Shown in pieces: positions 1-61,959 of a stretch of 61,959 bases of DNA; position 1 is the first letter of the stretch, and the number at the start of each line of letters is the position of its first letter. The notes beneath the pieces are model-generated. The model saw nothing but the letters and a program-made list of their open reading frames with translations, did not search any database and was not told the origin of the DNA. The stretch comes from a virus (Duplodnaviria > Caudoviricetes). Location of the stretch: IMG/VR virus record IMGVR_UViG_3300017716_002569, positions 1 through 61,959 of that record. One strand, given 5' to 3'. The position numbers and the translations under genes were made by a program.

Positions 1-18
1 AACCCCTCGGATGCTAGG

Positions 19-591
19 TTGCTAAACAAAATGGTTGATATGGTAGATAAGAGCCCAATCGAACAATGGATTGAGGAAAAATCCAATAAAGAAACTAAAA
101 TATTAAGGGCTGCCTATATTACAAGCGTACAGTCAGTTTTAAGGTATCTAGGACTACAAGACCAACCTGACCCTAAGAAGTATTTAGAAAAACTAAAGGA
201 TATATCTGACGAATTGAACTTGTATGCTAAATCAGTTGATGAGCAAATAATTGATAGAAATTCGCTAATTGATAAGTTAATGGCCGAAAACGAAAAGCTA
301 ACTCAAACAATTAATTCTAATAAATCATTAATGGATGGCATAAGTAAACTTCATAAAGAAATTGATGCAGATGGTTTATTAAAGTTACAATCCGAAAACA
401 ACCAATACAAAAAAGCAATCGCAGAGCAGGCTATTGATTCAGCTAAGATTAAGGAGAAGTTGGAATCTGAAATTGAAAGGTTGAAAACCGCATTAGCTTA
501 CATTCATAAAAACAGCACAGAATGGAATATTAAGACAATAGCAGAACAAGCTCACCCTGATTTGAAAGGAGAAGAAAATGGCAAAAGTTAG
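19..591 (+). CDS. hypothetical coiled-coil phage protein (start may be ATG at 31)
   Basis: 190-aa ORF rich in E/K heptads; overlaps the start of the next gene. Confidence 0.6.
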   Translation: MLNKMVDMVDKSPIEQWIEEKSNKETKILRAAYITSVQSVLRYLGLQDQPDPKKYLEKLKDISDELNLYAKSVDEQIIDRNSLIDKLMAENEKLTQTINSNKSLMDGISKLHKEIDADGLLKLQSENNQYKKAIAEQAIDSAKIKEKLESEIERLKTALAYIHKNSTEWNIKTIAEQAHPDLKGEENGKS

Positions 592-1069
592 AACATTGAG
601 CCGAGCCTTCATGAAGGGGCATCCCAAAGCAGGACAGCCGACCTACTTTGTTGAAAAGTTTGTAAAATCATTGCATTTGCATGGCATTAAACCTTTTGAT
701 ATTGGTTGCCATTTTAGCCATGAATTGTACCACCTTGCTCAACCTAAGCATCACACAATTCGCATGGGCAGGCATTTTAAATCGCAGGATGAACTAACAG
801 TGGCTGTTTGGAGTGGCAAGCCATATCGAAGTAAGCAGATAAAGCTATGGACAGGAAGTATAAGAACTATCAATGTTTTAATTTATAGTTCAAGTCAAGG
901 ATTCAGGTTTATGAAGCAAGACACGGATTCAGTTCTTTATCAAATAGGAAGTTTGCATCTAGCAAAAAATGACGGTTTAAGCCACGAAGACTTCCAAGCT
1001 TGGTTTAAACTTCCACATGGAATTCATGAAGCACAGATTTTGATTTGGAACCCAGATATTAAATATTAA
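578..1069 (+). CDS. ASCH/PUA-like domain protein
   Basis: 'KHHTIR' and 'LAKNDGL..EDF..WF' motifs resemble phage ASCH-like proteins. Confidence 0.5.
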   Translation: MAKVRTLSRAFMKGHPKAGQPTYFVEKFVKSLHLHGIKPFDIGCHFSHELYHLAQPKHHTIRMGRHFKSQDELTVAVWSGKPYRSKQIKLWTGSIRTINVLIYSSSQGFRFMKQDTDSVLYQIGSLHLAKNDGLSHEDFQAWFKLPHGIHEAQILIWNPDIKY

Positions 1070-1073
1070 AACA

Positions 1074-1322
1074 ATGAACTTAGAAAATTACGATTTTAAA
1101 ATTTACAACGGCAGAATAAAGGTTTATTACCAAGGCTCTGTTATGTTTTCATTCAATCAAATTGACTTTTTAGGGTATTATTTTTTTAAGGATGATACCA
1201 AACTTTACGGAATGACATTACACTTTCTTAGAGAAAAAGCTGGTCATGCGGAAATGGATGTCTATTTCAAGGACAAAGAAACTTGGTTAGCCGTAAACAC
1301 ACTACTTGACCAAAACCTTTAA
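1074..1322 (+). CDS. hypothetical protein
   Basis: 82-aa ORF in a tightly packed operon with an A-rich leader. Confidence 0.6.
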   Translation: MNLENYDFKIYNGRIKVYYQGSVMFSFNQIDFLGYYFFKDDTKLYGMTLHFLREKAGHAEMDVYFKDKETWLAVNTLLDQNL

Positions 1323-1364
1323 CAAAACTAAACCTGGGAACGGAGGAACCGAACACAATACAAT

Positions 1365-1754
1365 ATGAACTTCAAACAGTACAAAAGAAAAGGTTTATCT
1401 GAAATGATTTCAGTAACCGAATTTATTAACAATGGTGGTGACATGGTAAAGGTAAGCGTATCTAATCCTGACAAAGAACTTGCTAAAGAAGAACCAGCTA
1501 TTTTTGAACAGGGTTTTATCGCTCGTAACCCAAAGAATCACGAAGACCTATGGTATGTTGCTAAAAAGTATTTTGATGATAACCTTGAACCTGCCACAGC
1601 ATCACAAAGAGAACTAAAATCCGAAATGTGCGGCCCTCAACGCTGGGATGTAACTAAATTCGTTAATAGCAACAATATTGACGTTGTGGCTATCATTGGA
1701 GAAACCAGCGATTTAGGATTATGTGTGTACCAAATTTTCTATTACGATAAATAA
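1365..1754 (+). CDS. hypothetical protein
   Basis: 129-aa ORF with A-rich leader. Confidence 0.6.
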   Translation: MNFKQYKRKGLSEMISVTEFINNGGDMVKVSVSNPDKELAKEEPAIFEQGFIARNPKNHEDLWYVAKKYFDDNLEPATASQRELKSEMCGPQRWDVTKFVNSNNIDVVAIIGETSDLGLCVYQIFYYDK

Positions 1755-1761
1755 TACAATT

Positions 1762-2052
1762 ATGAACAACTTAGCAAAAAACACGGAACCAAGCAATGAA
1801 CCAGATTCAGAATTTAGATCACTGCTCAATGCATTAAGAACAGAAGCCAATGAGGCTAAAAACCTAACCAAAGCATGTGCTGAATTTATAGGGAAATTAA
1901 GCCCTATGTGTGAACAACCCGAAATTGACAAAGGCAAGCCACAGCCAATGGGTATTATCAGCGTATTTTGGGAAGAAGTCCAAACCTTAAGGGAGTCAAA
2001 CGAGAGAATGAGAGAAATCTTAAGCCACCTTCACAAAGTAATAGGAAGCTAA
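1762..2052 (+). CDS. hypothetical protein
   Basis: ATG at 1762 follows the upstream stop and AT-rich leader; preferred over 1723. Confidence 0.55.
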   Translation: MNNLAKNTEPSNEPDSEFRSLLNALRTEANEAKNLTKACAEFIGKLSPMCEQPEIDKGKPQPMGIISVFWEEVQTLRESNERMREILSHLHKVIGS

Positions 2053-2058
2053 AGCAAA

Positions 2059-3162
2059 ATGATAGACAGACGAATAATATTACAAGCAGGTATCAGGGAA
2101 ATTGATATTCCAAAGAAAACAAGGGAGTGGTTAGAATTTAGAAGGAACGGGATAGGGGCTTCTGAAATGGCAACCATCCTTGGGCTATCTCCTTATGCGC
2201 CAACTGTCACAGAACTGTGGCGTTACAAAGTTGGAATAGGCCAAGCAGTTGACATTAGAAACCAGCATGTATTATTTGGTGGGGAGCTGGAACCATTGAT
2301 AGTAAAAATGGCTAAGTATTGGGATGGTTCAGAAAATGGATATATTGATAACTACTACGACAATAGGCTTATCAGGGATATTCAGGCCGTGGATTCATAC
2401 ATTATTAATGACCAGTTTCCTCACATATTCGTTTCGCTAGATGCTTTCATCCCACAGGGCTGTGTTAGGCTTGACATAGATGGTGGTGACTTCACCGGAG
2501 AAGAATTGTGGATTGATCATCCGTTGGAATGTAAGAACATATCCGGTTATAATTCGCGCAAGTGGGTTTCTGGAATACCGATTATGTATTATGTTCAGCT
2601 GCAAACCCAAATGATAGCCCTTGGTGTTGATTATGGGGAACTAGCGGTGTTGGTTGATAACTCACAGTTTAGCGTTTATCCATTTCAGGTGAATGAAGTT
2701 TGGAGGCAGCGCATACTTGAAAAGTCAGAAGAGTTTTGGGATTCTGTTTTGCTGGGGCGAAAAGCCCTTGCTGCAGGTGATGAAGATATGTTGGCCTATT
2801 TGGAGCCACAGCCAAATGAAAGTGAAGCATACACAGAGTTCTATTCAGAAGAGTTCAAACGCAAGGATGCAATTGAAAAGGCCCTTGGAGGGGATGATGA
2901 AAAGGAGCTGTGCAATAAGGTCAAATTGTTGATGGAGTTTGAAGATGTGCTAGACGAAACCAAACAGCTATACAAAAACCGACTTACCAAGAGCATTGTT
3001 GATATTGGCTGTGAAAAACTAACATTCCCTAACAATGGATATATTAGATATGCTAAGAGGTCCAACTCTAAAAACTATAGCATTGATTTTAGGGGTTTCA
3101 AGCCTGATTATCCAGAAGAACTTGTTGAAATCTTCACAAAATCTGTTAGGAAATTAGTGTAA
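2059..3162 (+). CDS. YqaJ-like viral recombinase / lambda-type exonuclease
   Basis: 'EWLEFRRNGIGASEMATILGLSPY', 'SLDAF', 'LECK' and 'YYVQLQTQM' motifs; RecT lies downstream. Confidence 0.9.
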   Translation: MIDRRIILQAGIREIDIPKKTREWLEFRRNGIGASEMATILGLSPYAPTVTELWRYKVGIGQAVDIRNQHVLFGGELEPLIVKMAKYWDGSENGYIDNYYDNRLIRDIQAVDSYIINDQFPHIFVSLDAFIPQGCVRLDIDGGDFTGEELWIDHPLECKNISGYNSRKWVSGIPIMYYVQLQTQMIALGVDYGELAVLVDNSQFSVYPFQVNEVWRQRILEKSEEFWDSVLLGRKALAAGDEDMLAYLEPQPNESEAYTEFYSEEFKRKDAIEKALGGDDEKELCNKVKLLMEFEDVLDETKQLYKNRLTKSIVDIGCEKLTFPNNGYIRYAKRSNSKNYSIDFRGFKPDYPEELVEIFTKSVRKLV

Positions 3163-3205
3163 TTTATGTTTCCTTTGTTTACATATTATTAACGATTAGC
3201 GCAAA

Positions 3206-3469
3206 ATGATTATACAGCATCAAATAAAACCCTTACTACACGCAAGATGTGCGAAAATTGGGGTTAATAGCAATATTGCACAGGAGAAAAAGAAACTAGC
3301 AAAGGCCATGGGGCTTTCAGATGCATGGTTTCGTAGGCTGTGGAGTGATCCATATATGCCTATCAGCAAAGAGTACGAATTAAAGGCAATTGAGTATTTA
3401 GGAATTAAAGCAGAAGAATTATATGTTATCCTCAGAGAAAAAACCAAAAAGACCAAGACCTTGGCTTAG
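3206..3469 (+). CDS. small HTH (XRE/Cro-like) DNA-binding protein
   Basis: 'KKKLAKAMGLSDAWFRRL ... IEYLGIKAEELY' pattern. Confidence 0.55.
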   Translation: MIIQHQIKPLLHARCAKIGVNSNIAQEKKKLAKAMGLSDAWFRRLWSDPYMPISKEYELKAIEYLGIKAEELYVILREKTKKTKTLA

Positions 3470-3737
3470 GGAGATTGAATATACCAGAGCTGTTTTAAAG
3501 GATGGTAATTTGATTTTTGGTACTGAGGATGAAAACGGGGTATTTGTTCCATCTGAATCAGGGATTGACATTAAAACAGAAACTAAGAAGGGGTTTTTTG
3601 AGCATTGGGGTATAGATTACACAAGGCCAGACGTTACCTCTTCACAACTGGTTCAAATTACTGTGGCGTATATTGTGGATGCTACCACGGGAGAGGTTAT
3701 AAAAGTTGCTGATGTATCAGCTATTCGCTTCTTATGA
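3423..3737 (+). CDS. hypothetical protein (true start uncertain)
   Basis: ORF fills the gap between neighbours; stop overlaps the next ATG (ATGA). Confidence 0.5.
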   Translation: MLSSEKKPKRPRPWLREIEYTRAVLKDGNLIFGTEDENGVFVPSESGIDIKTETKKGFFEHWGIDYTRPDVTSSQLVQITVAYIVDATTGEVIKVADVSAIRFL

Positions 3738-4141
3738 CAAGATGGACCGCAAAAGCATTGAAGGAAAAAGGAGTAGTTTTACCTCCAAGGAAGAAATCTG
3801 CAATAAAAGCCACAGAGGCACCTGAAATTGGTGAAATGAAATGGGTATTGAAAGCACTAGGGTTAGCTTACGAATGTGAGTTTAAGTTTGTTCCTGAAAG
3901 AGATTTCAGAGCTGACTTATATATTCCTTCTCTTAATTTAATACTTGAATATGAAGGGTTATTCGCGGAAGGTAAAAACGGCACGGGTATGAGTAGGCAC
4001 ACAACACCAAAAGGATATACCAATGACTGTATTAAATACTTTCTTGCCAATGTGCATGGGTACAAAGTTTTGAGAGTAACAGCTATTAATTACAAAGAGC
4101 TATCGAATTATATAAAAATTTTACAAAATGAATCAGTTTAA
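3734..4141 (+). CDS. DUF559/Vsr-like PD-(D/E)XK endonuclease
   Basis: 'EFKF...RDFRADLY...LILEYEG...RH...GYTNDCIKY...GYKVLRVT' pattern. Confidence 0.75.
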   Translation: MTRWTAKALKEKGVVLPPRKKSAIKATEAPEIGEMKWVLKALGLAYECEFKFVPERDFRADLYIPSLNLILEYEGLFAEGKNGTGMSRHTTPKGYTNDCIKYFLANVHGYKVLRVTAINYKELSNYIKILQNESV

Positions 4142-4415
4142 ATTAACAGGCACTATCTTCAAATTTGTTGAGGATGAAATTGAGGTAGTTCACAACTATC
4201 AAAAAACAGTATTAGTATTAAAATGCGAGAATGGTTCAAGAACTATACAGCATGTTCCTATTGATTTCCCAAATGAAAAAAGGTCCTTAATTGGAGGCTT
4301 TAAAAATGGTGAATTGGTTGAGATTACATGTGTTCCTAAAGGCAGAATGAAGAATAAACAAGGCCGTGAGCTGTACTATGCAGCCTACGAAGCCACAGAA
4401 ATAACTAGAGTATAA
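4128..4415 (+). CDS. DUF3127-like OB-fold ssDNA-binding protein
   Basis: 'FKLTGTI...YQKTVLVL...VPIDF...GELVEI...KGR...YY' pattern; lies in the recombination module. Confidence 0.6.
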   Translation: MNQFKLTGTIFKFVEDEIEVVHNYQKTVLVLKCENGSRTIQHVPIDFPNEKRSLIGGFKNGELVEITCVPKGRMKNKQGRELYYAAYEATEITRV

Positions 4416-4420
4416 AGAAT

Positions 4421-5626
4421 ATGACAGAGCAACAAAACCAGAAAGAGACTAAAGCTCCCAAGCAGGAGTTATTAGTGCTCGATCCATTTCAACACCAAGA
4501 AGCGGAGTTGACTAAACTAGCCTCAGATTACACCAATTATGTTGTAACAGAGGACAACCTTAAGGAAGCAGAAGCCGCTAGGCTTAAAGTGTGGCGTATT
4601 AGGGTTAAAGAACTTGGAGCAGGTTTAAAGGAGCGACTTGCTAAAATCAAGGAGTTTAAAGAGGACCAAGAAACCAAGTATGAAAAGCTGTGCAACATTA
4701 TACAGCCAGTGGAAGAATCCCTTGAAAAGAAAATTGCATTGGTTAAAGCTGCCAAGGAAAAGCGTGAGCGTGAAGAGAAGGAGAAGGAGCAAGCAAGGCT
4801 ATCTGGCCACAGAACTAAGTTAGCAGACCTAACCAAGTTAGCTGTTAAAATTAATTCTATGGAATTGGAGGACCTTGAAAAAGTTGATACTGCTTGGGTT
4901 GATCAATACGATTCTCAGGAATTTAAAAATGAGTTCATTCAGGCTGTTAGTGCTGTGGTTTTGGCTAAAACTTCTCGCCAAGAATTGCTTGAATTGAGAA
5001 AGAAGGAGGCAGACAGAAAAGCCAAGGAAGAAGCAGAAAAAGCAGGAGCCAAGAAATATGATGATGATTTCAAACTCCTAACTGAAATGCTTACTAAGGT
5101 TAATTTAACCGAGGACTTAAAGGAGGTTCAGATATTTTTAGAAATAGGAACCAATGCAAAGCCAGAAGCATACGGCATAAATGCAACACAAGCACAAGGG
5201 GTATTGGCAGCATTGAAAATGCTTGCAGAAAATAGGGAAGATTTTTTGACCAAAAGAGCAGCCGAAAAAGTTACTGTGGTACCGAAAGAAACGCCACAGG
5301 TTGAACCAGAAGCAACACCAGACCTTCCTGCTAGTATGAGTGGGTATGTTCCAAATAGGGGAGCATTTGCTTCAGGTCCAATATCAACAGATAGGGATGT
5401 GTATTTTTCTGATATTCCTAAAGAACAGCCCACAGCTCCAAACATGGCAAACCATATCCCTGATATGGAAGAGCCAGAAGTAGTGCAAGCTAATTTTGAT
5501 GCTTCACTTGATGAATTTAACGTATTCAGCTACGAAACATACAAGGTAGCCCTTTCCAAAAATGTACCGGAGAAAGCAGCGAAATCAATTTTGAATTATT
5601 GTGAACACATGTTAAAAACCAAATAA
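4421..5626 (+). CDS. hypothetical coiled-coil protein (DUF1351-like context)
   Basis: 401-aa E/K-rich ORF immediately upstream of recT. Confidence 0.6.
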   Translation: MTEQQNQKETKAPKQELLVLDPFQHQEAELTKLASDYTNYVVTEDNLKEAEAARLKVWRIRVKELGAGLKERLAKIKEFKEDQETKYEKLCNIIQPVEESLEKKIALVKAAKEKREREEKEKEQARLSGHRTKLADLTKLAVKINSMELEDLEKVDTAWVDQYDSQEFKNEFIQAVSAVVLAKTSRQELLELRKKEADRKAKEEAEKAGAKKYDDDFKLLTEMLTKVNLTEDLKEVQIFLEIGTNAKPEAYGINATQAQGVLAALKMLAENREDFLTKRAAEKVTVVPKETPQVEPEATPDLPASMSGYVPNRGAFASGPISTDRDVYFSDIPKEQPTAPNMANHIPDMEEPEVVQANFDASLDEFNVFSYETYKVALSKNVPEKAAKSILNYCEHMLKTK

Positions 5627-5629
5627 ATT

Positions 5630-6721
5630 ATGGCAGCCGAGAGTTTAGAGAAAATTAAAAATCATGTTTTGGCCACGTTGCCAAACAAGTTAGAAAAGAA
5701 CAATTCATTTAAGATGGATGTTCAACGCGAATTAGGTTTCGCATTTCAGGCGTTTCAAGCTAGTGAATACATGCAGAAGGCCACGCCTGAGAGTATTATT
5801 AAAGCTGTGACAAATGTGGTCCTTACGGGCCTTACACTTAATCCCGTGCTACAACAAGCATGTTTGGTGCCACGGGCAAAAAATGGAGTAGTTGAGTGTT
5901 GTTTGGAACCAATGTACCAAGGATTAATTACCAAAATGATTGATACGGGGCAAGCCACAGACGTATATGCCCACGTTGTTTATTCAGGTGACAAGTTGGA
6001 AGTAATGATGGGTAGCAGCAAGAAATTGGAGCATGTTCCTTATTACTTCATGGGTATAACTGAAAAAAATAAAGGTGAGGCTATTGGTGTTTATGCTGTG
6101 GCTGTTCTTCCTAATGGTGATAAGAAATGGGAATTTGTACCTGCCGAGCGTATTCATGCAATTATGCAAACCTCAGAAAGCTACAAAAAATCAATTAAAG
6201 ATGGCAACAAGTCTAGTATATGGCTAGGAGCCCACAAGGATGAAATGTGGAAGAAAACAGCTATTAAGGCTCTCTTTAAAGTAATGCCCAAAAATGATTA
6301 CTCAGAAAGGGTTGCTAAGATTTTGGAGGTGGAGAATGAAACACAACAATTCATTGTGCCTGCAGAAATGCCACAGAAAACACTTATTGAATCAACGCCA
6401 AACAATCCAGCTGTGATAATTGATGAATCTAAGTTAAAGAAGAGCGATAACGTAAAGAAGAACGCTGACAAAACCATTCATAAGCTAGAGGACCTCAATA
6501 AAAAAGAGGAACAGAAACCAAATATAGCTCAAAATGCTGGTAACAAATACGGCATTGTAAATTCATTGAAGATTCAGGAAGTAGTAACCCAATTGAAGGA
6601 GCAGGATTTGTACGGGAAGTTAGAAAAGTGGGTTGAGCTTAATTCTGTGCATGAATCCATTGATGAATTTTTGATCAACGGAACGGAGGAAGATTTGAAC
6701 AACGCCCTTAATGCAATTTAA
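5630..6721 (+). CDS. recT: RecT family ssDNA-annealing recombinase
   Basis: 'GLTLNPVLQQACLVPR', 'MYQGLI', 'VVYSGD', 'GVYAVA' and 'EMWKKTAIK' motifs. Confidence 0.9.
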   Translation: MAAESLEKIKNHVLATLPNKLEKNNSFKMDVQRELGFAFQAFQASEYMQKATPESIIKAVTNVVLTGLTLNPVLQQACLVPRAKNGVVECCLEPMYQGLITKMIDTGQATDVYAHVVYSGDKLEVMMGSSKKLEHVPYYFMGITEKNKGEAIGVYAVAVLPNGDKKWEFVPAERIHAIMQTSESYKKSIKDGNKSSIWLGAHKDEMWKKTAIKALFKVMPKNDYSERVAKILEVENETQQFIVPAEMPQKTLIESTPNNPAVIIDESKLKKSDNVKKNADKTIHKLEDLNKKEEQKPNIAQNAGNKYGIVNSLKIQEVVTQLKEQDLYGKLEKWVELNSVHESIDEFLINGTEEDLNNALNAI

Positions 6722-6738
6722 CCTTAATTAAAAGTAAT

Positions 6739-6767
6739 AAAAAAGGCCACTTAATTGTGGCCTTTTT
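6739..6767. terminator. bidirectional intrinsic terminator
   Basis: AAAAAAGGCCAC-TTAATT-GTGGCCTTTTT between convergent operons. Confidence 0.85.
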
Positions 6768-6768
6768 G

Positions 6769-7185
6769 TTAAAATCTAATTGGTAGTTTTTTCAAATACA
6801 AGTAATAATCAATTTCTGTTAAACCTTCTCCTGATGGATGTGGGTCGTGAGCTGGATATGTTTTACTTGTTACAATACAATGTCGCGTTCCTCTTGGTGA
6901 TACGCCACGGGAAATAAAATAGTCTCGCTGTGGCAAATCTTCCACGTTACGGGTTTTAATAATAATACTGCTATGCTTATTACATAGCCAAATGTTCAAA
7001 ACGTCTAACCACATTGGATCATCCTTTTTGCTGTCTCCTGGCATATAGAAAACCTCAATGTTGGGTACCATTTCAGGTTGTTTATCTAAAATGGATGCTA
7101 TGCAAGTGGCAAGGCAATTACCATAGGTAAGCCTTTCGCCTTTGCTTGACTTGGTGCCGAATTTGGTTTGGATATTCTTTTTCAT
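6769..7185 (-). CDS. hypothetical protein, possible papain-like cysteine hydrolase fold
   Basis: 'GNCLATCIASIL' ... 'RHCIV' ... 'HDPHP' give a Cys-His-Asp arrangement. Confidence 0.45.
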   Translation of the reverse strand: MKKNIQTKFGTKSSKGERLTYGNCLATCIASILDKQPEMVPNIEVFYMPGDSKKDDPMWLDVLNIWLCNKHSSIIIKTRNVEDLPQRDYFISRGVSPRGTRHCIVTSKTYPAHDPHPSGEGLTEIDYYLYLKKLPIRF

Positions 7186-7186
7186 G

Positions 7187-7411
7187 TTACTTATTTTTGA
7201 TGCCTAAAATTCTTCTGTACTCAGGTTGGATGGTAATTACCCTATTACTCTTCCTTACGTCTATTCCGGTAATCGGTCCAAACTCTTCTGCCATTACAAC
7301 CATTTCTTCCTCATAAATCTTATCAATCACCTTTTGGCTGTGGCGTTCTTTCAATGCTACCTTCTCTGTGATGGTGCACTGATTCCATTTAAGTTCTATT
7401 CTAGTGCTCAT
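7187..7411 (-). CDS. hypothetical protein
   Basis: 74-aa ORF coupled to its neighbours. Confidence 0.55.
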   Translation of the reverse strand: MSTRIELKWNQCTITEKVALKERHSQKVIDKIYEEEMVVMAEEFGPITGIDVRKSNRVITIQPEYRRILGIKNK

Positions 7412-7688
7412 ACATTAAATAGGGGATTAAGACTGATAAAATTCCAAATAATCCGCTTAGAACCAATGTTCCAATAGCATAACACATAATTACTGTGTCC
7501 TTCCATGAAGATTCATCATCCACACGGGTTTCTTGTGTTTTAGTTTCCATTTTTAGATATTTTAAAGTGATTGTTATGTTTGGGTTTTCGTTTGCTTCTG
7601 TGTACCAAAACCACTGATTCCAATCCATGCATGTTCTTGGAATTACGCTGTGGCTTAAATTAAGTTTCAGTAAATCTTCGTTCTTCAT
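7401..7688 (-). CDS. small membrane protein
   Basis: C-terminal hydrophobic segment 'VIMCYAIGTLVLSGLFGILSVLIPYL'. Confidence 0.5.
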   Translation of the reverse strand: MKNEDLLKLNLSHSVIPRTCMDWNQWFWYTEANENPNITITLKYLKMETKTQETRVDDESSWKDTVIMCYAIGTLVLSGLFGILSVLIPYLMYEH

Positions 7689-7773
7689 TTTGCATCAATT
7701 AAATATTTGAAAATAATAACTAAGATAACTACAATTAAATAGATTAGTGCTGGTTTATTGTTTTTTTTCATGG

Positions 7774-9123
7774 TTAAAAATTTGATCTAACTAATTCTTC
7801 AGCCATTCGTGTAACTACAATTGGCACGACTGAATTGCCAATAAACTTTTTTTGCTGTGTTTGGTTGCCTTTTAATATGTATCTTCTAGGGAATCCCTGA
7901 ACTCTTAGTAGTTCATCAATTCTAAACATTCTCATTGTGATATCATATATGCCATGCATGGCCATGAACTGCTTAATTTTCTTGACCATTTCTGAATCTG
8001 TTTCATAAATCTGAATACCAAATACTCCTTTTTCTAATTGAACCAAATAAAGAGGTGCTTTATCCATCCTAGCTATAATTGTGGAACAAGGTTGGTCCAC
8101 AGAACCAGCATTAGTATTAAACCATTGAGGGTTTACAATGAAGCATGTAACCAAATTTAATTTAGGACTTCCCGTTATGCTGCCTGATGGCGTTTCAATA
8201 GAAGAATTTGTTTCTTGCCCAAAATCTCTGTAAATAAATCTTGGTTGTATTATTCCTGCGCTATCTTTTGTCCTTAGCGTTGGTCCTGGACTATCTATTG
8301 AGGTACAATTGTGTCCATTCCCATAATAGGATGCTAAAAAATCAGCCTCTCCCTTTCCTGATACAAATTTTAACAACCCAGAATAAATCCTTTTCAATGT
8401 GTTTTCAGAAAGTGGCTTCGGCCTATCAAATATACTTCTGCCTTTATCTTCCAAGTCTAAAACTTCTCTCACTGCTTTCCACGGGCTCAATAACAAATCC
8501 CCGTTTTTTGAATGTGTAGCCACGGGCCAAGAAATTGGCAAACCTTTTTTAGCAAAATATGCAAAGAATCTTTTGCGGCTGGTGTATGCACCAAAGTCAG
8601 CAGAGTTTAAAGCCCTCCAATCATATTCATAACCAACACCAAGAGCTTTCATTTCTTCAACCCATCGTAAATAATCAGAGCCTTGTTTTCTTGAAATAGG
8701 TTTATCGTGTTCATCAAGTGGACCCCAGCTCATAAATTCAACTACATTTTCTATACCTACATAGTCAGGGTTAAGACTTTCAACATACCACGGCATGAAG
8801 TCAGCTAAACTTCTTGAATCTGCATCCCGTGGCTTGCCTCCTTTGGCCTTAGAAAAGTTGGTACACTCTAGGCTTGCCCATAGCAATAATTTTGCTTTGG
8901 GATATTTCAATTGTGCTTCCAATGCTATTACTTGTAGCTGCTCCATTTGAATGTGCCTTATATCTTCTACAAAATGGATAACATCAGGATGATTAGCTTC
9001 GTGACTTGCAATAGCAATTTCATCGTGATTAATTGCTGCTATCACTTTACAATCTTGTGCACTTTCAAATCCGGTGGAAACACCACCTGCACCTGCGAAT
9101 AAATCTATAATTAGTAACTTCAT
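7774..9123 (-). CDS. dcm: DNA (cytosine-5)-methyltransferase
   Basis: Motif I 'IDLFAGAGG', motif IV variant 'SLECTNFS', motif VI 'IENV', 'RKRFF', motif X 'IGNSV'; ATG at 9123 preferred. Confidence 0.93.
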   Translation of the reverse strand: MKLLIIDLFAGAGGVSTGFESAQDCKVIAAINHDEIAIASHEANHPDVIHFVEDIRHIQMEQLQVIALEAQLKYPKAKLLLWASLECTNFSKAKGGKPRDADSRSLADFMPWYVESLNPDYVGIENVVEFMSWGPLDEHDKPISRKQGSDYLRWVEEMKALGVGYEYDWRALNSADFGAYTSRKRFFAYFAKKGLPISWPVATHSKNGDLLLSPWKAVREVLDLEDKGRSIFDRPKPLSENTLKRIYSGLLKFVSGKGEADFLASYYGNGHNCTSIDSPGPTLRTKDSAGIIQPRFIYRDFGQETNSSIETPSGSITGSPKLNLVTCFIVNPQWFNTNAGSVDQPCSTIIARMDKAPLYLVQLEKGVFGIQIYETDSEMVKKIKQFMAMHGIYDITMRMFRIDELLRVQGFPRRYILKGNQTQQKKFIGNSVVPIVVTRMAEELVRSNF

Positions 9124-9126
9124 TGT

Positions 9127-9174
9127 TTCTGATATGGGAATCGAACCCACGCCACAGAGGCATCCAATACAGAA
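9127..9174 (-). ncRNA. minimal tRNA-like element (T-arm, short hairpin, closing stem)
   Basis: Minus strand TTCTGTATTGGAT-GCCTCTGTGGC-GTGGG TTCGATT CCCAT-ATCAGAA; canonical T-loop. Confidence 0.45.
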
Positions 9175-9225
9175 AAAGCGGGGGAATTAGGAAACACGAC
9201 TAACCTAACTCCCTTTATCCGCTTT
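9173..9225 (-). terminator. intrinsic terminator hairpin whose loop is antisense to the leader motif
   Basis: AAAGCGG..GGGAGTTAGG-TTAGTCGTGTTT-CCTAATTCCC-CCGCTTTTT; the G.U pair forms only on the minus strand. Confidence 0.7.
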
Positions 9226-9227
9226 CA

Positions 9228-9509
9228 TTATTTTAAGTACACGGTATAGACAAGTCTAAAACCTTGTGCATGTACGGGCTCAATTCGCACATAGCTATTG
9301 AACACGCTTAATTTTTTCATCCTGAATGTTCCAATTATTTTGATGTCATTTTGTACCAACCAAGAATTAAAGTCAATGTAATATCGGTCTGCTTGTATGT
9401 CGCACCAATCTTTATAAATCCTTTTAATCTGTGGCCTTAGTTCTCTTGAAATAGTGGCTTGTATTTCTAGTGGTAATTGGTTAAATTCAATAGTCTGTCC
9501 TGATTCCAT
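9228..9509 (-). CDS. hypothetical protein
   Basis: 93-aa ORF, last gene before the terminator hairpin. Confidence 0.6.
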   Translation of the reverse strand: MESGQTIEFNQLPLEIQATISRELRPQIKRIYKDWCDIQADRYYIDFNSWLVQNDIKIIGTFRMKKLSVFNSYVRIEPVHAQGFRLVYTVYLK

Positions 9510-9511
9510 TT

Positions 9512-9823
9512 TTATAGGTTAATTAAAGTTAGTGCAACAAAGTTCAAATCGTTTAGGCAGTTGTCAACCCTTTCAGATATGTAGAGGTTGTATTTAGAGC
9601 ATCCTAGCTTCTTTCTAGTGGCTAAATAGCACTCTTCAGCATCTTTTATCAATACCCATTTACGAAGTGAATTAGACCACTTGTAAAGGTTATTTTCCAG
9701 AGTTAGCATAAACCTCTCCCCGTGTTCATTCTTGACGTAGAACTTCACCATTTTGTCCTTTAGTTCTTCGGCCAAAATAGTCACGGGTACTCCGTTTGGT
9801 AATATATATCCTTTTCCTTTCAT
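9512..9823 (-). CDS. hypothetical protein
   Basis: 103-aa ORF starting 18 nt after the predicted twister cleavage site. Confidence 0.6.
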   Translation of the reverse strand: MKGKGYILPNGVPVTILAEELKDKMVKFYVKNEHGERFMLTLENNLYKWSNSLRKWVLIKDAEECYLATRKKLGCSKYNLYISERVDNCLNDLNFVALTLINL

Positions 9824-9827
9824 GCTT

Positions 9828-9892
9828 TTAGCAGTTAGTTTACAGCCCGTGGGCTGTCCTCACTATTTATCCTGACTTGGAACAGGTGCTAA
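9828..9892 (-). ncRNA. twister ribozyme, type P3 (A)
   Basis: TTAGCA|CCTG TTCC AAGT CAGG|ATAAA|TAGT|GAGGA|CAGCC CACG GGCTG|T^AA|ACTA|AC|TGCTAA. P1-P4 all pair; pseudoknots TCC:GGA and AC:GT; predicted cut 9842/9841. Confidence 0.9.
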
Positions 9893-10291
9893 TATGTGCT
9901 CATTAATAAATTGAACTATTAAATCACAAGTCATTTCTGTTTTTTTAGATAAATCGCCACAGACCAATGATATTATTGGTTTATCCTCTTCCAATACCCT
10001 ATAAATTTGGTAGCTTATGCCTTTTATTGCTACCACATACCCCTGCTCTTCAATTCTCCTAATAACTGGTATCAAATAGTTAAAATCGGTATCAAATGGG
10101 TACTTCACAGCGTTTGTAAATCTACCCGTAAATGTAAGGGCTAATCCATTCCAAAGGTGAGCTAGTTCTCCTATTGTTTTGGCGTATTTATTGCCATTGT
10201 AAATAGGGTTAAAAACATCGTGTTGGTAGTCTATAACTTCATAACCCATAAACTTTGCAATGGTCTGTGTAATTAACAAATCTTTTTCCAT
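9863..10291 (-). CDS. hypothetical phage protein
   Basis: ATG at 10291; 'IAKFMGY...FDTDFNYLIPVIRRIE' pattern; 3' end overlaps twister A. Confidence 0.6.
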   Translation of the reverse strand: MEKDLLITQTIAKFMGYEVIDYQHDVFNPIYNGNKYAKTIGELAHLWNGLALTFTGRFTNAVKYPFDTDFNYLIPVIRRIEEQGYVVAIKGISYQIYRVLEEDKPIISLVCGDLSKKTEMTCDLIVQFINEHILAPVPSQDK

Positions 10292-10295
10292 GATA

Positions 10296-11066
10296 TTATA
10301 TATTATTGGTTTGACAAAATGTATCAAAATAAGCCTCTTCTTGTGCTTCTATCATGCCAAGGGCTGCATCAGGTTCTTGCGTAAATTTACAGGTGGTTTC
10401 TGAGGTCATGGAATAGCATTTTTTAAGGTCATAGTTGTAAAGCATTTCTTCTTCTTTCATTATCCTAACTCCCGTTTCTGCGCATTTGCTGTTAAAAATT
10501 GCCTTAATGACTTTCTGTTTATGGTCAGCGGTGGGAATTTGGCTTCCTGGTGCTGGGGTAAAACTGCTCTTTGCAGGCACATCAAACTCAATTTTGTAAA
10601 AGTCCTCTATTAATCCACAGCTCACATTAGGATTGTCAACGATTCTAAAATTATGTGCACCTTTTGGGAATGATTGATTAACTAGGATTCTGTAAAGCAC
10701 TTCGCTTTTTTCGTGGTGTCTGTTCCATTTTTCAGGCTCTTGATAGCTCCAATTAGTAAGCATTTGCTGCCTTGCTTCCTCGTCAATCAATCTGTGGCAA
10801 AACAAATGTTTAGTTTGTGGCAACCCTTCAATTCTGTTGGTTAGCTCGTACATATCAATCATGCCATTGAAAGAGCCGTATTGATACTTATTTGTAATCG
10901 CTGCCACTTCTTTGGTGGTTGCCCCTAGTGTCCATTCAACATCCACAGAATCACCTCCTGAATAGTTTTTAGAGGTTATTCTAAATGTAATGTCGGGGAA
11001 CTTTGTTTTTAGCTCAACCCTAATTGCTTGTGCGCATTGCGCAACTCTCGAAAGTTGTTTTTTCAT
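10296..11066 (-). CDS. LPD29 (large polyvalent protein-associated domain 29) protein
   Basis: 'AQAIRVELKTKFP...YSGGDSVDVEW...KYQYGSFNGMIDMY'; ATG at 11066 preceded by ACACGAC. Confidence 0.75.
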   Translation of the reverse strand: MKKQLSRVAQCAQAIRVELKTKFPDITFRITSKNYSGGDSVDVEWTLGATTKEVAAITNKYQYGSFNGMIDMYELTNRIEGLPQTKHLFCHRLIDEEARQQMLTNWSYQEPEKWNRHHEKSEVLYRILVNQSFPKGAHNFRIVDNPNVSCGLIEDFYKIEFDVPAKSSFTPAPGSQIPTADHKQKVIKAIFNSKCAETGVRIMKEEEMLYNYDLKKCYSMTSETTCKFTQEPDAALGMIEAQEEAYFDTFCQTNNI

Positions 11067-11073
11067 TGTCGTG

Positions 11074-11307
11074 TTACTTGGTTTTATAGTTTGTGATAGC
11101 TTGATTGAATAATTCCTTTGCATCTGTACCTTCTGAATGGCGTAACCTGATTTCATACTTGTACTTTGTGTCGGGATGCCATACTAAGGTTTCATCCTTT
11201 GCCATGTTTAGATTAACGAAGTATTTTACGCTAAAATCTTCGTGTGAGGCATCAAATAATGATTCCATTATTTCACCTTCTACTACTTTTTTAAATGTTG
11301 TTTCCAT
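11074..11307 (-). CDS. hypothetical protein
   Basis: 77-aa ORF starting 16 nt after the predicted hammerhead cleavage site. Confidence 0.6.
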   Translation of the reverse strand: METTFKKVVEGEIMESLFDASHEDFSVKYFVNLNMAKDETLVWHPDTKYKYEIRLRHSEGTDAKELFNQAITNYKTK

Positions 11308-11317
11308 GTCGTATTTT

Positions 11318-11371
11318 GATTAAGACCACCCTTGCGGATGGTTTCGGCTATTTAAGCCTCGTCAGTTAATC
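11318..11371 (-). ncRNA. hammerhead ribozyme, type I (HH1)
   Basis: GATTAA|CTGACGA|GGCT TAAAT AGCC|GAAA|CCATCC GCAA GGGTGG|TC^|TTAATC. Complete catalytic core, GUC site; predicted cut 11324/11323. Confidence 0.95.
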
Positions 11372-12073
11372 TTCTATTTCAATCAGGATTCCACCATTTA
11401 CTACAAATTCATAGTCTAAATCTGCCCATTCAGTATAATAGCTATTGCACCCCTCGTCACCTCCTTCTTTTTCGTACAAGTCATTGAAATCTTTATATCC
11501 TAGTGTCCGTGCGTGTTGGTCGGCTAACTCTTGGGTGCTTGCGTATGTTCCATCACTATCAAAATACCATCCTTCATCCATGCCGTTATCAGTAAATGAA
11601 CATTTACGCATGAACTTTTCACCTTCTTTGCCTTTTACAAATCTGTGGGCTGTGTAAAACTCTTCCAATGTATCAAACCAATCCGCAGTTTCTCCCCAAA
11701 TTTCATCCTCATATTTTGCAGTGAATTTAGTTGTAAGGTCATAGGCAAGCTCCCACGCTCCACCCATGCCCATTTGTTGATGTCTTAGGTGCGCTATTGA
11801 TTCCTCATTTTCCCTATCAATATCATCCTGAACGAATGATATAATTTCGTGGTGAGTTTCTGCCCATTCACGTTCCACGGGAACACGGCCAACTTCAATT
11901 CCAAACTCTGCGCCATCCTCTTGGGCGGCTGTGAGGTCTTCATATTCCTCAATCAATGATTCTGAACCATCAGGATGTAGGCGGTAAACCTCAAAGCATC
12001 CAGATACGAATACTTCCTTTGCTTTCTCGGTAACAATTAACCAAGTAAAGCCTTTTGTTGTTTTTGTGTTCAT
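11366..12073 (-). CDS. hypothetical acidic protein
   Basis: 235-aa, very D/E-rich; its stop codon lies in stem I of HH1. Confidence 0.65.
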   Translation of the reverse strand: MNTKTTKGFTWLIVTEKAKEVFVSGCFEVYRLHPDGSESLIEEYEDLTAAQEDGAEFGIEVGRVPVEREWAETHHEIISFVQDDIDRENEESIAHLRHQQMGMGGAWELAYDLTTKFTAKYEDEIWGETADWFDTLEEFYTAHRFVKGKEGEKFMRKCSFTDNGMDEGWYFDSDGTYASTQELADQHARTLGYKDFNDLYEKEGGDEGCNSYYTEWADLDYEFVVNGGILIEIED

Positions 12074-12489
12074 TATTCTGCAATTAGTTGTTTAAGTAAA
12101 TTAAGGTCAATTTCAGCCCAAAACTCGTCATTGGTGTGCTCGCCATAGCATTGGATGGTTACACCTTCATGTGAGAAGAATTTAGTGGTATAAGAGCGTA
12201 ATTTGTTTTCGGGCATGTTATCAAGTTCACTATCTTCTAAATCTACCAAATGAGCCCCATTAGTATTAAATTCGTTTTCATCTTCCATTCTGTCAGTGTT
12301 TATGAATGTTGGCGATGAATCTAATGTTTGGATGCAAAACAAAGAATGTTCTGCAATAATTGGGGCAAACTTAGCTTGCTCTTCAACTATCCTTTTACAT
12401 TTTTCAATTGGAATGAATAGCGCATCTACGCTATCAAAATCGCTGTTTGTTCTTGCAGGGAATAATATTCCCTTGTTTGTTGTACTCAT
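12073..12489 (-). CDS. hypothetical acidic protein
   Basis: 138-aa ORF with ACACGAC leader, downstream of twister B. Confidence 0.65.
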   Translation of the reverse strand: MSTTNKGILFPARTNSDFDSVDALFIPIEKCKRIVEEQAKFAPIIAEHSLFCIQTLDSSPTFINTDRMEDENEFNTNGAHLVDLEDSELDNMPENKLRSYTTKFFSHEGVTIQCYGEHTNDEFWAEIDLNLLKQLIAE

Positions 12490-12508
12490 TTTGTCGTGTA
12501 TTATTTAT

Positions 12509-12576
12509 TTAGTGTGTTTGTTTACGGGCATTTCTGCCCGTGCTCACAATTTAGGGGACTTGCAACCCTACACTAA
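12509..12576 (-). ncRNA. twister ribozyme, type P3 (B)
   Basis: TTAGTGT|AGGG TTGC AAGT C CCCT|AAA|TTGT|GAGCA|CGGGCA GAAA TGCCCG|T^AA|ACAA|AC|ACACTAA. Pseudoknots TGC:GCA and AC:GT; predicted cut 12524/12523. Confidence 0.9.
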
Positions 12577-13311
12577 TTGTTTGAGTACCATTATTTGTTT
12601 GATTACATTAAAAAATTGAGGGCTATTAAAAAACTCATTTATATCAGTAAATTGATTAGGTTTAAGTGTTTTTATATTGTGGGTTTTGTTGGTATAAACA
12701 GATACCTCTTCAAGCAATTCGTAATAGCCTTCTTTAAAGTAAAACATTACTATATCATCTAGTTGAATATTCCATGATGTATCTGTATTAAATTTCGGAT
12801 TTATTGTTACACGGAACATTGGCAAATCCTTTTTTAACAAGTCCAAATCAGCATACAATTTTGCTTTAAGATTGGCAGCATGTTGTTGTCTTTTTTGTTC
12901 TGCTGTGGCATCCCTTTCTACTTCAATTTTGATTTTATCCAATAGACTGGGTTTTTTCGGCTCTAATAGGTCTATCCTATGAATAACATATTGCACGGCC
13001 TCAGATGGCACGGAATTAAGCATATACTCCGTAGCTTCTTCATCCGATTCCATTTCATCAAAGAAAGATGCAAATAATAGGTTTGTGAGTGTTGGTGTTT
13101 CTTCAACGCTTCTAGCAAGTAAATCCAATACTTCCATAAATGCCTCTCTGTGGGCTGATGCAAGTATTACCCAATCATTGTTTTGTCTTCTTATCCTCCC
13201 ATTTGGATAGTAAATAGGGCCTGAACCCGTTTGTTCCCAATAGTAATTTTGTGGGTTGTCAATGCCTGATGCATCAAAAGGCAAATGTTTGATTTCTTCA
13301 AATTTTTTCAT
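12568..13311 (-). CDS. hypothetical protein
   Basis: 247-aa ORF flanked by twisters C and B; ACACGAC leader. Confidence 0.65.
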   Translation of the reverse strand: MKKFEEIKHLPFDASGIDNPQNYYWEQTGSGPIYYPNGRIRRQNNDWVILASAHREAFMEVLDLLARSVEETPTLTNLLFASFFDEMESDEEATEYMLNSVPSEAVQYVIHRIDLLEPKKPSLLDKIKIEVERDATAEQKRQQHAANLKAKLYADLDLLKKDLPMFRVTINPKFNTDTSWNIQLDDIVMFYFKEGYYELLEEVSVYTNKTHNIKTLKPNQFTDINEFFNSPQFFNVIKQIMVLKQLV

Positions 13312-13319
13312 GTTGTCGT

Positions 13320-13390
13320 GTTGTTAGTTAGTTTATAGGGCATTGCTGCCCTATCATCACTATTTGTGCGGACTTTGAACCGCTAACCAC
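13320..13390 (-). ncRNA. twister ribozyme, type P3 (C)
   Basis: GTGGTTA|GCGG TTCA AAGT CCGC|ACAAA|TAGT|GATGA|TAGGGCA GCAA TGCCCTA|T^AA|ACTA|AC|TAACAAC. Pseudoknots TCA:TGA and AC:GT; predicted cut 13335/13334. Confidence 0.88.
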
Positions 13391-13930
13391 TTATATTAAA
13401 CCTTCGTCAGCGAATGAGAAGAATGAACCGTTGGCAATTATTACATGGTCTATTAGCGCAATATCTAAAAACTTTGCTGCCGATTTAATTGTGTCCGTAA
13501 TTACTTTATCTTGAATTGAAGGGTTAAGATTTCCGCTTGGGTGGTTATGGCACAAAACTATACCGCTAGCAATATGTTTTAAAGCGTGATGAAATAATAA
13601 TTTGCTATCTACTACGCAACCACTAACACCGCCTACAGATAGCCTAATTTGCTTTATTACACCATTATTGCGATTAAGTAATAATAGCCAAAATTCTTCG
13701 TTTGGTAAATCCTGCAAAAATGAAAACTGTTCATAAATATGCGATGAACAAGTAATTTTTTTCTTTGCCATTCTGTTGTGCCTTGCAGCTAAATTTAAAA
13801 CTGCTTGGTACCAATCAGATTCCAAAAAATTATCATCTTTTTTATAGCCAATAAACTTGGCTATATCTTTATCAGACAAAGCATTTAAACCTAATACTGC
13901 TGCCATTTCTCGTACATTGTTAGTTGTCAT
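13391..13930 (-). CDS. radC: RadC family JAB/MPN-domain protein
   Basis: 'EEFWLLLLNRNN', 'HNHPSGNLNPSIQD', 'LIDHVII' and 'SFADEGLI' motifs; ATG at 13930. Confidence 0.9.
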   Translation of the reverse strand: MTTNNVREMAAVLGLNALSDKDIAKFIGYKKDDNFLESDWYQAVLNLAARHNRMAKKKITCSSHIYEQFSFLQDLPNEEFWLLLLNRNNGVIKQIRLSVGGVSGCVVDSKLLFHHALKHIASGIVLCHNHPSGNLNPSIQDKVITDTIKSAAKFLDIALIDHVIIANGSFFSFADEGLI

Positions 13931-13934
13931 GATA

Positions 13935-14120
13935 TTAGTTTTTATTGAATTGAGAAATAAAAAGCCACAGAATAGAAACGGCAGCACCAACAAGGGCGCA
14001 AATAAGGGATTGCATGATAATCGGGTGTTTAGATGATAGCTCTACAAATATGAGAAGGAAGAATCCAGAAATGCCTGAAATAAGGCCAACACGCATAAAG
14101 AACCAATTGTGCTTTTTCAT
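13935..14120 (-). CDS. small two-TM membrane protein
   Basis: ATG at 14120 overlaps the upstream stop; two hydrophobic segments. Confidence 0.55.
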   Translation of the reverse strand: MKKHNWFFMRVGLISGISGFFLLIFVELSSKHPIIMQSLICALVGAAVSILWLFISQFNKN

Positions 14121-14593
14121 TATACTAAACCCTCCTTCCTTAGTGCTTCCATTTCTTCTGCGGATAAAATAACCCAATTAGTATAATCTGTGGCCTTGTA
14201 TAGTAATTCATGTGATTTATCGTATTCATTGTGCTCGTATATCTCATATATACAGCAGCTATCTTCATCCATTGCATTAATACAATCAGCTAAACTAAAA
14301 TACTCTTGATCATCTGTAAATGACTTATAAATTTGATATGCGTCATCATGCATAAATAAATAACATGTCACAGAATCAACGGGCTTTTCCATTGCTGCAA
14401 TCTCTGCAACCTTATCAGCCCATTGTATATAGCTGTTAGCAGAAATAAGGGGGTTAGACCATTCCTTTGGATTTTCGGTTGCTCCTTCTTTGGTCATGGC
14501 TGCAATAGCTTGGATGCGTTCCCATAGGATAGCATTAGACACGGGGTTTGTAAATGCCCGTAATAGTTCAATTACTCGATTTTCGTTTGTCAT
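14120..14593 (-). CDS. hypothetical protein
   Basis: 157-aa ORF with ACACGAC leader, downstream of HH2. Confidence 0.65.
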   Translation of the reverse strand: MTNENRVIELLRAFTNPVSNAILWERIQAIAAMTKEGATENPKEWSNPLISANSYIQWADKVAEIAAMEKPVDSVTCYLFMHDDAYQIYKSFTDDQEYFSLADCINAMDEDSCCIYEIYEHNEYDKSHELLYKATDYTNWVILSAEEMEALRKEGLV

Positions 14594-14609
14594 TGTCGTG
14601 TTTTTAATT

Positions 14610-14665
14610 GGTTAATACAGCCATGTTTCAGGCTGTTTCAAGCATTTAGCTATCGTCAGTTAACC
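14610..14665 (-). ncRNA. hammerhead ribozyme, type I (HH2)
   Basis: GGTTAA|CTGACGA|TAGC TAAAT GCTT|GAAA|CAGCC TGAAACAT GGCTG|TA^|TTAACC. Full core, GUA site; U.U at the base of stem II; predicted cut 14616/14615. Confidence 0.85.
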
Positions 14666-14856
14666 TTTCTAGCTTTAGCGTTTTTTCTAACGCTGTTAGA
14701 TTCATATATCTTTCTAACCTCTGTTATTGAATGGATGGATTTTCTAATAGCTTCCCAATCAATAAGATTTTCATAATCATAAAACTCTGCACACTCATTG
14801 TCAAGCATTGTTTGAAGTGCTTTTTCTGAATTTCTTAAAATTGTTAGTGTTGTCAT
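14656..14856 (-). CDS. hypothetical protein
   Basis: 66-aa ORF; its TGA stop is the UGA of the hammerhead CUGA core. Confidence 0.55.
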   Translation of the reverse strand: MTTLTILRNSEKALQTMLDNECAEFYDYENLIDWEAIRKSIHSITEVRKIYESNSVRKNAKARKVN

Positions 14857-14857
14857 G

Positions 14858-15070
14858 CTATTTAATATTAATGGTTGATTGTAATTCGATACATTCAGGC
14901 TGTTTGTAGCCCCTTTGATTCCATACCTTGTGGGCTAAATCTTTTGCCCTTGCATGGTTTGCCTTATTCAATATAATAGATACCTTGTGTTTGGCTATTA
15001 TCTCGCTGCCCTCTGCCCATCCACTACCAAGTGACCATATAACGCCACAGAATAAATATTTTGTTCTCAT
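14858..15070 (-). CDS. hypothetical protein
   Basis: 70-aa ORF, translationally coupled. Confidence 0.55.
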   Translation of the reverse strand: MRTKYLFCGVIWSLGSGWAEGSEIIAKHKVSIILNKANHARAKDLAHKVWNQRGYKQPECIELQSTINIK

Positions 15071-15273
15071 AGCATGTATTGACCTTTACGGAAGTTAGAG
15101 AGGGAGAGACCATAAATAGCAAGGATGCTAACAGAATGGTGCGAAGTGCTTTTTTTGCCAATCTTAAACGGGTTGTTTTTTTTATAACCCAATTGGAACA
15201 TAATGCAGTTGATTTGAGCGTTTTGCTCAATCTTTACAGCACCTTTGAAGATTGTTATTGTCTTGACGTTCAT
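15067..15273 (-). CDS. hypothetical protein
   Basis: 68-aa ORF with ATGA overlap to the next gene. Confidence 0.5.
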   Translation of the reverse strand: MNVKTITIFKGAVKIEQNAQINCIMFQLGYKKNNPFKIGKKSTSHHSVSILAIYGLSLSNFRKGQYML

Positions 15274-15274
15274 A

Positions 15275-15553
15275 TTATGCTAAATCGGCCCTCCTAACCT
15301 CATTAAAAAACAATTGTTGCTGTCTAGAAGCCCTATATTTGGCTTCTTGTAGGTCTTTTGCTGCTTTCATTTCTTGAATAGCCACATTAAGTTTTTTCTT
15401 CCTATTTTCCTCAGAAAATTTAACAATTACAGCAATTTGCTCATCTGTAGCAATATTATTGCCTTTTTTTTCAGATTTCAATGTACCTAAAACTACCCTA
15501 TTACCTAGGGGTTTGAAGGGCTTTACCCTTGTTTTTTTGCTTGATTTTGCCAT
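15275..15553 (-). CDS. hypothetical basic protein, first gene of the ribozyme operon
   Basis: 92-aa K/R-rich ORF with ACACGAC leader and an upstream promoter. Confidence 0.6.
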   Translation of the reverse strand: MAKSSKKTRVKPFKPLGNRVVLGTLKSEKKGNNIATDEQIAVIVKFSEENRKKKLNVAIQEMKAAKDLQEAKYRASRQQQLFFNEVRRADLA

Positions 15554-15577
15554 TTTTTTGTCGTGTTAAAAGACAAA

Positions 15578-15610
15578 CAAAGCTATATATTAAAAACATA
15601 ATATCAACAA
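15578..15610 (-). promoter_or_regulatory. Bacteroidota sigma-A-type promoter for the leftward operon
   Basis: -7 box TAGCTTTG (15585-15578) matches TAnnTTTG; TTG-rich -33 region upstream. Confidence 0.65.
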
Positions 15611-15658
15611 CAAAAACAAAAACAAAATAAAATAAATGGTTAGTTTGCTGTAATACAG

Positions 15659-16198
15659 CTATTTATACAAATGAAAATCTTTGTTAATTTCTGCCCAAAG
15701 TATATCCCCGTGTGTCATTTCATAGGCTGTTATGCTTGCCTTATATTCACGGGCAAATGAATGAACAAGTTTTTTGCCTTCATCAGTTAATTGATAACAG
15801 CGCAAACGCTTACCCGTGCTGGGGCTGCTCACTTGTTGAGAGTATAAAATGCCACGGGTTTTAAGCAACCGAAGAACGGAGAAGAGACGAGAAGTAGGAG
15901 AACCAAATATAAGGGGCATCTTAGAGGGATGGAAATAGCGTTCCTCCCCGTCTGTCTTACTAAGGATGTAGATATAAACAACTAATTGGTATGTTCTATG
16001 CGTTAGCTTGTGCTTTTTCAGGAATTTAACAATAAAATTAGCATAAAAGAACACGTTTGCTGCGTGAAATGTGCCCAAAATATAAAGTTCTTCTCCTAAT
16101 TCCCTTTTCAATGTTGCTTTTATGGCTGCCCTATTATCTGCGCCTACATAGCGTTTACGAATCTTAAAGCCTCCATTACCCGTTGGATTGTTATTCAT
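15659..16198 (-). CDS. winged-helix (MarR-like) DNA-binding protein
   Basis: 'RLFSVLRLLKTRGIL...YQLTDEGKKL' wing motif; ATG at 16198. Confidence 0.65.
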   Translation of the reverse strand: MNNNPTGNGGFKIRKRYVGADNRAAIKATLKRELGEELYILGTFHAANVFFYANFIVKFLKKHKLTHRTYQLVVYIYILSKTDGEERYFHPSKMPLIFGSPTSRLFSVLRLLKTRGILYSQQVSSPSTGKRLRCYQLTDEGKKLVHSFAREYKASITAYEMTHGDILWAEINKDFHLYK

Positions 16199-16561
16199 GG
16201 CCACAAACCTATCGAAAACATGCCACAGATACAAATAGGGCAGCAAGAGGAAGAACACAAGGAGAGAGAAAACACACCAAGAGAACAAACACGCTTTTTT
16301 TTGCCCTTTTTTTTTGATATTTAATTATGACCTCACATTTTTACACCTTTTCATGAAATCATTTGGTTGCACATTACTGTTCTGACCTAGCACTTTTCAA
16401 CCCTTTTAATTGTTGATGGCGATTAGTCACTTTTTATACAAATTGGCACATGTTGCAGCCCCAAATTTTGCCGTTTTCGGTCTGTTTCACTCAAACACAC
16501 GTTTAACTCAATTCCAAAGGTACAATCTATCCACCCATGTTGAGATAATGCCTTAAATGTG

Positions 16562-16589
16562 CCTTAAAACGTGTCACATTATGTTAAAT
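16562..16589 (+). other. second, degenerate dif-like site (perfect XerD arm)
   Basis: CCTTAAAACGT-GTCACA-TTATGTTAAAT. Confidence 0.45.
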
Positions 16590-16679
16590 AGGCTCTAAAA
16601 TTGTCAAAAATGGCTAAAATTGGTCACATCAGAGTAAACCCAAGTAAACATAAACAATGGTAAAAAATAGGTCGATTTT

Positions 16680-16707
16680 TTGTCCGATAATTAACATTAT
16701 GTTAAAT
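16680..16707 (+). other. dif-like XerC/XerD recombination site
   Basis: TTGTCCGATAA-TTAACA-TTATGTTAAAT; 11-6-11 architecture with the canonical XerD arm. Confidence 0.8.
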
Positions 16708-16891
16708 AGACCCAAAATGAGGTGTGAATATATGGCCTCTCCCCTACCCTATCGAATGGCAATGGGGTGGGTTCGCAAAAATCAAATCGGCCTAGCTGGC
16801 ACGGGGCGTCGCACAATATACTAACCACCTTAACAAGTTTTTGTAGGGAAATAGGGTAAAAGTGGTAATGTGGAAATTGGTGTGGATAAAA

Positions 16892-16955
16892 TGTTTCATA
16901 AATGAGATACAGGTACCGATAAAACACTTACATTTGTTTCACATTTGAACGAAAC
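16892..16955 (+). promoter_or_regulatory. rightward promoter flanked by two candidate operator sites
   Basis: -7 box TACATTTG 16929-16936; TGTTTCA-N4-TGA repeats at 16892 and 16935. Confidence 0.55.
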
Positions 16956-16958
16956 GAT

Positions 16959-17183
16959 ATGTTTGTAAAGATAAAAAATAGCAAAGAGCTGGTAGAGTTT
17001 ATCGAAAAGGAGATAAAAACTAGGAAATTGAGGGTGAATGATGTTTGCTTGGGAATAGGGATGAGTAGGAGTCAATTTTGGAGGTTTCGGACTGGTGATA
17101 GTAGTTCGGTATTTAACTTTGATGATTATATGCGTATGTGTGAATATTTTGGAGTAGAGAATGTATTATTGAAGGAGGAATAA
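16959..17183 (+). CDS. XRE/Cro-type HTH transcriptional regulator
   Basis: 'LRVNDVCLGIGMSRSQFWRFRTG...YMRMCEYFGV' pattern. Confidence 0.75.
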   Translation: MFVKIKNSKELVEFIEKEIKTRKLRVNDVCLGIGMSRSQFWRFRTGDSSSVFNFDDYMRMCEYFGVENVLLKEE

Positions 17184-17387
17184 GTGATGTCGTATATAGT
17201 GATCAATGAGAAGCGTGATGCAGATGGATTGGAAGAGCAGTATTGGGTGTTTTTTAGGCTATGGTGTAGGTTTGGGTATGAGATAAAAAGGGAGCAATAT
17301 GCAGCATTAGGAAAGGAGTTAAGGGCGTTGAAGTTGGTGATAGACCAGAAGAGGGGAAAAGTGCCGTGTTTGCCTGATAAAATTTGA
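17184..17387 (+). CDS. hypothetical protein
   Basis: 67-aa ORF coupled to the HTH gene. Confidence 0.45.
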   Translation: MMSYIVINEKRDADGLEEQYWVFFRLWCRFGYEIKREQYAALGKELRALKLVIDQKRGKVPCLPDKI

Positions 17388-17512
17388 AAATTAGGGCTTC
17401 GCCCGTTTGCTGTGTATTCGTGGCGTGATAGGGTTGGCGAAAAGTGGTAAAAAGTGGCGTTTTTTGAGTGGCGCGGTTTTGCTGGGGTTGGCGAGTGTTC
17501 TTTATAGTATTT

Positions 17513-17636
17513 GGGGAGTTGGCGGCTGTGAACGTAGTTGTGTCCGAAAGACCTTTACACAACTTATAGGCGAAAGCGTGACTAAAGGTAGTAACGTAAG
17601 TATAACTATAAAAAGGTTGAAATCCTTTTCTCTCCA
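17513..17636 (+). ncRNA. tRNA/tmRNA-like RNA with a G3.U70-type acceptor stem
   Basis: 5' GGGGAG pairs with 3' CTCTCC-A; T-arm AAAGG TTGAAAT CCTTT; internal hairpin AGTTGTGT..ACACAACT. Confidence 0.45.
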
Positions 17637-17777
17637 CTGAGCCGTTCGAAGCGGTAAGGGTGGCTGTCGGTCATGGGACCTTCGCAATTGTGTTTGAAAG
17701 ACAATGCAATACAGGGCGTAGCCTGACAAGAACGGAAAGACGTACGACCAATACCGCTGGTAACAGTATGCGGAAAA

Positions 17778-17886
17778 GCTGGAATGAGCCAAGGTGGTGA
17801 GGCGCAACCAATGATTCTAAGGTTTAACGATTTTTAGGCTTTGAATTTATGTTGTCATGATGGGTTCGAGCCCCATATTCCAGCCA
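17778..17886 (+). tRNA. atypical tRNA-like RNA with an elongated anticodon arm
   Basis: Acceptor GCTGGAAT/ATTCCAGC, D-arm GCC AAGGTGGTGA GGC, stem GCAAC/GTTGT enclosing a ~40-nt hairpin, T-arm ATGGG TTCGAGC CCCAT; no anticodon assignable. Confidence 0.6.
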
Positions 17887-17962
17887 AACTTTATAAAAGT
17901 GCCTCCGTAACAGAATGTGCGGCTAGTGGGGAAGTGCCCCACTTTAAAAATGACCTTAATTA

Positions 17963-18466
17963 ATGGGTAAATATATGAAAACACAAGAATTAATTACGGA
18001 AGTCAAAGAACTTCCAAAACAATTGCGCGAAGAGTTTTTGCGTAATCATTGTACCAACGTATCAGTTGGCCAGTATTTCAAACGCTTTGATGATGAAGAT
18101 TTATCACAGCAAGAAAAGGAGCTGGCAAACAAAAGCATTGAGCTTTCCATCTTAGAGGACCAGTTTGATGAAGTTAAGAATGAGTGGAAAGCCAAGGTGA
18201 AAGAGAAAAAGGAAGAGTGGAAAAATGCTTTAACCTTGCTTAAGCAAAATGGTGAGTGGCTCAATGGTGAGCAGTTTATGTTTGCGGACCAAAAACGTGG
18301 CGTGATGGAGTTTTATGACAAAAATGGGGATTTTGTTTCATCCCGTAGATTGCTTCCAGAAGAAAAGCAAATGTCCATATTTGATACAGACAAGTTTTCT
18401 GTTACCGCAAAAAACATGGAGCCAAACATGGGTACTATTTCAAAGTCTAACCAATTAGGAGAATAA
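17963..18466 (+). CDS. hypothetical phage protein (coiled-coil)
   Basis: 167-aa ORF heading the replication block. Confidence 0.7.
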   Translation: MGKYMKTQELITEVKELPKQLREEFLRNHCTNVSVGQYFKRFDDEDLSQQEKELANKSIELSILEDQFDEVKNEWKAKVKEKKEEWKNALTLLKQNGEWLNGEQFMFADQKRGVMEFYDKNGDFVSSRRLLPEEKQMSIFDTDKFSVTAKNMEPNMGTISKSNQLGE

Positions 18467-18469
18467 TTT

Positions 18470-19219
18470 ATGAAATCAGAGATTAAAGTAGAAGCAAAAG
18501 AAGGAGTGTTAATGGTATTAGAGGGAAAAGCCCCAGAGCCAATTAACCCAAAAAGAGAGTACTACATGGGCGGTAATATCCGTGCCGTGGTAGATTATGT
18601 AATTGGCAGAAAAAAAGCAGGGGTGCCGGTGAATCCGCAAAATGCTGTTGTGGTAATTGACGAGACAGCCCTCACAATTACACTAACCACCGAAGCACAT
18701 TTGCATGACCAGGGAGGTGTTACTGTGGAAGCTAAATTGGAGCCAAACCCAAGATTGCAAGAATTTCAGATCAACAAAAACCACAGATTTGGTTTGAAGG
18801 ATTTGGAAAGGTTGGTTAATTTCAATGCCGACATGTTCAATGGCGAAGCTCATGCTAATGCCCATGGAATGTTAGTTGCTGCATTGCGTAACTTCACAGC
18901 AAAAGCTAATATTGAAATTCAGCAAGGTGGAGACAAAAGAGGAAACAAGGCCGAGAACTTCACCAAGACTGTTACCACAGATATCATTCAGAACTTTACT
19001 TTGTCTGCAAATATTTTTAAAGGCACAGAGGTAAAAACATTTACTGTGGATATCTGCTACGAAATCAATGATAATGTTGTTCGTTTCTGGTTAGAGTCAA
19101 CAGAGTTGTTCCAGCTTACTATTCGTGAGCTTAACAGCCAGTTTACCACACAGAAGGAGTACTTATCTGATTTAACAGAAGGTACCTCACAGCATGGTTT
19201 AATAGTTATTTCGAAATAA
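18470..19219 (+). CDS. hypothetical phage protein (DUF2303-like)
   Basis: 249-aa ORF; weak resemblance only. Confidence 0.6.
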   Translation: MKSEIKVEAKEGVLMVLEGKAPEPINPKREYYMGGNIRAVVDYVIGRKKAGVPVNPQNAVVVIDETALTITLTTEAHLHDQGGVTVEAKLEPNPRLQEFQINKNHRFGLKDLERLVNFNADMFNGEAHANAHGMLVAALRNFTAKANIEIQQGGDKRGNKAENFTKTVTTDIIQNFTLSANIFKGTEVKTFTVDICYEINDNVVRFWLESTELFQLTIRELNSQFTTQKEYLSDLTEGTSQHGLIVISK

Positions 19220-19297
19220 TTTTGAGAGGCCCTTTCCATTATTGATATGGTTAGGGCTTCTCCTTAAACGCTAATCTGTGGCGTAACACAGATAAAA

Positions 19298-19504
19298 TTG
19301 CAAATGGGAATAAGAATGATTTTTGAAAGTGGGGATGCTTCAATAGCCCCAGAAGTTGCTAATGAAAAGAAAAGATTAGTACTAAATATAGGAATGAATA
19401 ATGGTTTAGGTAAGTCAACACATATTGTGATGCACTTGGATAAAAAAACAGCCATTCGCCTTACCAAGCATTTACGTTCACTTATATCAGAAATGGAGGA
19501 CTAA
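19298..19504 (+). CDS. hypothetical protein
   Basis: 68-aa ORF directly upstream of the initiator gene. Confidence 0.45.
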   Translation: MQMGIRMIFESGDASIAPEVANEKKRLVLNIGMNNGLGKSTHIVMHLDKKTAIRLTKHLRSLISEMED

Positions 19505-19505
19505 C

Positions 19506-20228
19506 ATGGCTAAGGGACTACCATATTTTGAATTTTGGACTTCCGAATGGCTAACTGGTGACATTTGTTTTGAGGACCTAGAAACACAGGGTTTATTTAT
19601 TAATATCTGTGCCTTATATTGGCAGCGTAATGGTGACTTATTAGTATCAGATATTGAAAGAAGATATAATAAACCGAACGCTTTTAATTCGCTTACCGAT
19701 AGGATAATTTCGGTTTCAGATGGGTTAATAAAAATAGCTTTTTTAGATGAACAATTACTTGCAAGAAAACATAAAAGTAAAGTCAATTCTGAAAATGGAA
19801 GCAAGGGAGGAAGGCCGAAAACAAAGGAAATAAAACCGAACGCTTTAGTTTCGTTAACCGAAATTAAACCGAATCAAAAGGCAATAGAAGAGAATAGAAG
19901 AGAAGAGAATAGAATAGAAGATAATAAAAGAGAAGAGAATTTACATCCACTTCAAAAGTGGATTAAAGAAACTAAACCTTTTGTTTCTAAAATTTCTAGT
20001 CAACTTTCTTTTGCAGAATGTGAAAGGTTAGTAATTCAATTTGATAAAACAACTCTACAAAATATTCTTGAGAACATGGAAAATTACAAGGGAGTTGAAA
20101 AAAAATATACTAGCGTTAACCTTACTGTTAGAAAATGGATAGCCAAAGATATTGCTGATAAGAAAAACTTACCAGCAGGTCAACAAGCTGATAGACCTGA
20201 TTTACAAAAAGCAATTTACAAAGGATAG
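19506..20228 (+). CDS. phage replication initiator (YdaU/DUF1376-like N-terminus)
   Basis: 'LPYFEFWTSEWLTG...QGLFINICALYW' and 'NSENGSKGGRPK' motifs; internal DNA repeats; adjacent to dnaB. Confidence 0.75.
   Translation: MAKGLPYFEFWTSEWLTGDICFEDLETQGLFINICALYWQRNGDLLVSDIERRYNKPNAFNSLTDRIISVSDGLIKIAFLDEQLLARKHKSKVNSENGSKGGRPKTKEIKPNALVSLTEIKPNQKAIEENRREENRIEDNKREENLHPLQKWIKETKPFVSKISSQLSFAECERLVIQFDKTTLQNILENMENYKGVEKKYTSVNLTVRKWIAKDIADKKNLPAGQQADRPDLQKAIYKG
19671..19940 (+). repeat. iteron-like repeats, probable replication origin
   Basis: AAACCGAACGCTTT at 19671 and 19833, further AACCGAA copies, then a purine-rich GAAGAGAATA tract. Confidence 0.6.
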
Positions 20229-20232
20229 TACC

Positions 20233-21753
20233 ATGGAACAGAAAAGAAAAAACACCCGTGGAAACCTTTTGTTAGAATCAGGATCAAAACTTCCACCACA
20301 GGCCATAGATTTAGAAGAGGCTGTTTTAGGGGCTTTAATGATAGAGAGTGGTACATTTGATAGCGTGATGGAAATTATTTCGCCAGAGGTTTTCTATAAA
20401 GACAACCACGGCATAATTTATCAAACTATCTGTGAGCTCAAAACAGAAAACACTCCAATTGACATTTTAACAGTTACAAATAAACTTCGTAAAAATGGTA
20501 AATTAGAATTGGTTGGAGGTGCGTATTACGTTACCCAACTTACCAATAATATTGCATCTGGGGCAAACATTGTAACACATGCTTACATCATTAAGGAAAA
20601 GCACATCCTTCGTGAAATGATTAGGATTGCTGGTGTTATAACCAAATTGGCATTTGAAGAGGACACAGATTTTGAAGAGGCTGTGGATAGGTTTGAAGAG
20701 GAAATGCAGCCTATTCGTGATTTTCTTGGTGGCGTGAATCCATATACACCATGGGCAAAGTTGCTAAAAGAAGAGAATGAAAGGATCAAAATTATTGCCT
20801 CACAGAAAAATCTTGACCTACTTGGTGCCAACACTGGAAGCGAAAGTTTAAATAGAATTTTGGGAGGTTTCAGAAATTCAGATTTAATAATTGTTGCTGC
20901 AAGACCAGGAATAGGAAAAACAACGCGAAGTTTGGCTTATGCAAGAGCCGCAGCACTCACTGGTAAGCCTGTGGCAATTTTCAGTCTTGAAATGAAAGCT
21001 GAACAGCTGGTAAGGAAATTTATCATTGAGGAAAGCGAAGTTTACTCTAATAAATTTTTATTAGGAACTTTAACCGAGCAAGATTTAATTGCTATTGACA
21101 ATGCAGTTATCGAGCTTTTAAAATTACCAATAGAAATAATTGATAAGTCTGGTGTAAAGCCAATGTATGTTAAAGCTACCATTAGGAAAATCAAAAAGAA
21201 AATTGGTCCACTTGGATTGGTTGTAATTGATTACATGCAGTTAATGAACTCAAATGTTGCAGTAAAAGCAAATAGGGAGCAGGAGATTAGTAATATCAGT
21301 AAAAGTTTAAAGGAGCTTGCAAAAGACGAGAATGTTCCCGTTTTGGCTTTGAGCCAATTATCAAGGGAGTTAGAGAAAAGGGCCAACAAAAGGCCAATTC
21401 TTTCTGACCTCCGCGAATCAGGTTCAATTGAGCAGGATGCAGATTCAGTTTTAATGCTGTATTCTCCGGCTAAGTATTACCATGATAAATTGAAGGACCC
21501 TGACTATAAGGACCAAGAAATGACACAGGAAGTCTATGAGGAAATTATGGAAACATGGATTATGAAGAATAGACATGGTGCCGCAGATATCGTAGTTATT
21601 GAATCTTTCAATAAAAAATTAGGTAGGTTCAAGCATTACAACCCAGATAAAGTTGAACAGCATGAGCTAACCCAAGCACAGGACACAACATGGCAGCAAG
21701 GACTTGACCTTTTTGCAAGTAAAGATGAACCATTTAATCCAGCACCATTCTAA
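20233..21753 (+). CDS. dnaB: replicative DNA helicase
   Basis: 'LPPQAIDLEEAVLGAL', Walker A 'AARPGIGKT', 'IDYMQL', 'LSQLSR', 'DLRESGSIEQDAD'. Confidence 0.97.
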   Translation: MEQKRKNTRGNLLLESGSKLPPQAIDLEEAVLGALMIESGTFDSVMEIISPEVFYKDNHGIIYQTICELKTENTPIDILTVTNKLRKNGKLELVGGAYYVTQLTNNIASGANIVTHAYIIKEKHILREMIRIAGVITKLAFEEDTDFEEAVDRFEEEMQPIRDFLGGVNPYTPWAKLLKEENERIKIIASQKNLDLLGANTGSESLNRILGGFRNSDLIIVAARPGIGKTTRSLAYARAAALTGKPVAIFSLEMKAEQLVRKFIIEESEVYSNKFLLGTLTEQDLIAIDNAVIELLKLPIEIIDKSGVKPMYVKATIRKIKKKIGPLGLVVIDYMQLMNSNVAVKANREQEISNISKSLKELAKDENVPVLALSQLSRELEKRANKRPILSDLRESGSIEQDADSVLMLYSPAKYYHDKLKDPDYKDQEMTQEVYEEIMETWIMKNRHGAADIVVIESFNKKLGRFKHYNPDKVEQHELTQAQDTTWQQGLDLFASKDEPFNPAPF

Positions 21754-22592
21754 TGGAACAAGAAACATTATATATTGCAAGCATTAGCGGTGGCAAGGAT
21801 TCATCTGCTCTATATCTTTTAATGATGGAGTACCACGGGAATAATTTTTTACCAGTATTTGCCGACACAGGGCACGAACACCCTGTTACTGTAAACTATG
21901 TTCGAAACATGCACCACATGACCGGAGGACCAAAAGTTGAAATGTGTAAGGCTGACTTTTCTAAAAAACTTGAAAAGAAAGGAATTGAACCCACAGGAAA
22001 TGGCATGTTAGATTTATCGCTATGGAAAGGAAGGGCACCAAGTTCAAAAGCTCAGTTCTGTACTGAATGGTTAAAGCTGTGGCCTATCAAGCTATTTTTA
22101 CACAACAACTATCCAAACCATAAATGGGTAATGCATACAGGAGTTAGAAGGGAAGAGTCAAAGCGTAGATCAACAAAAGAACCTTTTGATTGGAATGGAT
22201 ATTTTGATTGTCTTGACGTGAGGCCGTTGCTTTATGAAACCGAGAAGTACATGTTTAAAATGATGGAAGAAAAAGGACTGCCACCAAACCCATTATACGC
22301 ACTAGGAAATAATAGGGTTGGCTGTTTTCCATGCATCCACAGTAACAAAAAGCAACTACAGGTTTTACCTGATTGGGCTTGGGATAGATTACAATACTAT
22401 GAAGATACGTTAGGTAGAAGTTGGTTTTCCCCAGGAATATTACCAGGGAAGCCAGATAAGTATGTGCCAGTAGTATCTGAAATAAGGGAGTGGGCTAAAA
22501 CAACCCACGGGGGAAGGAATTACGATTTATTTAAACAGGACACGGTAGAAGATGCCCCTTCGTGTTTTTCAACGTGGCATGAATGTGAGTAA
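21753..22592 (+). CDS. PAPS reductase family protein
   Basis: PP-loop 'SISGGKDS', 'FADTGHE', 'GVRREES..R', 'NPLY..G..RVGCFPC'. Confidence 0.88.
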   Translation: MEQETLYIASISGGKDSSALYLLMMEYHGNNFLPVFADTGHEHPVTVNYVRNMHHMTGGPKVEMCKADFSKKLEKKGIEPTGNGMLDLSLWKGRAPSSKAQFCTEWLKLWPIKLFLHNNYPNHKWVMHTGVRREESKRRSTKEPFDWNGYFDCLDVRPLLYETEKYMFKMMEEKGLPPNPLYALGNNRVGCFPCIHSNKKQLQVLPDWAWDRLQYYEDTLGRSWFSPGILPGKPDKYVPVVSEIREWAKTTHGGRNYDLFKQDTVEDAPSCFSTWHECE

Positions 22593-22594
22593 TT

Positions 22595-22912
22595 ATGAAA
22601 AAACCATATAAACAACCAGCAAAAAAGCTCACCAAGCAAGAGTGGGCCAAGATTGACGAAGAGTATTCAGAGGATATGAATATTCAAATTGCAGCAAATA
22701 AAAAGGACCCAGACAATTGGGTGAATGTCACCTGCAAGGGTGTTGTTATTCCACTGACCAAGGAAGAAGAGGTTGCCTGGAATAAGTTGTCAAGGACCGA
22801 CAAACGATCCATGGCTGACAGCATAAAGAAAAAAATTGATTCTGGGGCATTTGAATACATACAGTACGAAACAATAAAATTAATACGACCAACGCATGAA
22901 AGAGAAGATTAA
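22595..22912 (+). CDS. hypothetical protein
   Basis: 105-aa ORF in operon. Confidence 0.6.
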   Translation: MKKPYKQPAKKLTKQEWAKIDEEYSEDMNIQIAANKKDPDNWVNVTCKGVVIPLTKEEEVAWNKLSRTDKRSMADSIKKKIDSGAFEYIQYETIKLIRPTHERED

Positions 22913-23213
22913 CACACTATCAAACCGAGTTTTGATAAAACCCGATTTGGTATCAGAGGTTCAGAATGGGATAATTTCTGGATTTGAGACAAATGATGAA
23001 GGGCAAATAGTTAGGAAGCCAAGGAAGCCGCATACAGGTGTTGTTCTTTCTGTGGGGCGTTTCGTGCCACAGATTAAGGAGGGCATGAAGTTAATATTCC
23101 CAACCGGAGGTGCAACTGTTTTGCAGGAGAACGGGGAAGAGGTATTGATGTATAGGGCTTGTGACATTTTTGCAATTTTGGATGGAAAAAATATAATACC
23201 ATTAGCGTTATGA
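22896..23213 (+). CDS. GroES-like co-chaperonin
   Basis: 'LSNRVLIKP...GII...TGVVLSVG...IKEG..LIF...GEEVLMYRACDIFAIL' Cpn10 pattern. Confidence 0.75.
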   Translation: MKEKINTLSNRVLIKPDLVSEVQNGIISGFETNDEGQIVRKPRKPHTGVVLSVGRFVPQIKEGMKLIFPTGGATVLQENGEEVLMYRACDIFAILDGKNIIPLAL

Positions 23214-23944
23214 TTTTAGATAGCATAGAAAATTTTAAACCAAAGTTCAACTGGATTTTAATAAAACCAGATTGGAACGGACAAGAAATAACCAGACCTT
23301 ATGAGGTAACTGGTCCAGATGGCAAATTGTCAATTCAGATTGATACAAGCTATGAACCTGAGAAAAATGCATGTTGCACTGGAACTGTGGTGAAAATTCC
23401 AGAGGGTCAACCATATTTTAACCCCAGTGATCCTACAAAGTCAATGGAGTGGGTAACTGATTTTGAAGTCCAAGAAGGTGACAAAGTTATCTTTGGTTAC
23501 TTTGCATTTACGGAGGCTTTCAGGGATGCTGACCCTAGATGGATAAAAGTTAATGGTGAAATTTACATTCTTGTATTTTACGGGTTGATGTATTTAGCTA
23601 GGAGAGGTGATGATGTGATAATGCTGAACGGCTATACTTTGATTGAGCCCGTGCAAGATGAAGTTGCCACAAAACTATTCCTTCCTTCTCACATTAAAAG
23701 GAGCACTAATAAGCAACGTGGAATAGTAAGGTACATGGGTTCATTAAATAGAGAGTATTCGAACCACAGGTACACCCCAGATGATGATAGTCTGCAGGTG
23801 GGTGATTTAGTCACCATGGATAGGTATTGCAATATTCCCCTAGAGTACAGCATGTGGAGTACATTTGATAAGAATAAAACCTACTTTCGAGTTCAGAGAA
23901 CATTTATTAGCGGCATAATTAAACAATTTGAAGATGGTAAATAA
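23210..23944 (+). CDS. tandem GroES-like domain protein
   Basis: Two Cpn10-like units: 'NWILIKP...GTVVKIP...VQEGDKVIF' and 'YTLIEPV...LFLP...GIVRYMG...LQVGDLV'. Confidence 0.65.
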   Translation: MILDSIENFKPKFNWILIKPDWNGQEITRPYEVTGPDGKLSIQIDTSYEPEKNACCTGTVVKIPEGQPYFNPSDPTKSMEWVTDFEVQEGDKVIFGYFAFTEAFRDADPRWIKVNGEIYILVFYGLMYLARRGDDVIMLNGYTLIEPVQDEVATKLFLPSHIKRSTNKQRGIVRYMGSLNREYSNHRYTPDDDSLQVGDLVTMDRYCNIPLEYSMWSTFDKNKTYFRVQRTFISGIIKQFEDGK

Positions 23945-24239
23945 AAAAAAGGAAGATATTTCCATAAAGGGTTTATGGGAATCATTTTTGCACATGAACG
24001 GGATTAAGTCAGGTACCATACCTGCTATTCAGAAGCATGAAATGCGAAAAACATTTTACATGGCCTGTGGCATGTTGCACACACAAATCAGGGATGAAAT
24101 GTCAAAGTTTGAACCTGAGTTGGCAATATTTGTAATGGAAACCCAAATGGTTGATATTGCAGATTACTTGGGTGGCATTGCAGAAAGGGACCAGTCAAGT
24201 AAAGGATTAACTATTAGTAAACCAGAAATTATACATTAA
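23928..24239 (+). CDS. hypothetical protein
   Basis: 103-aa ORF before a terminator. Confidence 0.55.
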   Translation: MKMVNKKKEDISIKGLWESFLHMNGIKSGTIPAIQKHEMRKTFYMACGMLHTQIRDEMSKFEPELAIFVMETQMVDIADYLGGIAERDQSSKGLTISKPEIIH

Positions 24240-24249
24240 AATCATACAC

Positions 24250-24283
24250 AAAAAAGAGGACCTAATAAGTTCTCTTTTTTTTT
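24250..24283 (+). terminator. intrinsic terminator, followed by TATCTTTG promoter box (24283-24290)
   Basis: AAAAAGAGGAC-CTAATAA-GTTCTCTTTTTTTTT. Confidence 0.65.
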
Positions 24284-24312
24284 ATCTTTGAATTTCAAAA
24301 GAGTATAAGCGC

Positions 24313-24921
24313 ATGAATTATAGAGAATCAGATTATAGATTAATGCTTTTCAACGTAAGTGAGTTGCAAAAGTTTGATGATCCATTAGTTTTTTGGCCTG
24401 AACTTAGGAAGATTGATGAACTAAGGCTTGCAGAAACAGGGGTTAACTTGCCAAAGGATAAAGTATTGAGGTACATTTTCCTGTGCTATGATAGAGGTAG
24501 CCCCGTGGTGATACACAATAAGGACCTTATTAAAAGAAAGTACGAAGCTGCAATTCTATCTGGATTTGAGCTTGTAGATAAAAAGTTTGAGAAGCAGGTA
24601 GAGGATGTAATTAAATGCCAAGACCCACTTGTTAATGAAATGATATGTGCGTTTGTCCGGTTATTTGGGGATGACGATTTTGCCTACATTACCTCATTGA
24701 AGGATGCCCTTTATGCAATTTTGCCAAGTGTTCAGCTAGGTGAGATAAAGGATATTGATAAGGTACAGAAGCTCAAAAAAGAGATTGATACTGTTACTGA
24801 AAAAATACTTGTGCGCGACAATACCAACAATTTGTATCTTGACCTTTACAAATATATTGAGCGTGAGAAGCTAGGATTGAGGCCAGAGGATATGGCGTTA
24901 AAAAATAATAGGAACAGGTAA
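24313..24921 (+). CDS. putative terminase small subunit
   Basis: 202-aa helical ORF coupled to the large terminase; positional call only. Confidence 0.5.
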   Translation: MNYRESDYRLMLFNVSELQKFDDPLVFWPELRKIDELRLAETGVNLPKDKVLRYIFLCYDRGSPVVIHNKDLIKRKYEAAILSGFELVDKKFEKQVEDVIKCQDPLVNEMICAFVRLFGDDDFAYITSLKDALYAILPSVQLGEIKDIDKVQKLKKEIDTVTEKILVRDNTNNLYLDLYKYIEREKLGLRPEDMALKNNRNR

Positions 24922-27185
24922 TGATTGCGGAAGAAATAGTAGAGCGTTATCCAAAGGTCCCACTTGCTATTGCAAAGCAATACAAGGAACCAGAGACATA
25001 CCTGTGGGTTAATACAGATGATCCAAACCTATTCCCAATAAGAATAGAATTACCCAAGCCACCAGAATACCATTTGATAGCTGGTTTTGGACTTCCTGCC
25101 AGGGCACAGAAATTTGAATACCAAGTTTACCCTGAAAGACTTAAAAAGCTAGAGCGCAGGTGTACTAACATTACTCAAATTTGGGATGTGTTGGATGCCG
25201 AGCGTGACGATTACAAAGAAGAGTTAGATTGGATATTTACTCAGTGGGATAGGAGAGCCAACGGGTATTGGTGTTTTATAAATGGTAGGCCAACATACAT
25301 TGATGGTTGGCACTATACCTATGTTAATTTCTGGAAGTTCAAAAATAAAAAGCTGCCACAGTTTAGGAGTGCAAATAGGAAGTTCTTTTTATTCAACCGA
25401 TTTTCCTATACCTGTTCACATGACTTTGCAAGCAGAGACGAATTTGGCCGACCAATACCAAACGAAGATGGGTATTATGACTTTATTGATTTAGGTTATC
25501 GCGTGTGCATGGGTACCACGTTCCCTAAAGGTAGAAGGGGTGGAGCCTCAAACATGAGCTTATGTATTGGTTACTGTGAGACCACAGTAATGGAGGGTGT
25601 AATTTCTGGTATCATATCAATGAACGGGGATAGTTCAGAAAAACACTTTAAGGATATCCTTGTGCCAGGTTGGATGGAAATGCCTTTCTTCTTTAAGCCT
25701 ATGTATAATGGCAAAAATCCTCCGAGCTCAGAAATCTTTTGGGCTGCTCCGGCTAAAACTGGTGACGTTGTTAATATTGACATGGGCCTACAAACCCTAT
25801 TCAATTATTCTCCCACAGCACAAGCTACCTTTTATGATGGTGACAAGGTTTTCTTTATGCTCTGTGACGAGGAAGGAAAGGCCACAGAGGTTGACGTATC
25901 AGATAGATGGCTAGTATTAAGGCAGTGCTTAGGCCAAGGTTCAGGTGCAATTATTGAAGGGTTCAGTGTGCATCCTTCCACAGTTGGAGAAATGAACAAT
26001 AAAGGTGGAGCTGCATATTTCGAACTTTGTTCAGATTCCCATTTTGAAGATAGAAACGCGAATGGTCAGTCAAGGTCAGGTTTGTTTAATTTATTCATCC
26101 CTGCTTACGATGGACTTGAAGGATTTATTGATGAATTTGGAGAATCAATTATTGATACACCTACACCAGAGCAAGCAGCATTTATAAGAAGGAATGTTGG
26201 TGCCAGAGAATATCTATTAAAGAAAAGGCAAGCATATTTGGACAAAGGAACCCCAGCGGCACTTGAAAAGTATAGAGAAGAAGTAAGACTAAACCCTATT
26301 TGGTGGGCTGAGTGTTTTCGTACAGAGGGTGGCGATATCGGTTTCAATATGGAGATATTGGAAACAACCATGGATGAACTTCGCTACAAAAAAGACGTTT
26401 TTCAGCGTGGAAATTTACAATGGAAAGATAAGAAGGTAGATGGGGAAGTTGAATGGGAGTACGACCCAGAAGGTAAATTTGAAATGAGTAAGGTTTTCAA
26501 TCCTGAATATTACAATCGTAAATATATGAAGGATGGAGAATGGTACCCACAGTTTCCCAAACGTGGTATTTGTTCAGCTGACCCTTTCAAGTTTATGAGT
26601 GAAGCCGAGTTCAAGCAACGCAAGGACAAAGCAAAAATGAGTAATGGTGGTGGAGCTGCGTTTTGGAATAGAGACCAAGAAATTGATCCTGATAACAAAG
26701 ATATCAAGGAATGGCAAAGCTACAGGTTTGTTATGGCCTATAATTATAGGACCAGTGACCAGGATGAATATGCTGAGGATATGTTAATGATGGCAGTTTA
26801 TTTGGGTTACATGATGTACCCAGAGGTAAATGTGGACTTAGTTTATAAACACTTTGTAAAGCGTGGTTACAGCGGTTTCTTGAAATATGACATTGACGAG
26901 CTCACGGGTAAGGTTAAAGATAAACCTGGTTTTACTTCCCTTACCGCAAGCAAGCAGAAATTGTTTAATAAGCTCCGTGACCATGTAGAATTACATGGCA
27001 GAAGGGAAAAGCATATTAGTATTTTGGATGAATGTCACAGTATAAAAGGAATTGAGCAAATGACAATGTATGACTTGTTCACGGCCTGTGGCGGTTGCTT
27101 AATGGGACTTGAAAGTACGTTTGATGAACTTATTGACGAATTAAACGATTCATCTGATATTGGAATATTTTTTCATGTGCAATAA
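24921..27185 (+). CDS. terL: terminase large subunit
   Basis: Walker A-like 'KGRRGGAS', Walker B 'LCDEEGK', 'PSTVGE', nuclease 'SADPF', 'PEVN'; lies upstream of portal. Confidence 0.88.
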   Translation: MIAEEIVERYPKVPLAIAKQYKEPETYLWVNTDDPNLFPIRIELPKPPEYHLIAGFGLPARAQKFEYQVYPERLKKLERRCTNITQIWDVLDAERDDYKEELDWIFTQWDRRANGYWCFINGRPTYIDGWHYTYVNFWKFKNKKLPQFRSANRKFFLFNRFSYTCSHDFASRDEFGRPIPNEDGYYDFIDLGYRVCMGTTFPKGRRGGASNMSLCIGYCETTVMEGVISGIISMNGDSSEKHFKDILVPGWMEMPFFFKPMYNGKNPPSSEIFWAAPAKTGDVVNIDMGLQTLFNYSPTAQATFYDGDKVFFMLCDEEGKATEVDVSDRWLVLRQCLGQGSGAIIEGFSVHPSTVGEMNNKGGAAYFELCSDSHFEDRNANGQSRSGLFNLFIPAYDGLEGFIDEFGESIIDTPTPEQAAFIRRNVGAREYLLKKRQAYLDKGTPAALEKYREEVRLNPIWWAECFRTEGGDIGFNMEILETTMDELRYKKDVFQRGNLQWKDKKVDGEVEWEYDPEGKFEMSKVFNPEYYNRKYMKDGEWYPQFPKRGICSADPFKFMSEAEFKQRKDKAKMSNGGGAAFWNRDQEIDPDNKDIKEWQSYRFVMAYNYRTSDQDEYAEDMLMMAVYLGYMMYPEVNVDLVYKHFVKRGYSGFLKYDIDELTGKVKDKPGFTSLTASKQKLFNKLRDHVELHGRREKHISILDECHSIKGIEQMTMYDLFTACGGCLMGLESTFDELIDELNDSSDIGIFFHVQ

Positions 27186-27192
27186 AAAAAAA

Positions 27193-27221
27193 TTTGGATA
27201 TATTGTTTTTTATTAAATTTG
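27193..27221 (+). promoter_or_regulatory. Bacteroidota-type promoter upstream of portal
   Basis: TTTG at 27193 and TAAATTTG at 27214-27221. Confidence 0.55.
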
Positions 27222-27241
27222 CTTTATAAATCATTCTTATT

Positions 27242-29584
27242 ATGGCAAGTACATTTTCTGAACTTCAAAATAAATATAAAGGCCAAGGCTTTTTTTTCCC
27301 TTCGGATGATATTGACCCAGAAAAGAAAGACATGGATTGGTGTAAGCAGTATGCTGAGGCTATCTATTCTGTTTACATGCGTGACCGAGCAGCCATAACA
27401 ACTAGCGATAGGGCTATAATGGCTGTGCATAGATTGTATGGAGCAGGTAAGCAACCTGTGGACAAATACAAACCAATGCTAATGGGAACCAACAAAAAAA
27501 GTGATGGTCCAGGAATGGCTAATGGTGCTGACTTTCTTAGAAAGGGCCTTGTAAATATTAATTGGGAAATCCTTTCTGTTATCCCAAAGTTTAAGCAGGT
27601 TGTACTTGGTTTGTTTGAAGAGATAGACCATACCATTACTGCTAACAGCATTGATGAATCAGCTGGAATAGATAGGGAAAAAGAAATTTACGATGCTTGG
27701 TTTGATAAGCGTTATGGCGAGGGGTTTCGTAAAATGATGGCAGAACTTGGAATAGAAAGTGACGAGCCACAGTACTTGCCAGATAGCTTAGAGGAAGCTC
27801 AGATATTCCACAGTATAGGAGGATTCAAAACTCAACAGGAAATAGGTTTAGAAGAGGCTATTGAAGCTACATTTACATTGGTAAGTGATTGGAAAACCTT
27901 AAAAAGAAAATTGATTGAAGATGCCCTAGATATAAATATCATTGCATGTAGGGATGAATACGACCCTGAAACTTGCAGGTTTGTTAGCAAGTACGTTGAT
28001 CCAATAGGACTAGTAGCACAATACACAAGAGAGAATGATTTTAGGAACTCTAAATACTTTGGGCACTTTGAGGACTATAATGTTTCACAGTTAAGAATTT
28101 TAACTGGAATGTCAGAAACAGAACTAAGCGAACTAGCAATGAGCTATTGTGGTTATAATGGAAACCCTAACTTAGATACCTGGAACAACTTTAACCTTTA
28201 CAATACCACAAATAATTCTTGGGGATATGACTCTTTCAAGATAAACGTATTTGCTTGCGAGTGGCAAACAGTTAATAAAAAGTACGATACTTACCGGACA
28301 AAAAATGGTTCTGAAATAGTACAGAAAGAAAAGTTTGGTAAGGTTTATAATAGCGAAAGCAGAAAGACCACAGTTACCGATGTTCGCTTAATGTATGCAG
28401 CTAAATGGATTGTAGGTTCAAAGGTTTGCTTTGAATATGGCCCATTGAATGACCAAGCTAGGCCGAACAAAAAAGACTGCAAAAGCTCATACCATATTTA
28501 CAAGTACTTTGGTAAATCATTAGTTGAGACTATTGAGCCAAATGCGGATATGATCCAACTTGCAAATTTAAAGTTGCAAAACGGATTAGCAAAAGCTACA
28601 CCTGCAGGTATTGCTGTGGAGTTCGGTTCGTTGAGTAATATGTCAATGGGAGGTAAGTTACTTTCTCCACTAGATATTTTAACTATCCAAACTCAAACAG
28701 GAACCTTGCTTTATAAAGCAACTACACATAAAGGAGTTGTGAATATGCCAGGAGGTTTACCGATTCAACCTATGGATGTGGGTGTTGGTAAGTTATTGCA
28801 AGATTGTATTTCCATTTTTGAGATACAGCTTAATTTCATTCGCCAGGCAATTGGTATTGATGAATACACTTCCATGTCAGGCAATGCTGGTCAGGGTACA
28901 GCCACAGAGGCAAAAATAGCTGTATCAGCAACAAACAATGTATTGAAGCCAATGTATGCTGGGGTGATTTATTTAAAGGAAAGCATGGCAACCAGCTTGG
29001 CAAATAGAATCCCAATAGCTGTATTAAACAACCCTATGTGCTACGATGCATACTTGGGAATACTTGGTAAATCAAAATTAGAAGCATTAAAAATTAGCGC
29101 AGAAAAGGGCCGTTTATATTATGGTACTAGGTTAGTGGCAAAACCCAATGACCAAGACAAAGAGCGTATTGCTCAATCTGCTCAGGCAGCTTTGTTAAGT
29201 GGTAAAAATGGTGTGCCACAGTTAACGTGGCCTGAATATTCAATGGTAATGCGCACATTGGAAACTGGTAATGTTAAGTATGCAGATGCTTTATTAAACT
29301 ATAAGATTCGCAAGCGTGAGGCCATGGAAGAGAAATCAAGGGCCGATATGTTGAAAGCTCAGGGAGAAGATATAATGCGCCAAACACAAGCAAAGGTTCA
29401 GCTTGACAAAGAAATGGAAGCGTTTAAATCTGATCTTAAGATTAAGGAAATGGCATACGAGTACATGTTTAAAGAGGATGCTGAAAACACAGCTGAGGAA
29501 AGAGCATTTTTAAAAGAAATGGCAATGAAGGCCATGGACCACTCAAATGAGCAAGAAAAAAATACTCCACAAATAGGTGGTTAA
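27242..29584 (+). CDS. portal protein
   Basis: 780 aa between TerL and scaffold/MCP; 'INWEILSVIPKFKQVV' and 'GKSLVETIEP..D.IQL' resemble crAss-like portals. Confidence 0.82.
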   Translation: MASTFSELQNKYKGQGFFFPSDDIDPEKKDMDWCKQYAEAIYSVYMRDRAAITTSDRAIMAVHRLYGAGKQPVDKYKPMLMGTNKKSDGPGMANGADFLRKGLVNINWEILSVIPKFKQVVLGLFEEIDHTITANSIDESAGIDREKEIYDAWFDKRYGEGFRKMMAELGIESDEPQYLPDSLEEAQIFHSIGGFKTQQEIGLEEAIEATFTLVSDWKTLKRKLIEDALDINIIACRDEYDPETCRFVSKYVDPIGLVAQYTRENDFRNSKYFGHFEDYNVSQLRILTGMSETELSELAMSYCGYNGNPNLDTWNNFNLYNTTNNSWGYDSFKINVFACEWQTVNKKYDTYRTKNGSEIVQKEKFGKVYNSESRKTTVTDVRLMYAAKWIVGSKVCFEYGPLNDQARPNKKDCKSSYHIYKYFGKSLVETIEPNADMIQLANLKLQNGLAKATPAGIAVEFGSLSNMSMGGKLLSPLDILTIQTQTGTLLYKATTHKGVVNMPGGLPIQPMDVGVGKLLQDCISIFEIQLNFIRQAIGIDEYTSMSGNAGQGTATEAKIAVSATNNVLKPMYAGVIYLKESMATSLANRIPIAVLNNPMCYDAYLGILGKSKLEALKISAEKGRLYYGTRLVAKPNDQDKERIAQSAQAALLSGKNGVPQLTWPEYSMVMRTLETGNVKYADALLNYKIRKREAMEEKSRADMLKAQGEDIMRQTQAKVQLDKEMEAFKSDLKIKEMAYEYMFKEDAENTAEERAFLKEMAMKAMDHSNEQEKNTPQIGG

Positions 29585-29650
29585 AAAAAAATTTTGTTTT
29601 TAATGTAGAAATATAGATACATTTGTGTAAGAAATAAAAAACAGAGAGTT

Positions 29651-30724
29651 ATGGTAGAATTTGGAGACGATATTGAAACATTGGTGAGTAAAAATCAAGC
29701 ACCTGTAAATATAGGTAATGATAATCCACCAGCACCACCTGCTAATCCAGGAGGGGACCCACCACCAGTACCACCTGCTAACCCAGGCGGTGATCCACCA
29801 CCAACGCCACCAGCACCAGCTGCAACTCCTACATTTGGAGAAGTTCTTGGTGAAGAGTGGGCCGATGTTGAAAAAGCTAGAACCTTGCCAGCAAGGTTAA
29901 AAGAGTTAGAAGAAAAGGCAAGCAGAACTGTGTTACCAACCTATGCGGATGAAGACACAGCAATGTATGACCAATTTGTAAGAAGCACAAAGATTAAAGA
30001 CTTTGGCTTATTTAATAAGATTAAGAGTTTTGACGAGTCTGCTACAGATTCAATTGAAACCTTAATCATGAAAAAAATAATTGACAACCCCAAATTGATG
30101 GGTTTTGAAAGTAAGATTCGCGAGGACCTTACAAAACAATATCGAGTTGATGATAGATTGGAAGATGAAGTTGACCTTAAGTATAACAGAATAAAGTTAG
30201 ACGAGGATGCAGCCACAGCCAAACAATCTATAAGTTCTTTGAAAGAGAGTATTTCAAAATTTGATCCTAAAGCGCAAGAGGAAACCAGAAACCTTGCTGC
30301 AGCCCAACTAAAAGAGGCATGGCAACCAGCATTACAAGGAATAGACCAATCCTTTAAGCAGGTTACAGCCGAAATTACTATTGGTGAAGGAGACAAGGCT
30401 CAGAATTTTAATGTTGCGATTGATGTACCAGCCGAAGTTAAGCCACAGATTATGGCAGAACTTGACACATTTATTCAATCATACAACATTCCAAACAATG
30501 AGCAAGGTCAAGCCGCAGTAAAGGAGTTTATGGAAAATCGAGCCTTATTACTAAACAAAAAAGCTGTTTTTGCAAGCATTTGGGGACAAGCAGTGGCGGC
30601 AGCTACTAAGGCCATTAATAATGGCATACACAACCCAACAACAGGTTTGCCATCATCAGCAGGAAGCGAAGCACTTACAGGAAATTCACATGTAGATTCC
30701 TCAAAGGCAGCATTTGCTGACTAA
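29651..30724 (+). CDS. capsid scaffolding-like protein
   Basis: Acidic, Pro-rich N-terminus; lies between portal and MCP; promoter box TACATTTG at 29618-29625. Confidence 0.6.
   Translation: MVEFGDDIETLVSKNQAPVNIGNDNPPAPPANPGGDPPPVPPANPGGDPPPTPPAPAATPTFGEVLGEEWADVEKARTLPARLKELEEKASRTVLPTYADEDTAMYDQFVRSTKIKDFGLFNKIKSFDESATDSIETLIMKKIIDNPKLMGFESKIREDLTKQYRVDDRLEDEVDLKYNRIKLDEDAATAKQSISSLKESISKFDPKAQEETRNLAAAQLKEAWQPALQGIDQSFKQVTAEITIGEGDKAQNFNVAIDVPAEVKPQIMAELDTFIQSYNIPNNEQGQAAVKEFMENRALLLNKKAVFASIWGQAVAAATKAINNGIHNPTTGLPSSAGSEALTGNSHVDSSKAAFAD
29726..29803 (+). repeat. 36-bp tandem duplication encoding PPxPPANPGGDP
   Basis: CCACCAG(C/T)ACCACCTGCTAA(T/C)CCAGG(A/C)GG(G/T)GA(C/T)CCA present twice. 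Confidence 0.75.
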
Positions 30725-30812
30725 TAGTATTGTATAGAGTTTTTAGAGAGTAGTTGTAGAGTATGTTTTTTATGTATTTTTTTTATTATCAACAATCTAA
30801 AGACTTATTACA

Positions 30813-32192
30813 ATGTCTAATGCAACCACACCAGTTACCTCCATTTACTATAATGACATAGTATCTGGATTTGATCTCCATAAACCGGAGTTCCTAAGTT
30901 CACTTTATCGTCGTTATGGCGACCAAGGAGTGAACATGTTACAAACATTAAGAGCCATGGGCTTCGAAATGAATGTATCTCAACAAGATTATTCACATTT
31001 TGAAGAGAATTGGATTACCGATTCCTTCGTAAACAAAACAGCGTTTTCAGCTGGTGCCGCAGGTGCCGATGTAAACATGACCTTAGATGCTAGTTCACTT
31101 GATGCTAGTAACCGCTTTTATGTTCGTAAGTTCGATATTATCTTGTTCCCGAATGAGGTAACAGCTTACGTTGCAGCTATTGACGTATCAACTCCTTCTG
31201 CTCCTGTGCTTACATTACGACCACAAGATGTATTAGATGCAATCCCTGCTACCTCCGCTGGTGCAACATTAATTATCACTGGTAATATGTTCTCGGAAGG
31301 TTCTGGACAACCTAATGGCCGTTTTTCAGGTGCCTACAAATACACAAACAACACTCACATTGTTAAGGAAACTATCGGTGCAACTGGTACTGAATTAACA
31401 AATGAGAGCTGGGTAAAAGTTGTGGATGGTAAAGGTATTGAGGGTTGGTTTAACAAGGCTTACCAGATTGACTTGGATTACAGAATGTCAAAAAACATGT
31501 CTGGTGTATTTATGTTCTCAAAGAAAACTACTAATACAGCTGCAGTTGACCCTGCTACTGGTTACGCTATCAGAACCACAGAAGGTTTCTTCCCTTACTT
31601 AAGACGTTTGGGTAATGTTTATCCTTACACTCCTGGTTCTTTCTCAGTTAGTGATTTTGATGAATTTGACCGTATTTTAGCTGCTAACTATGCAGGTAAC
31701 TATGTAATGGCTTACTTAGCTCAAAACCTACATATAGAGGTTGAAAATAAGTTAGTTGATTTCAACAAGTTTACTGGCATTGATTACACCCGTAAGGTTG
31801 TAAACGCAGATTTATTCGGTAACGATGAATCATTAGCAGTTTCAGTTAACTTCTCATTATTTACTAAAGCAACCCGTACTTATTTGTTCAAGCGTTTCAG
31901 CGAATTGAATGATCCTAAGTCTTATGGTGCCACAGGTTATCCAATGAAAAACTTTGGTATCTTGTTCCCATTAGATAAAAATAGAAAAGATAAAGCCGGT
32001 AACAAAGTAGGTAATATCGGTATTCGCTTTAAAGCAATGGGTTCTTACAGCCGTAAGATGGAAACATTCGAATTAGGTTCAGCAAACGTGGCTATCAAAA
32101 CCACAGACGTTGATACCAAGAATGTGTATCAACGTACAGACATGGGAGCACATTTTATGGGTGGAAACCAAATGATATTGATTACGCCATAG
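30813..32192 (+). CDS. major capsid protein
   Basis: 459 aa, strongly biased codon usage, followed by a strong terminator; 'YTNNTHIVKET' and 'TTEGFFPYL' fit an HK97-fold crAss-like MCP. Confidence 0.85.
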   Translation: MSNATTPVTSIYYNDIVSGFDLHKPEFLSSLYRRYGDQGVNMLQTLRAMGFEMNVSQQDYSHFEENWITDSFVNKTAFSAGAAGADVNMTLDASSLDASNRFYVRKFDIILFPNEVTAYVAAIDVSTPSAPVLTLRPQDVLDAIPATSAGATLIITGNMFSEGSGQPNGRFSGAYKYTNNTHIVKETIGATGTELTNESWVKVVDGKGIEGWFNKAYQIDLDYRMSKNMSGVFMFSKKTTNTAAVDPATGYAIRTTEGFFPYLRRLGNVYPYTPGSFSVSDFDEFDRILAANYAGNYVMAYLAQNLHIEVENKLVDFNKFTGIDYTRKVVNADLFGNDESLAVSVNFSLFTKATRTYLFKRFSELNDPKSYGATGYPMKNFGILFPLDKNRKDKAGNKVGNIGIRFKAMGSYSRKMETFELGSANVAIKTTDVDTKNVYQRTDMGAHFMGGNQMILITP

Positions 32193-32196
32193 TCAA

Positions 32197-32234
32197 AAGG
32201 AGGGACTGCTTAGGTGGTCCCTCCTTAATTTTTT
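32197..32234 (+). terminator. intrinsic terminator after MCP
   Basis: AAGGAGGGACTGC-TTAG-GTGGTCCCTCCTT-AATTTTTT. Confidence 0.85.
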
Positions 32235-32263
32235 AGAGTAACACAGATTAAAAAAAAGAGTAT

Positions 32264-33166
32264 ATGTTGTTTAAAAACGATGTTAGATTTGAACTTAGTA
32301 AATCAGAGATTGAAGAGTTTATTCAAGAGTTTGAACTTAAAAAGTTCCCAGTAAGGTTTAAATATGTTCCACAGTTATATACTGAAACAAAGGACAATGA
32401 GAAGCCTGACAGACCAAGGAGTGTAAATATTCCGTGGCTTGAAACAGTAAGTGATGAAGGTGGTATTAACGCTTTCAGGTATGCTGAATCAGTAAACCCA
32501 GGAGGCATAAACCAACCTCCAGTGTATTATCCTCACAGAGAAATGGTACATGAAGTGTTGGTTGTAAATAGGCATGAAATTGAAAAGATTTGGTTTTTGT
32601 TGAAATATAGTAAACATGTTCGTGGTGGCAAAAATGCTGCTCAATCATTAAATACATATTTAATAGTTGAAAACAAAAGAGCAGAGGCCAAAATCAAAAT
32701 TGATGCTGACAAAGAGATTAGTAATCTTAAGACTTTGTTGTATGACGAAAACAAACTTAAAGATGATGAAGTTACTGATCTTGCGAAAGCATTGTATATG
32801 GATGGAGCAGATGATTTATCGCGTGAAGAAATTGTTGTTTCAATTCTTAGCGCAATTAATTTAGCTCAAAATAAAGCAGAGTATTGTAAAAATGTAAGAA
32901 TGTTAATTTCCCATGAAACTGTCAGGTCAACCGACAATGTGTTGATTCAAGATGCCACAGATTATGGAGTAATAATGTTTATTAAAGGCAAAGGAATATT
33001 CTTTAAAGATGATAAAGGCCAACCAGACGAAATGATTTGTAAGGTTAAGTCTGGTGGAGATTGGAAAGAAGGATTATCAGATTACCTTGTTAAAAACGTG
33101 AAAACAAAAGAGTTGTTAGTTAGAGAGGTTGAAGCTAAGAAAATAGCCGCAACGGCATCTAACTAA
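32264..33166 (+). CDS. hypothetical virion-module protein
   Basis: 300-aa ORF directly after MCP. Confidence 0.65.
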   Translation: MLFKNDVRFELSKSEIEEFIQEFELKKFPVRFKYVPQLYTETKDNEKPDRPRSVNIPWLETVSDEGGINAFRYAESVNPGGINQPPVYYPHREMVHEVLVVNRHEIEKIWFLLKYSKHVRGGKNAAQSLNTYLIVENKRAEAKIKIDADKEISNLKTLLYDENKLKDDEVTDLAKALYMDGADDLSREEIVVSILSAINLAQNKAEYCKNVRMLISHETVRSTDNVLIQDATDYGVIMFIKGKGIFFKDDKGQPDEMICKVKSGGDWKEGLSDYLVKNVKTKELLVREVEAKKIAATASN

Positions 33167-33189
33167 CATAATAGTTATTTGAATTACTT

Positions 33190-33227
33190 AAAAAAGCCTA
33201 CCATCATAAGTGGATGGCTTTTTTTTT
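33190..33227 (+). terminator. intrinsic terminator
   Basis: AAAAAAGCC..CCA..TGG..GGCTTTTTTTTT. Confidence 0.6.
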
Positions 33228-33242
33228 AAAATAAAAAATAAA

Positions 33243-34886
33243 ATGACAGCAATTACCGCACTAGCAAAACCAACATTTGTTGTTGGGCTAAACAATGTAA
33301 AAACCCTTAACTACAAAGACAATACTAATTGGGCTGTAATATCCAATAATGAGTATATTTATTTACAGGCGTTAAGTGCAATTTTAAAAATTTCAGGTCC
33401 TAATGGGGCGTTTTTTATTAACGCTGGTTATCCTACAAATAGTTTTTCAAATCCAGATATTAATTTATTAGTATCAACTACAAAAATAGGTATTGCACCC
33501 ATTCCAGTTGATATTGAAAATAAAATATTAAATGGTCAGTATTCAATGTATGTTAAATATCAAGCCAATTTTGGTGATATTGTAGCTGTAAATACTGGTA
33601 CCAAGAAGTTTACGTTAACTCCAAGCGGTGACTATGCAGATTTTATTCAAAACCTAAAAGACACCACAGGAACTATTTTTAAGGTTGTAGGTGGTGCAAA
33701 TGCTGGTACTTATACCATAGCCAGCGTTACTAATGGAATTTCAGGAACAGAGGTTATTGTAAATGAAACAATACCAAGTGCAGTAGTAGCAGGAGTTTTT
33801 TATGCTCAAACAGCAGAACAGGCTAATAGCATTAATTTTTGCTATACCATACCAACTCCAATAGTTGAAATTACTTCAAATTGCTTTCAAAGTAGATTGA
33901 TTTGTAAAGATGCCACAGATTATGGTTCTGCAGGTGTTGTGATTGTTTCGCGCGAAAATAGAGTAAAATACCCATTAACAATGGAAACTCCTGTGGCAGA
34001 CGTTGTGAGTACAAGTATTAATGTTAATCAGCAATTAACTATAAATCCAATATATACACATACTTGGGCAGGAGTTATAACTACTAATTTCACAGTTGAT
34101 AAAACAACTTATGGCCTTGACATATATATAAAAGGATTGCAAGAGCATACTGTGAATTGTGATATTAGATTATGTGCTGCTTTTACTTGCATTAAAAGTT
34201 TAGTTGATCAGTATAATGCTTACTTGGGCACAAACCCCACAGCGGCAAATAAACTTCAAAACACATTATTTAAGGTACAAGATGCATATATGCTATATAG
34301 TATAGCTGTGGAGTGTGGTAATGATGAAGAGGCTTGTAGGCAAGTTGATATCATTGTGGACCTAATAGGTTCCACTGGTTGCGACTGTGGTTGCACAGGA
34401 AGTGACGATTCTGGTTTTGCTCAACTTGTATTAGCTGTAGGAAGCGCAGAAGGAGGCTCAATGCCTTTAAATTATCTTGAAGAGGACAATATCACTGTTA
34501 ATTCTAACGCAAAAGTTCCAAGTAACAAAGCTGTTATTAATTATGTAGCACAAGAATTGGAAGGGTATATTCCTGTTTATGTAGATAATGTTGCATCTGG
34601 TTCAGGTGTTATAAATGAGTTATCTGGAAAAATAAGTTTAAATGCAACAAACGCACCAGTTTTACCTAGTGAAATTGGATTATTTACTTTCAGCAACAAT
34701 AAAATTGAGGCAAATGATTATGTTGATATACAAATAAAGGATCAATCAGGAATAGGAAGTTCTTATTATTCTTTACTAGACGTTAAGGCTAAATCTGGTG
34801 GAGTTGATTTTAGGTGTATTTTAAATGGCGTTTCTCCTGTTGATAATGCTATTGAAATTCAATTCATAGTTTGTAAAGGTTCATAA
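33243..34886 (+). CDS. structural protein (tail hub / fibre-docking-like)
   Basis: Beta-rich with a Cys cluster 'CDCGC'; lies before the ring proteins; ATG at 33243. Confidence 0.55.
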   Translation: MTAITALAKPTFVVGLNNVKTLNYKDNTNWAVISNNEYIYLQALSAILKISGPNGAFFINAGYPTNSFSNPDINLLVSTTKIGIAPIPVDIENKILNGQYSMYVKYQANFGDIVAVNTGTKKFTLTPSGDYADFIQNLKDTTGTIFKVVGGANAGTYTIASVTNGISGTEVIVNETIPSAVVAGVFYAQTAEQANSINFCYTIPTPIVEITSNCFQSRLICKDATDYGSAGVVIVSRENRVKYPLTMETPVADVVSTSINVNQQLTINPIYTHTWAGVITTNFTVDKTTYGLDIYIKGLQEHTVNCDIRLCAAFTCIKSLVDQYNAYLGTNPTAANKLQNTLFKVQDAYMLYSIAVECGNDEEACRQVDIIVDLIGSTGCDCGCTGSDDSGFAQLVLAVGSAEGGSMPLNYLEEDNITVNSNAKVPSNKAVINYVAQELEGYIPVYVDNVASGSGVINELSGKISLNATNAPVLPSEIGLFTFSNNKIEANDYVDIQIKDQSGIGSSYYSLLDVKAKSGGVDFRCILNGVSPVDNAIEIQFIVCKGS

Positions 34887-34888
34887 TC

Positions 34889-35617
34889 ATGAATGTTCAA
34901 GAAATATTAAACTATGTTAATTTCAGATTGAATAAGGAACAGTCTGGTAGGTCTATGACCGAGGACCAGTATAATCTTATTTTGCAGGTAATTAATATAG
35001 AATACATGAAATGGAAGTATGGTTTGCCAGAGGAATACCAACCAGGCAGTCCAATTCCAAGACAGTTTTGGGAAGCAACCCAAAAGATAACTGACGATAT
35101 GCGTTGGGCCAAAGTAAAGATGGGAGGTCAAGAAGGAGGACAAATGGTGATTGATGTTAATGGCATTGCACAGATTCCAAGCGATTACCTTCACTATTCA
35201 TCAATATGGTTTAACTACCTTAAGAATAATAAGGAGTGTGGAAATCCTCCAAGCAAAAAAGTTTATTCAGTTGAAGTGTTATTTGATGCTCAGGTTGGTG
35301 ATAGAATTACCCATCCAGTAAAAGGGCCTACATTGAAATATCCTTTTTGCTGTTTCTATAATAGCTACATTGAGTTTTGGCCAAAGGAATTAGGGGCAGT
35401 TGAGTTTACTTACATTAGGGTTCCTAGAACTCCCGTGTATGCTTATACTGTGGTTAATGATGAACCTGTTTATAATGCCGCAGGTTCAGTTCAATTAGAA
35501 TGGCCTGTGGATTGTCATGCAGATATTGCTAATTTAATTGTAAATTTAGCAAGTGAAAACTTGCGTGACCAATTTATGAACCAAGTTTCCGAACAACGTA
35601 AAGAAAGGGGAATCTAA
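34889..35617 (+). CDS. head-tail adaptor / tail ring protein
   Basis: 'MNVQEILNYVNFRLNKEQSG', 'IPSDYLH', 'YIRVPRTP' resemble P22 gp4/crAss ring proteins. Confidence 0.7.
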   Translation: MNVQEILNYVNFRLNKEQSGRSMTEDQYNLILQVINIEYMKWKYGLPEEYQPGSPIPRQFWEATQKITDDMRWAKVKMGGQEGGQMVIDVNGIAQIPSDYLHYSSIWFNYLKNNKECGNPPSKKVYSVEVLFDAQVGDRITHPVKGPTLKYPFCCFYNSYIEFWPKELGAVEFTYIRVPRTPVYAYTVVNDEPVYNAAGSVQLEWPVDCHADIANLIVNLASENLRDQFMNQVSEQRKERGI

Positions 35618-36255
35618 TGAACAAAGAACAATTTGTAAAAATTATACAGACCCAGCTTGCTAATGGAAACGTAACTTCTGCATTATTGGGTAAATACCAT
35701 CCTGCAGAAATTGAAAAGTTTATTGAAATGGCTTACAATGATGTTGTAGGTAAGGCTTATAGTCAGTCTCAAAGGTATTCTGACTTCTCACAGCTTGACA
35801 ACCATATAAAGGCTTATAAAAAGGTTCCCGTACATTACGAACAAGACCTTTGTGAATATTACTCTGAGTTACCTGCTCCAATTATTCAGATACCGGATAA
35901 CCAGTCAATCAGATTAATTAGTCCTATGCTTGACCAAGGCTATGCATTTGTATTTGAAGATAACTCTTCCACAGCTGTATTTAATGAGCTTGAAGTAAAT
36001 GCACTTGACAGTTCAGCTGCTTATCAGGTTGAAGGTTCACAGATTAGATATAAGTCAGGAATGACCGATGATATGGCTAAGGCTGGAATGTTGATGAAGC
36101 TAGTGGTTCAGTTTGGAGCATTAGAAGATGAAGATACAGTTTATATGCCATCAGGGATGTCAACATTGATCACCAGTACTGTGGTTGAATTTTTAACCCA
36201 AAGGAAGTCTGGACCAGAACAAACTAATAATGATTCAACCTCTAAAATGGCATAA
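35617..36255 (+). CDS. tail ring protein
   Basis: Similar size and architecture to its neighbours ('YSELPAPII'). Confidence 0.55.
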   Translation: MNKEQFVKIIQTQLANGNVTSALLGKYHPAEIEKFIEMAYNDVVGKAYSQSQRYSDFSQLDNHIKAYKKVPVHYEQDLCEYYSELPAPIIQIPDNQSIRLISPMLDQGYAFVFEDNSSTAVFNELEVNALDSSAAYQVEGSQIRYKSGMTDDMAKAGMLMKLVVQFGALEDEDTVYMPSGMSTLITSTVVEFLTQRKSGPEQTNNDSTSKMA

Positions 36256-36257
36256 CA

Positions 36258-37040
36258 ATGAACAGCGTTGACGAAAACAAACTAGGTAATGGGCGCACAA
36301 TCAGGTATTGTGTAATGCGTGTATTGAATGACCTTAGAGATTATTCAATGCGCGACTATAAGTATTTAGCGCAGCTTGTTATTAATGGTTGGGGGGATAT
36401 GAACATTTACCATACCGAATCGGTAAGGGTTAAATATTTAACACCAAATGAAGCTCATATTGTAAAGTTTCCAAATGATTATGTTCGATATACTAAAATT
36501 GGTATCAATGTAAATGGTACTATTTGGACCCTTACGCTAAACAGAAGTATGGTTTTGCCACAGGGCCAAGAATGTGGTATTGATGTAAATGATACTGAAA
36601 ATGGATTGAAATTTATTTCATCTATAAATAATTCAGTGGGAGGTTTCTATTTTGTGGACCACTGGAAGCGTGGTCAATATGTTGGTGGTCTTTATGGTGT
36701 TGGTGGTGGTGTAAACACTGCTTACTATAATATTGACGAAGCCAACAGGCAAATAGTGCTTAGTAATAAATTACCAAGGAATGAACTAATCGTTGAATAC
36801 ATTTCAAATGGACTTAGTGAAAACACTGTTATTCCTTACCAGGCAGTAAAAGTAGTTGTGAACTATGTTCATTGGCAAAGGATTGAATTTGACCCACGGG
36901 TACCAATGTCAGAAAAGCAACGTAAAAAAGATTTGTACGAAGAATCTGTAATGGAATATCGTGACCTTCAATTAATGTTCACCATGAATGAGTTTTTGGA
37001 TTCACTATATTCTTCTTATATTCAAGCACCAAAAAGATAA
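36258..37040 (+). CDS. tail ring protein
   Basis: 'VKFPNDYVRYTKIG', 'LIVEYISNG' motifs. Confidence 0.6.
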   Translation: MNSVDENKLGNGRTIRYCVMRVLNDLRDYSMRDYKYLAQLVINGWGDMNIYHTESVRVKYLTPNEAHIVKFPNDYVRYTKIGINVNGTIWTLTLNRSMVLPQGQECGIDVNDTENGLKFISSINNSVGGFYFVDHWKRGQYVGGLYGVGGGVNTAYYNIDEANRQIVLSNKLPRNELIVEYISNGLSENTVIPYQAVKVVVNYVHWQRIEFDPRVPMSEKQRKKDLYEESVMEYRDLQLMFTMNEFLDSLYSSYIQAPKR

Positions 37041-37046
37041 TAGGCC

Positions 37047-40000
37047 ATGTCAGAAGAATTTAAGCAAGAAATATTTTTATCTGGGGGAATGAACTCAGTT
37101 AGTGATCCAAGACTTTTACCTGATGGAGATTATTTAACCGGTACAAGAAATGTAAGAATTGGTGTTACTTCCAATAATACCCTTGGTAGTGTTCAATCAT
37201 TCGAAGGGAATGTTGAACTTGATGAAGTATCAAGTTTACTAACTGCTTCTGGTACCTTTAAATGTGTTGGTCAAATAGCCGATATCAGGAATAAAGCCAC
37301 AGTAATGTTTATTTGGAACAGCTTATCTGGCATATTTTACAGAAACCTTCCTACAGCTGTTACAAGCAATAGCTTACAGGTAATCACCGAAGGTTGGACT
37401 GTTAATATTTGGCAAAACCATAGGGTAAGGATTGTATCTGGAACAGGTGCAAACCAAGTAAGGGATATTTCAAGTAATAACAATACTATTTTAAATTTAA
37501 CTGAGGCATGGAATGTTTTGCCTGATACAAGCTCACAATTTGTAATTGAGCGTATAGGGCACCAAATTATCCGGTATTATTATGATTTAGGTTTAGCAGA
37601 AAGATTATGTTATGAACCTTGCTTAAACTTTAATAAGCACAGCAAAATACATAGTGTTGATATTGTTAACGACCTATTATATTGGGTTCAGGATGATGAG
37701 CCACAGAAAAAATTAAATATGAATAAAGGGGCAACCCTTAAAGATTCATACAAGTTTAGAATTTACATTGGACCAGACAACCCAGGATTATCAACAAGCT
37801 ATACTATAAATATTAAAGGAGCTTTTGGAGGGGCACACCCAACAATAGGGCCTATAATTATCAATTATCCACATAACACAGGAGACACACTGCGAGAGGT
37901 TTTAAAAGCTATCACAGATGGTTTAAATGCAAATGCTGATTTTGATGCAAATACATTCACTGCGACATATTTAAACGATTGTGTTGAAGTTGAGTGTTTA
38001 AATTTTTCTCCAAAAGTAGTTGGTGGAAATTGGGATGTTGTAACCTCTGCAAACTTTGGTGATATCTGGTGGGTTGGTATAAACTTTTATACTTACATTA
38101 ACGAGGAAACTCTTGATGTATTAAAGTGGCCTTCTTGGGTAGAGCCACAGGTAAACATGGCTTTTGATCCTAATTTCTTATACAACTATTTAAGAGGTAC
38201 GCGATTTCAGGTAGCTGTTAGGTACATATATGATGATGGTGAAAATTCAAAGTATAGTCCATTTTCTGTTATGGCTTTGGATAATGAAATTGTAGGAAGT
38301 AACCTAACAGATACCAATAAAAATTACATTCAAATTGACTATTCAGATAATGGTAGGATGCAATCAAAAAGAAATATTTTGGTTGGTATTGAAATAGCCG
38401 TAAGGGATGCAAACGAATCTACTTTTAAAAGAATTGCAAATTTAAGCGCAAGTCAGTTAACTGGAATTTTTAATTTTTACAATGATTCTGCTTACTCCAC
38501 AGTTCCAACATTTGATATTTTAGAGGGGCAAGACTTTATCCCAAGAAGCTCAAAATCTCAAGACGTACTTATAAACAGGCTTAATTACTCAAATAATTTA
38601 GAAGGATTTGACAACACACCTATTGATGTAAAGCTATCAACTGAATATACAGGCGGAGAAACAGGTCCAGCAACATTTGATATTAATGGTAAAATAAATA
38701 TTCGTAATTATTATACAAATGCATTAGTTTCAATTTCTGGAAATGTTTTTGGTTCTTTTGAAATACCGCAAGGTGGTTTTACTGTTTTTTTAGCAGGAAC
38801 ATCATTTCACGCAGTAACAGTTCAATCAGGAACCGACCAAAACTTTTCAATTAAAGGGGTACCTAATGGTAGATATTTTTTAAGGGTTGCAAGTCATTTG
38901 TGTAAAAATGGTGACGTTACTTGGGGAGATATATACGATACTAGCAATCCTGCAAATATCAGGTGGCAAGATACTAGCACATTTGTTAGAAGTGCATTTA
39001 GGTATAAAGAAGTTTTTGTCAATGGAGCTGATGTTACTTTGGGAAGTGCAATTGAAATTGATTCTTTACCTGTTAGTTCTTTAACTTGGGTTTTAGGAAC
39101 GCCACAGTTAGCTCATATTTACGGATATGTGTATGATGGCCAAAATCCGTATGTAGGTTATCCAGTGGCAGGGGACAATATTAGAAATGGCTTGGCAATG
39201 GAAAATGCTAAAATAGATTGGAGTTATTACAAAACGTATTCTGCATTTACCCCTGCTTCTGTTATAGCTGTCAATCCTACTTTAAAACAAATAGAAGTAA
39301 ATAATCCAGGATTACTTAATGTAGGCGAAGTAATTTTTATAAAAATTTCAGGAGTTATACCTGATGGAATAGCTGTAAAAATAATTACAAAAGTTGGTAA
39401 TATATTAACATTAGATATAGCAGTATCTGCAGGATATATTGGGGCTAACATATATTTGACTCAATTATACACTCAAGCTGTAGTTGCAGACGAGAGAGGT
39501 TTTTTTTATGCTGGTATAGACGATAATCCTGCAAATACTAATGTTGTTAGGTGGGAATCTACAAAAGCATGGTATAATTATGCGGATATAAAACAAATTG
39601 GTGAAACATATTATATAGGTAATTTAAGCCCAGAAAAACCAATATTAGTAGCTTCAACAGGGTATAATACAATGGTGCCTCAATCTGCCACAGCACAAGC
39701 AGATAACATGCTGTTTATGCCAAACTACAACAATGATATTACTAGAGATTATAGAACTACATTATCTGTATCAGTAAAGGATAATAAAAACAATCCAATT
39801 GAAAACATACTTGTTTCTTTTAGTGCATCTGCTAGGCAAGTTATAACAGATTCACTAGGGGTTGCAAAAATAATAGTTTACGGTTTTTATGATACTGTGT
39901 CACCTGTTGAAAGGCCAGGAAAAATAATTCTTGGCAATCCAAGTCCTTTTAATATTGTCACATTTACTAGCGATTCTCATGTAATTGGAATAGGTGACTT

Positions 40001-42101
40001 AACATTTCCACCATACAACACAAGTAATTCATTTGATTATTTATTTACAGGTGTTGAATCTAGCAGAATCCTATCCTACCTTAAGCATGGTGCTAAATAT
40101 AAATACGGCATTGTTTATTATGATCGTGGAAATAGGAGAGGGTATGTAAATAACTCTCAATTCTCTGAGGTAGCCATTCCTTTTTGGACACCAAACGAGG
40201 CGTTTAGATTTTTACCTTTGGTTAGCTGGGAAATTAACCACAGACCACCAGTTTGGGCAACACATTATTCGTGGGTTAGAACTAGAAATTTATCCTACAA
40301 CAATTATTTACAGATTCCTATTCAAGCTGCGGAATATGTTAAGGAAATTAAGCAAGATGGTACAGTTACAACAACAAATTATGCCGCTGGTGATGCTTTA
40401 TATATTGACATTAATATTAAAACCTTAGATGCTTATAAAAATCAGTATCAAAAAAGTATTTTAGCTTATGCTTTCAGTGAAGGTGATAGGTTAAGGCTAA
40501 TCAAAGATGAAGCAGGTGATTACTATGATCAGTATATTGATTTTGAAATTGTATCTTATGATACCACTACTTTTAAAGTAAGGGTAAAAAACATATTTAC
40601 GGCACCAGAAGTTAAAATGGATGCTACCACCAAAGCTGGTCCAGTAATAGAGCTGTATTCTCCAATAAAATTGTCTCAGGAAAGTTTGTTTTTTGAAGTA
40701 TGTGAAACCTATGAAATAGGAAACCCATATACTGTGACAAGGTTTCATGCAGGGCCAAACGCTAACCAAACCTCAGATTTATCCACCCCTGCCACCGGAC
40801 AGTTCCAAAGTGGAGACACTTATATTGTAAGCAGAACTATAAACATATATCCTGCTCCTACAACACCTTTCCCTCAAACCAGGTATTATGAATCTGCTTA
40901 CCTATCAGATTTTATAGCAGATAGTGATGATATTAACATTGGAAGGCCAAACATAGTTAACCTACAAGCTAAGGAACAGTGGCTTGAAACTGGAATAAGA
41001 CACAGTAATCCAATATTGAAAAACACGTTAACCAACGGATTATCAACATGGGATAGTGAATCACAATTAATGTTAAACGAGTCCTATGGTCCTGTTTGTA
41101 GGATAGTAGGTATAGGTGGAGTTATACTTAAGTGCTACCAAACATTTAAAAGAACTAGCATTTATATTGGCAGGGTTATAGCTCAGTCTGCAGATGGAGG
41201 TACAGGAACCATGACCACAATAAGTGGGTATTATGGCACAGTGAACCCAAGCGAAGAGGACTATGGCTGCCAGCACCCTGAAAGTGTTGTAGCATCAGGA
41301 AACAGTATTTGGTTTTTTGATGTAATTAATTCATGTATAGTAAGGGACTCTGTAAATGGGATGGAATCTATTTCAGACAAAAAAATGTATTCTTATTTCA
41401 GTGACAAAGCTGCATTAGCTTATACACTTGGAACAAGAGCCAAAGTATATGCAACTTTTGATACATTTTATGATGAATTGTATTTCAGCTTTATTGATGA
41501 AAACAACTACCCTAACCTAGCATTTAATGATACTATAATTTATTTGGAAAAGGATAATGAGTTTAAAGAGCAGCTTGATTTATACGCTATTGATGGCGCA
41601 AATAGGATTTATCCTGATATGTTAGGCTCCCGTGGGCAGGTATTAGTTTCATGGATCAATGGTGCAATGTGGAGGCATAATGTAGATAGTGCAATACCGG
41701 CTAACTTTTATGGAACCCAGCATAAGCCACAGGTTAAAATTGCTTGTAACTTAGGGACACCAGAAGCCGTTAAGGCATTTACTGACGTAACAATAAACGC
41801 AAATAAAGTATGGTTTGCTCCCAATGATACAGATATTACAGTTCCACCAACTGCGCTATATCCAACAGGAATGAAGAGCCGTTTGCTTATAAACAAATTT
41901 AAACTTAAAGAAGGTGTATTCTATTCAGAGTTCATGTGTGACCTATTTACACCAAATGTGCTTAACCCTATATTAAATGGTAGGAAGCTAAGGGGACAGT
42001 GTATTATAATCAGACTTGAAAGCAAAATAGAGTACCCAAATACAGAGAGTGTACTAATGAGTATTATAGTGAAAGGAACCCCAAGCCCCAAAACGATATG
42101 A
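37047..42101 (+). CDS. tail stabilization / muzzle protein (P22 gp10-like, crAss-like)
   Basis: 1684 aa; N-terminal 'GGMNSVSDPRLLPDGDY..RNVR', 'DYGCQHPESV', 'KEGVFYS', 'NGRKLRG'. Confidence 0.78.
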   Translation: MSEEFKQEIFLSGGMNSVSDPRLLPDGDYLTGTRNVRIGVTSNNTLGSVQSFEGNVELDEVSSLLTASGTFKCVGQIADIRNKATVMFIWNSLSGIFYRNLPTAVTSNSLQVITEGWTVNIWQNHRVRIVSGTGANQVRDISSNNNTILNLTEAWNVLPDTSSQFVIERIGHQIIRYYYDLGLAERLCYEPCLNFNKHSKIHSVDIVNDLLYWVQDDEPQKKLNMNKGATLKDSYKFRIYIGPDNPGLSTSYTINIKGAFGGAHPTIGPIIINYPHNTGDTLREVLKAITDGLNANADFDANTFTATYLNDCVEVECLNFSPKVVGGNWDVVTSANFGDIWWVGINFYTYINEETLDVLKWPSWVEPQVNMAFDPNFLYNYLRGTRFQVAVRYIYDDGENSKYSPFSVMALDNEIVGSNLTDTNKNYIQIDYSDNGRMQSKRNILVGIEIAVRDANESTFKRIANLSASQLTGIFNFYNDSAYSTVPTFDILEGQDFIPRSSKSQDVLINRLNYSNNLEGFDNTPIDVKLSTEYTGGETGPATFDINGKINIRNYYTNALVSISGNVFGSFEIPQGGFTVFLAGTSFHAVTVQSGTDQNFSIKGVPNGRYFLRVASHLCKNGDVTWGDIYDTSNPANIRWQDTSTFVRSAFRYKEVFVNGADVTLGSAIEIDSLPVSSLTWVLGTPQLAHIYGYVYDGQNPYVGYPVAGDNIRNGLAMENAKIDWSYYKTYSAFTPASVIAVNPTLKQIEVNNPGLLNVGEVIFIKISGVIPDGIAVKIITKVGNILTLDIAVSAGYIGANIYLTQLYTQAVVADERGFFYAGIDDNPANTNVVRWESTKAWYNYADIKQIGETYYIGNLSPEKPILVASTGYNTMVPQSATAQADNMLFMPNYNNDITRDYRTTLSVSVKDNKNNPIENILVSFSASARQVITDSLGVAKIIVYGFYDTVSPVERPGKIILGNPSPFNIVTFTSDSHVIGIGDLTFPPYNTSNSFDYLFTGVESSRILSYLKHGAKYKYGIVYYDRGNRRGYVNNSQFSEVAIPFWTPNEAFRFLPLVSWEINHRPPVWATHYSWVRTRNLSYNNYLQIPIQAAEYVKEIKQDGTVTTTNYAAGDALYIDINIKTLDAYKNQYQKSILAYAFSEGDRLRLIKDEAGDYYDQYIDFEIVSYDTTTFKVRVKNIFTAPEVKMDATTKAGPVIELYSPIKLSQESLFFEVCETYEIGNPYTVTRFHAGPNANQTSDLSTPATGQFQSGDTYIVSRTINIYPAPTTPFPQTRYYESAYLSDFIADSDDINIGRPNIVNLQAKEQWLETGIRHSNPILKNTLTNGLSTWDSESQLMLNESYGPVCRIVGIGGVILKCYQTFKRTSIYIGRVIAQSADGGTGTMTTISGYYGTVNPSEEDYGCQHPESVVASGNSIWFFDVINSCIVRDSVNGMESISDKKMYSYFSDKAALAYTLGTRAKVYATFDTFYDELYFSFIDENNYPNLAFNDTIIYLEKDNEFKEQLDLYAIDGANRIYPDMLGSRGQVLVSWINGAMWRHNVDSAIPANFYGTQHKPQVKIACNLGTPEAVKAFTDVTINANKVWFAPNDTDITVPPTALYPTGMKSRLLINKFKLKEGVFYSEFMCDLFTPNVLNPILNGRKLRGQCIIIRLESKIEYPNTESVLMSIIVKGTPSPKTI

Positions 42102-42352
42102 AACCAAGCAGGATAAATTACGAAAATCAGGTAGCAGACTTTAGGCAAAATTATCTTTTAGATCATCAGCTTAAGGAATTGCTATACAAGTATGAAACCC
42201 AAGATTGGATTTTTTTCATTGAGTTCTCCGGAGGCATACAAGGTTCCACAGATGCAAATATTAAGGCTTACACTTGGGATGAAACCAGTGGAAAACTTAT
42301 TTTGAAAGCAACTGGAAAAGCGAGTTATGGAGAATTAACGATAGTTGCATAA
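42098..42352 (+). CDS. hypothetical protein
   Basis: 84-aa ORF with ATGA overlap. Confidence 0.5.
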   Translation: MKPSRINYENQVADFRQNYLLDHQLKELLYKYETQDWIFFIEFSGGIQGSTDANIKAYTWDETSGKLILKATGKASYGELTIVA

Positions 42353-42412
42353 ATTTTTTGCTACTTTTGTTTTGTTTTGTGTAGATTTGTTTTTACTTTA
42401 ACTCTTAGTTTT

Positions 42413-43018
42413 ATGAGCGCAGCATCCTCTTTTTTAAACCAAGCAGCAATGGCATCAGCTATTCCAGCTGCAATAAACACTGGATTTGGTATATACCAAA
42501 CTATCCGTGGCTCAAAAATGTTAAAAGATTTGAAAAACCCCAACATGGAAGTTCCTGCAGGGGCAATTGGAGCAGAAAACGTAGCTAAAAATTTGGCTAT
42601 GCAAACCATGTTACCTGGTCAAAGTTTAATGGAGAATAAAATAGACAACTTAGTTTCAAACTCTATTTTAGATGCTAAAAAAGTAAGTGATAATCCTAAT
42701 GATGCCTTGGATGCAGTTTTTAAATCATACGGCATGGGCATGGAGAAAACTAATGACTTGGGTATTGCATCAGCTAATTTCCAAACAAACAACCAAATGA
42801 ACTTGCAGGGCCAAGAGAATACCATGGCACAGTGGCAAAATAGAGTTTGGGAGAATAACGAATTGAATCCTTATTTAAGGAAAGCCAATACAGCTAGTGC
42901 ATTACTAGGCTCAGGCATACAGAATATTAGCGGTGGTTTGAATAAAGCGAGTGATATTGGCGCAAACTTGTTTACGGGCAAGTATTACGCTTCATTGTTA
43001 GACAAACCAATTGGGTAA
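42413..43018 (+). CDS. putative DNA ejection / internal virion protein
   Basis: A/G/N/Q-rich with amphipathic N- and C-termini; follows the muzzle gene; TAnnTTTG boxes at 42362 and 42382. Confidence 0.55.
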   Translation: MSAASSFLNQAAMASAIPAAINTGFGIYQTIRGSKMLKDLKNPNMEVPAGAIGAENVAKNLAMQTMLPGQSLMENKIDNLVSNSILDAKKVSDNPNDALDAVFKSYGMGMEKTNDLGIASANFQTNNQMNLQGQENTMAQWQNRVWENNELNPYLRKANTASALLGSGIQNISGGLNKASDIGANLFTGKYYASLLDKPIG

Positions 43019-43020
43019 TC

Positions 43021-44748
43021 ATGGCAGAACAATTAGATGCATTAGGACAAGTAGCATTAGGCCGAGAAGGTTCGGGCCTTGCACAAGTATTAGGCAGCGG
43101 TAATTTTAACCCTGCTATGTTTGCTGCTATACCAAAGCAAGCGTATGAAGCAGACGTTGCTAGAAAAGCAAAAGCCTTTGAGGCAGGTGTAAAGGATATT
43201 GCTGATTTAAAACCAGAAGGTTTAAATGAAGATATTATTAAAACAGTGGTTCCTGCTATTAATGCTACTAAAAAAATGTTTTCTGATTATTGGGCTAAAG
43301 GTGTTGATCCTACAAACCCAAAAAACGTGGATGCTTATTTAGCTTTTCAAAAGCAAAAAGCAGAAACACAAGGTCTATTAGAAGCTGCAAAGCAAAAGAA
43401 AGAGCTTTATGGTAAGGCATACGATATTCATACTAATAACCCTGATGATAGTAAGTTTGATAGGTTAGAGTCTGAAAAAAGGTTAGCACAATACTATGGT
43501 ACTTCATTGTCAGATATTGAAGGGTTAAAGAAAATTCAGAACGAAGGAATTTTGGCCCCAGCATTTGATTTTGAGAAATACAAATTGGACCTATTTAAAG
43601 ACGTAAAATATTTGCCAGCTGAAATAACTAACCCTGTTGATATTGGCGGTGGTAGAATGAAGGGCGAAAAGACAGAGCGAATTAATACTGAAGAAATACA
43701 AAATAGAACTTCCAAAGTATTACAGAACCCTACCAGTTTTAAAGAGCGTAGGTTTAATGAGGAACTTGATAGGCTTGTAAATTCCGCACAACCATTATTC
43801 GACCCTGCAAAAAAAGAAATAGTAGGATTTACCACAGGTAATCCTTCATACGATGCATCTATTGCACAAGCAAGGTCAAAGCCTGGTTTCGATAAACTTT
43901 CACCAAAAGAACAGTTTGCTGAAATGAAAAAAGGTATTGCTATTGGTATTGGTAAAGAAATGTACCCTGACCAATATGATGCAAATTTCCATTACCCTTC
44001 AAAAACAAATATCAATGTTAATGTAGGTGGCGATAAGAATACTGGTGACTTGATTCCAACCTTTATTTCAAACAGAACTAAGGAAGTTGACAACGACATT
44101 AAGAGCAATCCAGCCAAATATACTGTGCCACAGCAATGGGAAATGTTAGCTAAGGCCACAGGTGGAAGAATTTTAACCAAGGGAGGAAATGGCCAAGGCC
44201 CTATAAATGGTATTAGCTTACCTAATGCAGTAAATTTAGGACAGGTGTTTATGACAGCTAGTAAGAACCAAACACTTTCACTTGATCAAAATGGTAATTA
44301 TATTCCAACAAAAGGTGCTGGTACTATTCCTGGTGAAATAGTTAGAACTCTTATTGTTTACAAAGACAAAAACGGGGTTACAACAACACCAAATGACCCT
44401 AATGGTACAAAGTATTTCCAAATAGAAATGAAGCCAATTAAGGCTACCACAGATGCAGAAATTGACAAGAAAATGAGTCAGTTTGTTTTATCTGACCCAA
44501 ATGCAGCTTCAATTACGAAAGAAGCATTTAAGGCCATGTTAAAGAACTCCGCAGATATAAATGGTAATTTTAAAGTTGAGTATGTGGCTGATGATCCTGT
44601 GGGACAAGCAATAGTTTCTGAGGTAGCTTATGGAAGTAATGTGGTATCTAATACCCAATTCAATAAAGCTAAGGGCTCAAATGACCAAAAGCCACAGCCA
44701 AAAACAGGTTCTAAAATAGTTATTGATGGTTTATTTAAGACAAATTAG
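43021..44748 (+). CDS. putative internal virion (cargo) protein
   Basis: 575 aa, helical, lies between the ejection gene and the giant gene. Confidence 0.55.
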   Translation: MAEQLDALGQVALGREGSGLAQVLGSGNFNPAMFAAIPKQAYEADVARKAKAFEAGVKDIADLKPEGLNEDIIKTVVPAINATKKMFSDYWAKGVDPTNPKNVDAYLAFQKQKAETQGLLEAAKQKKELYGKAYDIHTNNPDDSKFDRLESEKRLAQYYGTSLSDIEGLKKIQNEGILAPAFDFEKYKLDLFKDVKYLPAEITNPVDIGGGRMKGEKTERINTEEIQNRTSKVLQNPTSFKERRFNEELDRLVNSAQPLFDPAKKEIVGFTTGNPSYDASIAQARSKPGFDKLSPKEQFAEMKKGIAIGIGKEMYPDQYDANFHYPSKTNINVNVGGDKNTGDLIPTFISNRTKEVDNDIKSNPAKYTVPQQWEMLAKATGGRILTKGGNGQGPINGISLPNAVNLGQVFMTASKNQTLSLDQNGNYIPTKGAGTIPGEIVRTLIVYKDKNGVTTTPNDPNGTKYFQIEMKPIKATTDAEIDKKMSQFVLSDPNAASITKEAFKAMLKNSADINGNFKVEYVADDPVGQAIVSEVAYGSNVVSNTQFNKAKGSNDQKPQPKTGSKIVIDGLFKTN

Positions 44749-47700
44749 TGATGCCAGAAGAAAAAGACAAAATTAAATTGATGTACGATGCCATGAGTTC
44801 AAGTATTGAGCTTGGCACTCCACAGCAATTCGAAGAGGTATTAAAAGACAGAACCAAAAGGAATTTGTTTTATCAAACTGCCAGCCAAAAATTTGAGCTA
44901 GGTGGTGAGAATGATTTTAATAACCTTGTAGATTCAGAACTTAAAAAAAAAAGTCTCCCTGGTACAGAATCAAAAGATTCTTCGCCAAAGGTGGGACCAT
45001 TACAATCAGGATTACGTTCACATCAGGTTAATCTTTGGCCACAGTTAGACAGACCTGCTCCTGATGCACCTAAAAAGCCTCTTACTTCAATCCCGTGGGA
45101 TGAATTAGACGTTATCAATGAGGAAAAGGGAGAAGCTCCAAAGTTTACTCCACTGCCAATGGGCACCTTTGACCCTGAGAAATTCAAGGTAAAGGTTCAG
45201 GAAGGTCAACCCGATGCTATTGATCCTAATGCTGGACTTGGTGAGAAAATCAACAAAGACGTTGAGAAAACCACCAATATAATGAATACTTACAAATCTG
45301 CCATTGGCAATTTGGAAAGTAAAATCAATAAAGATATTTCTTCCCGTGATGTGTTAGCTAAGGAACTCAAAGACCTCAAAGCAGGTTTTGAGGAAATAGG
45401 CCAACCCAAAACAAAAGAGGAAGCCATGGCCCTACAGGGCATGTATGAAGAGTTTAATAAAAAAGTTGGTGAGTTAGAAGCTATACAGCAAGATGCTGAA
45501 AAGAAGTATGCCACATACCAAACCATTTCGAAAGGATATGAAAGGCGTGTAAAAGAGCTTGACCCATTAATGCGTACCCTTGACCCAAAGGAAAGTGAAT
45601 ACTTACCATATTGGGATAAAGTGGGAGCTCCAATGTTAGGGGCCTTTTTGCAATCATTACCAAACCAAATTATCAGAACGGCTGGAATGGCCTCTGGTGG
45701 GATAAACAATCCACAAGGTTGGGTTGAAGGTATTAATAAAGCCAATAAAATAATAGAAGCCACAGGGCTAAGTAGGCTTGATGATGCTGCAAAAGAAGAG
45801 TTACTAAGGTCAGAAAAGAACGCGATGAAGCTAAGAATAAGGGAGGGCACAGACCTTGAAACCTTATTCAAAGGAGACATGGAAAGCATTAAGGGAAATG
45901 CTGGAAAGATTATTGACCTTGCTTTCAAACAAGCTGTGGCCTCTGCTCCAATTACTGTGGCTGCATTAGGTGCAACTGCCTTTGGTGGTGTTGGTGCCGG
46001 TGCGGCTCTTACCTTTTTTGGTTCTGCAGGTGCAAAGTATGCAGGTTTAAAAGACCGCACAGATATGAGCGAAGTAGATAAAATGCTTAGTTCAACTGGT
46101 GAAGGCATGTTGGAAACTGCATTTGAGTTTCTTCCTGACGTATTTAATGCTAAAATCGTTCTCAACTCCATTAAGGGAATGGGTAAGAAACAAGCCGCAG
46201 CACAAGTTAAGAAATCACTTACAGATTCTTTCTTTGATGCTTATGGTAAGTTTTTTCCTATCACAGCTCCAATAGGTGAAGGAGTTGGTGAAGTGTTTAC
46301 AGGTGTTGGTCAAAGATATACCGACACTATTTTTGATCCACAGTATAGCAACCTTAGCGAAGCCGAAAAGAACAAGTATATTTTTGGCGAAAACTATTCC
46401 AAAGTTAAAAGTGAATTTTCATCAGGAGCAGCTGGGGCAACTTTCTTTACTGCCCCACAGATGGTAGCTGAAACTATAAAAGGAATCCGTGACCCAAAAG
46501 CGAGGGTAAAGGTTCAGGAGTTTTTTGCTAAGAAGCAAGCTGTTGAAAAGGATATCAAAGAAGGTAATTTAACTGGCACAGCTGCGGAAGTAGCCGCAGA
46601 GGAATTAAACAATATTAATGGTCAGATATCCGATATCGTTAAGAAAAATACCGAAGAGGGAGAATCTATCACCATTGACCAGAAAGGTGCCGCAGAAGAG
46701 CTAAATGAACAAATTGATGCTATTGATAATAACATTCTTTTAAACCCAAATATTAGCCCTGAAACTGTGGCTGCATTAGAAGCCAAAAAGAAGGACCTTG
46801 AAAAGCAAGTAAAAGAAATCACCAAGCCTACAGCTCTATTAACTGAAATGGAGGCTTTAAAAATTGAAGAGCAAAATGGAGAAACCAAACCAGAACTTAA
46901 ACAACCCACAGAAGCTAACGGACAAAAGCCTGAGAACACAGGAAGCGATAAAGCAGCTGGAAAAAAAGATAGCGGAAATCAAGGAGCGAATGAAAGGCCA
47001 GAAGTAGGCGGTTCAGGATTGGTTATGAATAGGCCAATAGAGGATAAGATTATAGAGTTAAGGGCGCAAGAACAATTAGAAAAGGATGCTACAGACCCTA
47101 ATGACCAAGAAAAGTTAGATGAAATTTACAATAGGTATGATAAGCTCATTACTCCTTTGTTGCCTAAGAAAGAAGCACCTGCACCAAAACAAGAAGCACC
47201 TGCCGTAGAAGCATTAAAAGATGTAGAGAGTACGGTTAAAGCAATAAGTAAATTAGATGAAGTTGTTATAGATGATTTGAAGTCTAAAAATACTCTTGAT
47301 AACTATGATATAACAGAAGTAGAAATACCTGATGATATTGAATCGGAAATGTTTTGGCATGAAAAATTAATAGAAAAAGCATTAAAAGATGTTGGAGTAA
47401 AATTTTCAAAACAAGGCTCAAAAAGTAGTGGTAGCACTTATTATACTTTGAAACTTAGCGATGGAGAATCGTTTAAGTTAAGATTGGCAGACCATAAGCA
47501 GAAGTATGATGCTGATGGTAATGTACAATACGGAGAAGATACTACACCACAGGAATTGTTAGAAATGTTAAGAGATGAATTGCCTGATGGTAAAATAGTA
47601 AAAAATACTTCTATTGCAGAGGAGTATCATAAGCAAAAATCTTATAAAAATATTACTAATACTGAATTAGTAAAAGCAGTAGAATCCCTACTATCTAAAG

Positions 47701-50700
47701 AACAAGCACCCACCCAAGAAACAAAGGATAAGCCACAGCAATTTGGCCTTGAATTAGTAAAGGAAAATCAGGCAATTGCAGCCAAAGGCATAGAAGGTAA
47801 GTTGTTCACTGACCAAGAATCAAAAGAATACCAAGAGCTAATTGAATCCAAATACAATGATACTCCTAAGTTTGGTCAAGAAAGTGAAGATATCAGGCAG
47901 AACATGTGGAACTATGACAATCCATTAGCTGAAAAAGACGTCAATGGTGTAAATGTTAGAATTGCTGAGGGCTTAATCGAAGGTGAACCATATTCAGGTA
48001 ATAGGAGAAAAACCTATTTATTATATGCTGATGGCAAGGTTGTGGGCAAATTTTACTCAAAACAAGATGCCAAAGACGTTGTAAAAATAATTGAAAGTAA
48101 TTTAGTAAAACAAATAGGACAAGATGAAACCGACACCACAGGAGAAAGCAGAAGTACAGAAACTATTATCGCAGAAAGCGAAGCTATTGAAGCAGAAGCA
48201 GCGGATCATAAACCAGGACAAAGCTCAAAATCAATCCTCCAAAAACTAGAGGACCAGATAAACAGCATTAATGCCAAGGTAGTAAAGCTCACAGAGACTT
48301 GGGATGAAGACCAGTTGCCAATGGATGAACAAGCAGGCAGACAAGCAAGCAAGGCAGCTAAGAAAGAAGTTCGCAAGTATGCTGGTGAGGTTGCTAAATT
48401 ACTTGGATGGACAGCTAGTAAAATAAATGATAATATTGCCCCTGCAGGTGGTGATGTTTCTTTTGATTTACAAATACCTGGTACTCCACTTGAAATGTAT
48501 GTTGCTTTAAAATATGACCCTGATTACAATGGTAGGTATGAAAATTATAGATTAACCGAATTTTTTTACCGAGTTGAAAATCCTACATTAAAGGGTAGAG
48601 ACAAATACGTTGGTGGTAACCAATGGTTAAAAGTACATGGAAGAGCTGAATTTTATCAAAAATCCATAACTAGCATCCCAACTCCAAAAGAGTTTGCATT
48701 GATATTGGCAAAGGAAGCGGCACCATATATTGAGAAGTTAGCTAAACAGGATCCAGAAAATACTAACATGGCACAGGCCCAAGAGGCAATAAGGAATATT
48801 GTTGATGCTGTTGGCTTACCAAAGGACAATGTTATTGTTACAGGGGTTAAGCCAACCCAAACTGATAAGGTAAAAGAAGTATTGGCTAGTTCAGACGAGG
48901 GTAAAAGCATAAAGGAAATAGCAGAAGCCACAGGAATAGTTGAGCCAAACATAAGAAGGATATTAGGTGTAGGAACCAAGGCTGGAAAGTTCGAAAGAAT
49001 TGGCTCAGGTGTTTACACCTTGAAGGGAGAGGATGGCAAGGAAGCTGCATACATTGAAGCAGGTGAAGCAAAAGAAACACTAGCTAGGTTTGCAGAAGAG
49101 GGACGTAAGTTTGACATGGTATTCCTTGACCCTGCATATTTCAGCCGTGCCTTAATCGGTGGAAACCGTGGCATAAAAGAATATTCATTCATCATGCCTC
49201 CTGATTTTGAAGAGGTAATGAATAGTATTTCCAAGATGGTTGGTAAAGACAACCATGTGTATGTTATGTTATCCGGTGCTGATACGGCACAGAAAGACAT
49301 GGTAAAATATGTTGATGGTGTTGTTAATGCTGGATTCAAGTTAATTGGAGAAGGTGGCTACCAGAAAACATTTAAGGATGGTTCTCCCGTGACAAATGTT
49401 AGGGGTGAGGTTGCGAAGCCTGAAAGATTAATGTTGTTTACCAAGTCTGGTAATGCTAGAGCAGGTGAAATTCCCGTTAACCTTAATTTCAGGTTCATAA
49501 GACCAAGCGTTAAGACTAGCTACCAAACAGAAAAGCCAAAAGAATTGTTAAGAGCTTTGATCCAACAGTCAACTTTTGAAGGTGAATCTATTTTGGACCC
49601 ATTTGCAGGTTCAGGCGTTACAGGTGAACAAGCTGTGGAAACTGGCCGCAAACCAACACTGGTAGAAAAGAATCCTGATGTTGTAGATAATATTATTGTG
49701 CCACGGGTTGAAGGTGCCATAAAAAAGGAACTAAGCAAAGTTGACCAAGAGATAGCAGACGAGTTGGAAGCATTGCGCAAGATGATGAACAACCTTGGTT
49801 CAGGTGTTAATCCTGAGCATTTGGCACAGGCCGTTAAGATTACGGGCCTATTCATCAAGAAGGGCGTGTTGAAGTTTGCTGATATTATGCAGCAAGCCAC
49901 AGAGCTTATGGGTGCTGGAATCCGTGACATATTTCCTGCTATGAAGCAAGGATATTTGGCCTACATGGGAACAGCTGAGGACATTGAAGGAATGTCTGAA
50001 ATTAAGGAAGTAAGAAATTTCGATATTGAATTAATAATTAATAAAGCAGAAAATGAGCAAGACAATTCAACCTTACCAAACGGAGATGGGAGAAATCCAT
50101 CTGAACTGGATGCTGGAATACCAGCCACAGGAGTTATTGAAGAAGTACAAGGAGGGAACTTTGAAGGAGTATTTAAACCAAATGGTCAACCAAGCGGAGA
50201 AAGTGATGGAGCAGATGGAAAAGGAGGGAAGGTTAGAGGTGGAAGGACAAGAGATAGTAAATCAGACAATCCTAGCAACGCCACAGGAGGAAACAGCGGA
50301 ACCACTACCGGAAAAGGTAGTAAAGGAAATAATGGATCACTTAGAAATGTAAACAATTTCAGGATATCAGAAAGTGATGTAATAGTTCAAAAAGGAGAAA
50401 TGGACCGAATTAAATCCAACATTTCTGCCATTAGATTAGCAAAAGCAATTACAGCCGAAAACAGACTAGCAACTGAATCTGAAAAGAAAGTGTTAGCTAA
50501 GTTTGTTGGATGGGGAGGATTGGCCACAGTGCTAGACGAATCTAAGTTTGGTAAGTACTACGAACAAGCATGGAATGATAAGTATGGTAAACTGCATGAA
50601 GAAATAAAGCAGATACTTACCCCAGAAGAGTTTAATGATGCTGTTAACTCAACTATAAATGCTCACTACACTGATAAAAGTGTTATTGAAGCTATGTGGT

Positions 50701-53700
50701 CATTAGCTGAAAAGTTTGGATTTAAAGGTGGAAATATCATGGAGCCAGGGGCAGGTATAGGTCACTTCATTGGCTTAATGCCACAGAATATTTCTGATAA
50801 CTCACTTGTAACAGCGTATGAGCTTGATAGCTTAACTGGTTTAATTCTGTCAAAACTTTATCCTGATGCTGCAACGAGGATTACCGGATATGAAAATTCT
50901 GTGGAAGCAAACAATTCACAGGACTTAATTATTGCAAATGTTCCTTTTGGTAGAACAGCACCATACGATAAGAATAATCAGGACCTTTCTAAATTCAATT
51001 TGCATAATTATTTTATTGCAAAAGGAATTAGGCAGTTAAAACCAGGAGGAATAGGAATGTTTATTACTTCCTCTTCATCTATGGATAATGCTGGTAATGG
51101 TATTAAGTTTCGTGAGTGGACACAGAATGAAGGTAACTCAGACTTTATAGGAGCTATCAGGTTGCCAAATAATGCATTTGATAAAAATGCAGGTACCCAA
51201 GTTACCACAGATATTATGATTTATCGCAAACGTGCCACAGCTCAGGCAAGCGAATTAAATCAGCCGTACAGATATGTATTGCCTTTACGCGAAGCTAAAA
51301 ACAGCGAAGGCAAACCGACCACAATTGATATAAATGAATACTATATCAACAATCCTGAAATGATGCTAGGTGAAATGTTCCTTGCCTCAGAATCTGGAAA
51401 AGGTGGTTTGTATAATGCAGATGCACAAACATTGATGGCACCTGCAGGACAAAAAACTATTGAGTTGTTAAATGAAAGGATCAAACTTTTCCCTGAAAAT
51501 ATTTTTGGAGCAGAAGCCTCAACAGTTCAGCAAGAAACTATTGCATCTTCTTTAGAAGATAAGGATGGAACAATAATAGAAAAAGATAATGCACTATACT
51601 ATGTTGAAAACGGGAAATTGGTTACTCCAACATGGACTTACCAAGATTACAAAGGAATAAACCCTGAAACTGGTGGTGGCAAAACGTATAAAAAAGGTGA
51701 GGTTGCTAAAAACTACTTAGAAATTAAAGCCGCAGTTCGCGAATTGATTAATTTAGAACAACAAAAAAATGTTGATGAAGATTTAATTGAAGAAAAAAGA
51801 ACTTTACTAAACGCTAAATATGACAAGTTTGTAAATAGGTTTGGTGAATTTTCTAGGAACAGAAAGATTGAATTTTTGGAAGATGATTCTGAGCACACAG
51901 CCGTATTTGCACTAGAAGATGTTAAGAAAAATGTGTCTTTTGATATAAATGGAAATGTGACAAGAACATTTACTATTGAAAAAAGCCCTATTTTCTTTAA
52001 GAGGGTTAATTTCCCAGTAGAAGAGCCAGCTAGTGCTGAAAACATTAGTGATGCTGTAAATATTAGTATTAGTTATAGGAATAGAATAGACATACCTTTT
52101 ATAAGCAATTTAGTTGGGCTTACCGAAAATGAAGTAAAGTCTGAATTGCTTTCAACTGGTGAGGCGTTTGAGAATCCAGATACAGGACTTTTGGAAGATA
52201 GAAACGAGTATTTATCAGGATTTGTTAGGACTAAACTTAAACAAGCTATTGCGGCCTCAGAAACCAATCCAGAGTATCAAGATAATGTAAAAGCATTAGA
52301 AGAGGTTGTACCAAAAGATATGCCAGCTCAATTGATTGAATTTAAATTAGGCTCAACTTGGTTGCCCCCACATTTTATTAAAGACTTTATAAAAGAAACT
52401 GTAGGTGTAAGCACTGTTATAGAATATAGTAAAATTTCTGGAAGATGGAATTTAAATGGTTCATCTAATACATCAGACCCAAGAAACCAGGTTACATTCG
52501 CAACCAAAGACTTTTCAGCTGTTGAGTTAATTATGAAAGCATTAAACTTAACACAGCCAGAAGTTTCTTACACAGTTAAAAACCCAGATGGATCAAAGTC
52601 CACAGTAAAAGACATTGAAAAAACAATGGAAGCTCAAGCTAAAATGCAAGAGCTTGTAGATATGTTTTACAATTACTTAAAGTCTGATAAAGAAAAAATG
52701 AAGGAGGTTGAAGTAATTTTCAATGATATTTATAGAGATTTTATTGAAAAGAAATACACTTTACCTAGTTTTCAGTATTATCCTGGTGCATCCAGAGACA
52801 TCAAGTTGAATGTTCACCAAAGAAAAGGCGTTGTAAGAGCCACTAGGGATAGCGTGTTGCTTGCTCATGAGGTTGGAACAGGTAAGACATTTACAATTAT
52901 TACCACTGCTATGGAGTGGAGAAGACTAGGCATTGCTAAAAAGCCAATGATAGTTGTTCAAAATGCCACTTTAGAGCAGTTTGCCAGAGACTTTAAGAAG
53001 CTATACCCATCAGCTAATATACTTTATCCAACTAAAAAAGAAATGGAAGCTAAGTATAGGCAAACACTTTTTAACAAAATTGCTTATGGCGATTGGGATT
53101 CAGTAATTATACCACAGTCATTTCTTGATTTTATACCTGATGATGAAGCTAGAGAAAGGGCGTATCTTCAAGAACAAATCGATGAAGTGGAAGAAGCTCT
53201 TAATGATGCTATAGATTCTCAAGATAGAGGTGCTATGTCTGAATTAAAGAGAATTGCCAAGTCTTTGGATGAAAAGATGGAAGAAATAGGCAAACCAAAA
53301 AGGAAGGTAAAGGATAAAGCCAAAGCTAACCTATCAGCAACAAAAACATTTTTGCGCCAAGCAGATAGAAGAAAAGATGATGTATTGAATTTTGAGCAAA
53401 TGGGTATTGATGCCTTAGTTGTGGATGAAGCTCACAATTATAAAAAGCTAGGTTTTGTATCTAAAATGAGCCGTATAAAAGGTATTGACGTTGGAAGATC
53501 AAAACGTGCCTTTGGTTTATTTATGAAAGTAAGGTGGATTCAAGAAAAAAATAATGGCCGTAACATTGTATTTGCCACAGGTACACCTATAACAAATACA
53601 ATGGCTGAAGCGTGGACCATGATGAAGTTTGTGGCTCCAGAGATTATTGAAAAGTATAACATAAGGACATTTGACGAGTTCGCTAGTACATTTGGAGTTG

Positions 53701-56700
53701 TTGAACCTTCATTAGAGTTTGGTCCTACTGGAAAGTTTAAAGTAGTTGAGAGGTTTAAATCATATATGAACGCCCCTGAATTGCTAACAGCATTTAGAAG
53801 TAAGACCGATGTGGTTTTAACAGAGGATATCCCAGAGTTTAAAGAAAGCAATTCTATTCCAAAGTTAAAAATACAACCTGATGGTAAAGCTGGTTATACT
53901 ACAATATACCTTGACCAAACAGACCAATTGAAATCAACAATGGGTGTTTTCAAAAAAACACTTGAAGATTGGGAAAAGCTAACCGGAAAAGAAAAAAGAA
54001 AACTGAGCTATTTGCCTTTGTTGATTTTTAATAGGGCAAAGCAAGCTGCAATTGATTTAAGATTAATTGACCCTGCCGCAGCTGATGATCCAGGTTCAAA
54101 AACAAATGCTGTTGTAAAAGAAGTTAAGCGTATTTATGATGCTACAAGCGATTATAAAGGAACTCAACTTGTTTTTTCTGATATGTACCAAAGTCCAGAG
54201 GCTAAGGAAAAGTTCTTAGATGAAGATGGAACTATACCTAATCCAGCATACGGACTACCAAGATTTAATCTTTATAATGAAATTAAAGATAAATTAGTAA
54301 AATTAGGTATTCCAGAAAATGAAATAGCTGTAGTAAACGATTATGAGGGAGACAAAAAGACCTATATTTTTGACCAAGTTAAAGCTGGTAATATTAGGGT
54401 TTTACTAGGAAGTACTGAGCGTATGGGTGTTGGGGTGAATGTTCAAGATAAACTTGCTGCATTGCACCATATTGATGCTCCACCTAGACCTATGGACTTT
54501 GCACAAAGAAATGGCCGTATATTAAGGCAGGGTAACTCTCATGCTGAAATGGGTAAACCTGTGGAAATTTTAACCTATGGAGTTAAAAAAACATTAGATG
54601 CCACAGCTTACCAAAGACTTCAATTCAAGCAAAAATTCATTAACCAAATGATGAAAGCCGAGGGAGTTGATAGAATTATGGCAGATGAAGCAGACGAGGA
54701 CAATCCATCTGATATGGCTTTCTCTCAAATGATGTCAACACTATCTGGTTCACAATATGCTATTTTGCACACTCAAAGAATGTATGAGCTTCGTAAGTTA
54801 AGAACAGCCAAGTCTAACTATGAAAGAAGATTGGTTGAATTAAACGACACCATAAAAAATAGCGAAAAAATCATTGATAGCTTAGAAATACAGAAAGCTA
54901 ATTATGTTCCTTTCATAGAAGAAATAAACAAGTATTTTCCAGAAGGTAAAGTAACTAGCGTAACTGTAAACGAAGTTACTGTTTCAGAAAATATGGGTGA
55001 TGCTGTTGAATCTGTAGTTGATAAGATAAAAACCAAACTTAAAGTTTCTCCTTCAGGAACAAATGTTGAAGATCAAATTGAAGTAAATGGTAGGCCATTG
55101 GTAATATATGGAACATTATATGTGGCTATGAATGGTATTCCAACTGCATATATTAAATATACCATGGGTGGTGAAAACACCAGCTCTCAGTTTTCTGGGG
55201 AAGTTAATTCTGGTGTAGGTTTAATGATGTCAATAGGAAGCAAAGTTAAAGCAGCCACAGACAAAGAGCGAGTAAAAGAAGAGGTAGAATCATTTGATAG
55301 AAGAATTACTAGGGCAAAAGATACAATCACAGCTTCGCAAGAATTGTTAGTAAAACCATTTGAAAAAGCGGATGAATTAGTTAGAAAAGAAGCTGAGGTA
55401 ATAGACCTAGAGGAAAAAATGAAAAATGAATCCTCAGAAGAAGAAACTACTGGCGGTGGTGAAGTAAAAGAAGAAGAGGTGCCACAGCCAAAAGGACTAG
55501 CTGACCGAGGCATAAGCGCATTGGAGCGCATGAAGATTAACACCAATAATAATATGTTTGGTATGCTTCCTCCATTTGCTCTTGCAATACCTATATGGAA
55601 TACCACAGTGAGCTTAATGCAAGATGCTATTCGCGCTGGTAAACTAGCTTATGATGTTATTAATACCGGATTAGAATATATCCGCAACCAAGGGGTTGCA
55701 TTTCCTTACGAGGCTGAGTTTACTGAATACTTTCAGTCAATACTTATTGGCCCTCCTAATGGAGACCCATACACCACAGAGGATATTGAAAACGAAAAAC
55801 AAGCTGTGGCAGCACAGTTAAAGGACAAGTACACCGACATTGAAAAAACCATATTTGGAACAGCCACAAGCAAAGATTCTGATATGGAAGATATGCAGAC
55901 CATGGCATCTGGCATGCTTGGACTTATTAACAGGGCACAGGATGCAACCTTGGTTAATGCTAAAAACTACATGGGAGATAAATTGGCTAACCTTTACGCA
56001 AAGAAAGCTATTAGTGATAAGAAGCTAGTTCGAAACATTGCAGGTTCGTTGAATGGGTTGTTTGCCAACCTAAGTAAAACTGTGGACCAGCAAATTAGGG
56101 GTGAGGCTTACGCAGGAGATATCCAAAGGGCTATTTCAGATGCAAACCAAATTAGCAAGTGGTTGAGAGCTGCAATTGGAAACAGCGCAGAAAGTCTCCA
56201 CAGAATAGACCAAGTTTTAGACCCTGAGTTCTATAATAAATTGAGCTTGGAAAGATTTAAGTCTTATTTGAAGGATGAAATAGGCGAAGAGGATTACAAT
56301 GCCATCCCAGAAGAGCAATTTCCTGATTGGTACGCACAATACTTATTAGATATTGGCTACAATGAAGGGTACAAACCTGTGACATTGGATGAACTTACAC
56401 CTGCAGAACTTGAAGTTTACACAGTGCTTAGGAATATCAATAACTATTTGCATGACCTGAATTTCTTGAATGGCAAGGTTACATACTCAACCTACATGAA
56501 AAATAAAGGTAAGTATGTTGCTAGGTTGTATTCGAAGTTTGAATTGCCACAGGATGCAAATGATATGATCACCAACCAGAATAGGGAGCATACTAATATG
56601 TTCCTTAAGAGGGGTGAGATTACAGAGTGGAAAGTATCAAACAGATTAAGTGACCCAATTTACGCAACTACCAAAAGATTGTATCAGTCATTAATGAATA

Positions 56701-58298
56701 ACGCTATCTATGAGTATTCAGATTATGTAATGAAGCAACCAGGTCAGGTGAGTAAAATTGAAATGCCTGGTTATAAATTAATGGGTAGGGGTTATGGAAA
56801 ACTTAGCGGTAAGTACCTTCGTAATGATATTGCACAGGATTTCTTAGATTTCTTTTACGCGAATGAGCAATTGAACAGAGCTTATGATTTCTTGAAAAAG
56901 TTTGACAGATGGACACCAAGGCAGTTCTATAAAAAGTTATTCACAGTTTGGAATCCTGGTGTGCATTTAGGAAACTTAACGAGCAACTATGTGTTTGCAT
57001 ATCTTTCAGGCATTAACGCTGGTAGATTAAGTGCTAATGTGCCAAAGGCTTTAAGTGAGATTAATAATTATGGTCCTATGTATAGGTACCTAATTTCAAA
57101 GGGAGTTATTAAATCTTCATTGAGCAAAACCGACCTTGTAAATTCAATCACTACTCTTGATAAATTAACCGCTGATGCTGTGGAGTCACAGAGCGTTTGG
57201 AGTAAAATGGCAGAGATTCCAGGTGAGGTTTATGCTGGTGTGGATGATATTTTCAAGATTGCAGCTTACATTAGTTTGCTTGAAGAGGGAATGGAACCAA
57301 AAATGGCCACAGATAGAGTTATGGAGGGATTTCAGAACTATAAACGTGTTGGAAAAACTTATGACTTTGCAAGTAAAATACCATTGATAGGAAAGCCTTT
57401 CGGCAAGTTTGCAGGTGACTTATTGCGCATATCTAAAAATGCAGTAATGACCAGACCACTACAAACAGCTACATTTATTGCAACTCTTCATTTCATTGCT
57501 TACATGGCTAGTAAAATGTCGGGTGAGGATGATATGGACAGAAGGATAAGAGCAAGCAGACCTGGTTTCCCTAAAATCCCAATGCCTGATTTTATGGGAG
57601 GTGATGTTGAGCTTGGTTATAAAATTGGAAACAATGAGCTTAACGTGGCAAGGCTTATCACTCCTTTGTTTATTTACTCAGGAGTTGATGATGGGGATGC
57701 TTACGATGCTTGGCAAAAGTTCAGTCCTCTTCCTTTGCAGGTTGATAATTGGACCAACCATCCTTCTGGCACAGGTACAGTTAACATTGCTAAAAACTTT
57801 GGTTCTGATCCTGTATTGTCTCCGATTCTCCAACTGTGGCTTAATGCTGACTTTAGAGGGGTGCCTATTTTTGACCCAGCTGAAAACAAATATGAGAAAA
57901 GCACATTGACCGATGATGAAAAATTATTTAATGCTCTTGGTTTTTTAGCTAGGTCTTATGGTGGTGCTGGATATTCTTTTCTTGATGATTTAGTTGCAGC
58001 CTCACAAGGCAAAGAAGATTACTATGGTAGGGAGAAAACCTCTGGTCAGGTAGTTCTTAGACTATTGGGCGTTAAGGTTGAGAAATTTCCAGATACCAAG
58101 TATGGTAAAATAATGCAGTCAAAATTAAAGTCATATAATTATCAGTCTGCCGATAACATAAAGGTTTTCAACAATATTCGCGAGCTTTATGCACTAGGTA
58201 AAATTGACTTAGAGACCTATAAAAAGCGCATGGTTCCAGTAATGGAAGAAGCAGTTAAGATAGAAAAGAATAAGAAAATTGATTTTGGTGAAAAATAA
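44748..58298 (+). CDS. giant polyvalent virion protein, DarB-like: HTH + N4/N6 MTase + N6-adenine MTase + SNF2 helicase
   Basis: HTH ~48870-49025. MTase 1: 'FLDPAY', 'TEKP', 'LDPFAGSG' ~49100-49680. MTase 2: 'MEPGAGIG', 'ANVPFG' ~50400-51400. SF2 motifs: 'AHEVGTGKT', 'VDEAH', 'ATGTP', 'QRNGRILRQG' ~52800-54700. ATG at 44751. Confidence 0.9.
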   Translation: MMPEEKDKIKLMYDAMSSSIELGTPQQFEEVLKDRTKRNLFYQTASQKFELGGENDFNNLVDSELKKKSLPGTESKDSSPKVGPLQSGLRSHQVNLWPQLDRPAPDAPKKPLTSIPWDELDVINEEKGEAPKFTPLPMGTFDPEKFKVKVQEGQPDAIDPNAGLGEKINKDVEKTTNIMNTYKSAIGNLESKINKDISSRDVLAKELKDLKAGFEEIGQPKTKEEAMALQGMYEEFNKKVGELEAIQQDAEKKYATYQTISKGYERRVKELDPLMRTLDPKESEYLPYWDKVGAPMLGAFLQSLPNQIIRTAGMASGGINNPQGWVEGINKANKIIEATGLSRLDDAAKEELLRSEKNAMKLRIREGTDLETLFKGDMESIKGNAGKIIDLAFKQAVASAPITVAALGATAFGGVGAGAALTFFGSAGAKYAGLKDRTDMSEVDKMLSSTGEGMLETAFEFLPDVFNAKIVLNSIKGMGKKQAAAQVKKSLTDSFFDAYGKFFPITAPIGEGVGEVFTGVGQRYTDTIFDPQYSNLSEAEKNKYIFGENYSKVKSEFSSGAAGATFFTAPQMVAETIKGIRDPKARVKVQEFFAKKQAVEKDIKEGNLTGTAAEVAAEELNNINGQISDIVKKNTEEGESITIDQKGAAEELNEQIDAIDNNILLNPNISPETVAALEAKKKDLEKQVKEITKPTALLTEMEALKIEEQNGETKPELKQPTEANGQKPENTGSDKAAGKKDSGNQGANERPEVGGSGLVMNRPIEDKIIELRAQEQLEKDATDPNDQEKLDEIYNRYDKLITPLLPKKEAPAPKQEAPAVEALKDVESTVKAISKLDEVVIDDLKSKNTLDNYDITEVEIPDDIESEMFWHEKLIEKALKDVGVKFSKQGSKSSGSTYYTLKLSDGESFKLRLADHKQKYDADGNVQYGEDTTPQELLEMLRDELPDGKIVKNTSIAEEYHKQKSYKNITNTELVKAVESLLSKEQAPTQETKDKPQQFGLELVKENQAIAAKGIEGKLFTDQESKEYQELIESKYNDTPKFGQESEDIRQNMWNYDNPLAEKDVNGVNVRIAEGLIEGEPYSGNRRKTYLLYADGKVVGKFYSKQDAKDVVKIIESNLVKQIGQDETDTTGESRSTETIIAESEAIEAEAADHKPGQSSKSILQKLEDQINSINAKVVKLTETWDEDQLPMDEQAGRQASKAAKKEVRKYAGEVAKLLGWTASKINDNIAPAGGDVSFDLQIPGTPLEMYVALKYDPDYNGRYENYRLTEFFYRVENPTLKGRDKYVGGNQWLKVHGRAEFYQKSITSIPTPKEFALILAKEAAPYIEKLAKQDPENTNMAQAQEAIRNIVDAVGLPKDNVIVTGVKPTQTDKVKEVLASSDEGKSIKEIAEATGIVEPNIRRILGVGTKAGKFERIGSGVYTLKGEDGKEAAYIEAGEAKETLARFAEEGRKFDMVFLDPAYFSRALIGGNRGIKEYSFIMPPDFEEVMNSISKMVGKDNHVYVMLSGADTAQKDMVKYVDGVVNAGFKLIGEGGYQKTFKDGSPVTNVRGEVAKPERLMLFTKSGNARAGEIPVNLNFRFIRPSVKTSYQTEKPKELLRALIQQSTFEGESILDPFAGSGVTGEQAVETGRKPTLVEKNPDVVDNIIVPRVEGAIKKELSKVDQEIADELEALRKMMNNLGSGVNPEHLAQAVKITGLFIKKGVLKFADIMQQATELMGAGIRDIFPAMKQGYLAYMGTAEDIEGMSEIKEVRNFDIELIINKAENEQDNSTLPNGDGRNPSELDAGIPATGVIEEVQGGNFEGVFKPNGQPSGESDGADGKGGKVRGGRTRDSKSDNPSNATGGNSGTTTGKGSKGNNGSLRNVNNFRISESDVIVQKGEMDRIKSNISAIRLAKAITAENRLATESEKKVLAKFVGWGGLATVLDESKFGKYYEQAWNDKYGKLHEEIKQILTPEEFNDAVNSTINAHYTDKSVIEAMWSLAEKFGFKGGNIMEPGAGIGHFIGLMPQNISDNSLVTAYELDSLTGLILSKLYPDAATRITGYENSVEANNSQDLIIANVPFGRTAPYDKNNQDLSKFNLHNYFIAKGIRQLKPGGIGMFITSSSSMDNAGNGIKFREWTQNEGNSDFIGAIRLPNNAFDKNAGTQVTTDIMIYRKRATAQASELNQPYRYVLPLREAKNSEGKPTTIDINEYYINNPEMMLGEMFLASESGKGGLYNADAQTLMAPAGQKTIELLNERIKLFPENIFGAEASTVQQETIASSLEDKDGTIIEKDNALYYVENGKLVTPTWTYQDYKGINPETGGGKTYKKGEVAKNYLEIKAAVRELINLEQQKNVDEDLIEEKRTLLNAKYDKFVNRFGEFSRNRKIEFLEDDSEHTAVFALEDVKKNVSFDINGNVTRTFTIEKSPIFFKRVNFPVEEPASAENISDAVNISISYRNRIDIPFISNLVGLTENEVKSELLSTGEAFENPDTGLLEDRNEYLSGFVRTKLKQAIAASETNPEYQDNVKALEEVVPKDMPAQLIEFKLGSTWLPPHFIKDFIKETVGVSTVIEYSKISGRWNLNGSSNTSDPRNQVTFATKDFSAVELIMKALNLTQPEVSYTVKNPDGSKSTVKDIEKTMEAQAKMQELVDMFYNYLKSDKEKMKEVEVIFNDIYRDFIEKKYTLPSFQYYPGASRDIKLNVHQRKGVVRATRDSVLLAHEVGTGKTFTIITTAMEWRRLGIAKKPMIVVQNATLEQFARDFKKLYPSANILYPTKKEMEAKYRQTLFNKIAYGDWDSVIIPQSFLDFIPDDEARERAYLQEQIDEVEEALNDAIDSQDRGAMSELKRIAKSLDEKMEEIGKPKRKVKDKAKANLSATKTFLRQADRRKDDVLNFEQMGIDALVVDEAHNYKKLGFVSKMSRIKGIDVGRSKRAFGLFMKVRWIQEKNNGRNIVFATGTPITNTMAEAWTMMKFVAPEIIEKYNIRTFDEFASTFGVVEPSLEFGPTGKFKVVERFKSYMNAPELLTAFRSKTDVVLTEDIPEFKESNSIPKLKIQPDGKAGYTTIYLDQTDQLKSTMGVFKKTLEDWEKLTGKEKRKLSYLPLLIFNRAKQAAIDLRLIDPAAADDPGSKTNAVVKEVKRIYDATSDYKGTQLVFSDMYQSPEAKEKFLDEDGTIPNPAYGLPRFNLYNEIKDKLVKLGIPENEIAVVNDYEGDKKTYIFDQVKAGNIRVLLGSTERMGVGVNVQDKLAALHHIDAPPRPMDFAQRNGRILRQGNSHAEMGKPVEILTYGVKKTLDATAYQRLQFKQKFINQMMKAEGVDRIMADEADEDNPSDMAFSQMMSTLSGSQYAILHTQRMYELRKLRTAKSNYERRLVELNDTIKNSEKIIDSLEIQKANYVPFIEEINKYFPEGKVTSVTVNEVTVSENMGDAVESVVDKIKTKLKVSPSGTNVEDQIEVNGRPLVIYGTLYVAMNGIPTAYIKYTMGGENTSSQFSGEVNSGVGLMMSIGSKVKAATDKERVKEEVESFDRRITRAKDTITASQELLVKPFEKADELVRKEAEVIDLEEKMKNESSEEETTGGGEVKEEEVPQPKGLADRGISALERMKINTNNNMFGMLPPFALAIPIWNTTVSLMQDAIRAGKLAYDVINTGLEYIRNQGVAFPYEAEFTEYFQSILIGPPNGDPYTTEDIENEKQAVAAQLKDKYTDIEKTIFGTATSKDSDMEDMQTMASGMLGLINRAQDATLVNAKNYMGDKLANLYAKKAISDKKLVRNIAGSLNGLFANLSKTVDQQIRGEAYAGDIQRAISDANQISKWLRAAIGNSAESLHRIDQVLDPEFYNKLSLERFKSYLKDEIGEEDYNAIPEEQFPDWYAQYLLDIGYNEGYKPVTLDELTPAELEVYTVLRNINNYLHDLNFLNGKVTYSTYMKNKGKYVARLYSKFELPQDANDMITNQNREHTNMFLKRGEITEWKVSNRLSDPIYATTKRLYQSLMNNAIYEYSDYVMKQPGQVSKIEMPGYKLMGRGYGKLSGKYLRNDIAQDFLDFFYANEQLNRAYDFLKKFDRWTPRQFYKKLFTVWNPGVHLGNLTSNYVFAYLSGINAGRLSANVPKALSEINNYGPMYRYLISKGVIKSSLSKTDLVNSITTLDKLTADAVESQSVWSKMAEIPGEVYAGVDDIFKIAAYISLLEEGMEPKMATDRVMEGFQNYKRVGKTYDFASKIPLIGKPFGKFAGDLLRISKNAVMTRPLQTATFIATLHFIAYMASKMSGEDDMDRRIRASRPGFPKIPMPDFMGGDVELGYKIGNNELNVARLITPLFIYSGVDDGDAYDAWQKFSPLPLQVDNWTNHPSGTGTVNIAKNFGSDPVLSPILQLWLNADFRGVPIFDPAENKYEKSTLTDDEKLFNALGFLARSYGGAGYSFLDDLVAASQGKEDYYGREKTSGQVVLRLLGVKVEKFPDTKYGKIMQSKLKSYNYQSADNIKVFNNIRELYALGKIDLETYKKRMVPVMEEAVKIEKNKKIDFGEK
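46876..47007 (+). CDS. candidate nested +1-frame ORF (43 aa)
   Basis: MEKPNQNLNNPQKLTDKSLRTQEAIKQLEKKIAEIKERMKGQK*; lies in a low-complexity linker; A-rich leader. Confidence 0.4.
   Translation: MEKPNQNLNNPQKLTDKSLRTQEAIKQLEKKIAEIKERMKGQK
48124..48249 (+). CDS. candidate nested +1-frame ORF (41 aa)
   Basis: MKPTPQEKAEVQKLLSQKAKLLKQKQRIINQDKAQNQSSKN*; lies in a linker. Confidence 0.35.
   Translation: MKPTPQEKAEVQKLLSQKAKLLKQKQRIINQDKAQNQSSKN
50053..50352 (+). CDS. nested +1-frame ORF (99 aa), TnpV-like helical protein
   Basis: Protein-like sequence 'GEIHLNWMLEYQPQELLKKYKEGTLKEYLNQMVNQA'; leader TTAATAATTAATAAAGCAGAAAATG; the host frame here is G/N/S-rich linker. Confidence 0.6.
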   Translation: MSKTIQPYQTEMGEIHLNWMLEYQPQELLKKYKEGTLKEYLNQMVNQAEKVMEQMEKEGRLEVEGQEIVNQTILATPQEETAEPLPEKVVKEIMDHLEM

Positions 58299-58333
58299 TT
58301 TGCAAATTAAATCCAAAATAATATATAAATTTG
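58298..58333 (+). promoter_or_regulatory. Bacteroidota-type promoter
   Basis: TTTG near 58299 and TAAATTTG at 58326-58333. Confidence 0.55.
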
Positions 58334-58401
58334 TAAGAGAGTATTATAGAGTATATGAAGAGTAGTTTAATTTTAAATCAAAATTTAATCTTTATAATAT
58401 C

Positions 58402-59136
58402 ATGGCAACAAGTATCGCTTATTTGTATGTTCTTGCTAAAAATGACCGCAAGTTCTACGCTGCTCCTGCAGCACAATCTTCATTAGCTGGAACTTTACCG
58501 GCTACTAATGCTTATCAAATTTTCAACATGAAACGTATCGTTGCTTATAAGGCAAGTGGTTCAAACTGCTTGATTACTTATAAAAACGAAGCTGCTGCTG
58601 TTGATCAATATTTGGTAAATGAATCATACGCCACAGTTAAAGGACTTGCTGCTATTGCAGCTGTTGAATTTGCTGAGGTATCTGTGACAAATATTAATGG
58701 TGTGGAATTAGCTACCGCACAAACTCAAACTATCAGTTCTGAGGAAATTATTTCAGCTGTTTCTACTGCTCTTACCGCAACATCAAGAGGTGCTGGCGCA
58801 GGAACATTAAATTCTACCACTGACTTTTTAAGTTTTGGTGCTGCGGCTCCTGCAGTTGGTACCAGATTTAGAATTACCGCTGGAACCCTTACAGGAAATG
58901 GCTTAACTGCCAACACTGACTATTGGGTACAAGCTGTATCTGGAAATGACTTTAAGGCTGCAGCTACTTTAGGTGGTGCTGCTATTGACCTTACAGGTAC
59001 TAATAGAAGTAACCTTACTTTTGCTGTTTACTTAGATGGTTCTACCATTACAATTCAACAACAAGATGGTTTTGTACCACAGAAAATAAAAGTTACTGTG
59101 CCTCTTGGCGTATTAGCTACTGCATTAAACGCATAA
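58402..59136 (+). CDS. structural protein (head/tail fibre or decoration-like)
   Basis: A/T/G-rich; 'GLTANTDYWVQAVSGNDFKAAATLGGAAIDLT' module; own promoter and terminator. Confidence 0.6.
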   Translation: MATSIAYLYVLAKNDRKFYAAPAAQSSLAGTLPATNAYQIFNMKRIVAYKASGSNCLITYKNEAAAVDQYLVNESYATVKGLAAIAAVEFAEVSVTNINGVELATAQTQTISSEEIISAVSTALTATSRGAGAGTLNSTTDFLSFGAAAPAVGTRFRITAGTLTGNGLTANTDYWVQAVSGNDFKAAATLGGAAIDLTGTNRSNLTFAVYLDGSTITIQQQDGFVPQKIKVTVPLGVLATALNA

Positions 59137-59140
59137 TTTT

Positions 59141-59176
59141 TAGGAGCCCATAGTAAACTGTGGGCTCCTATTTTTT
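59141..59176 (+). terminator. intrinsic terminator
   Basis: TAGGAGCCCATAG-TAAA-CTGTGGGCTCCTA-TTTTTT. Confidence 0.9.
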
Positions 59177-59196
59177 CATTATTAAAACTAAGTGTT

Positions 59197-59916
59197 ATGT
59201 CATTTCAAGCTGAAAGTTATATCCAATCAACACCAAATTACAATATTATTGTTGGTAAATTCTGTTACCCTTTGCCTTTTGCACCAGGAGGAACTATTTC
59301 ACGGGTTGCTAGTAGGCCAAAACCGTTAATTGTTGGTACCGATGTATCAATTACAGTAGATGGTGTTGATTTTAATATAACATCATTAACTGGTGATCAC
59401 TTTCTTAATTTTGGTGTTAATCCTGGTGATGTAATTGTATTTAACACACCACAAGTTAGTGGGCAATATGCTGTATCATCGGTAACTTCTGCCACAGTAA
59501 TAAAAGTTAATGGTCCTGCAGTAGCAATTACAAGTGGAACAATATACTTTCAATCCAAGCCACAGCCAATAGAAGGTGGAAATGGAGCTAATTTTAATAA
59601 AGCAAAAAGAGGTGATTATTTAGTGGTAATGAGCGATTCATTAACACCAACAGTACAAGTAGCAAAAATATCTGAGGTAACAGATGCAACACATTTAACA
59701 GTTATAGGTGGTTTTGTTGGTGATATAGACGATTTACCATTTATGATATGTCGCAATCAATTATTGGGAGTATCAATAAATTGTGTTGGAGGTGGAGTTG
59801 TAATGGGCCAAAATGTTGATGCAGGAGATGTTTTAACATTTTATCAAGATTCTGGGCTAGAACCTGTTTACGGAGATAGCGGAACAAGCGAATTTAAAAT
59901 TTTAATTCAAAAATAA
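59197..59916 (+). CDS. structural / tail-associated protein
   Basis: Beta-rich, V/G/T-rich 239-aa ORF. Confidence 0.55.
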   Translation: MSFQAESYIQSTPNYNIIVGKFCYPLPFAPGGTISRVASRPKPLIVGTDVSITVDGVDFNITSLTGDHFLNFGVNPGDVIVFNTPQVSGQYAVSSVTSATVIKVNGPAVAITSGTIYFQSKPQPIEGGNGANFNKAKRGDYLVVMSDSLTPTVQVAKISEVTDATHLTVIGGFVGDIDDLPFMICRNQLLGVSINCVGGGVVMGQNVDAGDVLTFYQDSGLEPVYGDSGTSEFKILIQK

Positions 59917-60263
59917 TGTTTGGCTTTAATAGCAATAACAGACAATTTGGATGGTATGTCAATGTAAGTTCTGGCAAGCCTAAATGCATAATTGCACCTA
60001 GAATTAGCGGTCCCACTAGTTTAAATAGTACGCTATTTTGCAATACAGGCACTTGGATAGGCGACCCAAATGAGTTTGTTTTCACCTATCAATGGAACCG
60101 AAATGGTGTTCCTATTGTAGGGGCAACAAACAACACTTATGTAACTGTGCTAGCAGATAGCTTGGCAAATATAACATGTACGGTTACTGCAAGTAATTGT
60201 CATGTATATATGTTAGACTTCAGCAAACCAAAAAATTCAGGATATTATACTTTCTTTACTTAA
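59916..60263 (+). CDS. Ig-like domain protein
   Basis: 'FTYQWNRNGVPIVGATNNTY...ITCTVTASN' motif. Confidence 0.7.
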   Translation: MFGFNSNNRQFGWYVNVSSGKPKCIIAPRISGPTSLNSTLFCNTGTWIGDPNEFVFTYQWNRNGVPIVGATNNTYVTVLADSLANITCTVTASNCHVYMLDFSKPKNSGYYTFFT

Positions 60264-60277
60264 AAAAATACAACAAA

Positions 60278-61804
60278 ATGGGAAATAATGTACAATTAAA
60301 AGATGCGAATAGCGTAACTTTTACAACCAAAACCACAGAAACAACAGGGGTACATACACCTCACTATAACGTAGATGCTTTACCTGTTGCATTTAATGCA
60401 GGAGCTTCTAGTGCAACTACTCAAAGAACAGTTTCAGCATCAGACGACCCAGGAGTAGTTCAGCTACAAAATATAAGCACAGATTTAGGCGCACCTGATG
60501 ATGCAGCAGCTTCAAGTGATACAGGTATTTTTGGTATCATTGCTTTCATTAAAAGAGCGATGCAAAATTGGACATCATTGCTTAATAGAATACCAACTTT
60601 GGGTAATAAAACTGCTGCTAATAGCCTTGCAATTACACTATCGGTTGAAACTGCAAGTGGTACTATTACAACACAAAACTTAGTACCTAATGGAGCAGCA
60701 ACTGCTGGAAGTGCAGTTGAAATTACACTGTTTGGTATGAGCACTCTAGCCATTCAGGTTACAGGAACTTACACAGGTGCGCTCAGTATTCAAGTTACCA
60801 ACGATGATGTTCGTTGGGAAACTATTACTGCTGCATCAATGTTAAATGCAATAACAGGTGTACCAATTGCTACAATTCCATCAGCAGCTATTGGAGTATT
60901 TCAAATTGATTTAAGTGGTTTTCTCAAAGCAAGGATAACAGGACTTGCAGCAATGACTGGTACTGCAACTATAACATTAAGAGCAGTTAGTGGAACAGCA
61001 CTTGTAACTATTGACAATCCATTGCCAACAGGAGCTAATACAATTGGCGGTGTAAACGTTATAACAGGCCAAACTGCTCATAGTTCAGCGGTTACAGGTA
61101 ATCCTGTTAGAGTTGGTGGTAAGGTTGTACCAACCACAATAGCTACACAGGATGCTACATTAATTGCAGGCGATGCTGCGGATGCACCTATTTCTACAGG
61201 TGGGCAATCAATTGTAAAACAAAATGCAACTGCGGAATTGGATTTCAATTTTAACTTTTCTTGTTTGGCATCAGTAGTTACAGTTCAACAACTAATACCT
61301 GCAAGCGGAACTGCATCAATAAGAAACTATTTAGCTAATTTGAAATTAGCAACAGATACGCTTGGTGCAGGTGGAGTAGCTTGGATATTAGATGGTGCTT
61401 TAACTGTTTCGTCAATAGCAACAGGAACAGGCTTATGCACTACATCGCCAGCGCACGATTTAAAGATTGGTGATTCAATAGTGTTTACTGCCTTAACAGG
61501 AGGCACAGGGGTATCAGCTAACACAGTGTATTATGTTACTTCGGTAGGCTCTACAACTACTTTTAACTTTGCATTAACTATTGGAGGTGCAAATGTAGTG
61601 CCTTCGGCAGCAGCAACAGCAGGAACTTGTTATAGAATTTTGTATCAGCAACATTTCAGAACAACAGGAGTAGCGTCACCAACAGTGATATATTTTCCTC
61701 AACCATTGAGAAGTAATGGTAACGCAGCGATGAGCTTGCTCATTCCTGTGTCAATGACAAGCGGAACTATCTATATTTCATCATCAGGTTATAGAGGGTT
61801 CTAA
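60278..61804 (+). CDS. tail fibre / spike-like protein
   Basis: T/A/G-rich; 'HDLKIGDSIVFT...GVSANTVYYV' module shared with 58402; ATG at 60278. Confidence 0.6.
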   Translation: MGNNVQLKDANSVTFTTKTTETTGVHTPHYNVDALPVAFNAGASSATTQRTVSASDDPGVVQLQNISTDLGAPDDAAASSDTGIFGIIAFIKRAMQNWTSLLNRIPTLGNKTAANSLAITLSVETASGTITTQNLVPNGAATAGSAVEITLFGMSTLAIQVTGTYTGALSIQVTNDDVRWETITAASMLNAITGVPIATIPSAAIGVFQIDLSGFLKARITGLAAMTGTATITLRAVSGTALVTIDNPLPTGANTIGGVNVITGQTAHSSAVTGNPVRVGGKVVPTTIATQDATLIAGDAADAPISTGGQSIVKQNATAELDFNFNFSCLASVVTVQQLIPASGTASIRNYLANLKLATDTLGAGGVAWILDGALTVSSIATGTGLCTTSPAHDLKIGDSIVFTALTGGTGVSANTVYYVTSVGSTTTFNFALTIGGANVVPSAAATAGTCYRILYQQHFRTTGVASPTVIYFPQPLRSNGNAAMSLLIPVSMTSGTIYISSSGYRGF

Positions 61805-61806
61805 TT

Positions 61807-61959
61807 ATGAGTTGCACGACAAGCGCAATAAGCAATACCTTGACGATGCTTAATTATTCATTAGGCACACAAATGGCACAAGCACATTACAATAGAGTAA
61901 TTGCTGATGGTGGAGTTGTGCCTGCTGGTGTTATATCTTTGGCAGCAGCTATTGATTTA
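61807..61959 (+). CDS. partial ORF running off the window (structural region)
   Basis: ATG at 61807, open to the end of the window. Confidence 0.4.
   Translation, partial: MSCTTSAISNTLTMLNYSLGTQMAQAHYNRVIADGGVVPAGVISLAAAIDL

Follow-up and report, generated by a model that had tools for sequence, protein, structure and literature searches.

Short words iterated at very high density along a genome, such as Chi, the DNA uptake sequences and HIP1, are rare, and each of them has led into a new area of DNA biology, with HIP1 unexplained even after decades. The uptake sequences (USS of Pasteurellaceae and DUS of Neisseria) are asymmetric, equally frequent in both orientations and located in genes at about one per kb or denser; they alter peptide content, owe their spread to biased uptake by competent cells and saturate the chromosome of the host. 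Chi words are G/T-rich and act in one orientation only. The targets of Type IIG, Type IIL and BREX-type restriction-modification systems are normally avoided by phages, and one of them, ACRCAG of L. paracasei Zhang, has reportedly been assigned to BREX PglX. Over-representation of Chi has already been documented in phage genomes, and in the phage-related parts of Bobay et al. (2013, PMC3784561) Chi is the sole established class of over-represented asymmetric phage word, with a median observed/expected ratio of 2.3; among the lambdoid phages described there, those encoding a recombinase tend to lack Chi, and abundant Chi sits in one region. The hyper-abundant HIP words of cyanobacteria accompany methylases that recognise their core, and their one-off variants differ mostly at outer positions, according to the sections of Elhai (2015, PMC4390886) on this subject. 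The tie to DNA methylases is presented as a correlation and the function as still unexplained (PMC4390886, PMC5861425), and for HIP1 the conservation analysis of Xu et al. (2018, PMC5861425) pointed to selection rather than biased repair.

Here, we describe a word, gcCRCRG, that is iterated near saturation in a small phage, with nothing similar in kin phages or in the sampled candidate hosts and alongside extreme avoidance of restriction sites. With its 62 kb and few candidate readers, such a phage is far more tractable than a cyanobacterial chromosome for exploring the origin and upkeep of such words.

Over-representation of the word

The window, meaning the whole stretch of DNA that was analysed, is a freshwater phage genome of 61,959 bp with a G+C content of 37.2%, close to the ~36% assumed in the initial annotation, which had reported CCAC(A/G)G as strongly over-represented on both strands. 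This proved correct: CCACAG/CTGTGG occurs 142 times, while base composition predicts 14.6 occurrences on both strands and dinucleotide-preserving shuffles give 21.29 ± 4.33, with none of the 100 shuffles reaching the observed number. The nine positions cited as examples are all true sites, and the estimate by eye of about 45 sites in the first 16.3 kb was exact (34 CCACAG/CTGTGG and 11 CCACGG/CCGTGG in 1-16,300). The enrichment also survives the shuffling that preserves amino acids and codons, under which its loss had been named as the refuting outcome. The 62 called genes hold 139 sites, compared with 26.2 ± 4.6 when synonymous codons are shuffled within each gene, 22.7 ± 4.7 when they are shuffled genome-wide and 17.4 ± 4.2 when codon order is shuffled (200 shuffles for each of the three coding-aware nulls; highest value in any single shuffle, 39). 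The observed number is 5-8 fold over all the shuffle nulls, and about 6x the expectation from genes and codon usage. No other hexamer comes near; the next independent one, CACGGG, is itself a variant of the word. The enrichment of CCACAG is real and strong.

Close to half of the available places are taken, as 139 of the 299 peptide contexts able to encode CCACAG are filled (46% occupancy), against 22.5 expected. Pro-Gln pairs are spelled CCA-CAG in 34 of 49 cases, and the pairs themselves are in excess (49 vs 31 ± 5 in shuffled proteins), so that the protein sequence has been bent as well. The 2,709 non-coding bases contain three sites, with 0.53 expected.

Sequence of the site

The purine variants and the nucleotide preceding the hexamer define the site further. 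In the flanks of CCACAG, information is found at position -1 only (G in 53%), and GCCACAG is enriched 9.1x (73 vs 7.9 in genes), GCCACGG 9.7x and GCCGCAG 4.6x (11 copies in genes), the pooled GCCRCRG reaching 93 vs 11.8 expected; CCACGGG is present 16 times in genes, with 1.4 expected. The requirement is strict at positions 3, 5 and 7, a purine is accepted at 4 and 6, and positions 1 and 2 add strength. CCACAG, CCACGG and GCCGCAG are forms of one graded site, gcCRCRG, and a graded requirement of this kind is usual in sites that are bound or recognised.

Distribution along the genome

As stated initially, the sites lie in different reading frames and in both orientations: all three frames are used in both senses (sense 34/51/12, antisense 6/29/7). 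The sense to antisense ratio in genes is 97:42 (codon-usage null 18.1:8.0). Genes on the plus strand carry 88 sense and 35 antisense sites (14.2 and 5.0 expected), genes on the minus strand 9 and 7 (2.0 and 0.9 expected), and fold enrichment is equal on both strands (~6.3x and 6.6x). Neighbouring sites share their orientation in 79 of 141 pairs, as at random (79.2 expected); with both strands equally enriched and neighbours randomly oriented, the orientation-dependent placement of Chi was not found for CCACAG in this genome. Gaps between sites average 417 bp and are Poisson-like (CV 0.88, against 0.99 ± 0.08 under random placement). Taken together, orientation independence, random neighbours and Poisson-like gaps indicate that the sites act as independent single units, without local or regulatory placement. 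Since the enrichment survives coding-aware shuffles, occurs in all frames and orientations and is present in non-coding DNA, it is a feature of the DNA itself and not of composition or codon usage, and the general proposal of a selected or mechanistically generated site holds on these grounds.

The ends of the genome had been described as sparse, which is right as a count (no sites in 1-1593 or in 60339-61959) and only partly meaningful, as the first three genes would hold merely 0.11 sites under the null. The last gene lacks the enrichment (P about 0.009 had its enrichment matched the ~6x of the other genes); its protein has no PHROG, phage or Pfam match, and the gene is possibly a recent acquisition (Table 1).

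Related phages and candidate hosts

Among 44 related or methylase-sharing phage loci analysed with the same pipeline, none is comparable (maximum z 7.5 vs 21.4 here). Likewise, none of 401 sampled Bacteroidota genomes, a sample outside which the true host may lie, comes near the phage density (GCCACAG at most ~220 per Mb vs 1,210), and CCACGGG is not specifically raised in them. The genome of highest density among those with a count at least 5 times that of a reversed-word control holds 47 copies in 260 kb and is not enriched (31.1 expected under a first-order and 52.2 under a third-order Markov model; hexamer rank 498 of 2,061). Among the sampled kin phages and Bacteroidota genomes, the enrichment of gcCRCRG is private to this phage.

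These comparisons also bear on whether the word is a side effect of composition, of codon or dipeptide usage, or of the avoidance of other words. The sense to antisense ratio does equal the codon-usage prediction and many other words are strongly avoided (see below), but the excess over every null in 3 x 200 shuffles, the lack of a rival hexamer and the gap in z to the 44 other loci make such an origin highly improbable.

Restriction-site avoidance and candidate genes

Nineteen of the 64 palindromic hexamers are absent from the genome (AGATCT, for instance, 0 vs 15.1 expected), and others are nearly so (AAGCTT 1 vs 27.9, GAATTC 1 vs 24.6). The non-palindromic CTGAAG, CTGGAG (2 vs 23.9) and GAGGAG (1 vs 22.7) are all avoided too. 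The genome is very strongly shaped by nuclease pressure, which makes it natural to read the single enriched word in terms of defence; such heavy avoidance also implies that modification gives the phage DNA no broad protection.

Table 1 Positions of the iterated word and of the genes discussed in the window
Feature	Position	Strand	Details
CCACAG, dispersed copies	1594..60338	both (96 +, 46 as CTGTGG)	n=142, ~1 per 436 bp; 75 are GCCACAG
CCACGG/CCGTGG variant	2387..49706	both	n=24 (13 CCACGG, 11 CCGTGG); 17 are CCACGGG
Phage recombination module	2059..6721	+	YqaJ-like exonuclease 2059-3162 (YqaJ 1.4e-14); RecT 5630-6721 (4.3e-25)
C5-cytosine DNA methyltransferase, 458 aa	7774..9150	-	Pfam DNA_methylase 2.6e-30; TIGR00675 2.1e-26; candidate reader
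PAPS-reductase-like protein, 279 aa	21753..22592	+	Pfam PAPS_reduct 9.7e-23; phrog_424; candidate DNA modifier
Giant polyvalent protein, 4516 aa	44748..58298	+	Pfam, PADLOC, model; candidate reader
535-aa gene without CCACAG enrichment	60197..61804	+	1 site vs null 1.11

The genome encodes three methylase domains, one C5 and two in the 4516-aa protein. The latter comprise a beta-class N6/N4 domain (aa 1580-1647, CcrM/RsrI-like) and a gamma-class N6-adenine domain (about aa 1970-2165; Pfam Eco57I 28.7 bits, cut-off 25.3, aa 2052-2125), and they are followed by a ResIII/SNF2-type helicase (aa 2698-3262); PADLOC matches of this protein are mad2, DrmD and ZorD. The PAPS-reductase-like protein is nearest to the DNA-modification proteins SspD (3.8e-14), BrxP (7.2e-14) and DndC (3.8e-07). 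The recombination module (Table 1) bears on a Chi-like reading of the word.

The word could be the target of one of four encoded modifiers (the C5-methylase, either polyvalent methylase domain or the PAPS-reductase-like protein), its dense modification being selected as self-marking or shielding. We consider this rather unlikely, even though the form of the word recalls asymmetric 6-7 bp restriction-modification sites with purine-degenerate positions, among them the 6mA motif ACRCAG/CTGYGT of L. paracasei Zhang (PMC10164179), which shares the core CRCAG with it, and its orientation-independent, phage-private enrichment is what a phage-carried factor would produce. The predicted model of the gamma-class region (pLDDT 82), with HsdM, M.TaqI and BpuSI as best folds, would also be consistent with such a modifier. 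Neither adenine of the site is invariant, however, as the enrichment of GCCACGG and GCCGCAG shows, and a single N6-adenine target is thus unlikely. The labels on homologues of the polyvalent methylase region are all generic (N12-class adenine methylase, helicase) and silent on sequence specificity, and homologues of the C5-methylase with 44-62% identity occur in seven other phages without CCACAG enrichment. The restriction-site avoidance speaks against broad protection by modification, and we know of no case in which selection made the sites of a methylase more numerous in this way. Further, promiscuous anti-restriction methylases are known from mobile elements, with an SAY context in the examples given by Fomenkov et al. 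(2020, PMC7736820).

The initial annotation had named, next to a Chi-like signal and a protein-binding site, the target of a phage methyltransferase amplified by very-short-patch repair, noting that a Dcm and a Vsr-like nuclease were both encoded. The methylase is indeed there (7774-9150, minus strand), whereas no Vsr was found: Vsr (Pfam PF03852) gave no match at E<=1 when the whole record was searched in six frames, and none among the 52 reading frames scanned with Pfam. More broadly, the word might be a functionless by-product of methylase-linked biased repair, either very-short-patch repair or a HIP-like ratchet driven by methyl-directed mismatch repair that both creates and keeps sites. 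The encoded C5-methylase would allow this, and so would the HIP-like form of the site, whose core CACAG is up 2.9x over all contexts with positions 1 and 2 as the tolerant ones, and the scarcity of CTACAG (0.49x). Against this, depletion at position 3 of GCCACAG is not specific to T (GCAACAG 0.3, GCGACAG 0, GCTACAG 0.4) and T variants elsewhere are not depleted: with TCACAG at 1.8x, CCATAG at 0.9x and CCACAA at 0.8x, there is no selective loss of C-to-T deamination products among the one-substitution neighbours. Amplification by very-short-patch repair is unsupported in view of the absence of a Vsr match, the lack of T-specific depletion and the seven unenriched phages with related C5-methylases. 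For the ratchet, a model and not a demonstrated mechanism, GCCACAG lacks the palindromic form of HIP words, and the HIP1 conservation analysis itself pointed to selection. We regard biased repair as an unlikely origin.

A site for another chromosome-wide binding protein, such as a DNA-condensing, packaging-associated, priming or replication factor, would account for the graded sequence requirement and for the uniform, orientation-independent coverage. No candidate gene was recognised, with 26 of the 52 scanned frames lacking a Pfam match and PHROGs naming just three of these 26 (terminase, portal, and a primosomal or replisome-organizer-like protein), and we know of no 7-bp site that occurs at such density in condensing, packaging or replication roles; this possibility, too, appears improbable.

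Interpretation

Our preferred reading, which we hold tentatively and as one candidate only, is that gcCRCRG is a selected, dispersed protection signal that is read in DNA and Chi-like in its logic. The site (at its best GCCACAG or GCCACGG) would be a recognition site held at high density genome-wide by selection on the DNA itself and not through proteins or RNA, and a single copy would work alone in either orientation. As a dispersed 'do not degrade' mark, it would be met within a few hundred bases by any DNA-tracking helicase-nuclease or defence enzyme entering the phage DNA, which would then be attenuated or redirected; the tracking enzyme could be of the host AddAB/RecBCD type or supplied by the phage. 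If each added site brought a small independent benefit, this would explain the near-saturation. We infer the maintenance by selection rather than by repair bias, the protective role and the candidate readers.

Several observations weigh against this Chi-like reading. A Chi of the host is disfavoured by the 401 Bacteroidota genomes, all far below the phage density, with the reservation that the host may be unsampled, and the Chi-like reading in general by the phage's own RecT and exonuclease. The absence of orientation preference fits the logic of Chi only where the threat comes at both ends or at permuted ends, and we know of no phage Chi case with such density or 46% occupancy. A related and doubtful possibility is a phage-private identity code, in which a 7-bp word, spaced by some 400 bp and lying on one strand or the other, would be read by machinery that the phage brings along, for example a virion-borne 4516-aa methylase-helicase protein as candidate reader. 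Phage DNA could in this way be told from host or competitor DNA and be spared from degradation or defence, and DNA in which the word is less dense would not; the phage would in such a code own an analogue of the self/non-self discrimination based on Chi. Should the dispersed protection signal be what we propose, it would amount to a new principle of counter-defence, with practical use as a tag that keeps DNA stable in hosts of this kind.

Comparison with known systems

The word is similar to Type IIG, Type IIL and BREX-type targets such as ACRCAG in being 6-7 bp long, non-palindromic and purine-degenerate, with the core CRCAG common to both, and differs from them in being enriched and in having no invariant adenine. 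Like uptake sequences, it is asymmetric, equally enriched in both orientations, denser than one per kb and located within genes, and it affects peptide content, but its carrier is a phage and none of the 401 sampled genomes carries it at such density. With HIP1 and the alternate highly iterated palindromes of cyanobacteria it shares hyper-abundance in genes, the use of all frames, the shaping of codon choice and one-off variants that deviate at outer positions; it is unlike them in being non-palindromic, in residing in a phage and not a cell, and in its lower enrichment (5-9x vs 15-300x) and Poisson-like gaps, free of periodic spacing. Compared with Chi, it has neither orientation preference nor regional concentration, being uniform along the genome where Chi in lambdoid phages is regional; it is much denser and more enriched (5-9x vs a median of 2.3x), and it sits in a phage that has its own recombinase and among whose 401 sampled candidate hosts no matching enrichment occurs. 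At the same time, it is, like Chi, a short asymmetric word far above composition and coding constraints in all frames, its G-rich strand, CYGYGGC, loosely resembles the G/T-rich Chi words, and the benefit proposed for it, protection per site against a helicase-nuclease, would be that of Chi.

Enrichment of the word CCACAG

On the plus strand of the window, CCACAG occurs 96 times and its complement CTGTGG 46 times, giving a total of 142 sites, compared with 14.6 expected from base composition and 21.3 ± 4.3 in dinucleotide shuffles, 0 of 100 of which reached the observed count. The variants CCACGG and CCGTGG were found 13 and 11 times, respectively. The initial annotation had reported an excess of CCAC(A/G)G on both strands; all of its example coordinates are true sites, and the ~45 sites that it counted in the first 16.3 kb agree exactly with our tally (34 + 11).

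A coding-aware control was run in three forms, with 200 shuffles each, on the 62 called genes that make up ~95% of the sequence, and gave 26.2 ± 4.6 sites when synonymous codons were shuffled inside each gene, 22.7 ± 4.7 when they were shuffled genome-wide and 17.4 ± 4.2 when codon order was shuffled. Within genes, 139 CCACAG sites were observed, and the highest number in any shuffle was 39. An enrichment of 5- to 8-fold thus survives the amino-acid- and codon-preserving shuffling that the initial annotation had named as the control, and with these counts standing against it, an artefact of composition is a highly improbable source of the excess.

The word fills 139 of the 299 synonymously compatible peptide contexts (46%; 22.5 expected), and 34 of the 49 Pro-Gln pairs are spelled CCA-CAG. 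Pro-Gln also occurs more often than it does when the proteins are shuffled (49 versus 31 ± 5), and the protein sequence has therefore also been bent by the pressure for the word. Under the synonymous null, we additionally noted weaker secondary over-represented words, namely AGCTCA/TGAGCT (51 versus 23.5), ACCAAG/CTTGGT (75 versus 37.8) and CACCTGC/GCAGGTG (23 versus 10.4).

Orientation and distribution of the sites

Sites occupy all three reading frames in both sense (34, 51 and 12) and antisense (6, 29 and 7) orientation, and the ratio of sense to antisense sites, 97:42, is as codon usage predicts (null 18.1:8.0). The fold enrichment is equal across every strand and orientation class, with 88 sense sites versus 14.2 expected and 35 antisense sites versus 5.0 in plus-strand genes, and 9 versus 2.0 and 7 versus 0.9, respectively, in minus-strand genes; the 2,709 bases of non-coding DNA hold 3 sites versus 0.53 expected. 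Equal folds in all classes, together with the non-coding sites, exclude explanations at the level of peptides, codon pairs or RNA, and the pattern points to a word recognised on DNA regardless of direction.

Nearly all genes of useful size carry 2-4 sites per kb. Spacing is Poisson-like, with gaps averaging 417 bp (CV 0.88 versus 0.99 ± 0.08 under random placement), the widest of them an unremarkable 2,500 bp over a regulatory region at 16.2-18.7 kb, and adjacent sites share their orientation in 79 of 141 cases (79.2 expected). Pairing, periodic spacing and local placement of sites were looked for across the window and none was found. Given the Poisson-like gaps and the random orientation of neighbours, the sites therefore act singly.

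The two ends had been described as sparse, and there are indeed no sites in 1-1593 or 60339-61959; for the first three genes, however, the null is merely 0.11. The last gene holds 1 site (null 1.11), and here the enrichment is truly missing (P ~0.009). It is the sole sizeable gene without motif enrichment and may be a recent acquisition. As a route to close relatives it was abandoned, since tblastn with it matched nothing.

Anatomy of the site and the proposed methylase-repair route

Flank information resides solely at position -1, which is G at 53% of the sites, and the extended word GCCACAG occurs 73 times versus 8.0 expected (9.1x). In a single-substitution scan of these seven positions, the remaining bases at position 1 are still enriched 3-4x, as are G or T at position 2 (3.6-3.9x), G at position 4 (4.6x) and G at position 6 (9.7x); positions 5 and 7 tolerate no substitution, and at position 3 all substitutions are depleted (8 observed versus 26.7 expected, P ~2e-5). 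This position-by-position tolerance therefore defines the site as gcCRCRG, with GCCRCRG found 93 times versus 11.8 expected and CCRCRG 180 times versus 42.4. The enrichment of CCACGG is seen mainly with G as the next base (CCACGGG, 16 versus 1.3).

One route put forward for the excess was amplification of a methylase target by very-short-patch repair, with a Dcm and a Vsr-like nuclease both said to be encoded. The C5-methylase is present, but a Vsr-like nuclease is absent, as neither a six-frame search with Pfam Vsr (E<=1) nor any scanned protein gave a match. Very-short-patch repair is expected to deplete T-for-C variants specifically; at position 3 the three substitutions are depleted alike, and the remaining cytosines of the site show no depletion of their T variants. 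With no Vsr and no T-specific depletion, this route is unsupported. The initial annotation thus holds in full as an observation and in its proposal of a selected or mechanistically generated signal at the DNA level, which is real, but not in the Dcm/Vsr route.

We also consider it improbable that methylase-linked biased mismatch repair ratchets the word upward. For HIP words, a model combining a methylase with biased mismatch repair has been published (Elhai 2015, PMC4390886), and the tolerant outer positions of our site resemble the HIP pattern as outlined there; the ratchet, however, is a model only, and the conservation of HIP1 itself spoke for selection (Xu et al. 2018, PMC5861425).

The phage genome and its likely host

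The record is one contig of 61,959 bp with a G+C content of 37.2%, classed as linear and with an estimated completeness of 85%, and freshwater metagenome runs from several studies contain this phage or near-identical variants. The Pfam domains of the 4,516-aa protein are confined to aa 1580-3262, and its first 1,299 and last 865 aa had no family match in PADLOC or NCBIfam. No phosphorothioation-system partner genes were recognised for the PAPS-reductase-like gene.

Features encoded in the window, with candidate readers of the site
Feature	Coordinates	Strand	Remarks
YqaJ-like exonuclease and RecT (recombination module)	2059-6721	+	
C5-cytosine methylase	7774-9150	-	458 aa; candidate reader
LPD29-domain protein and RadC			
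DnaB			
PAPS-reductase-like protein	21753-22592	+	directly downstream of DnaB; nearest defence-library models SspD, BrxP and DndC (DNA-modification proteins); candidate reader
GroES (Cpn10)-like, two adjoining genes	22896-23944	+	second weak (Pfam 0.0018; PHROG co-chaperonin 1.7e-4)
Large terminase and portal			
1,684-aa protein			Ig-like and carboxypeptidase-regulatory-like domains
4,516-aa polyvalent protein	44748-58298	+	single reading frame; two methylase domains (beta-class, gamma-class) and ResIII/SNF2 (DrmD/ZorD-like) helicase
Beta-class N6/N4 methylase domain of the 4,516-aa protein			CcrM/RsrI-like; candidate reader
Gamma-class N6-adenine domain of the 4,516-aa protein			Pfam Eco57I; PADLOC mad2; model pLDDT 82; candidate reader
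Last gene	60197-61804	+	535 aa; no family match, no phage match

A Bacteroidota host is likely, because, among cultured phages, the terminase is closest to those of Flavobacterium, Cellulophaga and Maribacter phages (26-31% identity) and because a Shine-Dalgarno-like word (-20 to -3) precedes only 7 of the 62 called gene starts. The regions upstream of gene starts are A-rich, resembling those of Bacteroidota. A ~98%-identical variant from another freshwater run has 1,071 additional letters at 29542-29584, and a differing stretch of ~597 letters in place of 33232-33831; these differences suggest mosaic exchange within the structural module.

Comparison with related phages and candidate hosts

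Megablast of positions 20000-30000 against phage records gave no match, nor did a single-sequence terminase query against IMG/VR, genome contigs and JGI metagenomes; searching by protein gave a single relative at 91% identity, with many others at 40-49%. A terminase-alignment search recovered 80 IMG/VR loci at 34-44% identity and 11 genome-contig loci, which serve as controls only. In the 44 kin loci of at least 12 kb, CCACAG reaches 0.05-0.61 per kb, compared with 2.29 per kb in the window. The synonymous-shuffle pipeline was applied to the 44 loci of at least 15 kb, leaving out shorter loci and L081 (the window's own stretch), and the top hexamer of any of them has a z of 7.5 versus 21.4 in the window, which cut to 20 kb would still give about 12. 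A link to the methylase by comparison was likewise dropped: seven loci with C5-methylases 44-62% identical to that of the window carry 0.17-0.48 sites per kb and show no enrichment.

The idea that the whole family enriches restriction-type words was rejected as an artefact of the first-order Markov null, under which CCGG-containing or palindromic hexamers seem over-represented in many relatives (CCGG-containing ones 3-5x, loci L002-L099) and hexamers with CCGG are in similar excess in stretches (L100-L112) of a Bacteroidota chromosome, G199; under synonymous shuffles the relatives' excess drops to z <=7.5 and most of it vanishes. Among the near-identical variants, that in run X3 is ~98% identical, with 347 substitutions over ~20 kb; none of the 40 substitutions listed hits an existing site or gives rise to a new one, a comparison with no power, as chance alone would put only ~0.9 hits in the better-listed stretch. 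Runs X4, X5 and X8 gave short pieces only.

For the host side, we sampled 401 Bacteroidota genomes drawn evenly across the phylum, a sample outside which the true host may lie. Among them GCCACAG does not exceed ~220 per Mb, against the phage's 1,210 per Mb, and CCACGGG is nowhere specifically above its reversed-word control. In G199, chosen for the highest density among genomes with a count at least 5 times the reversed-word control, 260 kb hold 47 GCCACAG versus 31.1 (first-order Markov) and 52.2 (third-order) expected, the hexamer coming 498th of 2,061. GCCACAG at first seemed strand-skewed in the Bacteroidota genomes (runs of 9 '+' places), but this was a listing artefact, a fuller listing being mixed. 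With no match in kin phages, methylase-sharing phages or the 401 genomes, the word is, within this sample, private to the phage lineage. In a limited literature search, we found no description of CCACAG as a bacterial or phage signal, the CCACAG papers among the matches listed being RNA work (eukaryotes and their viruses), a primer or irrelevant, and no paper among the matches naming a Bacteroidota Chi sequence.

Avoided words

In the same genome, under the synonymous-shuffle null (genes 19-61804), 19 of the 64 palindromic hexamers never occur and many others are nearly absent, including AAGCTT (1 versus 27.9), GAATTC (1 versus 24.6), AACGTT (1 versus 18.1), AGATCT (0 versus 15.1), CATATG (0 versus 13.7) and GTATAC (0 versus 13.8), with GATC at 0.34x and TCGA at 0.38x. 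Strong depletion extends to asymmetric Type IIS/IIG-like words (CTGGAG 2 versus 23.9; GAGGAG 1 versus 22.7; CTGAAG 8 versus 37.6; GACGC 3 versus 33.9; GAGTC 12 versus 42.0; CCCGG 0 versus 9.6; ACCGT 10 versus 59.6). This extreme avoidance indicates that nucleases have strongly shaped the word usage of the genome and that one word has been driven up against that. The avoided palindromes include GAATTC, ATCGAT, CATATG and CGTACG, which are given among the methylated motifs of freshwater Flavobacterium columnare (preprint 10.1101/2025.10.01.679924); to the extent of that account, the avoidance fits the suspected host type without identifying the host.

Possible readers and roles of the site

The best folds for the gamma-class domain model are HsdM, M.TaqI and BpuSI, a match limited to the catalytic domain and silent on specificity. 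For the gamma-methylase region, IMG/VR yielded no close relative and a sequence search of the PDB no match, and homologues of the giant protein's methylase-helicase are labelled merely N12-class adenine methylase or helicase, labels uninformative on specificity. The word could be a modification target whose high density is itself what is selected, which we regard as rather unlikely. It has the look of an asymmetric restriction-modification target, and its core CRCAG recurs in ACRCAG, a 6mA motif listed for L. paracasei Zhang in PMC10164179; but G is tolerated at either adenine position, making a single N6-adenine target less plausible, and mobile elements carry some anti-restriction methylases that are promiscuous, as described by Fomenkov et al. 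2020 (PMC7736820). That the word is the binding site of another protein is quite unlikely, and we are similarly doubtful of an identity code belonging to the phage and read by the giant methylase-helicase protein that it encodes.

Our tentative preference is that gcCRCRG serves as a Chi-like protection signal, dispersed over the genome and read by an enzyme that tracks along DNA. Chi represents the one established class of enriched asymmetric phage words and protects DNA from RecBCD/AddAB, and more sites mean that less DNA is lost before the enzyme is tamed, as summarised by Bobay et al. 2013 (PMC3784561). We lean towards a Chi-like role because Chi is the sole established class and the word is additive, orientation-free, graded and lineage-private in a nuclease-moulded genome. 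An enzyme tracking along the DNA, either the host's or the phage's, would read the word as a dispersed protection signal; each site would confer a benefit independent of orientation, frame, gene and neighbours through a graded recognition sequence, and this benefit would accumulate until there is roughly one site every 400 bp.

Comparison with known systems

Several features count against a classical host Chi: the phage word lacks any orientation preference and is spread uniformly, the phage carries its own RecT and exonuclease, and no matching host signal was seen among the 401 sampled genomes. Hyper-abundant short words are as such a known kind of thing; what is new, with no host counterpart in the sample, is a near-saturating, asymmetric and orientation-independent word in a phage.

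Follow-up and report, generated by a model that had tools for sequence, protein, structure and literature searches.

Most small RNAs (sRNAs) have terminator loops of 4-7 nt, according to one account (PMC11745405), which names ManS (12 nt) and RepG (17 nt) as sRNAs with a long terminator loop that functions as the seed. In both, a Rho-independent terminator loop pairs with the leaders or initiation regions of mRNAs; ManS (Salmonella) is also cut out of a longer transcript. As described in the same text (PMC11745405), ManS and RepG (Helicobacter pylori) are chromosomal sRNAs whose targets lie elsewhere in the genome, and they have been tested experimentally. Bases of the terminator loop of OxyS likewise pair with the translation initiation region of a target in the OxyS-fhlA kissing complex (PMC11979758). 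OxyS is a stand-alone sRNA that brings two loops to a single target. The terminator loops of SdsR, RseX and ArrS act as well, probably without pairing to the target, according to the same source (PMC11979758). Thus, an effect of a terminator loop need not mean direct pairing.

The C4 antisense RNA, to which the CI RNA of phage P4 is comparable, is a processed, stand-alone structured RNA. In phages P1 and P7 it is encoded in the operon that it represses, c4-icd-ant (PMC8198154, citing Citron and Schuster 1990). The c4 gene lies upstream of its targets, and its task is the immunity of a temperate phage. A regulatory RNA can also be the 3' end of an mRNA, terminator included, as is reportedly the case for GlnZ. 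The seed of such 3'UTR-derived sRNAs is usually found in a single-stranded stretch that precedes the terminator, and RNase E, not a ribozyme, sets them free. Finally, twister and hammerhead ribozymes present between genes have been proposed to cut polycistronic messages near phage genes, and the resulting pieces have been proposed to differ in stability or translation; the accessible portion of that work mentions no shared leader word and no complementary terminator loop (PMC6765202).

The locus described here is in an IMG/VR record of 61,959 bp (linear class, completeness estimate 85%), the whole of which is the window of this analysis. The large terminase (TerL) of the phage has 26-31% identity to those of phages of Flavobacterium, Cellulophaga and Maribacter and of one freshwater podovirus, and only 3 of the 22 plus-strand genes have a Shine-Dalgarno-like leader; the two observations together make a Bacteroidota host likely. 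In Bacteroidota, Shine-Dalgarno initiation is largely absent, and the RNA regulators of this group have been little explored. A row of small, early-type genes runs on the minus strand from ~16.3 kb down to 6.77 kb and is closed by a bidirectional terminator at 6744-6763. The row encodes a weak PadR-like protein, a RadC-like JAB protein, an LPD29-domain protein and a C5 DNA methylase. The first gene of the region (16177-15659, minus strand) is the one for the PadR-like protein, a winged-helix protein whose match (E 0.00017) is below threshold. A TAnnTTTG box at 15585-15578, which we take to be of the Bacteroidota-type promoter consensus, was considered as the operon promoter; such boxes are not enriched (98 versus 89.5), and this one is retained only as a lead.

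The hairpin of interest (9173..9225, minus strand) is of the intrinsic-terminator type and lies directly behind two genes (9228..9823, minus strand) for proteins of 103 and 93 amino acids (aa), neither of which matches a known family. On the minus strand, the TAA stop codon of the 93-aa gene (9230-9228) is followed by GCGG-AUAAA-GGGAGUUAGG-loop UUAGUCGUGUUU-CCUAAUUCCC-CCGC-UUUUU. A lower stem of 4 bp (GCGG, 9222-9219, with CCGC, 9181-9178) leads through a 5-nt bulge into an upper stem of 10 bp (GGGAGUUAGG, 9213-9204, with CCUAAUUCCC, 9191-9182), which contains one G.U pair and carries a 12-nt loop, UUAGUCGUGUUU (9192..9203), with a predicted opening energy of 0.8 kcal/mol. A run of five U residues (9177-9173) directly follows the CCGC of the lower stem. 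The predicted fold of the minus-strand RNA (-25.0 kcal/mol, z -4.35) was not equaled by any of 200 shuffles. The RNA of the plus strand, in which the G.U pair turns into A.C, reaches only -18.3 kcal/mol, 6.7 weaker. The first-pass annotation of this DNA had described a long hairpin with a U run behind the gene ending at 9228 and had used the G.U pair to argue that the mRNA strand is the one that folds; the energies and the U run bear out both points.

Thus, two properties of an intrinsic terminator, a stable hairpin on the transcribed strand and a U run, are present. The third, a short loop (typically 3-8 nt), is absent, and a terminator consensus scan that allowed loops of 3-8 nt did not list this hairpin. 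In each of the two other strong terminators of the phage (at ~32.2 kb and ~59.2 kb), a 13-bp stem carries a loop of 4 nt, a third of the length of the 12-nt loop. Judging from what is known of such hairpins, the structure would serve as an intrinsic terminator and as a protector of the 3' end. The gene ending at 9228 had been called the last of the operon. This is correct for the ribozyme cluster described below but not for the gene row of the strand, where the C5 DNA methylase gene (9123->7774, minus strand) begins 50 nt after the hairpin and three small open reading frames come next. With genes continuing on this strand, the hairpin probably terminates within the transcription unit and does not mark its end. 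A σ70-like promoter just upstream of the hairpin, with 9 of 12 matches, was dismissed, such sequences being as frequent in shuffles (43 versus 38). Membership in a catalogued RNA family was also discounted: among Rfam families, RAGATH included, nothing matched the hairpin better than E 2.

The gene cluster upstream of the hairpin is punctuated by ribozymes, all on the minus strand. Three match the twister-P3 family (Rfam RF03154): C at 13320..13390 (62.2 bits), B at 12509..12576 (58.5 bits) and A at 9827..9893 (58.7 bits). Each scores above the gathering score of 39.9 and covers model positions 1-73 of 73. Two further elements are type I hammerhead candidates. HH1 (11318..11371) scores 21.4 bits with RF00163 (gathering score 34, E 0.0026); HH2 (14610..14665) has CUGACGA, GAAAC and GUA by eye, its stem II is weak, and it matches none of the Rfam hammerhead models at E values up to 10. 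Despite missing the RF00163 threshold, both are kept as candidates, since each is predicted to fold as a three-way junction with CUGACGA and GAAAC in the junction (z -3.04 for HH1, z -3.54 for HH2). Given the twister alignment and a cleavage-site position that we assume for twisters, the predicted cut pieces begin with leaders of 16-34 nt. The piece predicted to begin at twister A contains the 103-aa gene, the 93-aa gene and the hairpin.

A short word, A(C/U)ACGAC, stands 0-6 nt before six start codons of this operon. From upstream to downstream on the minus strand, it is present within UAACACGAC (15560..15568), 6 nt before the AUG at 15553; AAACACGAC (14595..14603), after HH2 and 1 nt before the AUG at 14593; CAACACGAC (13315..13323), 3 nt before the AUG at 13311, with 4 nt at its start shared with the 3' end of twister C; AUACACGAC (12493..12501), after twister B and 3 nt before the AUG at 12489; the variant AAAUACGAC (11308..11316), after HH1 and abutting the AUG at 11307; and again UAACACGAC (11068..11076), 1 nt before the AUG at 11066. 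This last copy overlaps the stop codon of the preceding gene at a place that has no ribozyme. The leader of the twister A piece, AAACUAACUGCUAAAAGC-AUG (18 nt, start codon at 9823), is without the word. Reading of this leader agrees with the earlier observation that the piece with the hairpin is the only one whose leader lacks the motif, with two of the five ribozymes that define the pieces being candidates.

The word is a genuine feature of the leaders. The minus strand has 5 copies of ACACGAC (0.64 expected from a first-order model), and in the window A[CT]ACGAC is followed by ATG within 0-6 nt at 7 places, 6 of which belong to this operon; in 200 Markov simulations the mean count was 0.52 and the highest was 3. 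Counting both strands of the window, there are 6 copies of ACACGAC/GTCGTGT, none of them outside this operon: five stand in leaders, and the sixth, inverted, is in the hairpin loop. The word is borne by the gene starting at 15553, by the gene that comes first after each of twisters C and B and of the two hammerhead candidates, and by the gene starting at 11066. Among the genes without it, most either overlap their predecessor's stop codon or begin right next to it. Genes with the word are those whose translation has to be initiated anew.

The loop of the hairpin contains the complement of this word, GUCGUGU(UU), at 9200-9192. Specifically, GUCGUGUUU in the loop is the exact complement of AAACACGAC at 14603-14595. 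The loop was compared with a 31-nt start region from each of the 15 cluster genes. Runs of Watson-Crick (WC) pairs extended to at most 9 at the start codon at 14593, 8 at 15553, 13311 and 11066, 7 at 12489 and 5 at 11307, where 9 pairs form if one G.U is allowed; the other nine start regions gave runs of only 3-5. The only change in the core among the six words, C to U at 11307, therefore still pairs as G.U. The first-pass annotation had claimed perfect pairing with the leaders at four of these start codons; its coordinates and pair counts for the four are right, but it left out 12489 and 11307, and the leaders number six.

The predicted hybrids range from -10.6 to -12.5 kcal/mol (-11.8 at 15553, -12.5 at 14593, -11.9 at 13311, -10.9 at 12489, -10.6 at 11307 and -11.8 at 11066). 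The loop and its targets are both predicted to be open, with opening costs of 0.8 kcal/mol for the loop and 0.1-1.6 for the targets, and in a ranking of 72 start regions of the phage as predicted targets, these leaders take the first six places. With 7-9 bp, terminating in A-U pairs, the duplex is short, and RNA geometry would not let a 12-nt loop close all 9 pairs unstrained. The loop begins, at its 5' end, with UUAG, a fit to the YUNR pattern (matched by eye, and weak evidence), which in antisense loops is said to present the following bases for fast pairing (PMC6562991). Complementarity, also judged by eye, stops at the 9 nt, and thus an origin of the loop as an inverted duplication of a leader is unlikely.

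How surprising this match is depends on where it might have been noticed. GTCGTGT occurs once on the minus strand, with 0.94 expected, and the sole copy is the one in this loop. One copy on the strand is thus expected by chance, and the whole case rests on the place of that copy. By a rough gene call (61 genes, 3,446 nt intergenic), chance should place 0.00009 copies in this loop, 0.0009 in the 17 intergenic hairpin loops of at least 7 nt taken together, and 0.069 anywhere in intergenic sense RNA. Of 40,000 random 12-mers of operon composition, 22 give at least 7 WC pairs with at least 5 of the leaders. Allowing for what a reader would have flagged, we put the probability of the match by chance at roughly 0.001-0.02.

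One reading of the locus is that the hairpin is a plain terminator or 3' stabilizer whose loop matches the word by chance, and that the word itself is read by something else, for example as a translational operator by an RNA-binding protein of the phage or its host, or by the ribosome of a host that initiates without Shine-Dalgarno pairing. This reading, which we regard as a serious possibility though well under an even chance, accommodates the 0.94 copies expected on the strand and the figure of 0.069 that applies if any intergenic position would have drawn attention. It also accommodates two features of the leaders that loop pairing leaves unexplained: an A follows GAC in all six, where it faces loop base A3 and cannot pair, and the spacing to the AUG is tight, 0-6 nt. 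Both suggest that the word has a reader of its own, with a role in initiation or as the site of a protein. Unusual initiation signals are plausible in this phage, given the scarcity of Shine-Dalgarno-like leaders among its plus-strand genes (the 3 of 22 noted above). Chance does not readily account, however, for the position of the match in the single 12-nt terminator loop of the operon (0.00009 there, and 0.0009 for any sizeable intergenic loop), for the threefold excess of this loop over those of the other strong terminators, or for the fact that the piece bearing the hairpin is the one without the word.

If the match is meaningful, contact between loop and leader might take place in cis, within an unprocessed or read-through transcript, where it would affect folding, cleavage, stability or read-through into the methylase gene with no diffusible repressor involved. 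Such a contact would be in keeping with the common origin of loop and targets on a single transcript, with the closeness of the word to the ribozymes (4 nt shared with twister C, and a distance of 9-25 nt after HH1, HH2 and twister B) and with the same-strand genes that begin 50 nt after the hairpin. The twisters, however, should cleave fast, as is known of such ribozymes, and would then part the loop from its targets. In addition, one loop cannot occupy six sites in cis, and loop pairing does not compete with the terminator stem, so that no control of read-through is obvious. We consider contact in cis improbable.

Conservation in related phages was sought in several ways. The 93-aa protein has seven relatives (P0002-P0008) with 62-65% identity, on contigs of up to 11.5 kb; an alignment of this cluster found no match in metagenome, viral and genome contigs, and searches of IMG/VR with the 93-aa, 103-aa and TerL proteins revealed no related locus. 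Among GenBank phages, no match was obtained by blastn with the operon and twister A or by tblastn with the 93-aa, 157-aa and 247-aa proteins. Judged by TerL, the closest GenBank phage is MW202828.1 (30% identity), whose structural module is similar and in which there is no ribozyme. The LPD29-domain protein led to 50 distant loci (best identity 49% over 92 residues). The leader word was repeated before start codons in none of the 50, and an Rfam scan of 10 of them found no twister.

Pattern searches were similarly unproductive. The stems of the hairpin, with the loop left free, had no match in IMG/VR and one in metagenome contigs, on an unrelated GC-rich contig (L172). A strict pattern of a twister followed by ACACGAC had no match elsewhere in IMG/VR and none in species genomes. 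A loose pattern of a twister tail with the word matched at least 120 stretches, and none of the 120 listed fit the twister expression; in 16 of the 120, the word (with C or U at the second place) stands before ATG at least twice, and the 9 of these 16 that were read all looked like chance.

One real relative was found when contigs of four public DNA runs were compared, in two of which (X3 and X5) the hairpin is not covered; no RNA run is among the listed public sequencing runs that hold DNA of this phage. This relative is a 9,631-nt contig from a public freshwater run (X4). It differs from the hairpin block of the phage (9136-9873) at 9 positions in 738 nt, a count for the whole block and not for the loop. 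It then joins position 9873 directly to 13371, that is, from inside twister A to inside twister C, so that six genes and four of the six leaders are absent from it. Beyond the joint, the differences number 35 over 788 nt, 20 over 324 and 11 over 421. The hairpin thus travels with the last two genes, in the best-kept block. This is compatible with a loop that works as a seed without supporting it, and it is compatible with a chance match as well.

The exchange of gene cassettes at this locus, seen in the absence of 9873-13371 from X4, has some bearing on a third alternative, that the 9-bp word is a site on double-stranded DNA, for the winged-helix protein (16177-15659) or for a recombination function, for example. 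On DNA, the loop copy would simply be a seventh site, inverted, and the weak, below-threshold PadR-like match of the region's first gene (E 0.00017) would supply a possible reader. However, a DNA site gives no reason for six copies to stand 0-6 nt before start codons or for one to lie exactly in the loop of an RNA hairpin, and the joint in X4 is inside the twisters and not at the word. A DNA site is, in our estimate, very improbable.

The reading that we put forward, tentatively and at not far short of an even chance, is that pairing between loop and leaders is functional and most likely represses translation. The analysis establishes the hairpin, the word, their complementarity with its improbable placement, the predicted accessibility and the three twisters; that transcripts terminate at this hairpin, that in vivo the ribozymes cleave and the loop pairs with leaders, that the 3' piece builds up, and which way translation is affected, we infer. 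In the proposed mechanism, the hairpin would close a ribozyme-punctuated early gene cluster as its terminator and 3'-end protector, and its oversized loop would double as an antisense seed, with GUCGUGU(UU) pairing to A(C/U)ACGAC within 0-16 nt upstream of six start codons. One internal cistron would be a target, along with the cistrons that head the primary transcript and four of the pieces released by ribozymes. Since pairing would cover the site of 30S binding, repression of translation is the most likely outcome. Each transcript would supply one loop for six targets, and repression would thus require the 3' piece to accumulate. Such accumulation could occur, since the hairpin is transcribed last and is expected to outlive the message; the early genes would then be turned off with a delay. 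Repression would spare the hairpin-bearing piece itself, which is without the target word.

The first-pass annotation had taken the last piece, or its 3' hairpin, for a loop RNA acting in trans on the start codons of the other pieces, and the predicted pairing, accessibility and target ranking partly support this idea. Its larger proposal was a self-contained RNA circuit made up of ribozymes, a shared operator and an antisense terminator loop. In the fullest form of such a feedback circuit, ribozymes would cut the early operon, a shared word of 7-8 nt would serve as the operator, and the terminator loop, on the one piece that lacks the word, would be an antisense repressor that accumulates and times early-gene shut-off without a protein regulator. 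Taken as a whole, this circuit is doubtful, although we do hold it to be a real possibility.

Set beside the described systems, the hairpin has the two features of a terminator-loop seed, a long exposed loop and, by prediction, complementarity to target leaders or initiation regions. In this it resembles ManS and RepG; it differs from them in that the loop is G/U-rich, the predicted targets are six leaders of the same operon, and release would be by a ribozyme and not by RNase III. Where OxyS presents two loops to one target, the phage RNA would present one loop to six candidate targets. Unlike c4, which precedes its targets, the phage hairpin is the operon terminator and lies downstream of them. 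As in GlnZ-type 3'UTR sRNAs, the regulatory RNA of the proposed phage piece would be the 3' end of an mRNA with its terminator. The statement that a circuit of this kind was not recognized as described was too strong, the parts having been published (ManS, RepG, OxyS, P1 c4 and ribozyme-cut operons); the literature searched did not describe an antisense terminator loop in an operon cut by ribozymes. Each part, then, has a precedent, and the combination of ribozyme release, a six-leader operator word and the operon's own terminator loop as its complement would be new, if true.

The purpose of ribozyme processing in phage operons is still open, according to one report (PMC6765202). If the proposed mechanism is true, the role of the ribozymes would be to free a regulatory 3' piece and to create leaders that are short, uniform and within reach. 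Functional pairing would join ribozyme processing of phage operons with the rare terminator-loop seeds and with antisense RNAs encoded inside their target operons, in a system as small as a 53-nt hairpin and 9-nt targets. If the match is instead due to chance, the leader word still needs a reader, and it remains the more solid finding. The host group matters as well, being one in which initiation by Shine-Dalgarno sequences is largely absent.

In a related phage, represented by a 9,631-nt contig from a public freshwater sequencing run (the X4 relative), the position corresponding to 9873 is fused directly to that corresponding to 13371, joining twister A (9827-9893) to twister C (13320-13390), with 5 letters common at the joint. 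Because of this junction, the X4 relative lacks six genes, together with twister B (12509-12576) and the hammerhead candidate HH1 (11318-11371). The ribozymes seem to act as joints at which gene cassettes recombine.

Similarity to the X4 relative ends at 9136, within a tRNA/tmRNA T-arm-like stretch, GGGUUCGAUUCCC (9134-9151, minus strand), which lies between the terminator-type hairpin and the start of the C5 DNA methylase gene. This stretch, a weak match to the tmRNA 3' end (E 0.051), may mark the edge of a module or be what is left of an attachment site. ARAGORN found no tRNA in the window.

In a second hammerhead candidate, HH2 (14610-14665, minus strand), stem II has just 3 bp, with a U-U mismatch next to it. 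Although it is recognized by no Rfam model, HH2 is predicted to fold as a three-way junction. Its ribozyme activity may be weakened or slow.

Elsewhere in the phage, two textbook terminators on the plus strand (about 32190-32235 and 59140-59177), each with a 13-bp stem, a 4-nt loop, and a T6 run, stand 3' of capsid-region and late genes. A bidirectional hairpin, GGCCAC-N6-GUGGCC (6744-6763), lies between convergent gene rows. On the plus strand, in a different gene row, a seventh word-like site, AUACGAC-N6-AUG (22883-22898), precedes a 105-aa ORF (22896-23213); pairing of this site with the loop of the terminator-type hairpin is predicted at -9.4 kcal/mol, which ranks ninth among 72 start regions. 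With 0.52 sites of this kind expected per genome, its presence could be due to chance.

The nearest GenBank phage by terminase, MW202828.1 (L173/L174; 30% identity), resembles the window phage in having an equal genome size and a giant protein in its structural module, but no ribozymes were found in it; it has two tRNA matches (523-697). Separately, a distant viral contig bearing the LPD29 domain carries a full tmRNA gene (L004, 3108-3459; 79.1 bits).

Upstream of the start codon at 15553, TAGCUUUG (15578-15585, minus strand; about 25 nt 5' of the AUG) fits TAnnTTTG, the -7 promoter box of Bacteroidota. Across the window this box shows no enrichment (98 seen vs 89.5 expected). A promoter at this position would leave a short leader, similar to those made by the ribozymes.

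What the first reader, a model, noticed from the sequence alone, without database searches (positions are those of the whole stretch)
11068..15566. Conserved AYACGAC motif immediately before six start codons of the ribozyme operon
Seen on the minus strand: AACACGAC-AAAAAA-ATG (15553), AAACACGAC-A-ATG (14593), AACACGAC-AAC-ATG (13311), TACACGAC-AAA-ATG (12489), AATACGAC-ATG (11307) and AACACGAC-A-ATG (11066). It marks the first gene after the promoter and the first gene after four of the five ribozyme cuts. I did not see it before rightward genes. It is not a Shine-Dalgarno sequence. Inference: it is a shared translational operator or enhancer, exposed near each new 5' end and read by a protein or an antisense RNA.
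Basis: partly seen in the sequence, partly recalled or inferred. Interest (0 to 1): 0.8.

Follow-up and report, generated by a model that had tools for sequence, protein, structure and literature searches.

The report
Shared start tag in ribozyme operon
Six genes in the self-cutting early operon of an uncultured freshwater phage start right after the same seven-letter RNA word, which probably helps or controls ribosome loading, and one hairpin in the same operon carries its exact mirror image.

Summary
AYACGAC occurs 10 times in the 61,959-base phage record against 3.5 expected. Seven of the 10 copies end 0-6 nt before a start codon (p about 8e-16).

ACACGAC(A) is the most enriched word upstream of the 62 starts. 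It marks 5 of 8 leftward genes with an upstream gap of at least 30 nt. Those five are the first gene after a putative Bacteroidota-type promoter and the first genes after 4 of 5 ribozymes. It marks only 1 of 11 tightly coupled genes. It is predicted unpaired in the processed leaders. It is not part of the ribozymes: 0 of 125 related hammerhead leaders elsewhere carry it.

Best reading (about 0.35): a phage-private, C/A-rich start-associated RNA element. Its only mirror copy on the transcript (GUCGUGUUU) lies in the loop of a terminator-like hairpin at 9175-9225. No close relative's DNA and no RNA data could be obtained, so the function is inferred.

The scan has noted shared leader tags with mirror RNAs in other Bacteroidota phages, but not this word. 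Closest published precedent: the start-associated sequences of Cluster K mycobacteriophages.

The parts
15560..15566 (-). Motif copy 1 (ACACGAC), 6 nt (AAAAAA) before ATG 15553 of the 92-aa first gene
14595..14601 (-). Motif copy 2 (ACACGAC), 1 nt before ATG 14593 (157-aa gene). It starts at about nt 15 of the leader left by hammerhead 1.
13315..13321 (-). Motif copy 3 (ACACGAC), 3 nt before ATG 13311 (247-aa orphan gene). Its first 2 nt overlap the 3' end of the twister 1 Rfam match.
12493..12499 (-). Motif copy 4 (ACACGAC), 3 nt before ATG 12489 (138-aa gene), 9 nt after the end of twister 2
11308..11314 (-). Motif copy 5 (ATACGAC), abutting ATG 11307 (77-aa gene). It starts at about nt 10 of the leader left by hammerhead 2.
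11068..11074 (-). Motif copy 6 (ACACGAC), 1 nt before ATG 11066 (LPD29-domain gene). It overlaps the stop codon of the 77-aa gene and has no ribozyme before it.
22883..22889 (+). Possible seventh copy (ATACGAC), 6 nt before ATG 22896 of a rightward 105-aa ORF, inside the end of the preceding ORF
14610..14665 (-). Hammerhead 1 (type I, stem I open). The cut is inferred after 14616.
   Evidence: not called by Rfam
13320..13390 (-). Twister-P3 number 1. The cut is inferred after 13335.
   Evidence: 62.2 bits
12509..12576 (-). Twister-P3 number 2. The cut is inferred after 12524.
   Evidence: 58.5 bits
11318..11371 (-). Hammerhead 2 (type I). The cut is inferred after 11324.
9827..9893 (-). Twister-P3 number 3, the one ribozyme not followed by the motif (leader ends AAAAGC before ATG 9823)
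9175..9225 (-). Terminator-like hairpin: 7-bp lower stem, 10-bp upper stem, then a U run. Its 12-nt loop (9192-9203, UUAGUCGUGUUU) holds the only reverse-complement copy of the motif on the leftward transcript (GUCGUGU at 9194-9200, extendable to GUCGUGUUU).
15578..15585 (-). TAGCTTTG, a fit to the Bacteroidia -7 promoter box TANNTTTG. It would put a transcript start about 5 nt before motif copy 1 (inferred).
   Evidence: consensus from PMC6847099; no canonical -33 at 17-21 nt
6740..6767 (-). Strong intrinsic-terminator-like hairpin that ends the leftward unit

Best explanation
AYACGAC (fuller form A-A-Y-A-C-G-A-C-A, that is ACA-CG-ACA) is a start-associated RNA word private to this phage. It acts on the messenger, not on the DNA.

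Where it sits: it lies unpaired, 0-6 nt before the AUG, in the variable half of a leftward early operon of anti-defence type (RadC-JAB, LPD29, C5 methylase, many orphan genes). Ribosomes cannot reach these genes by coupling from an upstream gene. They are the first gene after the putative promoter, the first genes after hammerhead 1, twister 1, twister 2 and hammerhead 2, and one internal gene. The ribozyme cuts would leave short leaders of 16-34 nt with 5'-OH ends, and the word begins 10-25 nt from each new end.

How I think it works: the host is probably a Bacteroidota bacterium, whose ribosomes ignore Shine-Dalgarno sequences. There the word would serve as a C/A-rich initiation element and, at the same time, as a common operator. 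The loop of the terminator-like hairpin at 9175-9225 reads GUCGUGUUU. That hairpin lies at the 3' end of the fragment released by twister 3. The loop can form 7-9 base pairs with every one of the six leaders, inside the ribosome's footprint. The hairpin RNA would then tune or shut off these genes together.

Shown: position, statistics, predicted accessibility and complementarity. Inferred: ribozyme cutting in vivo, the promoter, the host, any effect on translation, and the pairing itself.
For: - Position and statistics: 7 of 10 copies abut starts. It is the top enriched word before the 62 starts.
- Strand-specific, not palindromic, and variably spaced from the ATG (0, 1, 1, 3, 3, 6 nt). This argues for RNA-level reading rather than a DNA operator or a fixed-register Kozak-like context.
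- It marks uncoupled starts: 5 of 8 against 1 of 11, p 0.024.
- Mean probability of being unpaired is 0.84-0.97 in 5 of 6 processed leaders and 0.53 in the sixth.
- It is independent of the ribozyme modules. It follows two ribozyme classes, a promoter-type leader and a stop codon. 0 of 125 related hammerhead leaders in IMG/VR have it. I found 1 motif-before-start in 1.09 Mb of those loci, 2 in 165 RadC loci, and none on the operon strand of the other twister phage, G001.
- Mirror copy: GTCGTGT, GTCGTGTT and GTCGTGTTT are each present once in the leftward non-coding sequence, where 0.053, 0.017 and 0.005 are expected. The copy sits in the 12-nt loop of a hairpin within a 131-nt fold of -37 kcal/mol (z -2.7). 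Predicted duplexes with the six leaders are -10.6 to -12.5 kcal/mol. The one variable motif position (C or U) faces a G.
- In a screen of 2,551 terminator-like hairpins in all fetched DNA, this loop matched 4 leaders. It was the only such case that was neither A/T-only nor anti-SD-like.
- Host context: the nearest cellular DnaB homologues are Bacteroidota. Leaders are A-rich and mostly lack SD sequences. Bacteroidia ribosomes rely on upstream adenines, not SD (PMC6847099, passages).
- Precedents: ACA motifs upstream of starts enhance translation with flexible positioning and are masked by an sRNA (PMC3879156, abstract). The c4 RNA of P1/P7 is cut out of a longer transcript and uses loops to cover ribosome sites (PMC5320573, passages).
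Against: - There is no RNA, 5'-end or expression data of any kind.
- There is no conservation test. Relatives exist as proteins (DnaB at 99, 77, 77, 73 and 70% identity), but none of their DNA could be fetched.
- The single relative seen through contigs (run X4) has lost four of the six motif-bearing cassettes yet keeps the hairpin region (8 of its 9 differences in 9136-9873 are listed, and all 8 lie outside the hairpin). Whether it keeps the copy at 14595 could not be seen.
- The energy argument is weak. 8.4% of 500 shuffled loops bind at least 6 of the 62 start regions at -9 kcal/mol or better, because G/U-rich loops fit C/A-rich leaders in general.
- The mirror copy was found after the fact. 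One reverse copy somewhere in the record is expected by chance (about 2.2 per strand for the 7-mer). Only its place makes it notable.
- Three uncoupled leftward starts (9823 after twister 3, 9123 and 7688) lack the word.
- The hairpin may be nothing more than a terminator.
- Another phage lineage (G002/G004) has ACACG-YT-ATG leaders. This hints at a reader shared between phages, such as the host ribosome, rather than a private antisense RNA. Its own GCGUGUGG copy pairs locally with a nearby CACACGC in a fold no better than shuffles (z 0.19).
Confidence: 0.35

Rival explanations
1. Cis-only standard leader. The word is simply this phage's preferred C/A-rich initiation context, read directly by the host 30S subunit or protein bS1. 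It gives every independently loaded cistron the same insulated 5' leader after a ribozyme cut, like a natural version of the RiboJ design. The hairpin copy is a coincidence.
For: - The leaders are unpaired and A/C-rich.
- ACA motifs enhance initiation regardless of exact position (PMC3879156, abstract).
- Bacteroidia use upstream adenines instead of SD (PMC6847099, passages).
- A second phage lineage (G002/G004) uses ACACG-YT-ATG after a TAAGTTTG-type promoter and after two hammerheads.
- Many hammerhead leaders elsewhere are ACAC-rich.
- Shuffled G/U loops often match these leaders.
Against: - An exact 7-8-mer with an invariant central CG is more specific than a general C/A preference needs.
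- It is absent from the other 55 of the 62 called starts in the record, including highly expressed-looking structural genes.
- The register to the AUG varies, so it cannot supply the A-3/A-6 context consistently.
Confidence: 0.25
2. Protein operator. A phage or host RNA-binding protein recognises single-stranded ACACGAC next to the AUG. It either represses these early genes together (like T4 RegA) or cuts them (like T4 RegB at GGAG). The T4 comparisons are recalled, not checked here.
For: - The core is exact, short and single-stranded, and sits inside the ribosome footprint.
- It is restricted to one early gene block.
- The operon is full of proteins of unknown function.
Against: - No RNA-binding domain was found in the 20 leftward proteins scanned with Pfam, 10 of them also with PHROGs.
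- The 92-aa first gene product has no informative look-alike.
- Nothing points to a specific protein.
Confidence: 0.2
3. Inherited junction without a function of its own. The word is a scar or micro-homology copied along with leaders when gene cassettes were duplicated or swapped between phages.
For: - The block is mosaic. The X4 relative replaces or deletes cassettes, with junctions at gene starts and ribozyme edges.
- The two hammerhead leaders resemble each other beyond the motif (UUAAYCAA...AAYACGAC).
- Hammerhead-plus-leader modules are widespread.
Against: - None of the 4 junction pairs seen in X4 falls on the motif. The big deletion joins the conserved cores of two twisters.
- The word sits in four different contexts (promoter leader, hammerhead, twister, stop codon), while the flanking leader letters are not conserved.
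- 7 nt is too short for homologous recombination.
Confidence: 0.1
4. DNA-level site: an operator for the upstream PadR-like regulator, a promoter element for a phage polymerase or sigma factor, or a methylation site.
For: - A PadR-like gene lies just upstream.
- The operon encodes a C5 methylase.
Against: - The word is not palindromic and has no paired half-site.
- It has one orientation only, tied to the ATG at 0-6 nt. With 0 nt spacing, a promoter would start transcription inside the gene.
- It does not resemble TANNTTTG.
Confidence: 0.05

Closest known systems
Start-associated sequences (SAS) of Cluster K mycobacteriophages (Pope et al. 2011, PMC3203893; passages read)
   Same: - A short, non-palindromic repeat, private to the phage group, within a few nt of start codons (3-7 bp there, 0-6 nt here).
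- Restricted to non-structural genes and almost always in one orientation.
- Several of those genomes carry a single copy in the opposite orientation, as here.
- Function unknown; the authors suggest translation initiation and an RNA or protein reader.
   Different: - SAS is 13 bp, contains the AGGAG Shine-Dalgarno core and is conserved across subclusters.
- The word here is 7-9 nt and has no SD. It sits in a probable Bacteroidota phage, is tied to ribozyme-made 5' ends, and could not be tested for conservation.
- All 8 papers that use the term are listed under phages other than those of Bacteroidota: seven on mycobacteriophages and one a Citrobacter phage genome note (listing only).
ACA translation-enhancing motifs and their masking by the G/U-rich sRNA GcvB (Yang, Figueroa-Bossi and Bossi 2014, PMC3879156; abstract read)
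   Same: - C/A-rich element just upstream of the start that boosts initiation without strict positioning.
- One RNA pairs with it in several mRNAs.
- ACACGACA contains two ACA triplets.
   Different: - That system is enterobacterial, has an SD downstream, depends on Hfq and uses a dedicated sRNA gene.
- Here there is no SD.
- The candidate partner is a hairpin loop inside the same operon, and nothing has been tested.
c4 antisense RNA of phages P1/P7 (as described in PMC5320573; passages read)
   Same: - A phage RNA cut out of a longer transcript that also carries its targets.
- It uses loops to pair at or next to ribosome-binding sites.
- Here a tRNA-like T-arm follows the hairpin, which could recruit tRNA-processing enzymes (speculative).
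   Different: - There is no Rfam match of any kind at the hairpin.
- One loop instead of two, and six targets instead of one.
- c4 belongs to an immunity system.
Clustered self-cleaving ribozymes flanking genes in phages and prophages (Perreault et al. 2011, PMC3088659; passages read)
   Same: - Hammerheads, and here twisters too, between genes of an anti-restriction-type block.
- They are proposed to cut long transcripts into gene-length mRNAs.
   Different: That work does not describe a shared word between the cut site and the start codon.
RiboJ-type ribozyme insulators of synthetic biology (PMC6206723; search listing only)
   Same: A ribozyme cut removes the upstream context, so the gene gets a defined, standard 5' leader.
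   Different: - RiboJ is engineered.
- Its leader carries a hairpin and an SD rather than a C/A word.
Kozak-like upstream adenines of Bacteroidia (Baez et al. 2019, PMC6847099; passages read)
   Same: SD-independent initiation helped by A residues upstream of the start. The spacers after the motif are A-rich.
   Different: - Those adenines act at fixed positions (-3, -6, -12, -13).
- The motif's register varies by 6 nt, and it contains an invariant CG.

Membership tests
Shine-Dalgarno sequence | Purine-rich GGAGG-like run, about 5-10 nt before the start, complementary to the CCUCC end of 16S rRNA | tested here: not met
   ACACGAC has no GGAG. It lies 0-6 nt from the ATG.
Start-associated sequences (Cluster K mycobacteriophages) | Asymmetric repeat a few nt upstream of start codons of non-structural genes, one orientation | tested here: met
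   6 of 6 leftward copies lie 0-6 nt before starts in the early block, and 7 of 10 copies overall.
Start-associated sequences (Cluster K mycobacteriophages) | The 13-bp consensus with an AGGAG core given in PMC3203893 | tested here: not met
   The word is different and has no SD core (against the passages). This is an analogue, not a member.
Start-associated sequences (Cluster K mycobacteriophages) | Conserved across related phages, also before non-homologous genes | not testable with these tools
   No close relative's DNA could be fetched. The X4 contig was seen only through a truncated difference table.
ACA-type C/A-rich translational enhancer with sRNA masking | ACA triplets upstream of the start, position-flexible | tested here: met
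   ACACGACA has two ACA triplets in 5 of 6 sites. Spacing to the ATG is 0-6 nt.
ACA-type C/A-rich translational enhancer with sRNA masking | Mutating the element lowers translation; a complementary sRNA represses it | not testable with these tools
   This needs reporter assays. Only a complementary loop was found.
c4 antisense RNA (Rfam C4) | Match to the C4 covariance model | tested here: not met
   There is no Rfam hit at E<=1 at 9100-9260.
Twister-P3 or hammerhead ribozyme (is the word part of the ribozyme?) | Lies within the conserved core or helices of the ribozyme | tested here: not met
   - Rfam alignments end at 13320 and 12509, so only 2 nt overlap at twister 1.
- The hammerhead folds end before the word.
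- 0 of 125 related hammerhead leaders carry it.
- Two copies have no ribozyme upstream.
Bacteroidia Kozak-like context | Adenines at fixed positions -3 and -6 (and -12, -13) | tested here: inconclusive
   A at both -3 and -6 in 3 of 6 sites (15553, 14593, 11066). The register of the word shifts by up to 6 nt.
Bacteroidia primary promoter | -33 TTTG and -7 TANNTTTG | tested here: not met
   The word does not resemble either box.

The most novel reading that the evidence does not exclude
The phage runs a self-contained RNA circuit. Five ribozymes cut one early transcript into messages that each begin with the same C/A-rich tag. The last piece ends in a stable hairpin whose loop is the mirror of that tag. 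The hairpin may be released with the help of the tRNA-like T-arm that follows it. As the hairpin RNA accumulates, it would pair with all six tagged leaders and switch off the anti-defence genes together. That would be a multi-target antisense timer built into the operon it controls, in a host whose ribosomes ignore Shine-Dalgarno sequences.
Probability: 0.25. Interest if true: 0.75.

Novelty: new variant of a known kind. Interest (0 to 1): 0.45.

Why it matters
Why phages fill early operons with self-cleaving ribozymes has been open since 2011. How Bacteroidota ribosomes pick start sites without Shine-Dalgarno pairing is only partly understood.

Here the ribozyme cuts and a shared start tag coincide. 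The tag is short enough to mutate, and it has a specific candidate partner in the same operon. That turns both questions into simple reporter and toeprint experiments.

If the tag is a portable initiation or operator signal for Bacteroidota, it would also be a useful part for engineering these bacteria. If it proves to be a mere copy scar, it still shows how cassettes are shuffled at ribozyme borders.

Tried and rejected
Looking for relatives, which was the main gap:
- Megablast of 6700-16300 against phage records found no match.
- Protein-seeded scans of viral contigs gave little. The 247-aa gene found none. The 235-aa gene found three loci with 36-39% domain matches. The 533-aa ORF 20152-21753 found none; I first took it for a terminase, but it is a DnaB helicase.
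- The RadC gene gave 80 loci of at most 55% identity in viral contigs and 80 of at most 58% in metagenome contigs. None had the word before starts. The ATACGAC hits in gut elements are in-frame Tyr-Asp codons.
- Homologue searches found the 247-aa and 103-aa proteins only in their own clusters.
- DnaB has relatives at 99, 77, 77, 73 and 70% identity. An alignment of them (A1) found nothing close in viral contigs, genome contigs or phage records.

Pattern scans:
- A twister-core pattern found 1 other phage, G001, which has no motif on that strand.
- A twister-tail-plus-motif pattern gave at least 119 stretches that look like chance. No twister was found in the 12 of the 119 loci that I gave to Rfam, chosen by eye from the single start-like hits.
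- A local tblastn of the 20 leftward proteins against 409 fetched loci gave only domain-level hits.

Sequencing runs: no RNA holder was listed. The contigs laid cannot show RNA ends. 53 of the difference rows were not shown, so the state of the 14595 copy in the X4 relative is unknown.

Ideas rejected:
- Pairing with 16S rRNA. I could think of no accessible complementary stretch. This rests on memory only and was not tested.
- The word as part of the ribozymes (see the membership test).
- A promoter.
- Pairing of the word with nearby downstream sequence. No consistent structure appeared.

Other results:
- The candidate mirror copy in G004 turned out ambiguous.
- The hairpin screen showed 67 of 2,551 loops matching at least 2 leaders, against 28 and 29 in two controls. 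Many loci are redundant copies of one gut element, so I draw no general conclusion.
- The protein atlas gave nothing for the 92-aa first protein.
- Supplementary files of papers were not opened. The SAS site lists in the supplementary figures of PMC3203893 might refine the comparison.

In-print check: I found no paper that links natural ribozyme arrays to a shared leader word.

Full report
WHAT THE WINDOW IS

The window is a whole IMG/VR virus record of 61,959 bases. It is linear and estimated 85% complete. Near-identical DNA was found only in freshwater metagenome runs.

The record has 37% G+C. Most gene starts follow A-rich leaders without a Shine-Dalgarno sequence. The nearest cellular homologues of its DnaB-type helicase (20233-21753) are all named Bacteroidota, at about 45% identity. 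A Bacteroidota host is therefore likely, but it is inferred.

The finding lies in a leftward unit that runs from about 16200 to a strong terminator at 6740-6767. The unit encodes:
- a PadR-like regulator;
- many small orphan proteins;
- a RadC-like JAB protein, an LPD29-domain protein and a C5 cytosine methylase.

This is the gene content typical of early anti-restriction blocks.

THE RIBOZYMES

Rfam calls three type-P3 twisters, at 13320-13390, 12509-12576 and 9827-9893 (58-62 bits).

Two further elements are not called by Rfam even at E<=1. They match a hammerhead core pattern (2 matches, 0 expected). They also fold as three-way junctions with an open stem I (-15.7 and -17.8 kcal/mol, z -3.7 and -3.4).

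So these are ordinary phage type-I hammerheads.

I placed the cut sites from the consensus: after the GUH triplet of the hammerheads, and at the U|AA step after the P1 hairpin of the twisters. The twister position is recalled from the literature, not checked here. This gives new 5' ends at 14615, 13334, 12523, 11323 and 9841.

THE OBSERVATION

- AYACGAC occurs 10 times on both strands, against 3.54 expected. None of 100 shuffles reaches 10.
- Seven of the 10 copies end 0-6 nt upstream of one of 62 called starts on their own strand (P about 8e-16).
- Without any prior, ACACGAC and ACACGACA are the most enriched 7- and 8-mers in the 22 nt before the 62 starts. All five copies of ACACGACA in the record are before starts.

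The seventh copy is new: ATACGAC at 22883-22889, 6 nt before the ATG of a rightward ORF.

Of the three remaining copies, two lie elsewhere (17189-17195 on the minus strand, 27958-27964 on the plus strand). One is reversed, at 9194-9200 on the plus strand.

WHERE THE WORD SITS

Among the 19 leftward genes downstream of the PadR-like gene, 8 have at least 30 nt between the previous stop and their start. Five of those 8 carry the word (15553, 14593, 13311, 12489, 11307). Of the 11 genes that overlap or nearly abut the previous gene, one does (11066). The Fisher p is 0.024.

The three uncoupled starts without the word are 9823 (after twister 3), 9123 and 7688. All lie in the downstream half of the unit.

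With the inferred cut sites, the leaders are 22, 23, 34 and 16 nt long. The word begins at nucleotides 15, 14, 25 and 10 of these leaders.

Before 15553 there is a TAGCTTTG box (15578-15585). It fits the Bacteroidia -7 consensus TANNTTTG (PMC6847099, passage). That would give a leader of about 18 nt. However, no TTTG lies at the usual -33 distance, so this promoter is uncertain.

In folds of the processed 5' ends, the word has a mean unpaired probability of 0.84-0.97 at five sites and 0.53 at the sixth.

WHAT IT IS NOT

It is not a Shine-Dalgarno sequence.

It is not part of the ribozymes.
- The Rfam twister alignments stop before it, with a 2-nt overlap at twister 1.
- The hammerhead folds end before it.
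- Two copies have no ribozyme upstream.
- None of 125 related hammerhead leaders in IMG/VR carries it.

Those leaders show a common form, UUAAYCAA, then often UUAAAAC, then 7-10 letters, then AUG. The leader of hammerhead 1 here is one variant of that form.

It is not a Kozak-like fixed context, because its distance to the AUG is 0, 1, 1, 3, 3 and 6 nt.

It is unlikely to be a DNA site. It is not palindromic and has one orientation. With 0 nt spacing it could not serve as a promoter.

Elsewhere it is rare before starts:
- 2 cases in 165 RadC-anchored loci;
- 1 case in 1.09 Mb of hammerhead-bearing phage loci;
- none on the operon strand of the only other phage found with this twister subtype, G001.

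THE MIRROR COPY

On the leftward transcript, the reversed copy reads GUCGUGU and extends to GUCGUGUUU. That is the complement of AAACACGAC.

It is the only such copy in the leftward non-coding sequence, where 0.053, 0.017 and 0.005 are expected for the 7-, 8- and 9-mer.

It lies in the 12-nt loop (9192-9203) of a hairpin with a 7-bp lower stem and a 10-bp upper stem (9175-9225), followed by a U run. The 131-nt region folds at -37 kcal/mol (z -2.7).

The hairpin closes the fragment that begins at the twister 3 cut. That fragment carries two small genes.

Predicted loop-leader duplexes are -10.6 to -12.5 kcal/mol for the six sites. The duplex would cover positions about -1 to -15, inside the ribosome footprint. 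The only variable position of the word (C or U) faces a G.

Against this:
- The energies alone mean little. 8.4% of 500 shuffled loops reach at least six start regions at -9 kcal/mol or better.
- I found the copy after the fact.
- The hairpin may be only a terminator.

In a crude screen of 2,551 terminator-like hairpins in everything fetched, 67 had loop complements in at least two leaders, against 28 and 29 in two controls. The loci are redundant, though. This loop, with four leaders, was the only case with three or more that was neither A/T-only nor anti-SD-like.

RELATIVES

This is the weak point. The operon's orphan proteins have no homologues outside their own clusters. Helicase relatives at 70-99% identity exist as proteins. 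None of their DNA was reachable.

One relative was seen indirectly, as a 9,631-nt contig in run X4.
- It matches 15387-15511, 14853-15273, 14343-14666 and 13371-14158.
- It then jumps from 13371 to 9873, that is, from the conserved core of twister 1 into the core of twister 3.
- It continues to 9136 with 9 differences. Eight of them are listed, and all eight lie in 9644-9790, outside the hairpin.

So this relative lacks four of the six tagged cassettes and keeps the hairpin. Whether it keeps the copy at 14595 is unknown, because 53 difference rows were not shown. None of its four junction pairs falls on the word. That speaks against a recombination scar.

A short X5 contig resembles hammerhead 2. 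Its similarity ends inside the word (at 11313), and it then continues with unrelated letters.

A SECOND LINEAGE WITH A SIMILAR WORD

Two nearly identical IMG/VR records (G002, G004) carry ACACG-YT-ATG in three places: before the first gene after a TAAGTTTG box, and after two hammerheads. A related record (G003) has it after one hammerhead. ACACG is not the top leader word there.

This suggests that AACACG close to the AUG may be favoured more widely. That would fit a host-side reader.

G004 also has a GCGUGUGG stretch about 390 nt upstream of that operon. In the fold it pairs with a CACACGC 60 nt away, and the fold is no better than shuffles (z 0.19). I therefore count it as ambiguous.

COMPARISON WITH WHAT IS KNOWN

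The closest published thing is the start-associated sequence of Cluster K mycobacteriophages. It is a 13-bp asymmetric repeat, 3-7 bp before the starts of non-structural genes, in one orientation, with a single opposite copy in several genomes. Its function is unknown, and an RNA or protein reader was suggested (PMC3203893, passages). The word here is an analogue, not a member. It lacks the SD core of SAS, and its conservation is untested.

Two mechanisms offer fitting models:
- ACA enhancer motifs masked by GcvB (PMC3879156, abstract);
- the loop-pairing c4 RNA of P1/P7, which is processed from a longer transcript (PMC5320573, passages).

Clustered ribozymes in phage blocks have been known since 2011 (PMC3088659, passages).

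Earlier notes of this scan describe shared leader tags with mirror small RNAs in several other Bacteroidota phages. I used them as leads and did not test them. They raised my prior for the antisense reading.

VERDICT

My odds:
- about 0.75 that the word is a selected, RNA-level element of translation initiation;
- within that, about 0.35 that the hairpin loop is its partner, 0.25 that it acts in cis only, and 0.2 that a protein reads it;
- about 0.1 that it is a copy scar and 0.05 that it is a DNA site.

It is a new variant of a known kind of feature. Interest is moderate, because it is one uncultured phage with no functional or comparative data, but the test is cheap and clear.

Noticed in passing
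window 9873 and 13371 (twister 3 and twister 1 cores): A relative in run X4 joins 13371 directly to 9873, inside the conserved CAAGUC cores of two twisters. This deletes 3,497 nt that hold four gene cassettes. The ribozymes therefore also act as recombination borders for cassette gain and loss. Other junctions lie at 14158/14343, 14666/14853 and 15273/15387.
   Followed up: partly
window 9124-9176 (-): Between the hairpin and the methylase start there is a tRNA-like T-arm (GUGGGUUCGAUUCCCAU, 9134-9150). A 6-bp acceptor-like pairing (UUUCUG with CAGAAA) encloses it. Neither ARAGORN nor Rfam calls it. It could be a processing site for RNase P or RNase Z, by analogy with the ribozymes.
   Followed up: no
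window 22883-22889 (+): ATACGAC lies 6 nt before the ATG of rightward ORF 22896-23213, overlapping the end of the preceding ORF. It is a possible seventh member outside the early operon.
   Followed up: partly
window 20233-21753 (+): A DnaB-type replicative helicase. Phage relatives at 99, 77, 77, 73 and 70% identity exist in the protein collection. All named cellular homologues, at about 45%, are Bacteroidota.
   Followed up: partly
window 9204-9213 and 10464-10473 (-): The 10-mer GGGAGTTAGG of the hairpin's upper stem recurs exactly inside the LPD29 gene. TAATGAAAG lies nearby in both places, but in a different order. This is unexplained and may be chance.
   Followed up: no
loci L294-L413 (IMG/VR): Type-I hammerheads that cut before UUAAYCAA, followed by a 10-30 nt A-rich leader and an ATG, are very common in uncultured phages. 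Rfam missed both copies in this window.
   Followed up: partly
L334/L391/L416 (records G002, G004), for example L416 7697-7707 and 8405-8415: Another phage lineage places ACACG-YT-ATG before the first gene after a TAAGTTTG box and after two hammerheads. About 390 nt upstream, CACACGC and GCGUGUGG can pair across 60 nt.
   Followed up: partly
L174 (record G001, 34000-53999): In the only other phage found with this twister subtype, AATCAAT occurs 11 times on the gene strand and its complement once. It often lies just before starts. These are probably the 3' strands of uncalled hammerheads.
   Followed up: partly
window 16204-16235 (-): A full Bacteroidia-type promoter match (TTTG, 20 nt, TAGGTTTG) ends 5 nt before the ATG of the PadR-like gene at 16198. 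That gene may therefore be nearly leaderless, and leftward transcription may start there.
   Followed up: no
window 15600-15645 (-): A long G/U-only tract (runs of U broken by single G's) lies just upstream of the putative promoter of the tagged operon. If transcribed from the PadR promoter, it is a second G/U-rich stretch that could pair with C/A-rich leaders.
   Followed up: no
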